From NCBI GenBank assembly GCA_964035545.1, contig OZ037772.1:5584233-5648232 (forward strand): 64,000 nt of DNA. Reading direction: 5' to 3'. This DNA is from Bugula neritina (Eukaryota; Animalia; Bryozoa). The position numbers and the translations under genes are program-made. This document shows positions 1 to 64,000 of the stretch, piece by piece. How positions within the stretch are numbered: the first letter of the stretch is position 1; each line of letters begins with the position of its first letter. Below the pieces are notes generated by a model, which was given only the letters and a program-made list of their open reading frames with translations, was not told the DNA's origin and did no database searches.

Positions 1-376
1 TTCGCAGGCAGTTCAGGTGTGTCTACTTTAGTGTAGAATTAATTGTGTTCATCTTATTCTTTGAGTGTCGGTGTGGCTTGTTGGGTACAACCACATTTAG
101 GTAGACATGGACGTGCCTTGTGGGCGTGTCTTTTGTGGGCGTGTCTTTTGTGGGCGTGTCTTGTTTGGTTCAACCAGTTTGAGTGCTGATTTAGCAAGAC
201 TGATTTTCATGGGCGTGTCTTGTGGGCGTGTCTACTATGTATTCTCTCTTGTAGTCATTCAGATGGTTCTCGGAGGTGGGAGACTGGGAAACTGCGATGA
301 GCAGCTGGTCAAGACTCGTTTGTATTTACTCTGGAGCTTTCGTCATGTGGGCAATCGGCGGCCGACTTAAAAGGAA
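1..376 (+). CDS. PTGES2: PTGES2-like exons, copy 1 (5' part outside window): exon tail 1-16 and exon 255-376
   Basis: Exon 255-376 (ag/gt bounded) translates SFRWFSEVGDWETAMSSWSRLVCIYSGAFVMWAIGGRLKR, matching the PTGES2/Su(P) helix region; near-identical to 29772-29893. Confidence 0.85.
107..232. repeat. Intronic ~14-bp GC-rich tandem repeat (gtgggcgtgtcttt)
   Basis: Several copies of tgtgggcgtgtctt visible; equivalent at 29600-29750. Confidence 0.85.
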
Positions 377-388
377 GTAAGTGCTATG

Positions 389-1268
389 ATAGAGTATTTA
401 CTAAGTAAGTACAGTGGTATAGTATTTACTAAGTAAGTACAGTGGTATAGTATTTACTAAGTAAGTACAGTGGTATAGTATTTACTAAGTAAGTACAGTG
501 GTATAGTATTTACTAAGTAAGTACAGTAGTACACTGTATTCGGTGTTTATCATCCCACCTATTATGTCGATTTTTGTTTCTGTTACATGCTTGTGAAATG
601 AGTATTTACTAAGTAAGTACAGTGGTATAGTATTTACTAAGTAAGTACAGTGGTATAGTATTTACTAAGTACAGTGGTATAATATTTACTATGTAAGTAC
701 AGTGGTATAGTATTTACTAAGTAAGTACAGTGGTATAGTATTTACTAAGTAAGTACAGTTGTATAGTATATACTAAGTAAGTGCAGTGGTATAGTATTTA
801 CTAAGTAAGTACAGTGGTATAGTATTTACTAAGTAAGTACAATGGCATAGTATTTACTAAGTAAGTACAGTGGTATAGTATTTACTAAGTAAGTACAATG
901 GCATAGTATTAACTAAGTAAGTACAGTGGTATAGTGTTTACTAAGTAAGTACAGTTGTATAGTATATACTAAGTAAGTACAGTGGTATAGTATTTACTAA
1001 GTAAGTACAGTGGTATAGTATTTACTAAGTAAGTACAATGGCATAGTATTTACTAAGTAAATACAGTGGTATAGTATTTACTAAGTAAGTATAGTGGTAT
1101 AGTATTTACTAAGTAAGTACAGTGGTATAGTACTTACTAAGTAAGTACAGTGGTATAGTATTTACTAAGTAAGTACAGTGGTATAGTATTTACTAAGTAA
1201 GTACAGTGATATAGTATATACTAAGTAAGTACAGTGGTATAGTATTTACTAAGTAAGTACGGTGGTAA
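389..1268. repeat. 26-bp minisatellite (tagtatttactaagtaagtacagtgg)n, interrupted at ~532-600 by a copy of the downstream flank
   Basis: About 30 near-perfect units; the ~70 bp block ctgtattcggtgtttatcatccc...gtgaaatgagt occurs at ~534-603 and again at ~1271-1339. Confidence 0.95.
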
Positions 1269-1377
1269 ACTGTATTCGGTGTTTATCATCCCACCTATTA
1301 TGTCAATTTTTGTTTCTGTTACATGCTTGTGAAATGAGTGTTTTTATCACTCGGCTGTATTATTACTAGAATCACAG

Positions 1378-3287
1378 CAATACTCTGGTGTTCTGTATTC
1401 AATTAGATGATCTCTCAGGGAAACATCTGTTATGTCACCTGTATGACTACGATCAGTTTGTGAAGACGGAGAAGGTTGGAGTTGTCCAACTGCGTTTAAA
1501 TAGTCTACCACATGATGAGTCATTATACGTAGAGAAACACATTGACAGATGTCTACCTGAGTCACATGACCATGAAGAGGTGAATATGTTTCATTATTTA
1601 AGAATCACAGTACACAGTGAATACAGTATTCTAAATAAAATAAAACTACATATAATTATACATATAACATTTGATATTATAGTATTTACATTATGCATTT
1701 GTAATGCACCTGTGTGTGTTGCATTCATCATAAATTAATACGATTCTATGTAGCTATATGAAATGTGTTTATAATGTATGCAAAAGAAACATAAATAGAT
1801 AATAAATGCTGCGAGCTGCAGAGTATGCATGTGTACAGGACTTTATCTATTTATTTATAGTATTATATATGTTTCACAAATTATCCTTTAGAATTATGTC
1901 GGAGAGCTGCTGTTTTCCGTGAAGAGCACAAAGGCTAAAGATAATCTTACGCTCACCTTTTTCTTTGCTAAAGCAAAAGATTTACACATAGAAGACGAAA
2001 TCGCAGTACTGGGTAAGCAACTTCAAAGATAGCTGACGCTTTAAAAGCTGTGTTAATGTGAACAATATATAACTTTCACTAAAGTGCATATAAAAAAGAG
2101 TGATGTATATTTTATAACTATTACATAATCAAAAGCCAATGTGGTAGAATGGTAGCATACTGGCTTGCAACCCGGAGTACTCGTCTTGGGTTTGACTCCC
2201 AGTGGGGGCAAAAGTTGTACATGTTATTTCAACCTCTCGTAAAGTTTTATAGTAGTTAAAGTAATCCGAGGTAGTTAAAAGATTGGGGAGGGGGATGGAG
2301 GGGGGAGGGAGGATGTCTAAAGCAGTAGTAGAAGAGCCCGCAAAGTTCTAGAGAACTGGGTGGGACGTATTGTTGAGTTTACCCAGCAGCCCCTGTGGTG
2401 CGATGGTAGCGTGCCTGCTTGAAAACCGGAGCTGTGTGGTGCAACTCCTGCGTGGCAGGGACCAATTTTTATAGAGATATAATATATTTTAAAGGAATAT
2501 AATATATTTTATAATTATCAGATGCTCAAACTCTTAATTTTTAAAAATATTCTAGGTCTAACGGTAAGAGTGACGGTGCTAGAAGATGGGAAGAAGTTGA
2601 AGAAGAAACGTACTGTAGATAACATCAAAGTGACTACTAATCCACTCTTCAACCAGGAGATAGTTCTAGCTCTGCCTCAACATGTGAACCTAGCTGATAT
2701 GAGTATAGTCGTAGATTTGTGCAAAGTGAAAATCAGTAGTTATGAGGTGAGGGCGTCTATCAAGGAGTTCCGCTGTTCTGTAGATATTATTTCATATATC
2801 AACATTTCTATAGCATAACCTGGAAACTCGAGTTATGTTAAGGCTGAGTTTAAGTCATTTAGACTTGCTTGAACACTTGAGTTATATTGCTATGGTCGGT
2901 TGCCTTTTATCTAAGAATATGCTTTAAAAATAATTAGTGTTTAACTTTCATCTTCATCAACATTTTGGTGGAACTGGAAAAAAAATCTTTCGTCATAATT
3001 AATATCTTGAACAAAAATGCTCAGTAACTTAGTCACTATTTGCTCAGTTTCTAATAATCATCAGATGTTCTGTGAACTCCATCCATGGTACCTGCTGGGC
3101 ACCTGCTCACACACTATGAATACATACTGACACTTATACTTGACAGGTGGTTGGTAGAGTGTACATCAGTGCAGACGGTGACAAGAGAGGAGCTGAACAT
3201 TGGAGAGAGCTTCAGCATTCTCTCAATACCAACAATAAGAGTTTGGAGTGGTGGCACCAGCTGAAGAAAGTAGCCAAGGGGAGCTGA
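1378..3287 (+). CDS. Synaptotagmin-type tandem C2 exons (partial C2A + complete C2B), copy 1: exons 1378(or 1370)-1579, 1892-2012, 2556-2746, 3147-3287
   Basis: Phase-compatible GT-AG exons give ...LSGKHLLCHLYDYDQFVKTEKVG...NYVGELLFSV...DGKKLKKKRT...TTNPLFNQEI...VVGRVYI...GAEHWREL...WWHQLK*, hallmark synaptotagmin motifs (YDxD, GELLFS, KKLKKKxT, NPxFN, HW, WHxL). Confidence 0.85.
2135..2210 (+). mobile_element. Degenerate tRNA-derived (SINE-head-like) sequence
   Basis: A-box-like tggtagaatggtagc, cttgcaa loop, B-box-like gggtttgactccc; relatives at 2389-2464, 12689-12735, 31043-31119, 31292-31343, 40649-40690, 52157-52231. Confidence 0.55.
2389..2464 (+). mobile_element. Degenerate tRNA-derived (SINE-head-like) sequence
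   Basis: gcccctgtggtgcgatggtagcg...ggtgcaactcc; same family as 52157-52231. Confidence 0.5.
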
Positions 3288-4245
3288 GGCTATCTAGTAT
3301 TGTACTGTACGAGTAACTTGTACCCGTCTCAACCTAGTCAGTGTGATAAACAGAGTGCACTAAGTCACAGCGGACATTGTGTCAAAGTGCTGAATAATTT
3401 ATTATAGTTATATTATATAGCCTACTATAGTTTTTATCATTTAGAGTTCATGACTTCTGTATTATTGTAAATAAATCTCAGTATTTAAATCAATTCTGAT
3501 TGGTTTGTATTTAAACTAGGTCAATGATGACAAATGACAATGATAAGCAAGTTTCATTTTACTAGTTGTTGGTTTATAATGGTCTCCATTATGTGATAAC
3601 GATTGGGATTTGTTAATATACTGGCAGGTTACATGATATGCTTTTGATATAAAAAGTAAAATACACAACTATAAAATACCTGTTTATAAATCTTATAAGC
3701 TTCTATATACCTTCGCCATTACATGCTACTTGTTAGAGTCATACTATATCATTTGATGTGACTAAAATATTGGATATAAGCAAGAAAATATTCTGCAAAG
3801 CCAATAAAAGGAAATGATTCACTGACTCCACTGACTACAATTTATTTCAAGTCTATAATATAGTATAACTCATAGTAGTAATAGAGAAAGGTGCAGGTCA
3901 GTGTTATAGATGGTTAATGCACAGATTTGTGACTTTTTGGCCAAACATTTTACTCCTCTTAGGATATGCAGCTACCAATGCAATCTAATAAACAATTTGT
4001 TTCGGATGCTTAAGAATTTGAATAAAGAAATGTGTTAGCTTTTAATAACTGATGGATAATAGTTATTATATTGTTGCTATTGAGAGAGAATTGTAGTGTA
4101 AGAGTAGTCTGCTCTTCACATCGCTATTGCGTCAAATGCAGTACAGCTTTCGGCTAATGTAACATCGGAATTATTCCCGGTGAACAAATGATTCAGCAAC
4201 GTCTGTTTTGCAGACTTTATCTATAGTACGTAAAATTTCCAACTC

Positions 4246-4419
4246 GGGAAATTTCTATTACTCATCTGTAGCGCAGTTTCATTTTCAACTTCCTCGCAGC
4301 AGCTTGCAAAGCAGTTTTGAGTAGAACTAGTCCTAGAAGTAGGTCAATCATATCCATTCGATTGAACACAATTACTATTAGAATTGAAGAACCTGAGTCA
4401 CTCAGTGAACACTTTTTTG
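4246..4419 (+). promoter_or_regulatory. Putative promoter and non-coding first exon of TRIM copy A: kappaB-like GGGAAATTTC (4246-4255), ISRE AGTTTCATTTTC (4275-4286), AP-1 TGAGTCA (4394-4400), splice donor after 4419
   Basis: Motifs read directly; conserved in paralogous region 33150-33320; donor ttg/gtgagt and acceptor tgtag 7 nt before the ATG at 4992. Confidence 0.6.
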
Positions 4420-4991
4420 GTGAGTCAATTTTAATTTACCATATTTACATTCAACTTTTACCTCTAGCTATTAGGATTATGGTTATAACATTAAATGTAA
4501 TCATCCATCACATTGTGATTGTCATTAGACTTAGTTTTAAAAATACATCATTGCCACTGTGATTGTCATTGTGATTGTGACTGGCAGATTGCAATGCTTG
4601 CTCTCAGTCCCACTTAACTAATATCAAAATGAATGATAAAGGTATTGTCATTTTCATAATGAATTAATTATTAACTTTAACAATAATAGGTTGAACGTTA
4701 ATGAATCACTAACTGTAAGTTGGTTAACACCACAGTCGAAATGACGACAGCCTCGAACGCAAAGTTACTACCTAGTCTAGTGTCAGCCCTTGCTAGATGT
4801 AGATGTAAATAATTCAATATTAATATCAGATAGTTGGTGATAGAATTGTTTGCTGTTCTTTTAACTTGGGCAATGTCCAAATCTTCTTTTAATTCTCTTG
4901 CCATCCACTTGTATAAGTATTGATAACTGCTCTGAAATCATTGTGATCAACATGATTGTGTCGTCCTAATATGATGTAATTGTAGAACAAA

Positions 4992-7900
4992 ATGGCATCC
5001 AAACCACAACCAATGGTGAGATGTACTATTTGTTTATCTACACTCAAATTAGAGGAATGTAAGGCACTACCTTGTACTCACCCACACTGTGACAAGTGTT
5101 TGAATGAATTCTATGGAAGGCTGAATGCTCTTAAATGTGAAATATGTCGGTAAGTTTATGTCAAAGTCTTTGCTATGTGGTTTTCGCTACGTCTACTGTC
5201 TAGTATATATTACAGTTAATATAATATCACAAGGTGGAACGGAGCGAATTATACTATGAGTGTTGATTGATAAATGTTCTCTAAGACAAAACTAATTGAT
5301 GATCTATCAACAATAAATCAATCATTTATGTTATAGACAAGTGTTCAATACAACACCTGATAAGTTACCAACAGCAGGCCAGATGAAACAGATAGACAAG
5401 TCTATACTCTGTGAAGTCTGTACAAAATCAGGAGAGAATAATACACCTGCTCTGGTGTATTGTTTAGTTTGTTCCAAACTGTACTGTGCTAAACATGTCA
5501 TTGTAAGTTAACAATATTTTTTGTGTTTTCTGTGTATATATCCTTATATGTGATATTTTGAAACTGAAAGCTTGAGATTTTGGTGATACTTTGCAGAGAA
5601 ATAATTTAATGGCTTTGCAACAAAGTATTTACAATATTTGATTTAATTCATTATTCGAAAACATTTATATTTTATTTTCACTTGTTTTCACTCATTTGCT
5701 CACATGAATTGGTTTTGTGTCTTTACCTCCTAACATTTATCGATCAGCATGCTGTAGTTTATTATACATGAGATAAAAGTTATGATCAAGAGACATAACT
5801 GTCAAGATTGTTTTCTTACATTCATGCTTTTATTGTAATAGATTGTACAATATATCTTTAAATAATATTAAATTGTATACTATTGCATATATACTTTAGG
5901 CATTATACGATCATGACATTAGGACCATTATAATATGAATATTATATATGCAATCTTAGATGTAATATCGGTAGTAAGCCACAAACTCTTTTGAATATAT
6001 TTATCTTAGGATCATGATACTTTGTCTGAAGAACATTCTAGAATTAATGTGACAGAATACAAAGCTCGCGCTGCTAAGTTAGAGAAGAAAATGTGTGAGA
6101 CACATGCAGACGTAGAGTATTCTTTGGGTTGTAAAGTCTGTCTCAAACTATTCTGTACTCAGTGTGTACCTACAGCTGGTGTATGTGATGATGGTAAGTG
6201 TCTATTCTTCTGTTTACTTGCTATATATATTACATGATTCAGGTACACAACAGCTTATACATTACTTTGTATATATTACTTCAGGTACATCACAGCATAC
6301 ACTCTTGACATTGAAAGATTTAACAATGCAGCTGGTGGAAATCACAAAGTTAAAGACAAGAGAAGACAACTTATCTGGTTATTACAAACAGATAGCTGCA
6401 AACATTGATGAGTTTCGAACTGAAACCAAGAAGCTGCTGATGATGCTATGGAAACAGCGTGATGATCAGGTGATTATTACATGTTTTTTAAATTTGATAA
6501 TTATAAAGATCATATAGAAACTGTGAGAGTTTGTTTATAACTTTTCTATTATCATCTGAGATAACCTACTTTTTTGGTAAAACTATTCTATCCTGTCTAA
6601 CATTCAATGTGAATGTATTTAGATAGCAGCTATTCAACAGAAGTATGACAAACTAGAGAAAGAACTGGTAGAGAAGAGAGATAAGACTGAAAGTCGAGCA
6701 GTGAATTTCATGGTAGAGGAAGTTGGGGCTAGATATTGTGAGCTGTATAATCACAGAACAGGAATAGAGGCTAAGTTAGACCAATGTCATGAGGTTAGTT
6801 GCAGAGCATATATAGTAGATGTTAGGATCTGTAGCAGTTTTATGCAATATTTCGGTGTCTTTATAAAATTTATATATTTTTTGTTTCTCTATCTGTAATT
6901 AACATCTAAAGATTATATAAGTAGAAAATGGATCAGGTAATGACCAGTAATGGGACTACTATAATATAGGGCTGTCCAACATTTATGCCACCCTCAAAGA
7001 CATAAAGCAAAATTTTTTGCTCAGATATACTAATAAAAGTGGAAAAACACCCTTAATTAAATGCCTTTTTGTATACATTGCTAAAACATACAGCCTGTAT
7101 TAGTTAACAGGACTTCATTGTGTAACAATTTATAGGAATTTTGAATGAAGCAATTAAGAAAATACTGTCACTGTGTTCACAGTTCAAGCTAAGTTTAACA
7201 GACTGGTCGTTGTCATTAGAATATTTCACTTCATTTGCCCTCGGTCTGAAAAGGTTTGACACCCGGTACTATAATGCTATATGACACTGTATTATAATAC
7301 CGTAGGATACTGTATAATACAATAATACCATAATTATTACTTATAATATCATAGGATACTGTATATAGTACTATAGAACATTATATAATACTATACGTTA
7401 CTGTATAATACCATAGAGTACTGTAAACTACTGTATAGGATACTGCAGTATAATAGTTAATAGCATATGATACAGTATAGTGTATAATCGTATAGGACAC
7501 TTCACAATATACTATAGGATAATATTTTATAATACTATATTAGGATGCTGTATTTAATACCATATAGCACACTGTCAAATTTGAAATTTGTGCTTTCTTA
7601 GGGTACAGTTTAATAGCTTAAACTTCACCCATTAGTTTGTAGAAGTCTGTTTCCCTTATACTGCATTGCAATCTCTATCCTTCAATGTTTTGCATTGCAA
7701 TGCTGCTTTTTAGATTTTTTTGTTGGTGTCAAATGTAGCATTGTTGTTGATCTCATTGTCCATACTCGACCCTGACATGCTCGATAATATAAGCAAACAA
7801 CTCCCAAGCACCTGCTACACAGTGTCGCATTGTCTGTATATTTAATATTGTTAGGTTGACATCATCAAGTCATATCGTGATATGAAGAAGGAGATTGATA

Positions 7901-10127
7901 GACTGTTGACAGAAGAGATTCCTAAGTTAATGGATTTTGATTTTGTAACATCAGTTAAAATCAAAGGTTGGTTTTATATGTTATCCATGCAAAATTATTT
8001 AAAACAATATATTGAATAGAACTATAATAAATGGTCATTTTATGACATTTTGTTATGTCTTGTCGTATTTAAATAACATCATCACGGAAGTATATTTTGA
8101 CTTTTAAATTTAGGGTATATATTATGTATGTAAGTTATATGTTGCTAACTGTTACATTTCCTTCGTTTGGTATTTCACTCAATATAAATAAACTCTTGCA
8201 AGTCTATAGTCGCCATCCCTGTGAGAAACTTTTGAGGTTTTTGTTAAAGAGGGCTAAGGACTTATTTAAATGAGGCACAAGAGCAATTATGACTGGATGC
8301 TCTTCCTAGCATCACCAATAGCCTTTGTCCGGGCTCGAATCCTTGACTTTGTGCTTACTGAGCAATCGATCTAACTCATAGACTACGGCTGCTCTCAGAA
8401 ATATGCCCTAAGCGAGGACATATATTTTTAGGAGCAGCCTCAGTTTAGGAATTAGCGTGTTTGACTAGTATTTCACTTTATATATTTGTCTTATAAAAAT
8501 ACATTATACATAATAGTTTAATTTAACATGATGAAAGCATTACTATAATGATATTTTCCAAAACTGGGTTTATACTATTGCCACACTACATCCCTACAAT
8601 ATACTATTACACCATGTTTTGAAGTAAATAATGTTAGTGGGAATCTTTAGTATTTAATTTACACTGAGGAGGAAGTGGCCTACATCTCCCCCAATCTGTA
8701 TACTTCTCTCAACTATTCTATAGATTTACACACTTGTGCAATAGCTGTGCTTATACTCTTGGAGAATACTAATACAAGTTTTTGATGAACATAACCTAAT
8801 TTAATATACTAGTATATCACTAAATAGAATATCATTAGAATTGATTTTAATATTTTGTTGACATGAAGGGAGCTGCTGATTTTTTAAATTTTTTTAATAG
8901 TTGATTCCCATAAAAATAATCTGGTACGGAAAGCAAAATTGCAATTAATATTAATTTTTCAAATGGAAAGTGCACGGTCATTGCAGTGCTGCTATAGCAC
9001 TGCTGTTTGTGTAGTGATGCACCAAAATATTTATGTATATGTTTACATATCTGCTAGCTTTTCTGATGTATCAGCTGTTTTATATTATATTACCATGTCA
9101 TGCATGTCAATATTTTTATCACAGAAGAGCAAAGAAATACAGAGGTTGAGTTGACCAATGAAAGAACAGCAAGGATAACTCCTGAACAAGGACTGGTTCT
9201 CTCACCTCCACCACCCAAGGCTGTAGAACTGATAAAAGCTGTTGAAGTTTCTCCACACTGCTATTCTGTTCACACTTATAAAGGTGTCACATATGCTGGG
9301 TGTTATAGAGGTGTAGACAGGATAGATGAGAACAACAAAGTTACTAAATCATTCATCTCTATTAAAGGTAGCATTGTGTGGAGTATCTCAGTACATAATG
9401 ATAGGATATATACTCTGTCTACTGGCTCTACTGTAAGAGTTCATGACCTTGAAGGGAAGTCCATCACCAGCTGGACTCATACAGATAAATCAGGTCGGCT
9501 GTTTCAGCCGATGAATCAGCTTGCCATCATAAACAATCAGATAGCTATTCCTGACGGGCTGGATAGTACTCTAGTATTCTACTCTCTGAATGGGGAGGTA
9601 GTAAACACTCTACCTTGTCCTCTACTCACTGATACTATTGAACGTCTGTCTGCTGCATATGATAACTCAATTATTATATCACAGTGTGACTCATCTCTAG
9701 TATACAAAATAGACACCTCAACAGGTGACATCATCTGGCAGTGTAAGGAATTGACTGCACCTCGTGGAGTGATCTGCTATAGAGATGAGTTTGTAGTTGT
9801 GGCTGATAATACTAAACCTACCCAACTCTGTGTACTATCATTACATACAGGTTAGTTACTGTGTAGAATACACATATTTGATGTATATGCATTGTAATTT
9901 GATGAAATGAGTTCATACATATTTCTTGCTACAAATAAACTGCACTATCTTTATATTATCTTCAATTCTTAAAAAAACACTGTGTTTTTCTCCTCACAGG
10001 CAAGTTACTAACCAGGATATCTACAGTTGAAACCAGTTACATTCATGATCTACACATCACTGGCTCTATTCTAATAGCTTCAGCATGCTGTTCTTATAGA
10101 CAAGTCAATCTCTATCAGATCAAGTGA
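4992..10127 (+). CDS. TRIM gene copy A (RING-Bbox1-Bbox2-coiled coil-NHL-like beta-propeller), intact, 609 aa; exons 4992-5149, 5337-5502, 6010-6193, 6285-6469, 6623-6793, 7855-7966, 9125-9850, 10000-10127
   Basis: Exon1 CTIC..LPCTHPHCDKC..CEIC (C3HC4 RING); exon2 CEVC..YCLVCSKLYCAKH; exon3 CETH..CKVC..CTQC; helical exons 4-6; ~40-aa beta repeats with PRGV..VVVAD in exon 7. All introns GT-AG, phases consistent. Confidence 0.92.
7268..7570. repeat. Degenerate ~20-bp minisatellite (ctgtataatactatagga..) in TRIM intron 5
   Basis: Repeated tactgtata/atactatagga; same family at 17915-18033, 35830-36110, 45610-45870, 58165-58390. Confidence 0.7.
8180..8467 (-). mobile_element. tRNA-derived SINE-like insertion with 10-bp target-site duplication
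   Basis: gtatttcact flanks at 8170-8179 and 8468-8477; absent from the same intron position in copies B, D, E; minus strand has A-box-like gtagtctatgagttag and B-box ggattcgagccc. Confidence 0.7.
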
Positions 10128-12472
10128 AAGTGAACTGATAGACTGGGATTCTCCAATAAAGGTCAGTAAATTTTGTTGTGAGAGGTACTGAGTGCCTTTC
10201 TAATTCATTTTTCTAAAGCTGCTTTGTATTGAATAGTTTTACATTGCATCTTGTTGTATAATATTGTGTGTTGCACTGCATTTTATTGCATAGAAATATT
10301 ATGACTCTCTATAGTATTTTAATAATATTGTTGGTTAACTATATAGTAGTGTGCACATTATCACCAGTTATCTCCCCTGATTATTTATTAATCAGTAGTT
10401 AAATTATAAAGCAACAGTTTACAATACAGTGTATGTACTAATGTATCATAGTATTGTATTATTATAACATGGCAGATATTGCATATACTAGACATCTCTG
10501 CTATGCTGTGTAGAAAACATCATGTTGAGTCATACATAAGGAGTTATCTTCCTAGTACGTCACTGCTTTAATGAGTCAACTAAGTCAGTTCACTTCACTA
10601 TAGACGTCTGCATGTTTAACTTCCTACTTTACAGTGGACTACTAGACAGGCTATAACCACCAAATTTTACAAGCGCTATTTTGCATTCATTATTATCACT
10701 CAAGTTCTTCTACGGCTGCATTATATACCGGAAAATCCAGGCTATTGTGTGTTATATCAATTATACACAATATATTACTACAAATATGTAAACTTTATAT
10801 AACAATCTTATATCAATATCTTAGATCATTTATGCACAATATATTTCTGTAATGAATCTGTAAACTTTATAGGCTATAAAAGTATTTATTGGTGGTGGCT
10901 ACATATATATTATGTACTTTAAATTTGCAAAAGTTTCTTTGAATTTCCTATTATTTTTTATTCTGACTATAAATTTTGTTATTTGCAATTATCTAGCCAA
11001 ATTAATAGTGTCTATATTTCCTGTTTTAGAAATTACTAATGTATCAGATTTTGTTATTAACATGAACAGGTTGCTTTGTTAGATTGAGATGTGACATGCT
11101 GTGAAGCTGTTTTCAGTTATGATATGGAGTTATTATCAGTATAACAAGAAATAGCACATTATATTCCTTTACAATATGCAGTGCCTTTGATAAAGATTTG
11201 ATTACTTTTTATTTAGCAATTATTTATTCTTCAGCTAATAAAGAGAAATCCAAAATTCCATCCAGTTTCACTTTGTGAATAATCTGTAATTATTTTGTTC
11301 TCGCCCTCTCGAAAATATCACTCATCTATTGGACATGTTACAAATATAGGAATTGGTCAGTAGTTCATAGACAATCAATTTTCATTTAGTATAAACTGTT
11401 TTTAGTACTTTGCAAAAATTCCTTTTTATAAAACGAAGTCGAAGTTATCTTAATGCAAGAGAATAATTTTTTCCTAGAGAATAAAGCCACTAATAATTTG
11501 AATGCAACTAAACTTGCCTTCTCCTCTTCAGCACAGCTTATTATATAATGCACTATTAAGTGATATTATTATATAAGCTGAAATTAAAGCTGTGACCAAA
11601 ACACTAGTTCTACAAAAGATATGGCAGCTGATATTTCTACAAACTTGAACTACCCTTCATTTAGCCAAAAAGCAAAACGACTTCTATCTACAAAGTATTG
11701 GAATACAGAGAATTTCTTTCGCAGTAAGTTATCTTTATATAGAATGTAAATGTTATATAATAAAATCAGAGATCAAGCCAAAAACAGTATCTGCTTTGCA
11801 AAAGTAACTAAATTTCAGATAAAGTTCTGTCAACCATCTTGTTCTGTTCACCAAAACTCTTTAAACATTTCTACAAATTCAAACTGAATTCCATGCAGCA
11901 ACAACAATCAAACTGACGAGTTATATTATATATCAGACCATATGATATAAAATTTAATGATTTAGTATAACCTTTTGTGTGCCTCTTGTAACCTTCCACC
12001 TCTACTATAGTAAACATTGTACAAAGCATGATAATAATATAGTTACTAGTAATTAGAGTTGTATATACTGTGGTGAGTTATCTTATAATAGTATATAGGT
12101 CTAAGCTTGCTGTGTAAGCAGTGAGAAGGGAGTATATTTAATCGGAGTATAGTTATAGAAATATTAGAAGACATGTTCTGTTTTTAATAGTCAACACTGT
12201 TACATGCCCACATTAGGTACAATATTCATATACTTTCACTCAACATATACAAGCAACACTTTACGGAGCTGGTCACATGTTAGTAAAACTAAACTAAACT
12301 AGAAACAATAAACATATTTGGATAAGCTTTACTAGTAAGTCACCCTTTCTTTCATTATACTGGAATAAATCAATATCTCTCAATAGTTGGCAAATAATAA
12401 ATGTTCTATGTATACAATAAGATCTATGATTGCTCTGAATGCACCTATACTCTATAGAATAGATTCACTTTT

Positions 12473-13051
12473 CTGATTGGACACACAAAAGAGAGTTAAC
12501 CACTCCGCCCTAGTCGGAAATTCCAGTTTACATGCTACCTCTGCTACAGTATTCATAAATTTTAACTCAACATATACAAGCAACACTCTATGGAGCTGCT
12601 CACATGTTACTAAAACTAAACTAAACTAGAAACAATAAAAATACATAGATGAACTTTACTAGTAAGTCATTTTGTTTGGAATCCCGAAGGCCCTGTAGCG
12701 TAATTGGTTGTCCCGCCTGCTTGCAAGTCCGGTGGAGGCAATTATTTTACAAGTCACTCTCTTTTTCATTGGTGGAAAAAATCAATATTTCTCAATAGTT
12801 AGCAAACAATGAATTTCTATGTATACATTATGATCTATGATTGCTCTGAATAGACTTATAGAATAGATCCACTCTTCTGATTGGACACACAAAAAGGAAG
12901 GTAATAACTCCGCCCTAGTCTGAAATTCCAGTTCCTTATACAATCAGTCATGAGTTGTTCATGGAGATGCAGTTTCACTTAAGAATGGATTGTTGCAGCT
13001 TTCAGAGGAGTGTGTGGATACAGCACGTACTTCATTGATCATAAGATACAG
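12473..13051 (+). promoter_or_regulatory. Putative type-2 promoter and non-coding exon of TRIM copy B: duplicated CCAAT(ATTGG)-GC box-GGAAATTCC module, IRF half-site agtttcactt (12971-12980), donor after 13051
   Basis: ctgattgg...ccgccc..ggaaattcc at 12473-12524, repeated at ~12877-12930; cag/gtaatt donor; homologous block at 40837-41009. Confidence 0.55.
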
Positions 13052-13480
13052 GTAATTAGTCTAACAACTTTATTACTTTGACTTGTCACTTTTCAGCTGG
13101 TAATTATTTAAATTGCTAGTTTATTTAAAACAAAATACATTTATTCTATTTCAAGTATTATTATTAATGTAGTTGGAAAGCAAAACAATTTTAGTATTTA
13201 TACATTTTATCATATGTTTCAGCTGCTTTAAGCACTCTGGGTGACTTGTAACACCTGTTAGGGGTATTCATATGTGTAGTGTTTTAATATAATGTTGTAA
13301 GTACTGTAGTTACAGTAAAGAAGTTTCCACTATACAGAATATGTTATATAACATAATGAGCATTGGATACTATACTTCTTATATTTATGCTATTTAATAA
13401 AAAAACACATACCTATTGTACTTGTGTTATAATACCTGAAAATAAAAATGGCACTTATACTAATCTACTTGTAGGACAAA

Positions 13481-16400
13481 ATGGCTTCTAAACCACAACC
13501 AATGGTGAGATGTACTATTTGTTTATCTCAACTCAAGCTAGAGGAATGTAAGGCATTACCTTGTACTCACCCACACTGTGACAAGTGTTTGAATGAAATC
13601 TATGGAAGGCTGAATGCTCTTAAATGTGGAATATGTCGGTAGGTGAATAATATCATAACATATAGTATAATATGTTACATAATGTCATACATTTCATAAT
13701 ATAATCTTTATCAATAATTTCATGGTTCATGCTATGTACAGTAGATATCCCAATTTATATAATATTAACAAGTAGAATAAGCCGATATTGGCATATTTGT
13801 ATCATAGGTAAGAATTTTTATAAGAATTTTATTTGTATTATAGGAATTTTATTATTTGCAGTATATATAATACAATCAGGTGCTTTACGTAGATACAGTA
13901 TTGTGAAGATCGTTTTGATTGCTACCACAATTGCAGTTGAAGGTCATTAGAGTAGCGTTTCAGTAATTTTAGTGCTTAATATGGAAAGCTACCTTGTTAA
14001 TCACAATGTCTCATAAAGTTTCACTACATTTGAGGTCCTAATCGGCACTACAAAGCTGGTCTCAATTTTTTTGTTTTAAGTTTTTGTAAGTTGAATTATT
14101 CACAATGTAATAAAATCATCATTAAGTAGATTAGGTTTGAAAGTAATTTCATTGTTCGAATGTGTGGAGGTAGTTTTTAGGCAGTTTTTCAACACCTGCC
14201 ACCTTCTTAGATTTAGATTGTGAATAGTAGATGAATGTATTGGTATGAGGAATGTTAAACAAAACACGCTTTGTTTTCTTATTCTTTTGAAAACTAGTCG
14301 AGCTTTTATAGTTTTGTGAGTGAAGTAGTGATAATATAAGACACAAGAAACACAAAGAAATTGCACCCAATAGATGGATTGTTACATACAATGTAACTCT
14401 TTTATTTTCTAATTATTCCAATCCTTTAATTTTTAGTTGCATGCATAGCCAAGTCCTATAACCCAGTAGCTGTATGATTTGAATCAAGTTTATTTTATCA
14501 GGGCAGAATCACAATAATAAATGTTCGTACTGCCACATGATTTATTATATGTAGTCTGTTGTGTAATAAAATATATCTTATAATCAGGTGGTGCTATAAA
14601 GAAGTTTGCAAATCGTAAATTTGTCTCATTGTGACATTATAGTAGGAGTTGTGTGACTTAATATGGCAGCTTTGAGATGAGTTGTAATGTATCCTGTACA
14701 GAGACCTATAGTTTGCTTTACTGTGAATTCAACAGGGATATTGTATGTCAGTATGACATGGTACTATAACCAGAGTGTAGGGATTTAGATACCGATAGTT
14801 GTATATCATAAATGATTTACAAAAAGAAGAGGAACACAGTTATTTGATTGACTGAATGTTGATAGCAAGCTTTCTTACTTAATCCTTAAGTCAAAGTATT
14901 AGAATGTATTCAGGTTGTCAATGACTACGTTTAAATCAAAAGCTAGTCAGTTCAAGTTCTCCAATGTAATATATTAGAGATCAATGGAGCATATCAATGA
15001 GATGTAATGCCTTACTAAACATACTTTGTTATTGAACAACCTGAATGCTATTTGGAAATAACTTAGCTTTTCTAGTTATAGAAAGTTGTGACAATAGAGA
15101 AAAACAACATTAATAAACACTGAGATTTGTACACAATTGTTCTATTGTTATTTGTTCAATGGAGATCTTTGATTTTTTAACTCTATTATTTTTATGAATA
15201 ACTTGTACAATGAAGCATTGGTTCAGTAATTGTGTATAGAGTCGAATAGATTTTATCAGAATAATTTGTCACAATAATAAATATTATGCAAAGCAAGACT
15301 GAGTGCTAAATGTGTTTAATCAAAGCACTCCGAACCAATTCCATTTTACTATGACATGTTTAATGCAAGTTTACATCATCCATAGAATATCCCAGCGCCA
15401 ATATTACTAAAAGTTGCATGTCATTTGATATATTGAGATGTGTAAAATAGGAGCTAGTAAAAATTATTTTCAAAAGACTTTGAGAAATGTTTGTTCAGTC
15501 TACAGATCTATATAGTTGTTCTACAGTGGCTTATAGATGGAAACATTGTTCTCCCTATACATAATCAAAAGTGATACTGTTAATATGGAAAGAGCCAGCA
15601 TTACAATATTCTCTTCTTGAAGAATTTATAATGGCACATTTTTTATGTCATAATATATTGGAATATTCAATTATATCTCAGTTTTACTCTACAGAATATT
15701 TGAACGCTTTTATAAGACGCAAGCAAGTTTGTTCTAGAAACAACTTTGAATTAATTTGAAATTTTTGATTGCTTGTTGGTAAAACCTATAACAGGTTATA
15801 TAAGGCTAGTGGCATTTTAGAATTATTATTAAAAATTAATTTTAGGATTTCATTGCATGCTATTTTTAGCCGCAATAGTTGCAACACACAAGAGCAACCA
15901 TGGTCTAGACTTTAGTGTTGCTCTAATCATGTGTAGTGAGTCTTACATGGGTCTAATTAAAAAAAAATGTATACACAAGGGCAGGTATTTTAAGATAAGC
16001 AGGATTTTAATTTAGCAATAATAAATTTAGCAATAGTTGGTTATTTATTATACCTTGTTGTATCATTGTATCGTAACAAAACTTATATAGCAGATAATGT
16101 TGCATGTATTCATCATTTATATTACAGACAAGTGTTCAATACAACACCTGATAAGTTACCAACAGCGGACCAGATGAAACAGATAGATAAGTATATACTC
16201 TGTGAAGTCTGTACAGAGTCAGGAGTGAATAATACACCTGCTCTGGTGCATTGTTTAGTTTGTTCCAAACTATTTTGTGCTAAACATGTCATTGTAAGTG
16301 AACACTCAGTAATTGTTTTCTGTATATGTTCTTTTATGTTTAGTATAACTGGATAGGTGTAGCAACCCGCTTTGTTTCAAAATAGTATTAAATCAAAAAT

Positions 16401-19400
16401 TTGGATTTTTAATATGTTTTGCTGAGAAAAAATTTGCTGGTTTCACAAAAAAAACTCTACAATATTTTATTTAAAAAACTTTTCAACAAATTAAACAAAA
16501 ATAATCATTCATTTTCGTCTATGTTCTCACATGAATTTAGATTTTAAAATATTATATTAGATTACCAAACATCACACTTTAATTAACTATACTTTGGATA
16601 AAGTTAGGAGCAAAAGGACATAACTCTCATTCCTAACCAAACACAACATTCATACTACTATGAACTATCATATCATGCTGCACAATATAGCTTTATATAA
16701 TTTTTGAATGAGTTACGTAACTATGGGTGTATATCTTGTACATATGTACAAGATATACACCCATAGTTACGTAACTCATTCAAAAATTATACATAATAAA
16801 AACAGGATTTATGTATCATAATGGCTATATGCCTTGATGTTAACATATGTTAACATCAAGGCATATAGCCATTATGATACATAAATCCTGTTTTTATTAT
16901 GTATAATGTCATCAATAAATTAAGTACTATACCCCATAATATAACTCTGTTATAGGATCATGACGTTGTGTCTGAAGAACACTCTAGAATAAATATGACA
17001 GAGTACAAAGCTCGTGCTGCTAAATTAGAGAAGAGAATGTGTGAGACACATGCAGACGTAGAGTATTCTTTGGGTTGTAAAGTCTGTCTCAAACTACTCT
17101 GTACTCAATGTGTATCTACAGCTGGTGTATGTGATGACGGTAAGTGTCTATTCTTCTGTTTACTTGCTATATATATTACATGATTCAGGTACACAACAGC
17201 TTATACATTACTTTGTATATATTACTTTAGGTACATCACAGCATATACTCTTGACATTGAAAGATTTAACAATGCAGCTGGTGGAAGTCACAAAGTTAAA
17301 GACAAGAGAAGGCGACTTATCTGGTTATTACAAACAGATAGCTGCAAGCATTGATGGGTTCAGAACTGAAACCAAAAATTTATTGGTTTTGATAAGGACA
17401 CAGCGTGATGATCAGGTGATTATTACATGGTTTTTAAGTTTGATATAATTATAAAGATTATATTATAGAAGCTGTGAGGGTTTGTTTATAGTTCTCTGTA
17501 TAGCCATCTGAGATAAGTTACTTTTTGGGAAATGTAAGATGATTATACACTCAGACACTCTTCAAATTTTTCTAGCTTGTCTAACATTTAATGTGACTGT
17601 ATTTAGATAGCAGCTATTCAACAGAAGTATGACGAATTAGAGAAAGAACTAATGGAGAAGAGAGAAAAGACTGAGAGTCAAGCAGTGAATTTCATGGTAG
17701 AGAAAGTAGGGGTTAGATATCGTGAGCTGTATAATCACAGAGAAGGAATCGAGGCTAAGTTAGACCAAAGTCATGAGGTTAGCTACAGAGTATGGATGGA
17801 TAGTAGATATTATGGTGTGTGTATCTGTGGCAGTTTGATATTTTATATTTAACATCTTATATAGATCATTCAAGTAATATAAATAGATATAATGTAATAA
17901 AAAGAATTCTCGATACTATATAGAATACTGCATAATACTACAGCATACTGTATAACACTATGTAACACTGTATAATACTATAGGACACTGTATATAATAC
18001 TATAGGATACTGTATAATACTATAGGACACTGTATGATCTATGTAGGGCACAGCAGATATTTAGTGTAGAGTTTGTCCATTCGTTTGTAAATGCTTCTTG
18101 TTCTAAATTGTGCTTTTCAATCTCGATATTGCAATTTTTTGCATTGCAACGCATATTAATGCAATGCTGCTTTTTAGATGGTTTTGTTGGTTTCAAATAC
18201 AGCATTATTGTTGGTCTTATTGTTCATACTCAACACTGGCGTTCTCTATAATAGCATACAACTTCCAAACACCTGCTACACAGTGTCACATTGTATGTAT
18301 ATGTAATATTGTTAGGTTGACATCATCAAGTCATATGGTGATATGAAGAAGGAGATTGATAGACTGTTGACAGAAGAGGTTCCTAAGTTGGCACATTTTG
18401 ATCTTGTAACATCTGTGGAGGTCAAAGGTCAGTTTTATATATGTTAAAGGTCAGTTTTATGTTATCAATATGCAAAACTACTTAAAACAAGATAATGAAT
18501 AGCTTAATAACCCTATTTATTTTTATGACACTTTTATATCTAACCGTATTTATGTAACCTAATTAAGTAATTATATTTTGACTTTTGAATATGAGGTATA
18601 TATGCATGTTAGCTATAGCTACATTTCAAACTGTTACATTTTCATCATCTTGTATTTCACTTTTTTGATCTGTGTTGTAAAAATATATTATAAATACTGA
18701 TTCAATTTAACGTGGTGTTAAGGCACTATTATTTTCAAAAACTAGGTTTGTACTATTGCCACACTACACCCCTACGTACACCCCTACAAGATCCTATTAA
18801 ACCAATTTATATGGTAAATAATGTTAGTGGGAATCTTTAGTATTTAATTTACACTGAGGAGGAAGTGGCCTACATGTCCCCCATCTGTATACTTCTCTCA
18901 ACTACATTATAGATTTACACACTTGTGCAATAGCTGTGCTTACTCTTGGAGAATACTAATATACAAGTTTTTGGTGAACATAACCTAATTTAATATAGTA
19001 GTATATCACTAAATAGAATATCATTAGAATTGATTTTAATATTTTGTTGACATGAACACAGCTGCTGATTTTTTTCCGCAGTAAATTTTTTTCAATAGTT
19101 GATTGCCATAAAAATAATCTGGTCCAAAAAATCAAAATTATAAAAGTGCACGATACTGGCAGTGTTGCTATAGCACTACTGTTTGTGTAGTGATGCACAA
19201 AGATATACATGTATGTTTACATATCTGCTAGTTTTTCTGATGTATCCGCTGTCTTATATATTATATTACCATGTCATGCATGTCAATATTTTATCACAGA
19301 GGAGAAAAGATATACCGAGATTGAGTTGACCAATGAAAGAACAGCAAGTATAACTCCTGAACAAGGACTGGTTGTCTCACTTCTACCACCCAAGTCTGTA

Positions 19401-20265
19401 GAACTGATAAACTCTGTTGAAGTTTCTCAATGCTGCGAGTCCGTCCACACCTATAGAGGTATCACATATGCTGGGTGTTATGGAGGTGTAGACAGGATAG
19501 ATGAGAACAACAAAGTTACTGAATCATTCATCTCTATTAAGGGTAGCATTGTGTGGAGTATCTCAGTACATAATGATAGGATGTATACTCTGTCTTCTGA
19601 TTCAACTGTAAGAGTTCATGACCTTGAAGGCAAGACTATCACCAGTTGGACTCATGCAGATAGAAAAACAGCGTGGATGAATCAGCTAGCCATCATAAAC
19701 AATCAGATAGCTATTCCTGACAGGCTGAATAAGACTCTAGTACTCTACTCTCTGAATGGGGAAGTAGTAAACACTTTACCCTGTCCTCTACTCACTGATA
19801 CTGCTGTATGTCTGTCTGCTGCAGATAACAACTCAGTTATTATATCTCAGTATCACTCATCTCTAGTATACAAAGTAGACACCTCATCAGGTGACATTAT
19901 CTGGCAGTGTAAGGATGTGGCTAAACCTCGTGGAGTGACCTGCTATAGAGATGAGTCTGTACTTGTGGCTGATTATACTGAACCTACCACACTCTGTGTG
20001 CTATCATTACATACAGGTTAGTTACTGTGTAGCATACACATAGTTTACAATATACCTGCATTATTATTTGATGAAATGAGTTCATTCATATAATTTATAT
20101 ATTTCCTACAAATAAACTGCACTCTTTTTATATTATCTTTGATTCCTAAAAAAGAACATTATGAATTTTATCTCAACAGGCAAGTTACTAACCAGGATAT
20201 CTACTATAAAGAGTCACATACCTGATCTCCACGTCAATGGCTCTATTCTAGTAATTCCAGTATAA
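13481..20265 (+). CDS. TRIM gene copy B, 592 aa, last exon ends early after a +2 frameshift; exons 13481-13638, 16128-16293, 16956-17139, 17231-17415, 17607-17777, 18316-18427, 19300-20016, 20180-20265
   Basis: Same exon structure as copy A; in exon 8 cca gta taa stops before the conserved GQVKFYQLK tail, which survives in another frame. Confidence 0.88.
16696..16907. repeat. Two abutting perfect palindromes (16696-16791, 96 bp; 16786-16907, 122 bp)
   Basis: Both centred on catatg; arms checked by reverse complement. Confidence 0.95.
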
Positions 20266-22465
20266 GCTCTTATAATGGACAAGTCAAGTTCTATCAGCTA
20301 AAGTAAAAGTAAACTGATAGAGTGGGATTCTCAAGTAAAGGTCAGTAAATGTTGTTTCGAGTCCTTCTCTAATTCATGTTTCTAATGCTGCTTTGTATTG
20401 ATTAGTTTTACATCTTCTTATATAATATTTTGTGTTGTATTGCATTTTATTGCATAGAAATATTATGAATTTTTATAGTCTTATAATAATATTGTCGGTT
20501 ACCTATATAGTAGTGGACACATTATTACCAGTTATCTCCCCTCATTATATTTATCAATCAATAATTAAATTATAAAGCAACTGTTTACAATACTGTGTAT
20601 ATACTAATGTCTCATAGTATTATGTTATTATAACATGGCGGATATTGTATATACTAGACATCTCTGCTATGCTTTGTAGAACACAACATGTTGAGTCATA
20701 CATAAGGAGTTACCTTCCCAGTACGTCACTGCTTTAATGAGTCAACTAAGTCAGTTCACTTCACTATAGACGTCTGCATGTTTAACTTCCTACTTTACAG
20801 TAGACTACTAGACAGACTATAACCACGCGATCTGCCAATATAGTACAAGTAGTGTTTTTCATTCATTATCACTCAAGTTCTTGTACTGATGCATTATATA
20901 CAGGAAAATCCAGGTTATTGTGCGTTATATCAATTATACACAATCTTTTTCTATAATTAATCTGTAAACTTTATAGGCTATAAAGTTTTTAATGGTGGTG
21001 GCTACATATATATTATGTACTTTAAATTTGCAAAATTTTCTTTCAATTTCCTATTATTTTCTATCTTGACTATAAACTTTTGTTATTTGCAATTATCCAG
21101 CCAAATTAATTGTGTCTATGTTTGCTGTCTTAGAAATTACTAATGCATTAGATTTTGTTTATAATATGAACAGATTGCTGTGTTGCATTGAGATATGATA
21201 TGCTGTGAAGCTGTTTTTAGTTATTATATGGAGTTATTATCAGTATAACAAGAAATAGCACATCATATTCTTACAATATTATGCAGTTCCTTTGATAAAG
21301 ATAGGATTAATTTTTAATTATCAGTTGATTCTCTGTTTAATAAAGAGAAATCCAAAAATTATACCCAGTTTTACATTGAATACTGTGTAATATTTTTGTT
21401 ATCACCTTCTATAAAATATCGCACATCTATTAGACATGTTACAAATATAGGAATTGGTCAGCAGTTCATAAACAATCAATTTTTATTTAGTATAAACTGT
21501 TTTAGTACTCTGCAAAAACTCCATTTTATAAAACTTTGTGGAACCTATCTTAATACATGTGAATAGCCACTTTCCTAGAGATTAAAGCCACTAATAATTT
21601 GAGTGCAGCCTAACTCGCCTTATTTTTTCAGCTTGTTATGCAGTGTACTATTAAATGATATTATAAGCTAGAATTGAAGGTTTCACTTAAAAGTTCTTGC
21701 TACAAAAGATATGGCAGCTGATATTTCTACAAACCTAAACTATACCCTTCATTTCGCTAAAAAGCAAAAAATTTCTATCTACAAAGTACTGACGTACAGA
21801 GATATTTTTTTCAGTAAGGGATTATTATTTATAATTTGAATGTTATATTATAATAAAAGCAGAGATCAAGCCAAAACGGTGTCTGCTTCGCACAAGAAAC
21901 TAAGTTTCAGGTAAAGTTTTGTCAACCATCACATTCTGTTCACCAAAACTCTTTAAACATTTCTACAAACTCAAATTGATTTCCATGCAGCAACAACAAT
22001 CAAACTGACATGTTATATTATATATCAGACCATATGATATAAAATTTAACGCTTTAGTATTATCTTTTGTGTGCTTCTTGTAACCTTCCATCTCTACTAT
22101 AATATTATATATAGTAAACATTGTACAAAGCATATTATAGTTGCTATTAATTAGAGTTGTATCTACTGTGGTGAGTTACCTTATAATATTATAGGTCAGA
22201 GCTGTTTAAGCAGTGAGAAGGAAGTATATATAATCTGAGTATAGTTATAGAAATATTAGAAGACATGTTCTGTCTATTTAATAATCAACACTGTTACATG
22301 CTACCTCTGCTGCAATATTCATGTGTTTTAACTCAACATATACAAGCAACACTTCATGGAGCTGGTCACATCTTAGTAATACTACAGTAGAAATAATAAA
22401 TATATTTGGGTGATATTTACTATAGTAATAAGTCACTCTCTCTTTAATTGGTGGAAGAAATTGAT

Positions 22466-22585
22466 AAATACAATGTAATGCTATACAATAAAACACAATA
22501 CAATGCTATACAATAAAATACAATACAATGCTACACAATAAAATACAATGCAATGCTATACAATAAAATACAATACAATGCTACA
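22466..22585. repeat. (caata/caatg)n pentamer-based simple repeat at the end of TRIM-unit homology
   Basis: Repeats of caataaaatacaatacaatgctata. Confidence 0.85.
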
Positions 22586-22807
22586 GATAATAATTGTTCT
22601 ATATATATAAGTTAGTATAAGCTAACAATACCTTTTAAAAACACATCAGTAACAATAAGATTGAACTCTAAAGAAAGCCGTCTATTGAACTTCAAAATGA
22701 ACTGAGAATTGAATGGCTAAATATTTCTAGTTTTTCCATTTAATTTTTGCTTTGTGATTAAATTAATTATTGGTTTAAAGTAGAATATAACATCTGAAAA
22801 ATGACAT

Positions 22808-24600
22808 TGTCACCATGTTTCCATACATCAAATAGATTCTCATGGATGGATTACAAAGCACTAATACATTAGTAGTCAATTCATATCATATTCTAACCAA
22901 ATTTTTTACACCCTGGCCACTGATAATGAGCCACACTGCTTCAGCATTTAGTTTGTCCTGTGCATTATGCATGCCAAATTCTTGCTATTTGAAATAAGCC
23001 ATTGATCATATGTAATTAGATAAATGATTATGAGCTAAAAATTAGTTTGCTTAGATTCTATTGAAACTTTAGACGAGTTCATCATGTGACCTTGAACTAT
23101 TGAAACCGGCCACCATAGAGAGATGCTACTCGTTCGTAATTGTTGATCAACTAAATGCAGCACATGGGTTGTGATTTTATTCCATTGATAATGTTCCTTT
23201 GCATAAAATGAAAAACCTCCATTAGCAAAATTCCGAAGCATGGAGACGTGGTGAGTGGCATTGAATGTAGCAGAATGATATAATGATATAGTTCGGATAG
23301 TGAAAGAACTACTAAGCATGGTCAACAAGTACAACACAAACATGACGTAGGACTTGGTATCTCCCACAGCAATTACTAACCCTATTAGTTCAGTTTCACT
23401 TCAGCTGATAGAAATTAATAGACGTAAGTATATTATAGTATATAGGATAGTATCCCACCACCGGTGGTGAAAGGTGACCAAGGGGACCACATAGTATAGT
23501 ATAGTATAGTGTAGTATAGTATATAGTATAGTATAGTATATAGCAGTATAGCGCAGCACAGCGCAGCGCAGTGTAGCGTATAGTAGACATATATATTATG
23601 TCAGATAATTTATGCTGCGCAGCTTATACTTTGCTTTCAGTCTATATATATTATTTCAATCAAGAACAAATCTAAGACATAGATTATGGGGTATTATAAT
23701 ACGTAATATATAGTTTTACTATTAGTCTTTCTGTACATCAATGTCTGATTTATGTAAATTAGCTTATTTCGTTCAATGTATATTTGTTATTGTAGCTTTT
23801 CCTTTACTAATTTTAGGCATGCTAGAGGAATTCTCTTCTCTAGAAACTATCTACATGGTTGAATCATAGGCTGAACCTGTTCCTTCACTATAGAATTACT
23901 GCTCATTTTAGTTTCTTATTCACCAGTTGACTTGGAACCCGGACTATATTTACATGCTTCTAACAAAATATTGTGCACTCTCTCATTACTTAAACAATTT
24001 ATTTACACATTTATTTATAAATTTTATATACTAATGGTTCTTTTGTGAATTGAGATTGGAGATCTCAAGCGCTTCATGACATCCTTCATTAATCAAACTT
24101 GGGCTACAAATTCATCCGGATGTATTTTATCAACTTTCTCTGGTTGCTGATAAAAAATTACACCAAATATTAAACCTATCATAAACTTGCTTTATAGTAT
24201 AAACCCTAAACTATTATGGCTATAGCTATTATTATTATTTTGATCTGAGATTCTAGTGTGTTTATTGATATATGATCATTACAGAGAATGCTCCTCAAAG
24301 GGTATGATCATTAATGAACTATAATTACAATTTACAACTATAAGAAGTTTTAGTTTATTGGGATAATCTTACATCACACTGGAGCTAGTGCACTATTTGA
24401 CTCGCCTCTGCGCAATTAAGAAGGAGTTATGCTCTACCTAAATGTGCGTATTACATAACACAGAACTATTTGCGTCTTTAAAGACACCGGCTAGTTGCTA
24501 ATATACTGGTGTTAAAAACGACCTTATTGTACTCTAAATAGCCTAAAGTTGCCTCTAAATATTTACCTAAGCCAGTTTCACAATTTGTAAGGGTAGAGTA
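22808..24600 (-). pseudogene. Possible decayed multi-exon gene fragment divergent from the PTGES2 start
   Basis: Several minus-strand ag...gt bounded segments (e.g. ~22887-22987 QEFGMHNAQDKLNAEAVWLIISGQGVKNL, the 110-aa ORF 23035-23367, ~24373-24437); other segments have stops; product not recognised. Confidence 0.3.
23491..23586. repeat. (tatag)n/(cgcag)n pentamer microsatellite
   Basis: Direct inspection. Confidence 0.9.
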
Positions 24601-24662
24601 TTTATCAAGCGAAGGCTACTACAGCTGATCAAATTCGTACATTTAACAAAGATGGCAGCGCC

Positions 24663-26937
<2,275 letters not shown>

Positions 26938-27879
26938 GCAGCGCCCTGTGGCAAAAGAGGCAACCGAAGCTTTATTAATAATAATATCTTTCCCAGTTTG
27001 CAAAATGGTTTGCAACGAGTTCGTTATTCAAGCTATTCCAATACTCACACTGCTCTTGAAATTACTAGATATAAAAATAGTAGTTTTCTTAAAACTTTAG
27101 CTGTTGGCTCATCTAGCATTGTTGGAATAGTTTGTGGGCTGAAACTCAAAGTTAAATTAAATTCAACGAGTACAACCAATGCTGCTGCCTCTCATTCACT
27201 CTCGGATGCTGATAACAATTGCAGTTATCAAACTTTTGATACGATTGAGTGTCAAACTTTTAAATTGTCTAATGTTTTTGAAAATCTGAAACCCAGCAGC
27301 GTTTGGTCAATGTGTGCAAACTCTATGAAGTCTACAACTTTTCAACTGCCGAAGTTGAAAGTGAATGCAGCTGCTAAAGAGAATCAACTACCAGTGTCTG
27401 CTAATGCTATTGATTTTCAGTCTAGTGGCTCGTTAGACAAAGTACCGTGGCATTTTCATCACTCTCCTACTAAAAAGGTAACAATATTTTCAATTAATTT
27501 TAGCTTTCAAAAGTCAAAACACTTGAAATCAAATCGAGTCATCAGTCAATGATGGTAGTTTTTCTCTACTATTTTGTATTGTTTAAAGCACGAATAAAGC
27601 AGTTGGTACATTCTTATTTGCAAATTGAGCCAAATTTCAACAGATTTATAAAATTTGAATTTTACATTAATTTCAGTTTTGTATGAATAAAACACTACAA
27701 GTACTAGTGATTAACTACTAACGGATTTTAATACAAGTCAACACTTATTAGTTTCGGTCAGGCGATGGTTTAAATACAATCATTATACAATTCAATTTTA
27801 CAATTTATTTTGATTAAATAGATTAGTATACTAATTGAAGCTTTTAAAAATATTTTGTAATGCAAATAAGTCAAAATAA

Positions 27880-28062
<183 letters not shown>

Positions 28063-29905
28063 TAACTGGTAGAGTCAAATAGCACTTTGTTTCATTCAGA
28101 GTTATCTTCTCAACTCAACTATTCAGGTGGACTCTATTAGAAGAACTCAGAAGAAATGGACGAGTTATAAGAAGGTTCCAGTGTTGGTGTGTGATGGAGC
28201 AGGCCCTGATGGATTCCTGGTATGTGTTCAACTAACATATTTTAATTTGAAAAGAATCTGAATAATTAAACCATAGTTACATAAATAAGCTTGTATAACG
28301 AAACCACATGTTTTTGCCTAAATTAAGGTGCTTGTTTATTCCAAGTTGTTAAATGCCATTTTTAAAGAAAGATCTCTTAGCAGATCTTTTTGTAAAAATA
28401 ATTTCAAAGTTTTAAATTAGTCGTTCTGTTGTGAAGAATTCTAATTCAAGTGAAGTACTTGGTTTATATTTGTTTTATATTGATGATATTTTTGTAGCGA
28501 TATTGACAAACATATACTGCATTTAGGAAATTTTATTAGTTCAATATTCCTTGACTTATCACTTGCCAGTGTTGGTCTTGTTGATTTAATCATCACTTTT
28601 AATTAATAAAGCGTTTGAACTTTTAAAAATTATCTAGTCTATTGGTTAGAGTAATCAAGTCAGTGATTTGAGGAGCGTCAAGTATTCAAGTCCTTGTGAC
28701 TTGAACCTATCTCAGTCGACTCTAAACATGATGACTTGTACTTCTAGCAACTGAATGACTCATCAGTCATAGTCAGTGTCCTCGAGTCTCACAGACTTTC
28801 CTCCCTCCAGTCTAAAGAGAGCACCGTGACTTCACCTGACTTGGAGAAGTTTGTCTCCTACTACCCTGTGTTAGGTGAGGTCAAGGCCAATTAATTGTTG
28901 TAATAAGCAAGGTGAAGGTCATCAACACACTTTTGTATTTTATGTATAAAGATAGTAAATGGCATTTTGATGCTCCCGTTTTTTTTGTAGAATCAAAGGA
29001 GGGCAGAAAAACAGTCTATGAATTTCCTAATAAGTACTTTGTAATGTTTGGTGATGGAGAAATACCGAAGGAGTTGTCTGCTCTGAGGTAATCTAGAGAA
29101 TTCCAACTTCCATAAGAATTTCTTACAGGGATTCTGTTCATCAACCGCACATGCATGTTTAATTGCTAGACACTTTACATCTACTTTATGCTCCCTCCAC
29201 TAACTGCTTAGTTAACTTTAGCTATATAACTGAGTTGCATTTTTTGTCTAAATTAAGGTGCATGTTAATTCCAAGTTATTGAAAATACCATTTTTTGAAA
29301 AAAAAGTTGTTTAGCTGATATTTTCTTGTATTCTATTTAGGTATAGGTTTATAGAAGAGAATGTTACTTATTTTCAGTTACAGTAAATTGATATAAATTT
29401 TCTTGTATTGATCCAGAGAAGAGAGAGAGTGGAGAGAATGGGTAGACAATAACCTCGTACATATTCTCAGTCCTAATGCGTACAGAACTCTCTCAGAGGC
29501 AGTTCAGGTGTGTCTACTTTAGTGTATAATTGATTGTGTTCATCTTATTCTTTGAGTGTGGGTGTGGCTTGTTGGGTACAACCACATTTAGGTAGACATA
29601 GGCGTGCCTTGTGGGCGTGTCTTTTGTGGGCGTGTCTTTTGTGGGCATGTCTTGTGGGCGTGTCTTGTGGGTGTGGCTTGTTTGGTTCAACCAGTTTGAG
29701 TGCTGATTTAGCAAGACTGATTTACATGGGCGTGTCTTGTGGGCGTGTCTACAATGTATTCTCTCTTGTAGTCATTCAAGTGGTTCTCGGAGGTAGGAGA
29801 CTGGGAAACTGCGATGAGCAGCTGGTCAAGACTCGTTTGTATTTACTCTGGAGCTTTCGTCATGTGGGCAATCGGCGGTCGACTTAAAAGGAAGTAAGTG
29901 CTATG

Positions 29906-30075
29906 ATATAGTATATACTAAGTAAGTACAGTGGTATAGTATTTACTAAGTAAGTACAATGGTATAGTATTTACTAAGTAAGTACAGTGGTATAGTATTT
30001 ACTAAGTAAGTACAATGGTATAGTATATACTAAGTAAGTACAATGGTATAGTATTTACTAAGTAAGTACAGTAGT
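29906..30075. repeat. 26-bp minisatellite, short (about 6 units) version
   Basis: Same unit as 389-1268. Confidence 0.93.
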
Positions 30076-30186
30076 GCACTGTATTCGGTGTCTATCATCC
30101 CACCTATTATGTCGATTTTTGTTTCTGTTACATGCTTGTGAAATGAGTGTTTTTATCACTCGACTGTATTATTACTAGAATCACAG

Positions 30187-32186
30187 CAATATTCTGGTGT
30201 TCTGTATTCAATTAGATGATCTCTCAGGGAAACATCTGTTATGTCACCTGTATGACTACGATCAGTTTGTGAAGACGGAGAAGGTTGGAGTTGTCCAACT
30301 ACGTTTAAATAGTCTACCATATGATGAGTCATTATACGTAGAGAAACACATTGACAGATGTCTACCTGAGTCACATGACCATGAAGAGGTGAATATATTT
30401 CATTATTTAAGAATCACAGTACACAGTGAATACAGTATTCTAAATAAAATAAAACTACATATAATAATGAATATAACATTTGATATTATAGTATTTACAT
30501 TATGCATATGTAATGCACCTGTGTGTATTGCATTCATCATAAATTAATATGTTTTTATGTAGTTATATGAAATGTGTTTATAATGTATATGCAAAAGAAA
30601 TGTAAATATATATTAAATGCAAGCAGCGAAGTGTATATGTGTACACGGCTTTATTATCTATTTATTTATAGTATTATATATGTTTTACAAATTATCCTTT
30701 AGAATTATGTCGGAGAGCTGCTGTTTTCCGTGAAGAGCACAAAGGCTAAAGATAATCTTACGCTCACCTTTTTCTTTGCTAAAGCAAAAGATTTACACAT
30801 AGAAGATGAAATCGCAGTACTCGGTAAGCAACTTCAAAGATAGCTGACGCTTTAAAAGCTGTGTTAATGTGAACAATATATAATTTTCACTAAAGTGCAT
30901 ATAAAAAGAGTGATGTATATTTTACAATTATTGGATAATCAAACTTTTAAAGTTTTCTAACATATTCCATGCTTAACAGTCAGATTTTGAAATTGTTTTC
31001 AAGTGTAAAAAGGGTTTAATTTTGAAAGGATAATGAAAGAGAGCCCCATGTGGTGCAATGGTAGCATACTTCCTTCCGACTCGGAGGACTCGTCTTGGGT
31101 TTAAATCCTAGTGGGGGCAAAAGTTTTACATGTTATTTCAACCTCTCGTAAAGTTTTATAGCAGTTATAGTAATCCGAGGTGATTATAAGACCGGGGGGG
31201 GGGGGGAGGGGGGGTGTGTGAGGCAGTAGTATAGAAGAGCCAGCAGAGTTTTAAAGAACTGGGTGGGACGTATTGTTGAGTTGAATCAACAGCCCCTGTG
31301 GTGCAATGGTAGCGTGCTTACTTGTAAGCCGAAAGTCTGTGGTGCGACTCCTGTTGGGGACCAATTCCTGATAGAGATATAATATATTTTATAGGAATAT
31401 GATATATTTTACAATTATCAGATACTCAAACTCTTAATTTTTAAAAATATTTCAGGCCTAACGGTAAGAGTGACGGTGCTAGAAGATGGAAAGAAGTTGA
31501 AGAAGAAACATACTATAGATAACATCAAAGTGACTACTAATCCACTCTTCAACCAGGAGATAGTTCTAGCTCTGCCTCAACACGTGAACCTAGCTGATAT
31601 GAGTATAGTCGTAGACTTGTGTAAAGTGAAAATCAGTAGTTATGAGGTGAGGGCGTCTACCAAGGAGGTCCGCTGTTTTGTAGATATTATTTCATATATC
31701 AACATTTCTATAGCATAACCTGGAAACTCGAGCTATGTTAAGGCTGAGTTTAAGTCACTTAGACTCACTTGAACACTTGAGTTATATTGCTATGGTCGGT
31801 TGCCTTTTATTTAAGAATATACTTTAAAAATAATTAGTGTTTAAATTTTTTCTTTATCAAAATTTTGGTAAACTTGGAAAAAAAAATTTCGTCATAATTA
31901 ATATCTTGAACAAAAATGCTCAGCAATTTAGTCACTATTTGCTCAGTTTCTAATAATCAGCAGATGTGCTGTCAACTCCACCCATGGTACCTGCTGGGCA
32001 CCTGCTCACACACTATAAATACATACTGACACTTATACTTGACAGGTGATTGGTAGAGTGTACATCAGTGCAGACGGTGACAAGAGAGGAGCTGAACATT
32101 GGAGAGAGCTTCAGCATTCTCTCAATACCAACAATAAGAGTTTGGAGTGGTGGCACCAGCTGAAGAAAGTAGCCAAGGGGAGCTGA
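30187..32186 (+). CDS. Synaptotagmin-type C2 exons, copy 2: 30187(or 30179)-30388, 30703-30823, 31456-31646, 32046-32186
   Basis: Near-identical to copy 1, open frame, same splice sites. Confidence 0.85.
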
Positions 32187-33149
32187 GGCTATCTAGTATT
32201 GTACTGTACGAGTAACTTGTACCCGTCTCAACCTAGTCAGTGTGATAAACAGAGTGCACTAAGTCACAGCGGACATTGTGTCAAAGTGCTGAATAATTTA
32301 TTATAGTTATATTATATAGCCTACTATAGTTTTTATCATTTAGAGTTCATGACTTCTGTATTATTGTAAATAAATCTCAGTATTTAAATCAATTCAGATT
32401 GGTTTGTATTTAAACTAGGTCAATGATGACAAATAACAATGATAAGCAGGTTTCCTTTTACTAGTTGTTGGTTTATTATGGTCTCCAGTATGTGACAACG
32501 ATTGGGATATGTTAATATACTGGCAGGTTACATGATATGCTTTTGATATAAAAAGTAAAATACACAACTATAAAATACCTGTTTATAAATCTTATAAGCT
32601 TCTATATATACCTTCGCCATTACATGCTACTCGTTATAGTCATACTATATCATTTGATGTGACTAAGCAAGAAAATATTTGGCATATAAAATGCAAAGCC
32701 AATTAAAGAAAATGATTTACCGAATCCACTCACTCTACAATTTATTTCAAGTCTATAATATAGTATAACTCATTGCAGTAATAGAGAAAGGTGCAGGTCA
32801 GTGTTAGAGGGTTAATGCGCAGATTTGTGACTTTTTTGGCCAAACATTTTACTCCTCTTAAAATATGCAGCTCCCAATGCAATCTAATAAACAATTTTTA
32901 CGGATGCTTAAGATTTTGAATAAAGAAATGTGTAACCATCAGCTTTTAATAACTGATGGATAATAGTTATTATAATATGGCTATTGAGAAAGAATTGTAG
33001 TGTAAGAGTAATCTCCTCTTCACATCGCTATTGCGTCGAAGGCAGCACAACTTTCGGCTAATATAACATCGGAATTAGTATGAGTAAACAAATGATTCAG
33101 TACTGTCTGTTTTGCAGACTTTATCTATAGTACGTAACATTTCCAACTC

Positions 33150-33317
33150 GGGAAATTTCTATTACTCATCCGTAGCGCAGTTTCATTTTCAACTTCCTCG
33201 CAGCAGCTTGCAAAGCAGTTTTGAGTAGAACTAGAAGTAGGTCAATCATATCCATTCGATTGGACACAATTACTATTAGAACTGAAGAACCTGAGTCACT
33301 CAGCGAACACTTTTTTG
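33150..33317 (+). promoter_or_regulatory. Type-1 promoter and non-coding exon of TRIM copy C (GGGAAATTTC 33150-33159; ISRE 33179-33190)
   Basis: Paralogue of 4246-4419 with motifs unchanged. Confidence 0.6.
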
Positions 33318-33907
33318 GTGAGCCAATTTTAATTTACCATATTGATATTCAACTTCTACTTTTACTATTAGTACTACTATTACTATTAGGATTATGGTTA
33401 TAACATTAACTGTAATCATCCATCACACTAGTTTTAAAAATACACGATTGAATTTATTGATTGCCACTGTGAGTGTGATTGTCGTTGTGATTGTGACTGG
33501 CAGATTGCGATGCTTGGTCTCAGTCTCACTTAACTGATATCAAAATCAATGTTAAAAATATTGTCATTTTCATTATGAATTAATTATTAACTTTAATAAT
33601 AATAGGTTGAATGTTAATGACTCATTAACTGTAAGTTGGTTAACATTACAGTCGAAATGATGACAGCCTCAAACGCAAAGTTACTACCAAGTCCAGTGTC
33701 AGCCCTTGCTAGATGTAGATGTAAATAATTCAATAATAATATCAGATAGTTGGTGAGAGAATTGTTTGCTGTTCTTGGAACTTGGGCAATGTCCAAATCT
33801 TCTTTTAATTCTCTTGCCATCCACTTGTATAAGTATTGATAACTGCTCTGAAATCATTGTGATCAACATGATTGTGTCGTCCTAATATGATGTAATTGTA
33901 GAACAAA

Positions 33908-36900
33908 ATGGCATCCAAACCTCAACAAATGGTGCGATGTACTATTTGTTTATCTAAACTCAAGTTAGAGGAATGTAAGGCATTACCTTGTACTCACCCA
34001 CACTGTGACAAGTGTTTGAATGAATTTTATGGCAGGCTGAATGCTCTTAAATGTGGAATATGTCGGTAAGTTTATGTCAAAGTATTTGCTATTTGGTTTT
34101 CGCTAAGTGTGCTGTCTAGTATACATCACAGTTAATATAATATCACGAGGTGGAACGGAGCGAATTATACTATGAGCGTTGATTGATAAATTTTCTCTAA
34201 GATAAAACTAATTGATGATCTATCAACGATAAATTTATCATTTATGTTACAGACAGGTATTCAATACAACACCTGATAAGTTACCAACAGCAGACCAGAT
34301 GAAACAGATAGATAAGTCTATACTCTGTGAAGTCTGTACAAAGTCAGGAGTGAATAACACATCTGCTCTGGTGTATTGTTTAGTTTGTTCTAAACTGTAC
34401 TGTGCTAAACATGTCATTGTAAGTTAACACTATTTTTAGTGTCATCTGTGTATATATCTTTACATGTGATATTCTGAAACTAAAAGCTTGAGATTTTGGT
34501 GATACTTTGCGTAAAAAATTTAATGGTTTTGCAACAAATTGTTTGCGATATTTGATTTGCTTCATCAATTGAAACATTAATTTATTTTCATTTGTTTTTA
34601 CTCATTTGCTCACATTAATTGGTTTTGAGTCTTTACCTCCTAACATTTATCGATCAGCATGCTGTAGTTTATTATACATTAGATAAAAGTTATGATCAAG
34701 GAGACATAACTCTCAAGATTGATTTCTTACATCCATGCTTTTATTGTAATAGATACTTTAGGCATTATATGATCATGACATTAGGACCATTATAATGTAT
34801 ATTATATGCAATCTTAGATGTAATATCGTTGGTAAGCCACAAACTCTTTTGTATATATTTGTCTTAGGACCATGACAATCTGGCCGAAGAACATTCTAGA
34901 ATAAATATGACAGAGTATATAGCTCGCGCTGCTAAGTTAGAGAGGAGAATGTGTGAGACACATGCAGACGTAGAGTATACTTTGGGTTGTAAAGTCTGTC
35001 TCAAACTACTCTGTACTCAGTGTGTACCTACAGCTGGTGTATGTGATGATGGTAAGTGTCTATTCTTCTGTTTACTTGCTATATATATTACATGATTCAG
35101 GTACACAACAGCTTATACATTGCTTTGTATATATTATTTTAGGTACATCACAGCATATACTCTTGACATTGAAAGATTTAACAATGCAGCTGGTGGAAGT
35201 CACAAAGTTGAAGACAAGAGAAGACAACTTATCTGCTTATTACAAACAGATAGCTGCAAACATTGATGAGTTTCGAACTGAAACCAAAAATTTATTGGTT
35301 TTGATAAGGACACAGCGTGATGATCAGGTGATTATTACATGGTTTTTAAGTTTGATATAATTATAAATATCATATTATAGAAGCTGTGAGAGTTTGTTTA
35401 TAGTTCTCTGTATAGCCATCTGAGATAAGTTACCTTTTTGGGAAATGTAAGATGATTATACACTCAGACACTCTTCAAATTTTTCTAGCTTGTCTAACAT
35501 TTAATGTGACTGTATTTAGATAGCAGCTATTCAACAGAAGTATGACGAACTGGAGAAAGAACTGGTGGAGAAGAGAGAAAAGACTGAGAGTCAAGCAGTG
35601 AATTTCATGGTAGAGGAAGTAGGGGCTAGATATTGTGAGCTGTATAATCACAGAACAGGAATAGAGGCTAAGTTAGACCAAAGTCATGAGGTTAGCTACA
35701 GAGTATAGATGGATAGTAGATGTTATGGTGTGTGTATCTGTCACAGTTTGATGTTTTATATTTAACATCTTATATAGATCATTCAAGTAAAATAAATAGA
35801 TATAATGTAATGAAAAGAATTCTCGATACTATATAGAATACTGCATAATACTACAGCATACTGTATAACACTATATAACACTGTATAATACTATAGAACA
35901 CTGTATATAATACTATTATAGGATACTGTATAATACTATAGAACACTGTATAATACTATAGGACACTGTATAATACTATAGGACACTGTATAATACTATA
36001 GGAAACTGTATAATACTATAGGACACCGTATAATACTATAGGATACTGTATAATACTATAGGACACTGTATAATACTATAGGAAACTGTATAATACTATA
36101 GGACACTGTATGATCTATGTAGGGCACAGCAGATGATATTTAGTGTAAAGTTTGCCCATTCGTTTGTAAAGGCTTCTTGTTCTAAATTGTGCTTTTCACT
36201 CTCGATATTGCAATTTTTTGCCTTGCAACGCATGTTAATACAATGCTGCTTTTTAGATGGTTTTGTTGGTTTCAAATACAACACTGTTGTTGATCTCATT
36301 GTTCATACTCAAAACTGGCGTTCTCTATAATAGCATACAACTTCCAAACACCTGCTACACAGTGTCACATTGTGTGTATATGTAATATTGTTAGGTTGAC
36401 ATCATCGAGTCATATCGTGGCATGAAGAAGGAGATTGATAGACTGTTGACAGAAAAGATTCCTAAGTTGGCACATTTTGATCTTGTAACATCTGTGGAGG
36501 TCAAAGGTCAGTTTTATAGATGTTGAAGGCCAGTTTTATGTTATCAATATGCAAAACTATTTAAAACAAGATATTGAATGACTCAAAAACCCTATTTTTT
36601 TTCAGGAAGTTATTTATCTAGCCGCATTTAGGTGACATAATCAAGTAAGTATATTTTGACTTTTGAATTTGAAGTATATTTGTATGTAAGCTTTACCTAT
36701 TATTGCCACACTACACCCCTACAATATCCTATTAAACCAAGTTATAAAGTAAATAATGGTAGTGGGAACCTTTAGTGTGTATTTTACACTGAGATAGAAA
36801 GTGGCCTACATCTCTCCCAATTTCTGTATACTTCTTTCAACTACATTATAGATTTACACACTTGTGCAATAGTTGTGCTTAATTTTGGAGAATTATACTA

Positions 36901-38075
36901 GTACAAGTTAATAGCACTGATGTTTTTTGTATAGTGATACACAAAGATATACATGTATGTGTACTTATCTGCTAGCTTTTCTGATGTATCAGCAGTCTTA
37001 TATTATATTACCTTGTCATGCATGTCAATATTTTATCACAGAGGAGCAAAGAAATACAGAGATTGAGCTGACCAATGAAAGGACAGCAAGTATAACTCCT
37101 GAACAAGGACTAGTTCTCTCACCTCCACCACCCAAGTCAGTAGAACTGATAAGCACTGGTAAAGTTTCTCCATACTGCTATTCTGTTTACACCTATAAAG
37201 GTATCACATATGCTGGGTGTGATGGAGGTGTAGACAAGATAGATGAGAACAACAAAGTTACTGAATCATTCATCTCTATTAAGGGTAACGATGTGTTGAG
37301 TATCTCAGTACATAATGATAGGATATATACTCTGTCTACTGGCTCTACTGTAAGAGTTCATAACCTTGAAGGGAGGTTCATTACCAGCTGGACTTATGTA
37401 GATGATAAATCAAAGTGGCTAAATCAGCTTGCCATCATAAACAATCAGATAGCTATTCCTGACAGGCTGAATAAAACTCTAGTACTCTACTCTCTGAATG
37501 GGGAGGTAGTAAACACCTTACCCTGTCCTCTACCTACATATTCTAATGTAAACACTTTTTCCTGTTCTCTACTCACTGATACTTCTGTACATCTGTCTGC
37601 GGCAGATAATAACTCAGTGATTATATCTCAACTTTACTCATCTCTAGTATACAAAGTAGACACCTTATCAGGTGACATCATCTGGCAGTGTAAGGATGTG
37701 GCTACACCTCGTGGAGTGACCTGCTATAGAGATGAGTTTGTACTTGTGGCTGATTATACTGAACCTACCTCACTCTGTGTGCTATCCTTACATACAGGTT
37801 GGTTACTGTGTAAAATACACATAATTGATGTATATGCATTGTAATTTGATGAAATGAGATCATACATATTTATTGCTGCAAATAAACTGCACTATCTTTA
37901 TATTATCTTTGATTCTTAAAAAAAAAACACTGTGTTTTTTCTCTTCACAGGCAAGTTACTAACCAGGATATCCACTGAAAAGAGTTACATATCTGGTCTC
38001 CACATTACTGGCTCTACTCTAGTAGTTCCAGTTTTGTCTTCTAAGGGACACGTTAAGTTCTATCAGCTGAAGTGA
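33908..38075 (+). CDS. TRIM gene copy C, intact, 618 aa; exons 33908-34065, 34253-34418, 34868-35051, 35143-35327, 35520-35690, 36395-36506, 37042-37797, 37951-38075
   Basis: Same architecture and phases as copy A; 13-aa in-frame duplication in the propeller. Confidence 0.92.
35830..36110. repeat. 20-bp minisatellite (ctgtataatactataggaca)n
   Basis: Regular 20-bp period visible. Confidence 0.93.
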
Positions 38076-39426
38076 AGTGAGCTGATAGACTGGGATACTC
38101 TAATAAAGGTTAGTAAATGTTGTGAGAGGTACTGAGTGCCTTTCTAATTCATCTTGCTAATACTGCTTTGTATTGAATAGTTTTACATTGCATCTTGTTG
38201 TATAATATTGTGTGTTGCATTGCATTTTTTTGCATAGAAATATCATGAATTTTTATAGTATTATAATAATATTGTTGGTTAACTATAATATAGTAGTGTG
38301 CACATTATTACCAGTTATCTCCCCTGATTAGTCATCAATCAATAGTTAAATTATAAAGCAACTGTTTACAATGCATACGATGTATACTAATGTCTCATAG
38401 TACTATATTATTATAACATATCAGATATATACTAGACATATCTGCTATGCTTTGTAGAAAACATCATGTTGAGTCATACATAAGGAGTTACCTTCCCAGT
38501 ACATCTCTGCTTTAATTAGTCAACTAAGTCAGTTTACTTCACTATAGACGCCTGCATGTTTAACTTCCTACTTTACAGTGGACTACTATAGACAGGCTAT
38601 AACCACTAAGTTTTACAAGCACTATTTTTAATTCATTATTATCACTCAAGTTCTTGTACTGGTGTATTTTATAACGGAATATCCAATCTATTGTGCGTTA
38701 TATCAATTATACACAATCTATTTCTATAATTAATCTGTAAACTTTATAGGCTATAAAATTTTTCATTGGTGGTGGTTCGATATATATTATTTACTTTAAA
38801 TTTGCAAAATTTTCTTTAAATTTCCTATTATTTTTTATCCTGACTATAAACTTTTGTTATTTGCAATTATCAAGCCAAATTAATTGTGTCTTTGTTTGCT
38901 GCCTTAGAAATTACTAATGCATCAGATTTTGTTACTATAATACGAACAAATTGTTTTGTTTATAGATTGAGATATGACATGCTGTGAAGCTGTTTTCAGT
39001 TATTATATGGAGTTATGTAACCAAACAGTAACAAAAAATAGCACATTATATTCCCTTACAATATGCAGTGCCTTTGATAAAAATAAAATTGCCTTTTATT
39101 TAGCAATTGATTCCTGGTCTAATAAAGAGAAATCCAAAATTTTATCCAGTTTTCATTGAATACTCTGCAATTATTTTATTTTCACTTTTTAGAAAATATC
39201 ACACATCTATTGGACATGCTACAAATAGGAATTGGTCAGTAGTTCATAAACAATCAATTTTCATTTAATATAAACTGTTTTAGTACTCTGCAAAAACTCT
39301 ATTTTATATAATTATGCGGAAACTATCTTAATACGAAAGAAAAGCTTCTTTCCTAGAGATTAAAGCCACTAATAATTTGAGTGCAGCTTAATCTCGCCCT
39401 ATACTTTCTTCAGCTTATTATGCAGT

Positions 39427-39844
39427 TGTAATGGGTTTTAGTGTTGCAATTAGTTAACCTATAAGTATATCGAAGGGGTCGACTCTATGTCATGCTATTG
39501 TGGAGGCCGACAGCATCTTGCCCAGCCGACAGCATCTTATAGTCGACAGTGGCACCACTAATGCTATAGCCAATCAGGAGTGACTACTAATTAGTACTAG
39601 GTGGAGCTATCTACGTATAGTGAAAGTAAGCTAGGCAGCTAGCCGGGCAGAGCAGTTTAAGGGACTTGTTACTGAGTAGTAGTGTATAGATTGCTCTGCA
39701 TTATGTAATCGTGTAAATTAGTGTAGTAGTTTCATTTGCTGTATCTTTTATAAATAATAAATTCTGTATAATCGTGATCAACCTGGTGAAGTAGCTTTGA
39801 ATAAGTAGACCCACATGATATAGTGAATTGAGAAATTCACTACA
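39427..39844 (+). mobile_element. Solo LTR (418 bp) with 4-bp TSD CAGT
   Basis: TGTAATG...CACTACA termini, cagt on both sides, internal gccaatc and aataaa; empty site tatgcagtgtac seen at ~21637-21648. Confidence 0.85.
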
Positions 39845-40836
39845 CAGTGTACAATTAAATGAAATTATAAGCTGGAATTAAAGCTTTCACTAAAAAGCTC
39901 TCGCTACAAAAAATATGGCAGCTGATATTTGTACAAACTTGAACTACCAGCCTTCATTTGGTGAAAAAGCAAAACGACTTTTATTTACCAAGTATTGGAA
40001 TACAGAGAGTATTTTTTTCAGTAAGTTATCTTTATATAGAATTTAAATGTTATATAATAAAAGCAGATATGAAGCCAAAACAGTGCCTTTTTGCACAAGA
40101 AACTAAGTTTCAAGTAAAGTTTTGTCAACCATCACATTCTGTTCACCAAAACTCTTTAAACATTTCTACAAACTCAAACTGATTTCCATGCAGCAGCTGC
40201 AACAATCAAACTGACACGTTATATTATATATCGGACCATATAATATAAGATTTAATGCTTTAGTATAACCTTTTGTGTGCCTCTTGTAACATTCCATCTC
40301 TACTATAGTAAACATTGTACAAAGCATAATATAGTTACTATTAATTAGAGTTGTGTATACTGTGGGGAGTTATCTTATAATAGTGTAGGTCAGAGCTGTT
40401 CAAGCAGTGAGAAGGAAGTATATATAATCTGAGTATAATTATAGAAATATTAGAAGACATGTTCTGTCTAATTTGTAGTCAACACTGTTACATGCTACCT
40501 CTGCTACAATATTCATGTATTTTAACTCAACATATACAAACAACACTTCATGGAGCTGGTCACATGTTAGTTATACTAAACTAAACTAGATACAATAAAA
40601 ATACATGGATGAGCTTTACTAGCAAGTCATTTTATTTGGAATCCTGAAGCCCCTGTAGCGTAATTGGTTATCGAGCCTGCTTGCAAGTCCTGTACAGGCA
40701 ATTAATTTACAAGTCACTCTCTTTTTCATTGGTGGAAAAAATCAATATCTCTCAATAGTAAGCAAACAATGAATTTCTATGTATACAACAAATTCTATGA
40801 TAGCTATGAATAAACTTATAGAATAGATCCACTATT

Positions 40837-41009
40837 CTGATTGGACATACAAAAAAGAAGTTAATAACTCCGCCTTAATTGGAAATTCCAGTTTCCTACA
40901 ATTAGTCATAAGTTGTTCATGGAGATGCAGTTTCACTTAAGACTGGATTGTTGCAGCTTTCAGAGGAGTGTGTGGAAACAGCACGTACTTCATTGATCAT
41001 AAGATACAG
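40837..41009 (+). promoter_or_regulatory. Type-2 promoter and non-coding exon upstream of TRIM copy D (ATTGG, GGAAATTCC 40881-40889, agtttcactt)
   Basis: Paralogue of 12877-13051. Confidence 0.55.
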
Positions 41010-41384
41010 GTAATTAGTCTAACAAGTTTATTAGTTCAACTTGCCACTTTTCAGCTGGTAATTATTTACATTGCTAGTTTATTTAGAAGAAAATACATTT
41101 ATTCTATTTCAAGTATTATTATTAATGTAGTTGAAAAGCAAAACAATTTTAGTATTTATACGTTTTATCATATGTTTCAGCTGCTTTAAGCACTCTGGGT
41201 GACTTGTAGCACCTGTTAGGGGTATTCATATGTGTAGTGTTTTTATATAACCTTGTAAGTACTGTAATTACAGTAAAGAAGTTTCCACTATATAGTATAT
41301 GTTATACAATATAATGTGCATTGGATACAATACTTCTTATATTTATGCTATTTAATAAAAAAACACATACCTATTACACTTGTG

Positions 41385-44300
41385 GAAGGCTAAAAGCTCT
41401 TAAATGTGGAATATGTCGGTAAGTGAATAATATTATAACATAATAGTATAAAATGTTACATGCATAATGTCATATATTTCATAATATGTTTATCAATAAT
41501 TTCATGGTTCATGCTATGTACAGTAGATATCCCAATTATTTCTATAATATTAACAAGTAGAATAAGCCGATATTGGCATATTTGTCTTATAAGATGTTTT
41601 ATAAGAATTTATTTTGTATTATAAGAATTTTTTTATATGCAGTATAGATAATACAACCAGGTGCTTAATTTTATGTAGATACAGTATTGTAAAAATTTGT
41701 TTTTATTGTGACTACAATTGTAGTTGAGGTCTTTAGAGTAGCGTTCCAGTGATTTTAGTGCCTAATACTGAAAACTACTTCAATAATCAACATGTCTAAT
41801 AAAGTTTTGATATTTTACTTATGCTAAGGTTAAGGTCATGACCGGCACTATAAAGCTGGTCTTAGTTTATATTTTATTTTAGGGTTTTTGTAAGTTGAAT
41901 CATTCACAATGTAATAAAGTCATCATTAAGTAGATTAGGTTTGAAAGTGAATTCATGGTTCGAATGCCGTTGTAGTCTTTTGGAAGTTTTTCAACACCTG
42001 CCACCTTGTTAGATTTAGATTTAGATTGTGAGTAGTAGACAAATGTATTGGTATGAAGAATGTTAAACAAAACATGCTTTGTTTCCTTATGCTTTTGAAA
42101 ACTAGTTAAACTTTTCTAGTTTTCTGAAGTGGTGATAGTATAAGACACAAGACGCACAAAGAAACGGCACCCAATAGATCTGTTGTTACATACAATATAA
42201 CTGTTTTATTTCATTATGCTATTCCTTTAATTTTTGGTTGCATAACCAAACCCTACAACCCAGTAGCTATGGTTTGAGTCAAATATACTTTATCAGAGCA
42301 GAATCCAAATAATAAATGTTTGCACTGCCACATGATTTATTATATGTGGTCTTTTATGTAATATAATATATCTTATAATCTGGTGGTGCTGTAAATAGGT
42401 TTCAAACCGTAAATTTGTCTTATTGTGACATTATAGTAGGAGTTGTGTGACAATATGGCAGCTTTTATATGAGTTGTATAATACATCCTATACAGAGACA
42501 TATAGTTTGCTTTACTGTGAAGTAAACAGGGATATTGTATGACACTATGACATGGTACTATAACCAAAGTGTAGGAAAACAGATACAGATAGTTGTGTAT
42601 CATAAATGATTTACAAAAAGAAGAGGGAACACAGTTATTTGGTTGACTGAATGTTGACAGCAAGCTTTGTTACTAAACCCCTAGAGTCAAAGTATTAGAA
42701 TGTATTCAGGTTATCAATGGCTACGTTTAAATCAAAAGCTAGTCAGTTCAGGTTCTCCAGTGTAATATATTAGAGATCATTGGTGCATAACAATGAGATG
42801 TAATGCCTTACTAAACATACTTTGTTATTGAACAACCTGAATGCTATTTAGAAATAGCTTAGCTTTTCTAGTTATAGAAAGTTGTGACCATAGAGAAGAA
42901 CAACAATAATAAACACTGAGATTTTCACACATTTGTTCTACTGTTATTTGTTCAATGAAGATCTTTTATTTTTTACTTTATTATTTTTGTGAATAACTTG
43001 TACAATAAAGCCTTGGTTCTTTATTGTGTATAGAGTCGAATAGATTTTATCAGAATAATTTGTCACAATAATAAATATTATGCAAAGCAAGACTGAGTGC
43101 TAAATGTGTTTAATCAAAGCACTCCGAACCAATTCCATTTTACCATAACATGGTTAATGCAAGTTTACATCATCCATTGAATATCACAGCACCAATATTA
43201 CTAAAAGTTGCATGTCATTAGATATGTTGAGATGTGTAAAATAGGAGCTAGTATAAATATATTTTCAAAAGACTTTGAGAAATGTTTGTTCCATCTTCAG
43301 ATATACATAGTTGTTCTACAGTAGCTTATAGATGGAAACATTGTTCTCCCTATACATAATCAAAAGTGATACTGTTGACATGGAAAGAGCTAGCATTACA
43401 ATATTCTCTTCTTGAAGAATTTATAATGGCACATTGTTTATGTCATAATATATTGAAATATTCAATTATATCTCAGTTTTACTCTACAGAATATTTGAAC
43501 GCTTTTATAAGACGCAAGCAAGTTAGTTCTAGAAACAGCTTTGAATTAAATTGAAATTTCTGATTGCTTGTTGATAAAACTTATTATAACAGGTTATAGG
43601 CTCGTGGCATTTTAGAATTGAATGATTTTTGAATATTAATTGTATGATTTCATTGCATGCTATTTTTAGCTGCTATAGCTGCTAAAAATATTATGCAACA
43701 CACAGGAGCAACCATGGTCTAGATTTTAGTGTTGCCCTAGTCACGTTTAGAGGGTCTTACATGGGTCTAATTAAAAGAAAACTGCATGTAAACACAAGGG
43801 CAGGTATTTTAAGAAAAGCAGGATTTTAATTCAGCAATAATAAAACTAGCAACAGGTGGTATTTAACTATACCTTGTTGTATCATAACAAAACTTATACA
43901 GCAGATAATGTTGCATGTATTCACCATTTATATTATAGACAAGTGTTCAATACAACACCTGATAAGTTACCAACAGCAGACCAGATGAAACAGATAGATA
44001 AGTCTATACTCTGTGAAGTCTGTACAAAGTCAGGAGTGAATAACACACCTGCTCTGATGTATTGTTTAGTTTGTTCTAAACTATACTGTGCTAAACATGT
44101 CATTGTAAGTTAGCACTCTTTAATTTCTTTTTGCATGTTTCCCTTATGTGTTGTAAAACTGGATAGCCGTAGCAACTGGCTATGTTTCAAAATATTATTA
44201 ATCCAAAACCTCTGGGTTTTTGTTATGTTTTACTGACAAACAATTTGCTGGTTTCACAAAAAAAACTCTGCAATATTTGATAAGATAACTTTTTAGTTTG

Positions 44301-47300
44301 GTAAATGAAATTATTCATTCGTTTTCATTCATATGTTCACATGAATTAAAATTTTGGAATGTATTGATCAGCAAATATCATAATGTGAGTTGTTATACGT
44401 TGGATAAAGTCATGATCAAGTGTACATACAACTATCAAGACTAACTAATTATAACATTTGTGGCACTATAACATACTATATGCTGTGTAATATGGCTTTA
44501 TATATTTTTTGAACGAGTTGTGCAATTTTGGATGTATATTTTCTACATTATAGCATAATGACATAGCCATTAAAATACATATACATGCTTTTTTATATAT
44601 AATGTCATCAATTATAAATTAAGTACTACTCTATAATATAACTTTGTTGTAGGATCATGACGTTGTGTCTGAAGAACACTCTAGAATTGATATGACAGAG
44701 TATAAAGCTCGTGCTGCTAAGTTAGAGAAGAGAATGTGTGAGACACATGCAGACGTAGAGTATTCTTTGGGTTGTAAAGTCTGTCTCAAACTACTCTGTA
44801 CTCAGTGTGTACCTACAGCTGGTGTATGTAACGATGGTAAGTGTCTATTCTTCTGTTTACTTGCTATATATATTACATGATTCAGGTACACAACAGCTTA
44901 TACATTACTTTGTTATACTTCAGGTACATCACAGCATACACTCTTGACATTGAAAGATTTAACAATGCAGCTGGTGGAAATCACAAAGTTAAAGACAAGA
45001 GAAGACAACTTGTCTGGTTATTACAAACAGATAGCTGCAAGCATTGGTGGGTTTAGAACTGAAACCAAAAATCTATTGGTTTTGATAAGGACACAGCGTG
45101 ATGATCAGGTGATTATTACATGGTTTTTAAGTTTGATATAATTATAAAGATCATATTATAGAAGCTATGAGAGTTTGTTTATAGTTCTCTGTATAAACAT
45201 CTGAGATAAGTTACTTTTTTGGGAAATGTAAGATGATTATACACTCAGACACTCTTCAAATTTTTCTAGCTTGTCTAACATTTAATGTGACTGTATTTAG
45301 ATAGCAGCTATTCAACAGAAGTATATGACGAACTGGAGATAGAACTGGTGGAGAAGAGAGAAAAGACTGAGAGTCAAGCAGTGAATTTCATGGTAGAGGA
45401 AGTGGGGGTTAGATACCGTGAGCTGTATAATCACAGAGAAGGAATCGAGGCTAAGTTAGACCAAAGTCATGAGGTTAGCTACAGAGTATAGATGAATAGT
45501 AGATGTTATGGTGTGTGTATCTGTGGCAGTTTGATATTTTATATTTAACATCTTATATAGATCATTCAAGTAATATAAATAGATATAATGTAATGAAAAG
45601 AATTCTCGATACTATATGGAATACTGCCTAATACTACAGCATACTGTATAACACTAAATAACACTGTATAATACTATAGGACACTGTATATAATACTATA
45701 GGATACTGTATAATACTATAGGACACTGTATAATACTATAGAGTACTGTATAATACTATAGGACACTGTATAATACTATAGGATACTGTATAATACTATA
45801 GGACACTGTATAATACTATAGGACACTGTATAATACTATAGGAAACTGTATAATACTATAGGACACTGTATGATCCATGTAGGGCACAGCAGATATTTAG
45901 TGTAAAGTTTGCCCATTCGTTTGTAAATGCTTCTTGTTCTAAATTGTGCTTTTCACTCTCAATATTGCAATTTTTTGCATTGCAACGCATATTAATGCAA
46001 TGCTGTTTTTTAGATGGTTTTGTTGGTTTCAAATACAGCATTGTTGTTGGTCTTATTGTTCATACTCAAAACTGGCGTTTTCTATACTAGCATACAACTT
46101 CCAAACACCTGCTACACAGTGTCACATTGTATGTATATGTAATATTGTTAGGTTGACATCATCAAGTCATACCGTGATATGAAGAAGGAGATTGATAGAC
46201 TGTTGACAGAAGAGATTCCTAAGTTGGCACATTTTGATCCTGTAACATCTGTGGAGGTCAAAGGTCAGTTTTATATATGTTAAAGGTCAGTTTTATGTTA
46301 TCAATATGCAAAACTACCTGAAACAAGATATTGAATAGCTTAATAACCCTATTTATTTTTATGACACTTTTTTATCTAACCGTATTTAGGTAACATAATC
46401 AAGTAAGTATATTTTGACTTTTGAATTTGAGGTATATATATGCATGTTATAGCTATAGCTATGTTTCAAACTGTTACATTTTTATCATCTTGTATTTCAC
46501 TTTTTTGATCTGTGTTGTAAAAATATATTATAAATACTGATTCAAACTAACGTGATGTTAAGGCACTATTATTTTCAGAAACTAGGTTTTTACTATTGCC
46601 ACACTACACCTCTATTATACGTACACCCCTACAATATCTTATTAAACCAGGTTATATGGTAAATATAGTTAGTGGGAATCTTTAGTATTTAATTTACACT
46701 GAGGAGGACGTGGCCTACATCTCCCCCAATGTGTATACTTCTCTCAACTATTCTATAAATTTACACATTTGTGCAATAGCTGTGCTTACTCTTGGAGAAA
46801 ACTAATACAAGTTTTTGGTGAACATAACCTAATTTAATATAGTAGTATATCACTAAAATAGAATATCATTAGAATTGATTTTAATAATGTGTTTACATGA
46901 ATGCAGCTGCTGCATTTTTTCTGCAGTAAACTTTTTTCAATAGTTGATTCCCATAAAAATAATCTGGTCAAAAAAACCAAAGTTATACTATTTATTTTTA
47001 AATGGAAAGTGCATGATCATTGCAGTGTTGCTAGCACTGCTGTTTGTGTCGGGATGCACAAAAATATACATGTATGTGTACATATCTGCTAGTTTTTCTG
47101 ATGTATCAGCTGCTTTTATAATATATTACTATGTCATGCATGTCGATATTTTTATTACAGAAGAGAAAAGAGATATAGAGATTGAGCTGACCAATGAAAG
47201 GACAGCAAGTATAACTCCTGAACAAGGACTAGTTGTCTCACCTCCACTGCCCAAGTCTATAGAACTGATAAAAGCTGTTAAAGTTTCTCTGGGCTGCTGG

Positions 47301-48165
47301 TCTGTTCACACTCATAGAGGTGTCGCATATGCTGGGTGCAAGGGTGGTGTGGACAGGGTAGATGAGAACAACAAAGTTACTAAATCATTCATCTCTATTA
47401 AAAGTGAAGGTGTGTTGAGTATCTCAGTACATAATGATAGGATATATACTCTGTCTTCTGATTCAACTGTAAGAGTTCATAACCTTGAAGGGAGGTTCAT
47501 TACCAGTTGGACTCATGTAGATGATCGATCAAAGTGGCTAAATCGGCTTGCCATCATAAACAACCAGATAGCTATTCTTGACAGGCAGAATAAGACTCTA
47601 GTACTCTACTCTCTGAATGGGGAGGTAGTAAACACTCTACCCTGTCCTCTACTTACTGATACTCCTGTACGTCTGTCTGCTGCAGATAACAACACAATTA
47701 TTATATCTCAGTATCACTCATCTCTAGTATACAAAGTAGACCCCTCATCAGGTGGCGTCATCTGGCAGTGTAAGGAAGTGGCTCAACCTTGTGGAGTGAC
47801 CTGCTATAGAGATGAGTTTGTACTTGTGGCTGATGATGCTGTACCTACAACGCTCCGTGTACTATCATTACATACAGGTTAGTTACTGTGTAGAATAGAT
47901 ATAGTGTATGAAATACATGTGTTATAATTTGATGAAATGAGTTCATTCATATTTATAGTTATTTGCTGCAAATAAACTGCACTCTCTTTATATTATCTTT
48001 GAGTCTTAAAAAAAGAACATCATGCTGTTTTTCTTGGCAGGCAAGTTACTAACCAGGATACTTACTGAATACAAACTCATATACAATCTCCACGTCACTG
48101 GCTCTACTCTAGTAGTTCCAGGTTATTCTTCTAATGGACAAGTCAAGTTCTATCAGCTGAAGTGA
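41385..48165 (+). pseudogene. TRIM copy D: RING exon largely deleted and +2 frameshift in exon 5; remnant 41385-41418, exons 43939-44104, 44653-44836, 44924-45108, 45301-45473, 46152-46263, 47161-47877, 48041-48165
   Basis: Versus copy B ~178 bp (acceptor, ATG, most of RING) missing; aagtatATgac gives stop TAG at 45340-45342; propeller exon still open. Confidence 0.88.
45610..45870. repeat. 20-bp minisatellite (ctgtataatactataggaca)n
   Basis: Regular 20-bp period visible. Confidence 0.93.
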
Positions 48166-49464
48166 AGGTGAACTAAATGGCTGGGATACTCTAATAAAGG
48201 TCAGTAAATGTTGTGAGAGGTACTGAGTGCCTTTCTAATTCATGTTTCTAATACTGCTTTGCATTGGTTGGTTTCGCATGGCATCTTATTGCATAATGCG
48301 CTGTGCTGTATTGCACTTTATTGCATATAAAATTTATGCATATTGTATCAGATTACATAAATGTTAGTAAACCAGTAGTGGGCACATTATTACCAGTTAT
48401 CTCCCCTGATTAGTTATCAATCAATAGTTAAATTATAAGGCAACTGTTTACAATGCATACAATGTATACTAGCGTCTCATACTATTGTATATTATTATAA
48501 CATGGCAGATATTGTATATACTAGACATCCCTGTTATGCTTTGTAGAACACAACATGTTGAGTCATCCATAAGGAGTTACCTTCCCAGTACATCACTGCT
48601 TTAATCAGTCAAATAAGTCAGTTTACTTCACTATAGACATCTGCATGTTTAACTTCCTACTTTACAGTGGACTACTAGACAGGCTATAACCATGTGATCT
48701 GTCAAAATTTTACAAGCACTATTTTTAATTCATTATTATCACTCAAGTTCTTGTACTGGTGCATTATATACCGGAAAATCCAGGCTATTGTGTGTTATAT
48801 CAATTATACGCAATATATTTCTACAAATATGTAAACTTTATATAACAATCTTATTGATGGTGGCTACATATATATTATGTACTTTAAATTTGCAAAATTT
48901 TCTTTCCATTTCCTATTATCTTTTATCTTGACTAAACTTTTGTTATTTGCAATTATCATGCCAAATTAACTGTCTATGTTTGCTGTCTTAGAACTTACTA
49001 ATGTATCAGATTTTGTTGTTAATATTGACAGATTACTGTGTTGGAGATTGAGATGTGACATGTTGTGAAGCTGTTTTCATGGTTATGATATAAAGTTATT
49101 ATTAGTAACAAGAAATAGCACATTATTCCCTTACTTATTTTAAGCAGTTCATTTGATAAAAATAAAATTGCCTTTTATAATTAGCGATTGATTCTTTGTC
49201 TAATAAAGAGAAATCCAAAATTTTATCTAGTTTTACATTGAATATTCTGTAATTATTTTGTTATCACCTTCTATAAAATATCACACATCCATTGGATATG
49301 TTACAATTATAGGAATTGGTCAGTAGTTAATAAACAATCAATTTTCATTTAGTTATATAAACTGTTTTAGTAGTCTGCAAAAGTTCCGATTTATAAAATG
49401 ATGTGGAACCTATCTTAATGCAAATTATGATTAAATTTTTTTCTTAGAGACTAAAGCCACTAAT

Positions 49465-49798
49465 ATAGCGTTATAATTTTCCCGATTATAATGTTTAGGG
49501 TGGATTCTTTATGCTACTATGTCCTGTTTGATTTACAGCTCCAAACACTTCACAGATGATGCGAGAGAAAGTTTATATTTAATTCAATATACAAGTATTA
49601 ATAAAAATACATTCAAATCCTATAACACATTCACATGTCTACTATCTATCTCCACATACTATTCTCAACTGTTCTATATAAAACTGTCCGGAAGCATTCT
49701 GCTTCAAAGGGGAGGGGGCGGCGGGTGATCATGTGCTTTCATTTGATTGGCTCTAATCCAAGTGTATAAGTAGTACGCTTCATTGGCCACTACCATAG
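49465..49798 (-). mobile_element. ~330-bp LTR-like/repeat segment present downstream of copies D and E only (also ~62042-62382)
   Basis: Absent at the aagccactaataatttgagtgc site after copies A-C; minus strand has two CCAAT boxes, a GC run and a TATA-like motif; termini not canonical. Confidence 0.4.
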
Positions 49799-50925
49799 TT
49801 TGAGTGCAGCTAAATTAGCCTTTTTATCTCCAGTTTATTTTATAATGCACTATTAAGTGATATTATAAGCTGAAATTAAAGCTGTGACCAAAACACTTGT
49901 TCTACAAAAGATATGGCAGCTGATATTTCTACAAACCTGAACTACCAGCAAAACGACTTCTATATTTACTAAGTATTGGCATACAGAGATATTCTTTTTC
50001 AGTATGTGATCATATTGTTTATAATTTAATGTTATATATCAAAGTCAGAGATCAAGCCAAAACAAAAAACTAACTTTCAGATAAAGTTCTGTCAACCATC
50101 TTGTTCCGTTCCACCAATACTCTTTAAACCTTTTTAAAAACTCAAACTGAATTCCATGCAGCAACAACAATCAAACTAATATGTTATATTATATATCAGA
50201 CCATATGATATAAAACTTAATGCTTTAATATAACCCCTGTGTGCCTCTTGGAAGGTTCCATCTCTGTTATAGTAAACATTGAACAAAGCGTATTATAGTT
50301 ACTAGTAATTAGATAATTGTGTACTGTGATGTTTTATCTTATTATATTATACAAGAAAGCTGTTTAAGCAGTTGAGGGGAACTATCTTTAGACTGAGTAG
50401 TTATAGAAATTCATTAGGAGACATTTTTTGTCTTTGATAGTCAACAATGCATGTTACATCATTTATAATATTTATGTATTTTCACACAACATATAGAAGC
50501 AACACTTTATGGAGCAGGTCACTTGTTAGTAACAGTAAACTAAAGTAAAAATAATAAATATCTCTGAGGGAGCTTTACCAGTAAATAAGTCATATTTTCT
50601 TTTATTGATAGAAGCAAAATCAACATCATGCAATAGTTGGCAAATAATTGGCTTCTATATGTACAATAAGATCTATGAATGCTAATAATTAACCTATAAA
50701 AGAGATCTACTATTCTGATTGGACACACAAAAAGTGAGTTTATTTATAACTCCGCCTTAATTGGATATTCCAGTTTCCTGCAATTAGGTAATGGGTTGTT
50801 TATAAAAGTTCAATTCCTAAGACTTGGCTTTGTAGCTTACAGCTGTCGATTTAGGGTATAGGCACACTTACACTATTTTTTTCCTTGATTTCTATACAAT
50901 AATTGTGCTCATAATTATGGGGATT

Positions 50926-51085
50926 AAGTTTCTAACTAAGACATCTACTGAAAAAACTACATACCTCATCTAGATTGGCTCTACTCTAGTAGTTCCAGCA
51001 AGCTCTTGTATAAAAGGGACAAGTTAAATTATATCAGCTGAAGTGAAAGTGAACTAATAGACTAGATACTCTAAAAAGGGTCAGT
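50926..51085 (+). pseudogene. Orphan remnant of TRIM last exon and 3' flank
   Basis: ggctctactctagtagttccag...cagctgaagtga matches exon 8, with indels and no upstream exons. Confidence 0.85.
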
Positions 51086-52156
51086 AATTTTTGTTGCAAT
51101 GTTTCCCCTTTTATGTATTTGTAGTATAACTTTGCATATGGTGTTATATTGAATTGCGTCATGTTATATAGTATGTTATATTGCATTGTATTTTATTGTT
51201 CTGTGTTATTTTTGTGATCTATATAGCTTATGGTATTATTGTCTTACATTGTAAATTATATTCTATTTCACTGATTTTGTATGTAATCAACAAGAGTAAA
51301 TCAGGAGTGTACATATTACCAGTTATCTCCACTTGTTTATTTTTCAACTGAAAATCGAATTATAAAGCAGCTGTTGACATTATACATAATATGGTATACT
51401 AATGTGTCATACTCTTATACTAAATAATATACAATGTTATACTATTTGCAGGACATTCCACATCTGGAGCATACTAAAGGAGTTGCCTTCTTTCTATAAA
51501 ATATGGTTATATCATAAGTAGACTTAGGACAGTCTAATTTACACAATCTCATCGTTTTACAAAGGCTGTTGCACCTTATTTGATTTATTGATTTGAAATT
51601 TTTATACCAGGCATTTTATCCTGAAAGGTTTATTTTACTGCATGTTTTAGTAATTATACATAATGTCGTTGAGTTAACATAGTTCAATTACACATAATTT
51701 TTAACATACATATGTATATCTTAGAATATATTTCTATATGTTTATATTGGATATTCAGAAGGGTACTGAATACCAATGTCAAACATGGACAAATGATCCA
51801 CTGTTTAAACTTGGGTTACAAACTCAACTGTCAGCCCTTCATTGTTTTGATGAAAACACAAACTTTCAAATTTTGTATATAGTTTTACAACTTTAGGATG
51901 AAAGACTTCAGGAAATTGACTTCTTTGGAGTGAAAGACTTGAATTATTACTTTTTTTCAATTTATTGATGGTTCTATGTTTAATATTTTATTACAAAGTT
52001 GTTTTATCTTTACAAGTGTATGAGTATTTGAGCTAATGTTAGTGAGTTGTTTTTGGAAATATATATTACTCATTCACGAGGAGGCTGGCCTCATAATTGT
52101 TACCTAATTGGATTATGTTATATATGTAGACGCTGCATGGTTAACTGTAGTCCAAT

Positions 52157-52231
52157 GGTCCCTGTGGTGTTATGGTTAGCACACTTACTTGCAAGCCGGA
52201 AGTTTCAGATTCGAATCCCAGTGGTGGAAAA
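52157..52231 (+). mobile_element. tRNA-derived SINE-head-like sequence
   Basis: gtggtgttatggttagc (A box), cttgcaa, gattcgaatccc (B box); acceptor stem does not pair well. Confidence 0.55.
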
Positions 52232-52670
52232 TTGTTATCAGATTAACTTCATTTTACATAAAGTAATTATTTATGTCAAGTTAACTCAGGTTCCCCCCCA
52301 GCCCTATATTCAATCACATACTTACCAGTAGTTATTTGCATTTTCTATAATCCTTGATTGACAGAGCTGCAGCAATATTTGACGTGCAGCCTCATAATTG
52401 TTTATGTATTAAAAATATTAAATTATTCTCTACTCAAAATTAACAATGTGTTATAAACTGTTGAAATATACATACTCATTTAAAGATATGAATACTTGAG
52501 ACCGGGGATGTAGCGGCAAAAATATTCTAGGCCATACTCTCAGGCTGGGGGTCCAGGGGGCCGCCCAGCTGCCGAAGCCCAACGCACAAAGTATGTGACC
52601 TTCGCAATTCACAGGTTTATCACCAAGTTGCATGCATTTTATAACAGTCATAAATGCCATATTATGACTC

Positions 52671-54760
52671 TTATCACACTTGGTAAACATTACGCAGGGC
52701 TTTAAAGCAGATAAGGCTAAATAAGGGAGAAATAAAATTCCCTCAAATTAAAATTTTTGGCAAGCCAAATGATAAGAATGATGGGAGTAGAATATGGACA
52801 GGTGGCCCGTTGTGCCCCATGCACATGGCCAACTTGAAAAACAAATGTATACGGTAGCTGAATGAAAATTGCTTTCGAACTTGCTATTATAATATACTAG
52901 TTAATTAAGGCAGATACAAGCAATGACGACAATATATGTTAAAAGAAACTATAAACTAAAATAAACTAATTTCTCTTGCATTTCTATTGACTTTTTGTAC
53001 CCCCTATGGCCACTGTGCCTGGTTACCACTACTTTCCAAATTTACAATTGTGCCTTTTAGGATTTACTTTCTTGCATTAATTATGCATTTCTAAATAGTT
53101 CTGTATGTTGTTTTTAAGCTTCATGTGTGAAAGCGAATAGTTAATACAATAAAGTAAACAAGCACCATGGTGACCAAACATCAAACATCTCGTTGAATCA
53201 ATTTTTTGAATAGTTGCTAACTCATGATATTTAAGAATACTGGCACAAAAAATGTGTTACAAATTCAACTGTCGGCAATCACAGTTGTTGTTGAAAACGC
53301 TTAAATGCTTAACTTACAGTATATAGTTTTTAACATCAAGATGAAAAATCTCAAAAATTATTAGTAATCTCTGTTATAATTATGCATTATATAATTAAAT
53401 TACAACCATTATAATATTTTGAATGAGCTTTTTGTTACAATGAAGTAGGCATAATGGCTTCATTAATGCTGACAAACAACAACTGAACCCTCGTATGTTT
53501 ACTCAGCTCTAAAAGCAATCTCAACACACTAACTCTTTGTATGGCAAGTTATCAACAACTTAAGTGTATTTTACAGCTATCATAAATACCAGGTGATCCT
53601 TTATCACACTTGGTAAACATTACGCAGGGCTTTAAAGCAGATAAGGCTAAGTAAGGGAGAAATAAAATTCCCTCGAATTTACATTTTTGGCAAGCCAAAT
53701 GATAAGAATGATGGGAGTAGAATATGGTCAGGTGGCCCGTTGTGCCTCATGCACATGGCCAACTTGAAAAACAAATGTATACGGTAGCTGAAGGAAAATT
53801 GCCTTTGAACTTGCTATTATACTAGTTAATTAGGGCAGATACAAGCAATGACGACAATATCTGTTAAAATAAACTAGGCTAGCTTGTTTTGTTTGAGTTT
53901 AAAAAGCTAAATGCTTGGATGACATCTTGAAAAGTTACGAGTCCTTAAAAAAAACATGGACCCACTTACTTAAATTGTAAGTTCACCAAGTGCTAAAAAA
54001 CAATGGCTGAAAAATTATCTAATTTTTTTAAGATAAAAACACAACTCTAAGTCAACAATTTCTCTTGAGGTTCCATTGACTTTTTGTACTCGTATGACCA
54101 CTGTGCTTGGTTACCATTACTTTCCAAATTCACATTTGCGCCTTTTAGAATTTATACTCTTGCATTAATTATGCATTTCTATATATTTCTGTATGTTATT
54201 TTTAAGCTTCATGTGCGAAGGCGAATAGTTAATACAATAAAGTAAACAATCACCATGGTAACCAAACATCAAGCATCTCGTATCAATTCCTTGAGAAGTT
54301 GCTAACCAATGATATTTGAGAACATCATTACAACAAATTGCGTTACAAATTCAACAGTCTGGCATTCTTGGTTGTTGTTTCAAATGCAAATACTTAACAT
54401 ACAGTATATATAGCTTTATAACACCAGGATGAAAAATGTCAAGAAATGTAATGAGTAATCTCTGTTATAATTATGCTCTATATAATTTTACCATCATTAT
54501 ATTTTGATTAAGCTTTTTTATACAATGAAGTAGGCATAATGGCTTCATTATTGCTGACAAACAGCAGCTGAACCCTTGTATGTTTACTCAGCTCTAAAAG
54601 CAATCTCAACACACTAACCCTTTGTATGGCAATGTTATCACCAACTTAAGTGTATTTTGCAGCTATCATAAATACCTGGTGATCCTTTATCACACTTGGT
54701 AAACACTAGACATAGCTTTAAAGCAGATAAGGCTAAGAAGGGGAGCAATAAAATTCCCTC
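52671..54760. repeat. ~1 kb tandem repeat, about 2.1 units (starts ~52671, ~53601, ~54688)
   Basis: ttatcacacttggtaaaca...ctttaaagcagataaggctaa recurs three times, with homologous interiors. Confidence 0.85.
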
Positions 54761-54790
54761 ATCAACTATTTCAAAGTTTTACTGAAGAGC

Positions 54791-54940
54791 AGTTTCCATT
54801 TGAACCATCAGTTTCACTTTCGAGTTCGTAGAGGAAACTTGTAGGGAACATTTACCTTCAAATTGAACAGTCATCTATACTCACTCAACTCAAATTTGAA
54901 TCAACTAACTAGAGTTACTAGGTGAATGCTAATTGTGCTG
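54791..54940 (+). promoter_or_regulatory. Type-3 promoter and non-coding exon of TRIM copy E with ISRE AGTTTCACTTTC (54810-54821); donor after 54940
   Basis: Exact ISRE consensus plus agtttccattt at 54791; ctg/gtaagt donor; no similarity to type-1/2 regions. Confidence 0.55.
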
Positions 54941-55525
54941 GTAAGTTTTACATTTCTAGTTGAAGCAACTGCATGGTGTTGTTAATCTTTCTGTGTGAAA
55001 GTTCCACAGTTAATATTTTGTGATTTTTACTTGTGAAGATTATCAGTAACTACTGAAAAGCTAGCACCACTTTTGTAGTTTTGCTATAGCTACTACAGGT
55101 GTGAATTATAGTCTGTGTTTTAATGCACTACTATAGAACATAATTCTTTTAGTTGGTTTGCGAGCAAGAACAGAGTGTCAGTTATGGTTGAATATGCATT
55201 TAAAACACTAATTATGAAAAGAACTATACATCAAAGTGAAAAGTACAAAAAAAAGATTTATGCAGTAGTGAGCTTTGTAAAAAGTCTAAACTTGGAGTAA
55301 GTTTGAAAAGTTAAAAAGCTAAAAAGATAAAATAATGCCTCACTATAAAACCAACAGTTTGGTTGGGAACATGAACTATACTTGTTATGAAATCCTATGT
55401 TCTATAAGTTAAACCATAGCAGAAACTTGTTTATTTTCAACTTCATCACTGTGATAATTATCATAATGAGTATGCCAATATGAATATAAGACTGTGTCAA
55501 CTTTTTTTAATATTTGTAGAACAAA

Positions 55526-58500
55526 ATGGCATCTAAACCACAACCAATGGTAAGATGTACTATTTGTTTATCTAAACTCAAGTTAGAGGAATGTAAGGCA
55601 CTACCTTGTACTCACCCACACTGTGACAAGTGTTTGAATGAATTCTATGGCAGGCTGAATGCTCTTAAATGTGGAATGTGCCGGTAGGTGAATAATATCA
55701 TAACATATAATATAATATGTTACATAATATTCTATATTTCATATAAATAATGTTTATTATAGTAATATAAATATTGTAGATAGGTGAATAATATAATAAT
55801 ATATAATATAATATGTTACATAATATTATGTAGGTATTTTATAATAATGTTTATTATAATATGAATAATATGATGGTATTTACTATATGTGTTTATGCTA
55901 AATGTAGTATACCTGTATTGCTATACCAGGTTATATAACAGATAGTGTTACACTGTAAACTTTTATATATAATTATTATACTTTATATACTATATAGCCT
56001 ATAGTTAATGATCTATCACTAATAAATTCATCATTAATTTTATAGACAAGTATTCAATACAACACCTGATATAAGTTACCAACAGTAGACCAGATGAAAA
56101 AGACAGATAAGTCTATACTCTGTGAAGTCTGTACAAAGTCAGGAGTGAATAATACACCTGCTCTGATGTATTGTTTAGTTTGTTCTAAACTGTACTGTGC
56201 TAAACATGTCATTGTAAGTTAACATTCTGTAGTTTTTAGCTGTGCGTTTTTATGCGCATGTGTGCACATGCAGTTTTATTTGTCTATAGACTCTAAAGTA
56301 AATTAGCCACCATCAGTTAACAATATTTATTGTGTTTTCTGTGTATGTATCCTTATATTTTGTATAGATAGATTGGGGTAGCCAAATTGCCAGAAAACCA
56401 GGTATATTCGGATTTTTGTGTTATTTCACAGAGAAAGAATTTAATGATTTTGGAATACAAAATCCACAATATTTGAATCCATTGATCAAGCGAAAGAATT
56501 CACTTATTTCCACTCATTTACCCATATGAATTGGTTTTTATGCTTTCAGAGTTTAGCAAATATAGATTAGCATACATTATGCTGTAATTTGGAATACCCT
56601 GGATAAAATATATGCTTAAGGGGACATAACTCTCATGATTTACTTGTTGCATTCATGATTCTATTCCACTATAAATTGCACAGTATATAGTTTTTAGTAT
56701 TATTCAAAGTATATCATATAGCATTGCATATATACTTTTCGCAGTATAAAACTATGACATTGAGGCTATTATAATATGTAAATGCAATTTAATACACAAT
56801 ATCATTAGTAAAATGCGTACTACTCTGCATATATTTTTTGTAGGATCATGACATTGTGTCTGAAGAACATTCTAGAATTAATATGACAGAGTACAAAGCT
56901 CGTGCTGCTAAGTTAGAGAAGAGAATGTGTGAGACACATGCAGACGTAGAGTATTCTTTGGGTTGTAAAGTCTGTCTGAAACTACTCTGTACTCAGTGTG
57001 TACCTACAGCTGGGGTATGTGTCGATGGTAAGTGTCTATTTGTTTTGTTTACTTTCGATATATATTACATGATTCAGGTACACAACAGCTTATACATTAT
57101 ACTTTGTATATATTACTTTAGGTACATCACAGCATACACTCTTGACATTGAAGGATTTAACAATGCAGCTAGTGGAAGTCACAAAGTTGAAGGCAAGAGA
57201 AGACAACTTATCTGGTTATTACAAACAGATAGCTGCAAACATTGATGAGTTTCGAACTGAAACCAAGAAGCTGCTGATGTTGCTATGGAAACAGCGTGAT
57301 GATCAGGTGATTATTACATGGTTTTTAAATTTGATAATTATAAAGATCATATAGAAGCTGTGAGAGTTTGTTTATAGCTTTTTATAATCATCTGAGATAA
57401 GCTAATTTTTGGTTATAGATGCAAGATGGTTATACACTCAGACACTCCTCAAACTATTCTAACTTGTCTAACATTTAATGTGAATGTATTTAGATAGCAG
57501 CTATTCAACAGAAGTATGACAAACTGGAAAAAGAACTGGTGGAGAAGAGAGAAAAGACTGAGAGGCAAGCCGTGAATTTCATGGTAGAGGAAGTTGGGGC
57601 TAGATACTGTGAGCTGTATAATCACAGAGAAGGAATAGAGGATAAATTAGACCAAAGTCATGAGGTTAGTTGCAGAGCATATATAGTATATGTTTGGATC
57701 TGTAACAGTTTTATATATTTTGATGTTTTTATATAATTTCTATATTCATTGTTTCTCTATCTGTAAATAACACCTAAAGAGTACATAAGTAGAAAATGGA
57801 TCAGGTAATAACCCATAAAGGCAGTAATGGAACCGTACTATAACATATCATGCTGTATAACACAGGACTGTCCAACATTTATGCTACCCTCAAAGGCATA
57901 AACATAAAATTATGTTGCTCTATCAGATATATAAATTAGAGTGGAAAAAATACTTTTTAAATACATGTATCTTTGTGTACATGCTAAAACATGCAGCCTG
58001 TAGTAGTTAATGGGACTTTATTGTGTAATGATTTATAAGAATTTGGAATGAAGTAATTTGAAAAATGCTGTCATTGTGGCTCAGCTCAAGTTAAGTTTTA
58101 CAGAGTGGCCTCCAGCCACCAGCGTATTCCATTTTATTTGCTGTCGGTCTGCAAGGTACCCAGTATACTAACACTATATGACACTGTATTATAATACCGT
58201 AGGATATTGTATAATACAATAATACCATAATACTTTTAATATCATAGTATACTGTATAGTACCATAGGACACTACATAACACTATATGATACTGTATAAT
58301 ACTATAAAATACTGTATAGTGTTATAGGATACTGCAGTATAATACTATATGATACTGTATAATATGCTATATTAGGATACTGTATTTAATAGCATAGCCC
58401 ACTGCACATTAGCGTCAGCTTTGAAATCTGTGCTCCCTTAAGGTACAGTTTATTAGAATAAACCTTACCCATTTATAGTTGGTAGTAGTCTGTTTCCCTT

Positions 58501-60731
58501 ATACTGCATTGCAATCTCGATCCATCAGTCTTTTGCATTGCAATGCTGCTTTTTAGATGGTTTTGTTGGTGTCAAATATAGAATTGTTGTTGATTTCATT
58601 GTTCATTCTCAGCACTGCCATTCTCTATAACTATAACTATATACCTTCCAAACACCTGCTACACAGTGTCACAATATCTGGATTATATATGATACTGTTA
58701 GGTTGACACAATCAAGTCATATCGTGATATGAAGAAGGAGATTGATAGACTGTTGACAGAAGAGATTCCTAAGTTGGCACATTTTGATCTTGTAACATCT
58801 GTGGAGGTCAAAGGTCAGTTTTATATGTTATCCATGTAAAATAACTTAAAACAACATGTTGAATATATTCAATAAGTTGTTTTAAGTTATTTTGCATTCA
58901 ACATTCATAGTTCTATAGAACTATGAATGTTGTTCACCTTTATGACACTTTTTATCTAGCTGTATTCAAGTAGCACAATCAAGTAATTATATTTTGACTT
59001 GTTGAATTTGAGGTATATATGTATGTAAGGTATAGCTATGTTTTAAACTGTTACATTTTCATGATCTTGTATTTCACTCTATTGATCTGTGTTATAAAAA
59101 CACATTATAAATCATGTTTTAAATTAACATGGTGAAGGCACTATTATTTTCAAAAACTGGGTTTGTATTATTGCCACACTACACCCCTACAATATCCTAT
59201 TAAACTAAGTTATAAGGTAAATAATGGTAGTGGGGATCTTTAGTGTTTAATTTACACTGAAAGGGCGAGTGGCCTACATCTCCCCCAATCTGTAAGCTTC
59301 TCTCAACTACATTGTAGATTTACACACTTGTGCAATAGCTGTGCTTACTCTTGGAGAATACTAATACAAGTTTTTGATGAACATAACCTAATTTAATATA
59401 GTAGTATATCACTAAATAGAATATCATTAGAATTGATTTTAATATTTTGTTGACATGAAGGCAGCTGCTGATTTGTTTCCTGCAGTAAATTTTTTTCAAT
59501 AGTTGATTTCCATAAAAAAATTTGGTCTAAAAAGCCAAAATTATATTATTAATTTTTTAAAATGAAAAGTGCATGGTCATTGCAGTGCTGCTATAGCACT
59601 GCTGCTTGTGTAGTGATGCACAAAATATATACATGTATTTGCTTACTTATCTGCTAGTTTTTCTGATGTATCAGCTGTTTTATATTATATTACCTTGTCA
59701 TGCATGTCAATACTTTATTACAGAAGAGAAAAGAAATATAGAGATTGAGCTGACCAATGAAAGGACAGCAAGTATAACTCCTGAACAAGGACTAGTTCTC
59801 TCACCTCTACCACCCAAGTCTGTAGAACTGATAAAAGCTGTTGAAGTTTCTCCATTCTGCTATTCTGTCCACACCTATAAAGGTATCACATATGCTGGGT
59901 GTTATGAAGGTGTACACAGGATAGATGAGAACAACAAAGTAACTAAATCATTCATCTCTATTTATAAGTATGGAGGTGTGGAGAGTATCTCAGTACATAA
60001 TGATAGGATATATACTTTGTCTTCTGATTTAACTGTGAGAGTTCATGACCTTGAAGGGAGGTTCATTACCAGCTGGACTCATACAGATAATAAATCAAAT
60101 TGGCTAAACCAGCTTGTCATCATAAACAATCAGATAGCTATTCCTGACAGGCTGAATAAAACTCTAGTATTCTACTCTCTGAATGGGGAAGTAGTAAACA
60201 CTTTACCCTGTCCTCTACTCACTGATACTACTGTACGTCTGTCTGCTGCAGATAACAACTCAGTTATTATATCTCAGTATGACTCATCTCTAGTATACAA
60301 AGTAGACACCTCATCAGGTGACATCATCTGGCAGTGTAAGGATGTGGCTAGACCTCTTGGAGTGACCTGCTATAGAGATGAGTTTGTACTTGTGGTTGAT
60401 GATGCTGTACCTTCCTCACTCTGCGTACTATCATTACATACAGGTTAGTTACTGTGTAGAATATACATAGTGTATGAAATACATGTGTTATAATTTGATG
60501 AAATGAGTTCATTCATATTTATAGTTATTTGCTGCAAATAAACTGCACTCTCTTTATATTATCTTTGAGTCTTAAAAAAAGAACATCATGCTGTTTTTCT
60601 TGGCAGGCAAGTTACTAACCAGGATACTTACTGAAAACAGTTACATACCTGATCTCCACGTCACTGGCTCTACTCTAGTAGTTCCAGGTCATTCTTCTAA
60701 TAGACAAGTCAAGTTCTATCAGCTGAAGTGA
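55526..60731 (+). pseudogene. TRIM copy E: +2 frameshift in exon 2 (stop 56086-56088); exons 55526-55683, 56046-56213, 56844-57027, 57122-57306, 57494-57664, 58702-58813, 59724-60443, 60607-60731
   Basis: cctgatATaagtta vs cctgataagtta in other copies; remainder open from ATG 56094. Confidence 0.88.
58834..58932. repeat. Two abutting palindromes (58834-58897 imperfect; 58899-58932 perfect)
   Basis: Centres gaata|tattc and ttcta|tagaa. Confidence 0.88.
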
Positions 60732-63560
60732 AGGTGAACTAAATGGCTGGGATACTCTAATAAAGGTCAGTAAATGTTGTGAGAGGTGTACTGAGTGCCT
60801 TTCTAATTCATGTTTCTAATACTGCTTTGCATTGGTTGGTTTTGCATGGCATCTTATTGCATAATGCGCTGTGCTGTATTGCACTTTATTGCATATAAAA
60901 TTTATGCATATTGTATCAGATTACATAAATGTTAGTAAACCAGTAGTGGGCACATTATTACCAGTTATCTCCCCTGATTAGTTATCAATCAATAGTTAAA
61001 TTATAAGGCAACTGTTTACAATGCATACAATGTATACTAGCGTCTCATACTATTGTATATTATTATAACATGGCAGATATTGTATATACTAGACATCTCT
61101 GTTATGCTTTGTAGAACACAACATGTTGAGTCATACATAAGGAGTTACCTTCCCAGTACATCACTGCTTTAATCAGTCAACTAAGTCAGTTTACTTCACT
61201 ATAGACATCTGCATGTTTAACTTCCTACTTTACAGTGGACTACTAGACAGGCTATAACCATGTGATCTGTCAAAATTTTACAAGCACTATTTTTAATTCA
61301 TTGTTATCACTCAAGTTCTTGTACTGGTGCATTATATACCGGAAAATCCAGGCTATTGTGTGTTATATCAATTATACGCAATATATTTCTACAAATATGT
61401 AAACTTTATATAACAATCTTATTGATGGTGGCTACATATATATTATGTACTTTAAATTTGCAAAATTTTCTTTCCATTTCCTATTATCTTTTATCTTGAC
61501 TAAACTTTTGTTATTGGCAATTATCATGCCAAATTAATTGTGTCTATGTTTGCTGCCTTAGAACTTACTAATGTATCAGATTTTGTTATTAATATGGACA
61601 GATTACTGTATTGGAGATTGAGATGTGACATGCTGTGAAGCTGTTTTCATGGTTATGATCATATTATAAAGTTATTATTAGTAACAAGAAATAGCACATT
61701 ATATTCCCTTACTTATTTTAAGCAGCTCCTTTGATAAAAATAAAATTGCCTTTTATAATTAGCAATTGATTCTTTGTCTAATAAAGAGAAATTCAAAATT
61801 TTCTCCAGTTTTACATTGAATATTCTGTAATTATTTTGTTATCACCTTCTATAAAATATCACACATCCATTGGACATGTTACAAAAAGGAATTGGTCAGT
61901 AGTTCATAAACAATCAATTTTCGTTCAGTATATATATAAACTGTATTAGTAGTCTGCAAAAATTCTGATTTATAAAATGATGTGGAACCTATCTTAATGC
62001 AAGTGATTAAATTTTTTTTTCAGAGACTAAAGCCACTAATATAGCGTTATAATTTTCCTGATTATAATGTTTAGGGTGGATTCTTTATGCACTGTGTCCT
62101 GTTTGATTTACAGCTCCAAACACTTCACAGATGATACGAGAAAAAGTTTATATTTAATTCAATATACAAGTATTAATAAAAATACATTCAAATCCTATAA
62201 CACATTCACATGTCTACTATCTATCTCCACATACTATTCTCAACTGTTCTATATAAAACTGTCCGGAAGCATTCTGCTTCAAAGGGGGGGGGGGGGGTGG
62301 CGGCGGCGGGTGATCACGTGCTTTCATTTGATTGGCTTTAATGCACGTGTATAAGTAGTACGCTTCGTTGGCCACTACCATAGTTTGAGTGCAGGTAAAT
62401 TAGCCTTTTTATCTCCAGTTTATTATTTAATTCGTTATTAAGTGATATTGTAAGCTGGAATTAAAGCTTTCACTAAAAAGCTCTCGCTACAAAAGATATG
62501 GCAGCTGATATTTTTACAAACCTAAACTACTCTTCATTTGGCAAAAAAGCAAACAATTTCTATCTACAAAGTATTGACATACAGAAATATTATTCTTTTT
62601 CAGTAAGTTATCTTTATATAGAATTTGAATGTTATATAATAAAAGCAGAGATGAAGCCAAAACAGTGTTTGCTGCACACAAGAAACAAGTTCCAGATAAA
62701 GTTTTGTCAACCATCACATTCCGTTCACCAAAACTCTTTAAACATTTCTACAAACTCAAATTGATTTCCATGCAGCAACAACAATCAAACTGACATGCTA
62801 TATATCAAGTTCTGCAGATCATAATATTATATAAACTTTAATGCTTTGATATAACTTTTTGCGTACCTCTTAAGTAACCAATTCCATCTCTACTAGTAAA
62901 CATTGTACAAAGCATATTATCTCTACTAGCAATTGAAGTTGTATCCTGTGAAGAGTTACCTTTTTATATTATTGTAGGCAGAGCTGTTTAAGATGTGAGA
63001 TAGGAAGATCTTTAGTCTGAGTAGTTATAGAAATTTATTAGGAACCATGTTTTGTCTTTAATAGTCTTAACACTCTATTACATGCTACATGAGTTAGCCT
63101 ACAATATTCATGTACTTTCACTCAACATATACAAGCAACACTTTATGTAGCTGTATGGTCACTTGTTATAAATAAGACTAAACTAAATTAGAAATGATAA
63201 ATATCCTTGAGAGAGCTTTACTAGTAAATAAGTCATATTTTCTTGTATTGATGGAAAGAAAACAACATCATTCAATAGTTGGCAAATAATTGGGTTCTAT
63301 GTACAATAAGATCTATGAATGCTAATAATTAACCTATAAAAGAAATCCACTATTCTGATTGGACACACAAAAAGTGTGTTAATTAATAACTCCGCCTTAA
63401 TTGGATATTCCAGTTTCCTGCAATTAGGTAATGGGTTGTTTATAAAAGTTCAATTATTAAGACTTGGCTTTGTAGCTTTCACGCTGTCGATTTAGGGTAT
63501 ACGCACACTTACACTCTTTTTTCCTTGATTTTTACAATAATTGTGCTCATAATTATAGAG

Positions 63561-63725
63561 AAGTTACTAACTAAGACATCTACTGAAAAAAACAACATAC
63601 CTCATCTAGATTGGCTCTACTCTATAGTAGTTCCAGCAAGCTCTTGTATAAAAGGGACAAGTTAAATTTCATCAGCTGAAGTGAAAGTGAACTAATAGAC
63701 TGGATACTCTAAAAATGGTCAGTAA
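63561..63725 (+). pseudogene. Second orphan TRIM last-exon remnant
   Basis: Near-identical to 50926-51085. Confidence 0.85.
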
Positions 63726-64000
63726 TTTTTGTTGCAATATTTCCCCTTTTATGTATTTATAGTATCACTTTGCATATGGTGTTATATTGAATTGCGTCAT
63801 GTTATATATTATGTTATATTGCATTGTATTTTATTGTACTGTGTTATATTTGTGATCTATAGCCTATTGTATTATTGTGTCACATTCTAAACTGTATTAT
63901 ATTTTACTGATTTTGTATGTAATAAATGGTAGTAAACCAGTAGTGTACGAACTACCAGTTATCTCCAGTTGTTTATTTATCAACTGATAGTCAAATTATA

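Follow-up and report, generated by a model that had tools for sequence, protein, structure and literature searches.

An IRF-like word common to unrelated leader cassettes of a tandem TRIM-type gene family in Bugula neritina

Three non-homologous leader cassettes (T1, T2 and T3) that precede the genes of a tandem TRIM-type family in Bugula neritina have a single word in common, CAGTTTCAYTT (CAGTTTCANTT). A fourth cassette, T4, which is new here and was not seen in the initial annotation of this DNA, carries the tandem element GAAGTGAAAGTGAA. The sharing of the word among the cassettes is probably not due to chance. The cassette words may be sites for one of the IRF-family factors of this genome, by which the family would be co-switched after pathogen sensing, a reading to which we give a probability of about 0.4. 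Positions are counted from the first letter of the window, i.e., the whole stretch of 64,000 nucleotides that was analysed.

The gene family and its leader cassettes

The window comes from an AT-rich invertebrate genome and contains five tandem genes (A to E), members of a 31-copy family arranged in two arrays on the same contig. The family architecture consists of a RING finger, two B-boxes, a putative coiled coil and an NHL-like propeller. The RING exon matches zf-RING_2 with E=4e-5 (24 bits, under the Pfam cut-off of 27) and the B-box exon matches PF00643 with E=1.6e-4 (22 bits, under the cut-off of 24); a second B-box-like exon is also found in the family genes. NHL clusters are the nearest Atlas clusters of the last exon (score 0.94), and its Pfam propeller matches are weak only. 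The parts of a TRIM protein are in the right order, but each domain is below its curated Pfam cut-off, and the earlier assignment of these genes to the TRIMs appears to hold at the level of TRIM-type genes. The coding exons considered are:

4986-5143, plus strand: gene A exon 2, with the acceptor, the ATG at 4992 and the RING finger
9100-9855, plus strand: last exon of gene A, an open frame that codes for an NHL-like beta-propeller (the Atlas NHL match was obtained with the paralogous exon)
13475-13632, plus strand: gene B exon 2, with the ATG at 13481 and the RING finger
19290-20021, plus strand: gene B last exon, NHL-like beta-propeller
55520-55677, plus strand: gene E exon 2, with the ATG at 55526 and the RING finger; RNA contig pieces and joints
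56045-56213, 56844-57026, 57121-57304, 57492-57662 and 58700-58811, plus strand: gene E exons before the last, by RNA joints
59722-60448, plus strand: gene E last exon, NHL-like propeller; RNA GT..AG joints and exon-restricted depth

Upstream of these exons lie the cassettes:

4214-4419, plus strand: T1 leader cassette of gene A, with kappaB-like GGGAAATTTC (4246-4255), the ISRE AGTTTCATTTTC (4275-4286), TGAGTCA (4394-4400) and the donor GT (4420-4421)
12440-12640, plus strand: extra, distal copy of the T2 promoter part, 5' of gene B, with GGAAATTCC at 12516-12524; 85% identity with the proximal copy
12877-13051, plus strand: proximal T2 leader cassette of gene B, with ATTGG (12880-12884), a GC box (12907-12914), TGAAATTCC (12921-12929), TACAATCAGTCAT (12939-12951), the IRF half-site AGTTTCACTT (12971-12980) and the donor GT (13052-13053)
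33118-33317, plus strand: T1 leader cassette of gene C, with GGAAATTTC at 33151, the ISRE (33179-33190) and the donor at about 33318
40837-41009, plus strand: T2 leader cassette of gene D, with GGAAATTCC (40881-40889), CAGTTTCC (40889), AGTTTCACTT (40929-40938) and the donor GT (41010)
50618-50803, plus strand: T2b, a diverged T2-like module 4 kb 5' of gene E, with ATTGG, CCGCC and ATATTCCAGTTTCCTG; the T2 donor position is mutated
50972-51079, plus strand: T4 cassette, with ATTGG (50975), TATAAAAG (51009-51016), initiator-like TCAGCT (51034-51039), PRDI-type GAAGTGAAAGTGAACT (51039-51055) and the donor AGG/GTCAGT (51079/51080)
54663-54940, plus strand: T3 leader exon of gene E, with a GGGAATTTT-type word (54750-54758), CAGTTTCCATTTG (54790-54802), the ISRE AGTTTCACTTTC (54810-54821), inverted GGAAACT (54833-54839) and the donor GT (54941-54942)

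The words reported earlier for T1 are all present, GGGAAATTTC at 4246 and 33150, AGTTTCATTTTC at 4275 and 33179, and TGAGTCA at 4394 and again at 4421, as is AGTTTCACTTTC in T3 at 54810. For T2 the report was right in part: ATTGG (at 40840 in gene D), the GC box (CCGCC at 12910 in gene B) and AGTTTCACTT are as placed, and GGAAATTCC is proximal in gene D only, gene B having it in the distal duplicate and TGAAATTCC in the proximal copy. T1 is represented by ten full paralogous copies and one partial (90-97% identity) and T2 by eleven full copies (77-92%). T2b has a second copy at 63272-63443 and T4 at 63608-63718. T4 is built of CCAAT, TATA, an initiator-like word and a predicted 44-nt exon, and in six of nine cases a T3 cassette follows it in the same orientation, 2-4.7 kb further 3'. 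Its 13-mer GAAGTGAAAGTGAA is kept in seven of eight copies, and 9 of the 26 genome-wide matches to it belong to the two TRIM arrays. Some genes are preceded by more than one cassette, complete or partial: gene B by two T2 promoter copies, and gene E by T2b, T4 and three T3 5' parts.

T1, T2 and T3 each terminate in a GT donor. As had been claimed, the three 5' regions are non-homologous, since blastn of the T1, T2 and T3 modules against each other (word 7, E<=0.01) yields no mutual similarity. Between cassette types, homology starts about 10 nt 5' of a shared acceptor, ttgtag/RACAAAATGG, which is located 6 nt 5' of the ATG. The suggestion that the donors could join an acceptor just before the ATG holds for T1 and T2, whose leader ends are joined to the common acceptor in RNA-run contigs: the 3' end of the gene A T1 exon is linked to exon 2 (X6 record 16), and so is the T2 exon end CATTGATCATAAGATACAG (X2). 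These contigs cannot place start sites, and they cover the T1 and T2 leaders over the last 34 and 20 nt only. On T3, RNA-run contigs lie at 54678-54868 and 54686-54909 and the following intron is empty. An acceptor-like tgttttgcag (4204-4213) stands directly 5' of the gene A T1 cassette, and a similar tattttgcag (54653-54662, its AG at 54661-54662) adjoins the 5' end of T3.

Recurrence and conservation of the IRF-like word

The earlier claim that an IRF-type word recurs across T1, T2 and T3 is upheld and extends to T4. The ISRE GAAANNGAAACT is exact in T1 (4275, 33179) and in T3 (54810). T2 has the IRF half-site AGTTTCACTT only (12971, 40929), which fits AANNGAAA and is exact in 7 of the 11 copies. 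From the word to the donor GT there are 145 nt in T1 (donor 4420), 81 nt in T2 (13052) and 131 nt in T3 (54941), in agreement with the 80-170 bp or so given previously. When three random non-homologous 250-mers of the window are compared, an 11-mer with one wildcard is common to them in 1.1% of 30,000 trials, and exact 8-mers are common to such triples in 13% of trials. The ISRE consensus has three matches in the window vs 0.2 expected from shuffles; the genome rate predicts about 0.005 matches per 3 x 200 bp, and two of the three cassette types hold one. CAGTTTC occurs nine times in 2.4 kb of cassettes vs five times in the remaining 61.6 kb, a 47-fold higher density. All motif counts rest on only three or four independent sequences. 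CAGTTTC is also present outside its defining sites, in T2b (50771), T3 (54790) and gene D (40889). In the window CAGTTTC is biased 14:7 to the sense strand, with all nine cassette copies on the plus strand, and AGTTTCANTT is in sense throughout (9:0). Orientation is not required for IRF sites.

Genome-wide, AGTTTCNNTTTC (ISRE) is not in excess (1668 vs 1953 for the reversed control), nor are CAGTTTCAYTTTC (128 vs 187) and GAAGTGAAAGTGA (26 vs 44), a result that goes against the proposed ISG-like regulon. Among the first 100 matches listed for a 13-mer, none is near the RING exon of another TRIM subfamily. An exact ISRE is found in 8 of the 10 T1 paralogues, in 0 of the 11 T2 paralogues and in 2 of the 9 T3 paralogues. 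Paralogue footprinting does not bear out the idea that the motif was selectively retained: ISRE columns are not better conserved than their flanks (71st, 25th and 20th percentiles in T1, T2 and T3), whereas the T2 CCAAT box reaches the 96th percentile. Within the word, conservation is higher in the 5' part, CAGTT, than in the TTTC cores, and in T2 and T3 no other part is conserved as well. T3 contains three GAAAC cores in 52 nt, two of which are kept in 8-9 of nine paralogues; AGTTCC replaces one GAAA core in five of the nine T3 copies.

The kappaB and AP-1 motifs that had been noted alongside the ISRE do not hold up, and these kappaB-like and AP-1-like words are outside any supported mechanism. 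None of the 30 cassette copies that were examined contains the kappaB consensus GGGRNWYYCC, its single match in the window (10145) being outside the cassettes, and the relaxed form GGRAATTYCC with one mismatch has 4 matches vs 2.1 expected. The kappaB-like word of T2 differs in nearly every paralogue. An AP-1 site (TGASTCA 5' of the start) is not supported: the TGAGTCA at 4394 is inside the spliced leader, where the RNA contig has CGAGTCA, and that at 4421 coincides with the splice donor, G/GTGAGTCA (GTGAGCCA in six of ten paralogues). As for the trans factors, invertebrates have IRFs, and this genome encodes at least two IRF-domain genes (PF00605 above cut-off at C3:5.606 Mb and C1:11.78 Mb) and at least two Rel-homology genes (PF00554 at C9:4.686 Mb and C1:16.85 Mb, likewise above cut-off).

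Candidate readers of the word

In the mechanism that we consider, each coding body starts at the common acceptor and takes a spliced non-coding leader from T1 or T2 or, presumably, from T3, or T4 5' of T3. The cassettes have in common an orientation-specific GAAAC-type word, CAGTTTC[A/C], which reaches the full ISRE consensus in T1 and T3 and is replaced in T4 by a PRDI-type tandem. The predicted IRF sites would coincide with the transcription starts or follow them closely, within the leader or the proximal promoter, and this placement may allow the whole family to be turned on together upon pathogen sensing. The motifs do not appear to be classical upstream elements, since RNA contigs lie over the T3 motif and a position of +4 to +20 is predicted for that of T4. 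The T3 contigs start at about 54675-54686 and span the ISRE at 54810, and the latter therefore appears to be part of a transcribed leader rather than of an upstream promoter; a location 5' of the transcription start is not supported for T3. The family may form a regulon resembling that of interferon-stimulated genes (ISGs). A wider proposal is doubtful, though conceivable from the sequences: that the 31 TRIM-NHL-like genes of this animal, neither arthropod nor vertebrate, make up one IRF-controlled, interferon-independent ISG-like battery, in which at least four unrelated cassettes would have gained or kept GAAA-repeat IRF elements at start sites, selection having kept the word, not the promoter sequence, during cassette exchange.

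It is unlikely, but deserves attention, that the word is a core-promoter initiator (YCAGTT) at the start of each leader, its likeness to an ISRE being incidental. The initiator (Inr) consensus is TCAGTY in Drosophila and YYANWYY in mammals, and the YCAGTT core, the strict sense orientation and the location one typical first-exon length 5' of the donor are all Inr-like, the sequence fitting in T1 to T4. With starts at the word, the first exons would measure about 146, 82 and 132 nt, and the better preservation of CAGTT in T2 and T3, with variable TTTC cores 3' of it, is in keeping with this. CAG-type starts fit the family because T4 has a perfect TATAAAAG 27 nt 5' of TCAGCT. However, the word exceeds an Inr in length and has tandem TTTC cores; a second TTTC at an exact 2-nt spacing, found in T1, ancestral T3 and the T4 tandem, would be needless in an initiator. 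T1, T2 and T3 lack a TATA at -30, and T3 RNA begins 5' of the word, contigs from two independent runs reaching about 130 nt 5' of both CAGTTTC copies. Genome-wide, the combination of CAGTTTC, N120-150 and a strong donor is 3-fold commoner than in the control, but a general initiator role is not supported because a small number of repeat families account for most of this excess.

No better odds attach to the word being functionless, an AT-rich, post-hoc pick multiplied with cassette duplication that would reflect chance or descent of the leaders from a very ancient common source. The lack of genome-wide enrichment, the conservation no higher than that of the flanks, with the motif decayed in the majority of the T3 copies and in one third of those of T2, the small number of independent sequences and the frequency of 8-mers common to random triples are all compatible with it. 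Against it are the 1.1% of the unbiased 11-mer test, the extra independent occurrences in T2b, T3 and gene D, the separate tandem GAAA element of T4, and the fit of the word to one specific, biologically apt motif among very many possible. A reader other than an IRF seems improbable. AGTGAAAGTG is recognised by PRDM1/Blimp-1-type repressors, and AAGTGAAAGTGA is present in T4; alternatively, the T3 and T4 motifs, being in transcribed or predicted-transcribed leader, could act as a leader-RNA feature. In line with the latter, GAAAGTGAA in the exon of T4 could pair by complementarity with TTCACTTTC in that of T3, and AGTTTC of T3 pairs with GAAACT further 3' in the predicted fold. Nevertheless, the T3 leader folds no better than shuffles (z = -0.81) and T4-to-T3 splicing is putative.

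Relation to known systems

If the words are IRF sites, the closest parallel is with the ISRE/IRF-E of vertebrate interferon-stimulated TRIMs, whose ISRE is exact in T1 and T3, and with the PRDI of the IFN-beta enhancer, of which T4 has GAAGTGAAAGTG. The putative target genes, too, are of the TRIM E3-ligase type and form an amplified family in tandem. To our knowledge, neither interferon nor ISGF3 is known in this system. Unlike in vertebrates, the sites are in or beside spliced non-coding leaders, not in mapped upstream promoters, the site of T2 is no more than a half-site, paralogues do not preferentially conserve the sites, and the accompanying kappaB-like words are off consensus in 30 of 30 copies. 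Invertebrate IRFs activate ISRE-containing promoters, as described for shrimp LvIRF (PMC8784814), and a cGAS/STING-TBK1-IRF axis has been described in oyster (PMC8218723). The present case resembles these antiviral programmes in that IRF and Rel are encoded and ISRE-type words adjoin putative immune genes; it differs in resting on sequence and steady-state RNA contigs, whereas induction, knock-down and reporter data are available there (PMC8218723, PMC8784814).

Rather than as the outcome of promoter swaps, the 5' regions are more aptly regarded as alternative leader cassettes that the two arrays have in common. The clustered protocadherins and UGT1A have banks of alternative promoter/first-exon cassettes that are spliced to a common exon 2. 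Similarly, unrelated non-coding first exons join here one acceptor a few nt 5' of the ATG, and more than one cassette or partial cassette precedes genes B and E. In contrast to these banks, where a single constant region can draw on many cassettes, each cassette type in the window is mostly bound to its own gene copy.

The leader cassettes and the genes they serve

The host genome comprises 216 Mb at 32% G+C, and the window carries five tandem copies (genes A to E) of one gene, all on the same strand. Coordinates without a contig name are window positions; C7 and C8 are contigs, C8 being OZ037772.1, on which the window spans 5584233-5648232. The parts of the gene are as follows:

RING exon: zf-RING_2, E=4e-5
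Two B-box-like exons: PF00643, E=1.6e-4
Coiled-coil-like exons: between the B-box and the last exon
Long last exon: closest in the Atlas to clusters of NHL propellers (score 0.94), which are commonest in molluscs

Since none of these domains reaches its curated cut-off, 'TRIM-NHL-like' serves here as a label, well founded on the predicted domains but short of proven membership. A genome search with the RING exon as query returned 31 close paralogues (identity at least 74%), 30 of them on C8 in two arrays and one on C7:

C8 5.41-5.78 Mb, + strand: array of the window
C8 10.12-10.36 Mb, mostly - strand: sister array

Compared with gene B, about 176 nt are missing from gene D (B 13427-13602 is without counterpart; 41359-41485 in D). 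The exon-2 acceptor, the ATG and the greater part of the RING exon have gone with them, and the RING exon of D is absent from the matches of the genome-wide search. Judged by its sequence, D is either a pseudogene or a variant without a RING. A coding gene between D and E was considered and rejected, as a convincing open frame is lacking there. Upstream of the T1 genes (319-1410, 29864-30219), T1 being the leader cassette of genes A and C, there is a 28-nt minisatellite, and one of 20 nt occupies the same intron of C and D (35829-36214, 45609-45954). In front of each T1 cassette lies one and the same conserved sequence, about 1 kb long (3120-4200, 32000-33100), which follows the 3' end of a duplicated C2-domain (synaptotagmin-like) gene part. 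This indicates that the T1 genes and that fragment were duplicated as one unit.

The initial annotation described three unrelated promoter types: T1, T2 (genes B and D) and T3 (gene E). The sequence observation itself stands: the motif words it quoted were all found in place, and blastn detects no similarity among T1, T2 and T3. Similarity between types begins about 10 nt before the acceptor that they share, ttgtag|RACAAAATGG, with exon 2 reaching its ATG after 6 nt. One attribution holds in part only. GGAAATTCC, assigned to both B and D, is proximal in D (40881), but in B it occurs only in a distal duplicate of the T2 promoter part (12516), the proximal copy reading TGAAATTCC instead.

Four sequencing runs were mapped to gene E (54600-60500). 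Coverage by X1, X2 and X6, guessed to be RNA and drawn from three studies, is confined to the predicted exons, with GT..AG joints at 56213>56844, 57026>57121, 57304>57492, 57662>58700 and 58811>59722; X8 covers the whole region and behaves as DNA. Loose ends at the exon-2 acceptor carry either the T2 leader end CATTGATCATAAGATACAG (13033-13051) or a T1 leader end, a variant of 4386-4419. Because these RNA contigs place both leader ends directly on the exon-2 acceptor, the donors and shared acceptor proposed for T1 and T2 are real, and both leaders are first or early exons that do not code. This alternative-leader architecture of a TRIM array is newly described here.

An insertion of about 100 nt interrupts the T2 upstream region (12665-12765) in 4 of 11 T2 copies, namely B, D and two in the sister array. 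The one in gene B looks tRNA/SINE-like by eye; a tRNA-derived SINE was rejected because ARAGORN finds nothing. A TATA promoter upstream of T1 (CCAAT at 3800, TATAATATAG at 3854, donor at 3896/3897) was likewise discarded, since its exon would measure only about 12 nt.

Recurrence and conservation of the IRF-like word

The three types had been said to converge on ISRE/IRF and kappaB motifs, with TGAGTCA noted in T1. The convergence is probably real for the IRF-like word CAGTTTCAYTT, which lies 145 nt (T1), 81 nt (T2) and 131 nt (T3) upstream of the donor, and fails for the other two components. The strict kappaB consensus is absent from all cassette copies (GGGRNWYYCC fits none of the 30), and its relaxed forms occur at background rates. 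As for AP-1, one site lies in an exon and the other is the splice donor itself; across the whole window TGASTCA is in excess (42 versus 16), with most copies outside the cassettes.

CAGTTTCANTT is the longest word that all three 250-nt regions share. Among random non-homologous window triples (30,000 trials), such an 11-mer is shared in 1.1%, compared with 9.8% for a 10-mer and 13% for an exact 8-mer. At the genome rate, 3 x 200 bp should hold about 0.005 ISRE matches. On the window's + strand CAGTTTC occurs 14 times, nine of them in 2.4 kb of cassette sequence, including sites that played no part in defining the word: 50771 and 63411 in T2b, a diverged T2-like module, the second T3 site (54790) and the second D site (40889). 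All nine window matches of AGTTTCANTT fall on the gene strand. From this clustering and strandedness we conclude that the recurrence is real and orientation-specific.

Genome-wide, none of the ISRE 12-mer, the 10-mer core, the 13-mer and the PRDI 13-mer is enriched. Comparison with the reversed controls thus indicates that the words are not generally favoured. Near the RING exons of other TRIM subfamilies no 13-mer match was found among the first 100 matches listed, none of which is on C8. Other TRIM arrays of this genome lie, for example, at C8 4.2-4.7 Mb, C8 about 7.0 Mb and C5 16.4 Mb.

Table. Genome counts of motif words and of their reversed controls.
Word; genome; reversed control
AGTTTCNNTTTC (ISRE); 1668; 1953
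AGTTTCAYTT; 4734; 4343
CAGTTTCAYTTTC; 128; 187

A footprint of the cassettes, new here, was obtained from a paralogue panel assembled by DNA searches of the same genome; all copies lie in the two arrays.

Table. Cassette copies, exact motif matches in full copies, and conservation percentile of the motif columns within each alignment.
Type; copies; identity; ISRE 12-mer; AGTTTCAYTT; percentile
T1; 10 full, 1 partial; 90-97%; 8/10; 9/10; 71st
T2; 11 full, 8 diverged partial; 77-92% (full); 0/11; 7/11; 25th
T3; 9 full, plus partial copies of the first 100 nt; 84-95% (full); 2/9; 3/9; 20th

The CCAAT box and donor of T2 stand at the 96th percentile. Five T3 copies read AGTTCC and have thereby lost one GAAA core, and within the IRF-like word conservation is better for CAGTT than for the TTTC cores. 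These percentiles and exact counts show no sign of selection on the ISRE as such, in a panel where many changes were inherited by several copies and independent events are accordingly few.

A fourth cassette and the T3 leader

A further cassette, T4, is reported here for the first time. It has eight aligned copies in the two arrays, and two copies lie in the window:

50972-51079: T4 copy 1, TATA/initiator cassette with a 44-nt exon
63608-63718: T4 copy 2, TATA/initiator cassette with a 44-nt exon

Its parts run in the order ATTGG, TATAAAAG (or TATATAAG), TCAGCT 27 nt further on, GAAGTGAAAGTGAACT and the donor AGG|GTCAGT, by which it is a textbook TATA/initiator promoter with a predicted 44-nt exon. 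The 13-mer GAAGTGAAAGTGA is kept in seven of the eight copies, and of the 26 places where it occurs in the genome, 9 are in the two TRIM arrays. T4 adds to the family an independent GAAA-tandem element, for which transcript positions +4 to +20 are predicted. The cassette is located about 230 nt downstream of T2b, and in six of nine cases a T3 cassette follows on the same strand, 2-4.7 kb downstream of T4.

For T3 itself, low-depth contigs from two studies cover 54678-54868 and 54686-54909, while the intron behind is essentially empty; no T3 joint is listed among the RNA joints of gene E. The sequence holding the T3 ISRE (54810) is thus present in RNA, and what had been taken for a promoter motif upstream of the start lies within RNA-covered sequence. 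As contigs cannot give transcription starts, this new observation is suggestive, short of proof, of T3 being a transcribed leader. An acceptor-like tattttgcag ends at 54662, its AG kept in all nine T3 copies. Together with the position of T4 and the RNA coverage, this suggests that T3 may be an internal leader exon fed from T4.

Partial tandem duplicates of the T3 5' part (52617-52745, 53315-53674; 79-88% identity) keep its acceptor-like site together with the word GGGA..AAAATTCCC and lack the ISRE part. A structured T3 leader RNA was rejected on its folding score (z = -0.81). GAAAGTGAA in the T4 exon (51039-51055) and TTCACTTTC in the T3 leader (54812-54821) are exactly complementary; the two could pair if both exons belong to one transcript. 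Between gene B and a PTGES2-like gene, TTAGTTCAGTTTCACTTCAGCTGATA (23380-23420) corresponds, in reverse complement, to the T4 initiator/PRDI region and looks like an orphan T4 fragment in opposite orientation.

Possible readings of the word

The initial annotation proposed an ISG-like regulon of the three promoters under IRF and NF-kB. This is partly supported, in that the IRF-like word recurs and the kappaB and AP-1 parts do not hold. The leading reading, to which we assign a probability of roughly 40%, is that the tandem GAAA words would serve as IRF-type response elements in the cassettes. T1, ancestral T3 and T4 have the tandem GAAA spacing, which an initiator does not need, and three GAAAC cores cluster in T3. 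The genome also encodes the presumptive readers, with IRF-domain and Rel-homology matches above the Pfam cut-off at two loci each, the IRF ones at C3 5.606 Mb and C1 11.78 Mb. A shrimp IRF activates ISRE-containing promoters (PMC8784814) and a cGAS/STING-TBK1-IRF axis is described in oyster (PMC8218723), so that an IRF-driven antiviral programme in an invertebrate is already a known kind of thing. Against IRF sites stand the lack of selective retention, the lack of a genome-level signal and the transcribed position of the motif. That the word has no function is rather unlikely. Some other GAAA reader, or a role in the leader RNA, seems improbable. A core-promoter initiator is about as unlikely as a word with no function: the single orientation, the conserved CAGTT and the plausible exon lengths speak for it, but RNA is found upstream of the word in T3, and the genome-wide excess of CAGTTTC-N120-150-GGTRAGT (243 versus 83) is for the most part owed to a small number of repeat families.

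If the GAAA words are true IRF sites, the locus would be a compact natural experiment in which unrelated cassettes drive near-identical immune-type E3 ligase genes, each with the same response element. This would support an ancient IRF-to-TRIM link older than interferon and, in an animal group whose immunity has hardly been studied by functional methods, would supply short oligos and reporters that lend themselves to tests. Should the word be an initiator instead, it would define the core-promoter grammar of the family. On either reading, the alternative leaders and the T3 'promoter' as transcribed leader matter for the annotation of these arrays.

A dispersed, near-identical repeat with at least 25 copies on contigs C1, C2 and C3 starts with CAGTTTCATTT(T/C)ATTAAAAAA, and a strong donor follows after about 150 nt. 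Ten of the copies cluster at C3 14.8-15.8 Mb (e.g. 14785877-15816500); the repeat may represent a transposon, or else serve some other amplified family as its leader.

Follow-up and report, generated by a model that had tools for sequence, protein, structure and literature searches.

A tandem array of TRIM-type genes in the bryozoan Bugula neritina with diversifying selection on one predicted face of an NHL-like propeller

Five tandem TRIM-like genes, two of them intact

The 64-kb window of Bugula neritina DNA, by which we mean the whole stretch analysed (64,000 nucleotides), contains five tandem TRIM-like paralogues on one strand, copies A to E. Gene models and alignment bore out the five-gene array proposed in the initial annotation, and we found that each gene has eight exons encoding a RING, two B-boxes, a coiled coil and a divergent six-bladed NHL-like propeller (Table 1). 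The seven-exon model proposed at the same time had to be abandoned: the TAG after ...SLHTG, which served as the stop in the first gene model, sits within a CAG/GTTAGT donor and was ruled out as a stop. The eighth exon, uncovered when C-terminal tails of Watersipora proteins were used as tblastn queries, lies about 150 nt downstream of ...SLHTG and encodes the sixth blade. All junctions of copy A are AG/GT and its reading frame is open throughout. No further TRIM exon relics were found in the window at E < 1e-3, and an Rfam search of the window gave no match.

Only copies A and C are intact, and the other three carry frameshifts or deletions. In copy B, a 2-nt insertion in exon 8 (+2 frameshift) leads to a premature stop and loss of the last strand, GQVKFYQLK, which now lies out of frame at about 20268-20294. 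Copy D has lost its RING, with the last 36 nt alone left of exon 1, and a TA duplication causes a +2 frameshift in its exon 5. An AT duplication has the same effect in exon 2 of copy E.

Table 1. Genes, exons and hypervariable patches, in window positions. Residue 1 of exon 7 is at window position 9127 (copy A); residue 1 of the exon 8 peptide is the K at 10002.
Feature	Position	Strand	Remarks
Copy A	4992-10127	+	intact, 609 aa
Copy A exon 1	4992-5149	+	RING
Copy A exon 2	5337-5502	+	B-box 1
Copy A exon 3	6010-6193	+	B-box 2
Copy A exons 4-6	6285-6469, 6623-6793, 7855-7966	+	coiled coil and linker
Copy A exon 7	9125-9850	+	propeller blades 1-5
Copy A exon 8	10000-10127	+	end of blade 5, blade 6, stop
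Copy B	13481-20265	+	exons 1-7 open; exon 8 damaged
Copy B exons 1-8	13481-13638, 16128-16293, 16956-17139, 17231-17415, 17607-17777, 18316-18427, 19300-20016, 20180-20265	+	
Copy C	33908-38075	+	intact; donor reads GTTGGT
Copy C exons 1-8	33908-34065, 34253-34418, 34868-35051, 35143-35327, 35520-35690, 36395-36506, 37042-37797, 37951-38075	+	
Copy D	41383-48165	+	broken; exons 7 and 8 open
Copy D exons 1-8	41383-41418, 43939-44104, 44653-44836, 44924-45108, 45301-45473, 46152-46263, 47161-47877, 48041-48165	+	first entry is the exon 1 remnant
Copy E	55526-60731	+	broken; exons 7 and 8 open; ends with exon 8
Copy E exons 1-8	55526-55683, 56046-56213, 56844-57027, 57122-57306, 57494-57664, 58702-58813, 59724-60443, 60607-60731	+	
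Exon 7 patches, copy A	9253-9822	+	eight patches, below
Residues 43-46	9253-9264	+	
Residues 58-61	9298-9309	+	
Residues 80-85	9364-9381	+	
Residues 119-129	9481-9513	+	
Residues 170-173	9634-9645	+	
Residues 186-188	9682-9690	+	
Residues 210-213	9754-9765	+	
Residues 228-232	9808-9822	+	blade 5
Exon 8 patches, copy A	10023-10115	+	blade 6; two patches, below
Peptide residues 8-16	10023-10049	+	
Peptide residues 28-38	10083-10115	+	

The proteins have the make-up of TRIM/RBCC E3 ligases, with an N-terminal C3HC4 RING, two B-boxes and a long coiled coil, the last modelled on a Watersipora homologue. All eight Cys/His ligands of the RING are present in copy A (C11-x2-C14-x13-C28-x-H30-x2-C33-x2-C36-x12-C49-x2-C52), and the Pfam matches to zf-RING_2 (E 8.6e-5) and zf-C3HC4 (E 0.004) both lie below the curated cut-offs. 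Exon 2 matched ANCHR-like_BBOX (E 1.2e-4) and exon 3 matched zf-B_box (E 0.002), likewise below cut-off and with the same matches in homologues; in the Watersipora alignment the B-box Cys/His columns do not vary. The AF2 model of a full-length Watersipora homologue, P0074, predicted a 112-residue helix (174-285) and a return helix (288-307), with a disordered linker between these helices and the propeller. The proteins, whose RING starts at residue 11, have neither a signal peptide nor a membrane segment. The RING/B-box/coiled-coil (RBCC) exons had been described as almost invariant; they are indeed conserved among copies A to E, but the wording was too strong for sequences with 78-95% protein identity and 5-7.5% divergence at the DNA level; omega of the RBCC half was 0.29, as measured in 11 genes of the family.

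The array belongs to a much larger family. At least 151 propeller exon matches were found in the animal's own genome, and about 35 of these are close copies that form two clusters on the same contig as the array. About 95% of the 151 exons are open, and in at least three close copies exon 7 is split or contains a stop. The nearest relatives in public data are uncharacterised proteins of 563-626 aa from another bryozoan, Watersipora subatra, whose paralogues were all that a homologous-protein search returned.

Transcription was found for copy A or a near-identical gene. RNA contigs from three RNA-type runs covered its exons and not its introns, with GT..AG joints at introns 1, 3, 4 and 5 as modelled. 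The transcribed gene is probably copy A itself and not an allele or paralogue nearly identical to it, an assignment that falls short of proof because the short contigs had an acceptance threshold of 96% identity.

A divergent six-bladed propeller

The AF2 model of the exon 7 propeller had a pLDDT of 86.7. A fold search with it gave Z 20.1 and an rmsd of 2.6-2.9 Å over 206-214 residues to the TRIM2 and Brat NHL domains; Z was about 20 for the NHL domains of TRIM2, Brat and Mei-P26, with YWTD propellers tying within 1 Z. In a family profile search Brat NHL came first (E 8.5e-9), followed by Thin, NHL-2, TRIM3 and TRIM2, ahead of other propellers, and the nearest ESM Atlas clusters were NHL families. 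Sequence identity to solved NHL domains was 11-15%. The Pfam NHL model (PF01436) matched none of the five window propellers at E <= 1, and one Watersipora relative reached E 0.092, so membership of the TRIM-NHL group is a matter of remote homology, not of a match to a curated model. Matches to the generic propeller models PQQ_2 and IP5PC_F were sub-threshold and were discarded. No copy or homologue had a Pfam match to SPRY/PRY, the fold being a propeller, and no filamin domain was found.

Because the first AF2 model was built without exon 8, blade 6 was absent from it and a low-confidence N-terminal segment stood in its place; this segment is disordered in the full-length homologue model. The exon 8 peptide was predicted to dock as the sixth blade with a score of 0.88; the best control scored 0.01. 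Among solved complexes 51 of 78 attained such a mark, among mismatched pairs 2 of 108. The docking runs had at least 96% of contacts in common and a partner pLDDT of at least 79. In these models the last strand, from exon 8, pairs with the first strand, from exon 7, and would thus close the ring. The NHL propeller recognised in the initial annotation therefore holds as a six-bladed NHL-type domain.

Diversifying selection and mosaicism

Seven motif sets had been listed as recurring spots of difference between the propellers, and all were exact in our alignment. In the order A/B/C/D/E they read PHCY/QCCE/PYCY/LGCW/PFCY; GCYR/GCYG/GCDG/GCKG/GCYE; KGSIVW/KGSIVW/KGNDVL/KSEGVL/YKYGGVE; KSGRLFQPM/RKTAWM/DKSKWL/DRSKWL/NKSNWL; TIER/TAVC/TSVH/TPVR/TTVR; QCD/QYH/QLY/QYH/QYD; and TAPR/AKPR/ATPR/AQPC/ARPL. 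The reported indels were also seen, namely LFQP in copy A, one extra residue in copy E and a 13-residue insertion in copy C, in the loop between blades 3 and 4. Among the five copies, dN was 0.458 in the 34 patch residues and 0.070 in the rest of the propeller. We further identified three patches beyond the original seven, one in blade 5 (NTKPT) and two in exon 8.

Pairwise comparison of the five copies gave dN 0.046, dS 0.169 and omega 0.27 for exons 1-6, and dN 0.116, dS 0.135 and omega 0.86 for exon 7. Omega was 0.76 for exon 7 of 30 paralogues, the loci being the top full-length single-piece matches. The likelihood ratio tests relied on our own implementation of a discrete-omega mixture, with fixed trees, instead of PAML or HyPhy, and yielded values of a kind that heavy recombination inflates: a free-omega mixture was favoured over omega <= 1 with 2ΔlnL 420, with 2ΔlnL 159 when synonymous rates could vary, and with 146, 114 and 124 on segment-specific trees. 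RBCC exons were available for 11 genes, and in these the RBCC control had omega 0.29 and 2ΔlnL 3.7, against 114 for exon 7 of the same genes. For exon 8, 28 paralogues gave omega 1.14 and 2ΔlnL 33.

Twenty-four exon 7 sites had P(omega>1) > 0.95 (residues 44, 46, 60, 61, 82, 83, 85, 111, 112, 119, 123, 124, 125, 129, 151, 171, 173, 187, 188, 211, 213, 228, 230 and 232). When faces were assigned from the strand topology of the predicted models, 17 of the 24 fell in top-face loops (Fisher p 4e-7) and were not scattered over the structure. The same predicted topology agrees with the original proposal that the variable spots precede strand A and follow strand B of the blades and so lie on one face. 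Tree-free dN/dS was 1.16 in top loops, 0.38 in bottom loops and 0.50 in strands. In the 25 paralogues that the initial annotation had not seen, its patches had a dN/dS of 1.65 compared with 0.44 elsewhere, with a bootstrap interval that just includes 1 (0.97-2.82). Trp, Arg, Tyr and His are over-represented at the hypervariable sites, whose net charge ranges from -5 to +5 between paralogues. Furthermore, the same positions are the most variable ones in the independent Watersipora expansion (Mann-Whitney p 6e-6). As placed on the predicted models, positive selection acts on one propeller face, in the D-to-A and B-to-C loops, and purifying selection on the RBCC half.

Segments of exon 7 rejected one another's trees (AU p < 0.003), and the trees of RBCC and exon 7 were mutually rejected (AU p <= 3e-4), indicating that the genes are mosaics. 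Such strong mosaicism would also be expected in a redundant, decaying family shaped by relaxed constraint and frequent gene conversion, with no adaptive repertoire; loops would tolerate change where strands do not, and recombination would make tree-based tests over-count changes. The lesions in three of the five window copies and in 5 of the 11 genes with full RBCC data fit this explanation, as does the lower bootstrap bound of 0.97. Private changes outside the hypervariable sites are nearly neutral as well: their N/S ratio was about 3.4-3.6, with no difference between broken and intact copies (29:8 versus 61:18), and is close to the estimated neutral value, suggesting weak constraint on individual copies. 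However, relaxed constraint cannot push omega above 1, yet single sites had posterior mean values of 4-17 with ordinary synonymous rates, and, compared with the rest, the patches had a fivefold dN but only a 1.3-fold dS. Bottom-face loops, which equally lack secondary structure, show no such excess, and neither does the RBCC half of the same recombining genes. Given also the high proportion of open propeller exons and the variation of the same sites in Watersipora, we consider decay under relaxed constraint quite improbable. An apparent preservation of exon 7 in RBCC-broken genes (0 of 30 versus 5 of 11 broken) was rejected as evidence because an intact exon 7 had been a condition of sampling the 30 loci; a rough corrected comparison (about 10% of exon 7 versus 45% of RBCC broken) is only suggestive.

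Targeted hypermutation or a mutational hot spot at loop codons could likewise confine variation to short recurrent patches, and patch dS is slightly higher than that of the rest (0.255 versus 0.194). Nevertheless, synonymous rates at the selected codons averaged about 1 in a two-rate model, the excess is specific to amino-acid-changing substitutions, and no repeat or motif marks the patches. A mutational origin in place of selection is thus hardly probable at all.

Candidate ligands and relation to known systems

The array probably belongs to a large family of cytosolic TRIM-type E3 ubiquitin ligases that has been amplified in tandem and provides a repertoire of propellers. The RING, two B-boxes and long coiled coil would serve as a conserved effector and dimerisation module, and the propeller of exons 7 and 8 as the recognition module. 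In the mechanism we propose, the family would grow by tandem and segmental duplication and lose copies through frameshifts, and exons and sub-exon tracts would be swapped between paralogues. Positive selection acts on about two dozen exon 7 residues and two exon 8 patches, in loops of every blade, and would give rise to propellers with differing binding surfaces on a common ligase chassis. Each propeller may bind a different fast-evolving ligand and direct ubiquitination or signalling. The analogy with TRIM5alpha and fish finTRIMs suggests an immune role for the family, and the ligand would then most likely be a component of viruses or other intracellular parasites.

The open propeller exons, including those of RBCC-broken copies, might still be in use as germline cassettes, giving more receptor variants than there are intact genes. 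Either their sequence would be copied into intact genes by gene conversion, or they would be used as alternative 3' exons that are joined by splicing to the RBCC exons of an intact gene upstream. The exon 6/7 junction has an identical phase in every copy, and we hold such a cassette system to be improbable.

The same architecture and selection could also have arisen around endogenous or conspecific ligands, such as RNA or protein made by transposons or other selfish elements, factors involved in gamete or germline conflict, or the determinants by which colonies fuse with or reject one another. Bryozoans are colonial, and our selection and mosaicism results do not tell where the selective pressure comes from. 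The top face of canonical TRIM-NHL propellers is an RNA-binding surface, with ligand binding there documented for Brat and LIN-41 (PMC4015489, PMC5908797); NHL-2 acts in small-RNA pathways (PMC6351104); and the closest mechanistic parallel, the WD40 propellers of fungal NWD/HET proteins with their hypervariable top face, serves allorecognition (PMC1805685, PMC2873952). On the other hand, the lack of a signal peptide or membrane segment makes direct cell-surface allorecognition unlikely, the charge range of the hypervariable sites gives no hint of a common nucleic-acid-binding surface, and the known expanded, positively selected TRIM families counter viruses (PMC3137616, PMC3845644). Endogenous or conspecific ligands are therefore unlikely, though well short of negligible, and we favour ligands derived from viruses or parasites. 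If this is correct, Bryozoa would have in this family a candidate repertoire of intracellular immune receptors. Our literature search found nothing on immune recognition in Bryozoa, no bryozoan or invertebrate TRIM-NHL expansion and no description of this system.

The best structural and profile matches of the array are the TRIM-NHL proteins (Brat, Mei-P26, LIN-41/TRIM71, TRIM2, TRIM3, TRIM32, NHL-2 and Thin), which have the same order of RING, B-box(es), coiled coil and C-terminal six-bladed NHL propeller. The canonical genes of this type belong to TRIM 'group 1', are few and conserved, evolve under purifying selection and are treated as conserved developmental regulators (PMC2533329), whereas the bryozoan family has more than 150 copies and diversifying selection on the predicted top face, an NHL-type propeller thus serving as the hypervariable surface in a lophotrochozoan. 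The bryozoan proteins also differ in their low identity to solved NHL domains and in having neither a detected filamin domain nor a Pfam NHL match. Whereas the RNA-binding top face of TRIM-NHL proteins is electropositive, the charges deduced for the bryozoan hypervariable sites lend no support to a shared RNA-binding surface.

TRIM5alpha and TRIM22 of primates and finTRIM/btr of teleosts are likewise tandemly amplified RBCC E3 ligases with a conserved N-terminal half and, like the bryozoan array, show birth-and-death evolution with pseudogenes. In these families positive selection is focused on loops at the surface of the C-terminal recognition domain (PMC3137616, PMC3845644), as we found here. 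Such expanded, positively selected families typify the antiviral defence of vertebrates, and SPRY has been described as their variable part. Their recognition domain is a PRY-SPRY (B30.2) beta-sandwich, in contrast to the six-bladed propeller of the bryozoan proteins, which would present up to twelve variable loops on one face; an antiviral role in this lophotrochozoan host is suggested by analogy. Variable loops in this number on a rigid scaffold may also interest binder engineering.

Finally, the fungal STAND proteins NWD/HET-E/HET-D/HET-R also use a beta-propeller (WD40) as a variable recognition surface, with diversifying selection on a handful of top-face positions in each blade and exchange of sequence between paralogues (PMC1805685, PMC2873952). 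Their effector and scaffold is HET/NACHT rather than RBCC, and kingdom and propeller family differ. The fungal unit of variation is the shuffled WD repeat, while the bryozoan genes exchange entire exons and tracts within exons. Should the ligands prove to be pathogen-derived, the bryozoan family would be the counterpart, in an animal, of the hypervariable WD40 receptors of fungi.

Exon structure and condition of the five copies, and probable transcription of copy A

Self-comparison of the window showed that a unit of about 5-7 kb occurs five times, always on the same strand. The gene model of copy A was built by hand and then mapped onto copies B-E, and this gave eight exons per gene, canonical AG/GT borders throughout and a product of 609 residues for copy A. 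A TAG that follows ...SLHTG was ruled out as the stop codon, since it lies inside a consensus donor at the end of exon 7 (CAG/GTTAGT, with GTTGGT as the copy C variant) and is followed by one more exon, the eighth. Most relatives in the bryozoan Watersipora subatra extend about 40 residues beyond ...SLHTG, and tblastn with these tails found a match about 150 nt downstream of all five copies; the end of the array in the initial annotation proved to be the exact end of exon 8 of copy E. Two public W. subatra protein models, P0074 and P0158, stop at ...TGNCCI, where exon 7 has its donor, and probably lack the last exon, with its sixth blade, through read-through into the intron.

Features of the window; lesions of copies B, D and E are as read from the assembled sequence
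Feature	Position	Strand	State or description
Copy A	4992-10127	+	intact
Copy B	13481-20265	+	2-nt insertion in exon 8, removing the last beta-strand
Copy C	33908-38075	+	intact; 13-residue insertion
Copy D	41383-48165	+	only 36 nt of exon 1 left; TA duplication in exon 5
Copy E	55526-60731	+	AT duplication in exon 2
28-nt tandem repeat, consensus AAGTAAGTACAGTGGTATAGTATTTACT	375-1267		32 copies
Same 28-nt repeat	29892-30070		6 copies
Short stretch in intron 6 of copy A	8104-8435
Imperfect (TA)n	25092-26498		about 1.4 kb, between copies B and C
Unrelated gene	28900-31720	+	between copies B and C
Open frames of unrelated gene	30197-30547; 31470-31718		resemble synaptotagmin-type C2 domains
20-nt minisatellite, intron 5 of copy C	35832-36111		about 13 copies
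20-nt minisatellite, intron 5 of copy D	45609-45871		about 13 copies

No TRIM relics beyond A-E were found in the window. Disabling changes were present in 5 of the 11 genes with complete RING/B-box/coiled-coil (RBCC) data, and exon 8 was broken in 2 of 30 copies; as loci had been picked as intact exon 7 matches, special preservation of exon 7 is not claimed. Two paralogues have the acceptor AA instead of AG with their exons in frame (L057, exon 4 of gene L007; L055, exon 3 of gene L029), and may be splice-site pseudogenes.

In three RNA-type runs the exon bins of copy A were covered and its intron bins were empty, and a DNA run covered all bins, exons and introns. GT..AG joints in RNA contigs, which were short and accepted at ≥96% identity, matched the modelled junctions of introns 1, 3, 4 and 5. 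The coverage of exon 7 probably comes from copy A itself, since its nearest paralogue is about 9% different in DNA, as estimated from the exon 7 tree.

The unrelated gene splits the array, and the (TA)n is the cause of the drop in GC, to 17%, between B and C. The stretch in intron 6 of copy A reached very high contig depth (up to 3e5) in RNA and DNA runs alike; judging by loose ends such as GGGCTCGAACCCATGACTT, it may be an interspersed repeat of high copy number, possibly tRNA-derived. Shorter relatives of the intron 5 minisatellite are present in A and B.

Predicted domains and propeller fold

A complete C3HC4 RING is readable directly in exon 1, and Pfam gave matches for exon 1 (zf-RING_2, E 8.6e-5) and for B-boxes in exons 2 and 3, all under the curated cut-offs. 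All structures described here are predictions. In the predicted fold of a full-length Watersipora homologue, a RING and two B-boxes precede a 112-residue helix and its return helix, after which a disordered linker leads to the propeller. The exon 7 product (pLDDT 86.7) resembled TRIM2 NHL and Brat NHL most closely in structure (Z 20.1), with YWTD propellers within 1 Z unit of these. A profile of 43 paralogues reached Brat NHL at E 8.5e-9, then Thin, NHL-2, TRIM3 and TRIM2, before all other propellers, and the ESM Atlas neighbours were NHL families. The propeller did not reach the Pfam NHL repeat model; its relation to NHL is one of remote homology, not a curated match.

When the exon 8 peptide and the exon 7 product were folded as two chains, the peptide inserted as the missing blade with a score of 0.88; 51 of 78 solved complexes attained this mark, as did 2 of 108 mismatched pairs, and the best control scored 0.01. 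At least 96% of contacts were common to the runs and partner pLDDT was at least 79. In this model the last strand of exon 8 pairs with exon 7 residues 33-39 and the first with residue 234 of blade 5.

Selection on the propeller and its location

The initial annotation had quoted seven motif series as variable between the copies, and all were correct in the exon 7 alignment; it had called the RBCC half almost invariant, which was too strong, as protein identity there is only 78-95%. Since dS is similar in both halves, RBCC conservation reflects purifying selection, and homogenisation is ruled out as its cause. Exon 7 of 30 paralogues was then codon-aligned and analysed under a codon model with a free discrete omega distribution; these tests rest on custom code and fixed trees in heavily recombining paralogues, many of them from a second cluster.

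Substitution rates and selection tests
Data	dN	dS	omega	2dlnL	Sites
Five window copies, exons 1-6	0.046	0.169	0.27
Five window copies, exon 7	0.116	0.135	0.86
Exon 7, 30 paralogues, one-ratio			0.76
Exon 7, 30 paralogues, free omega vs omega <= 1				420	24 at P > 0.95
Exon 7, with synonymous-rate variation				159	18 at P > 0.9
Exon 7, three segment-specific trees				146, 114, 124	unchanged
RBCC exons of 11 genes (negative control)			0.29	3.7
Exon 7 of the identical 11 genes				114
Exon 8, 28 paralogues			1.14	33	two patches

The 34 patch residues proposed initially from five copies had, in 25 other paralogues, a tree-free dN/dS of 1.65 (bootstrap interval 0.97-2.82) against 0.44 elsewhere. Mutational hot spots would explain the variability poorly, since synonymous rates are ordinary at the codons under selection.

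In a propeller each strand runs antiparallel to the next, so the D-A and B-C loops lie on one face and the A-B and C-D loops on the other. With loops assigned a priori from the strands of the predicted model, a purely topological mapping, 17 of the 24 selected sites belonged to the D-A and B-C loops (Fisher p 4e-7), in agreement with the single variable face first proposed. The remainder were mostly first residues of strand A, and just one lay in an opposite-face loop. Tree-free dN/dS was 1.16 for the D-A and B-C loops, 0.38 for the loops opposite and 0.50 for strands. Strongly variable patches occupied 10 of the 12 top-face loops, exon 8 counted; variation was only modest in the B-C loop of blade 2 and in that of blade 3. 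The most variable positions coincided in 16 Watersipora paralogues, an independent expansion (p 6e-6). Hypervariable sites were enriched in Trp, Arg, Tyr and His, and their net charge spanned -5 to +5. Pure relaxation of constraint would be a poor explanation of this pattern, as individual sites have omega far above 1, the opposite face is quiet and the RBCC control gave no signal.

Family history and proposed function

The propeller exon has at least 151 matches in the same genome (216 Mb), nearly all with open frames. About 35, at 67-83% identity, are close copies that form two clusters on the window's contig (5.42-5.79 and 9.96-10.39 Mb), and more than 100 are distant (27-44%) and spread over eight other contigs. 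Among 1.8 billion proteins, a profile search returned 1368 relatives, the named ones being 'uncharacterized' or 'TRIM2-like' proteins of W. subatra. The nearest relatives of A, C, D and E sit not beside them but 4.5 Mb off in the second cluster, in opposite orientation and non-colinear order, indicating that the arrays are linked by duplication and/or exchange. The exon 7 tree was star-like; trees were mutually rejected among three exon 7 segments (AU p < 0.003) and between the RBCC half and exon 7 taken from one set of genes (AU p ≤ 3e-4), and identical patch variants recurred in otherwise unrelated copies. Collectively, this discordance and recurrence indicated that exons and shorter tracts were exchanged between paralogues.

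These genes are best read as a birth-and-death family of cytosolic E3 ligases, with a predicted function. A conserved RBCC chassis would bear a propeller that is under diversifying selection on its top face, and the outcome would be a recognition repertoire. By analogy with TRIM5 and finTRIMs alone (PMC3137616, PMC3845644), we infer that the targets may be pathogen components. Endogenous targets are also possible, namely selfish elements, germline conflict or allorecognition, and for the last the hypervariable WD40 receptors of fungi provide a precedent (PMC1805685, PMC2873952). Our literature search turned up no TRIM-NHL-type family that is both expanded and under positive selection, and no account of the present TRIM-propeller family in bryozoans. 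TRIM-NHL genes have been described as conserved 'group 1' TRIMs (PMC2533329), and RNA binding by their top face is known (PMC4015489, PMC5908797).
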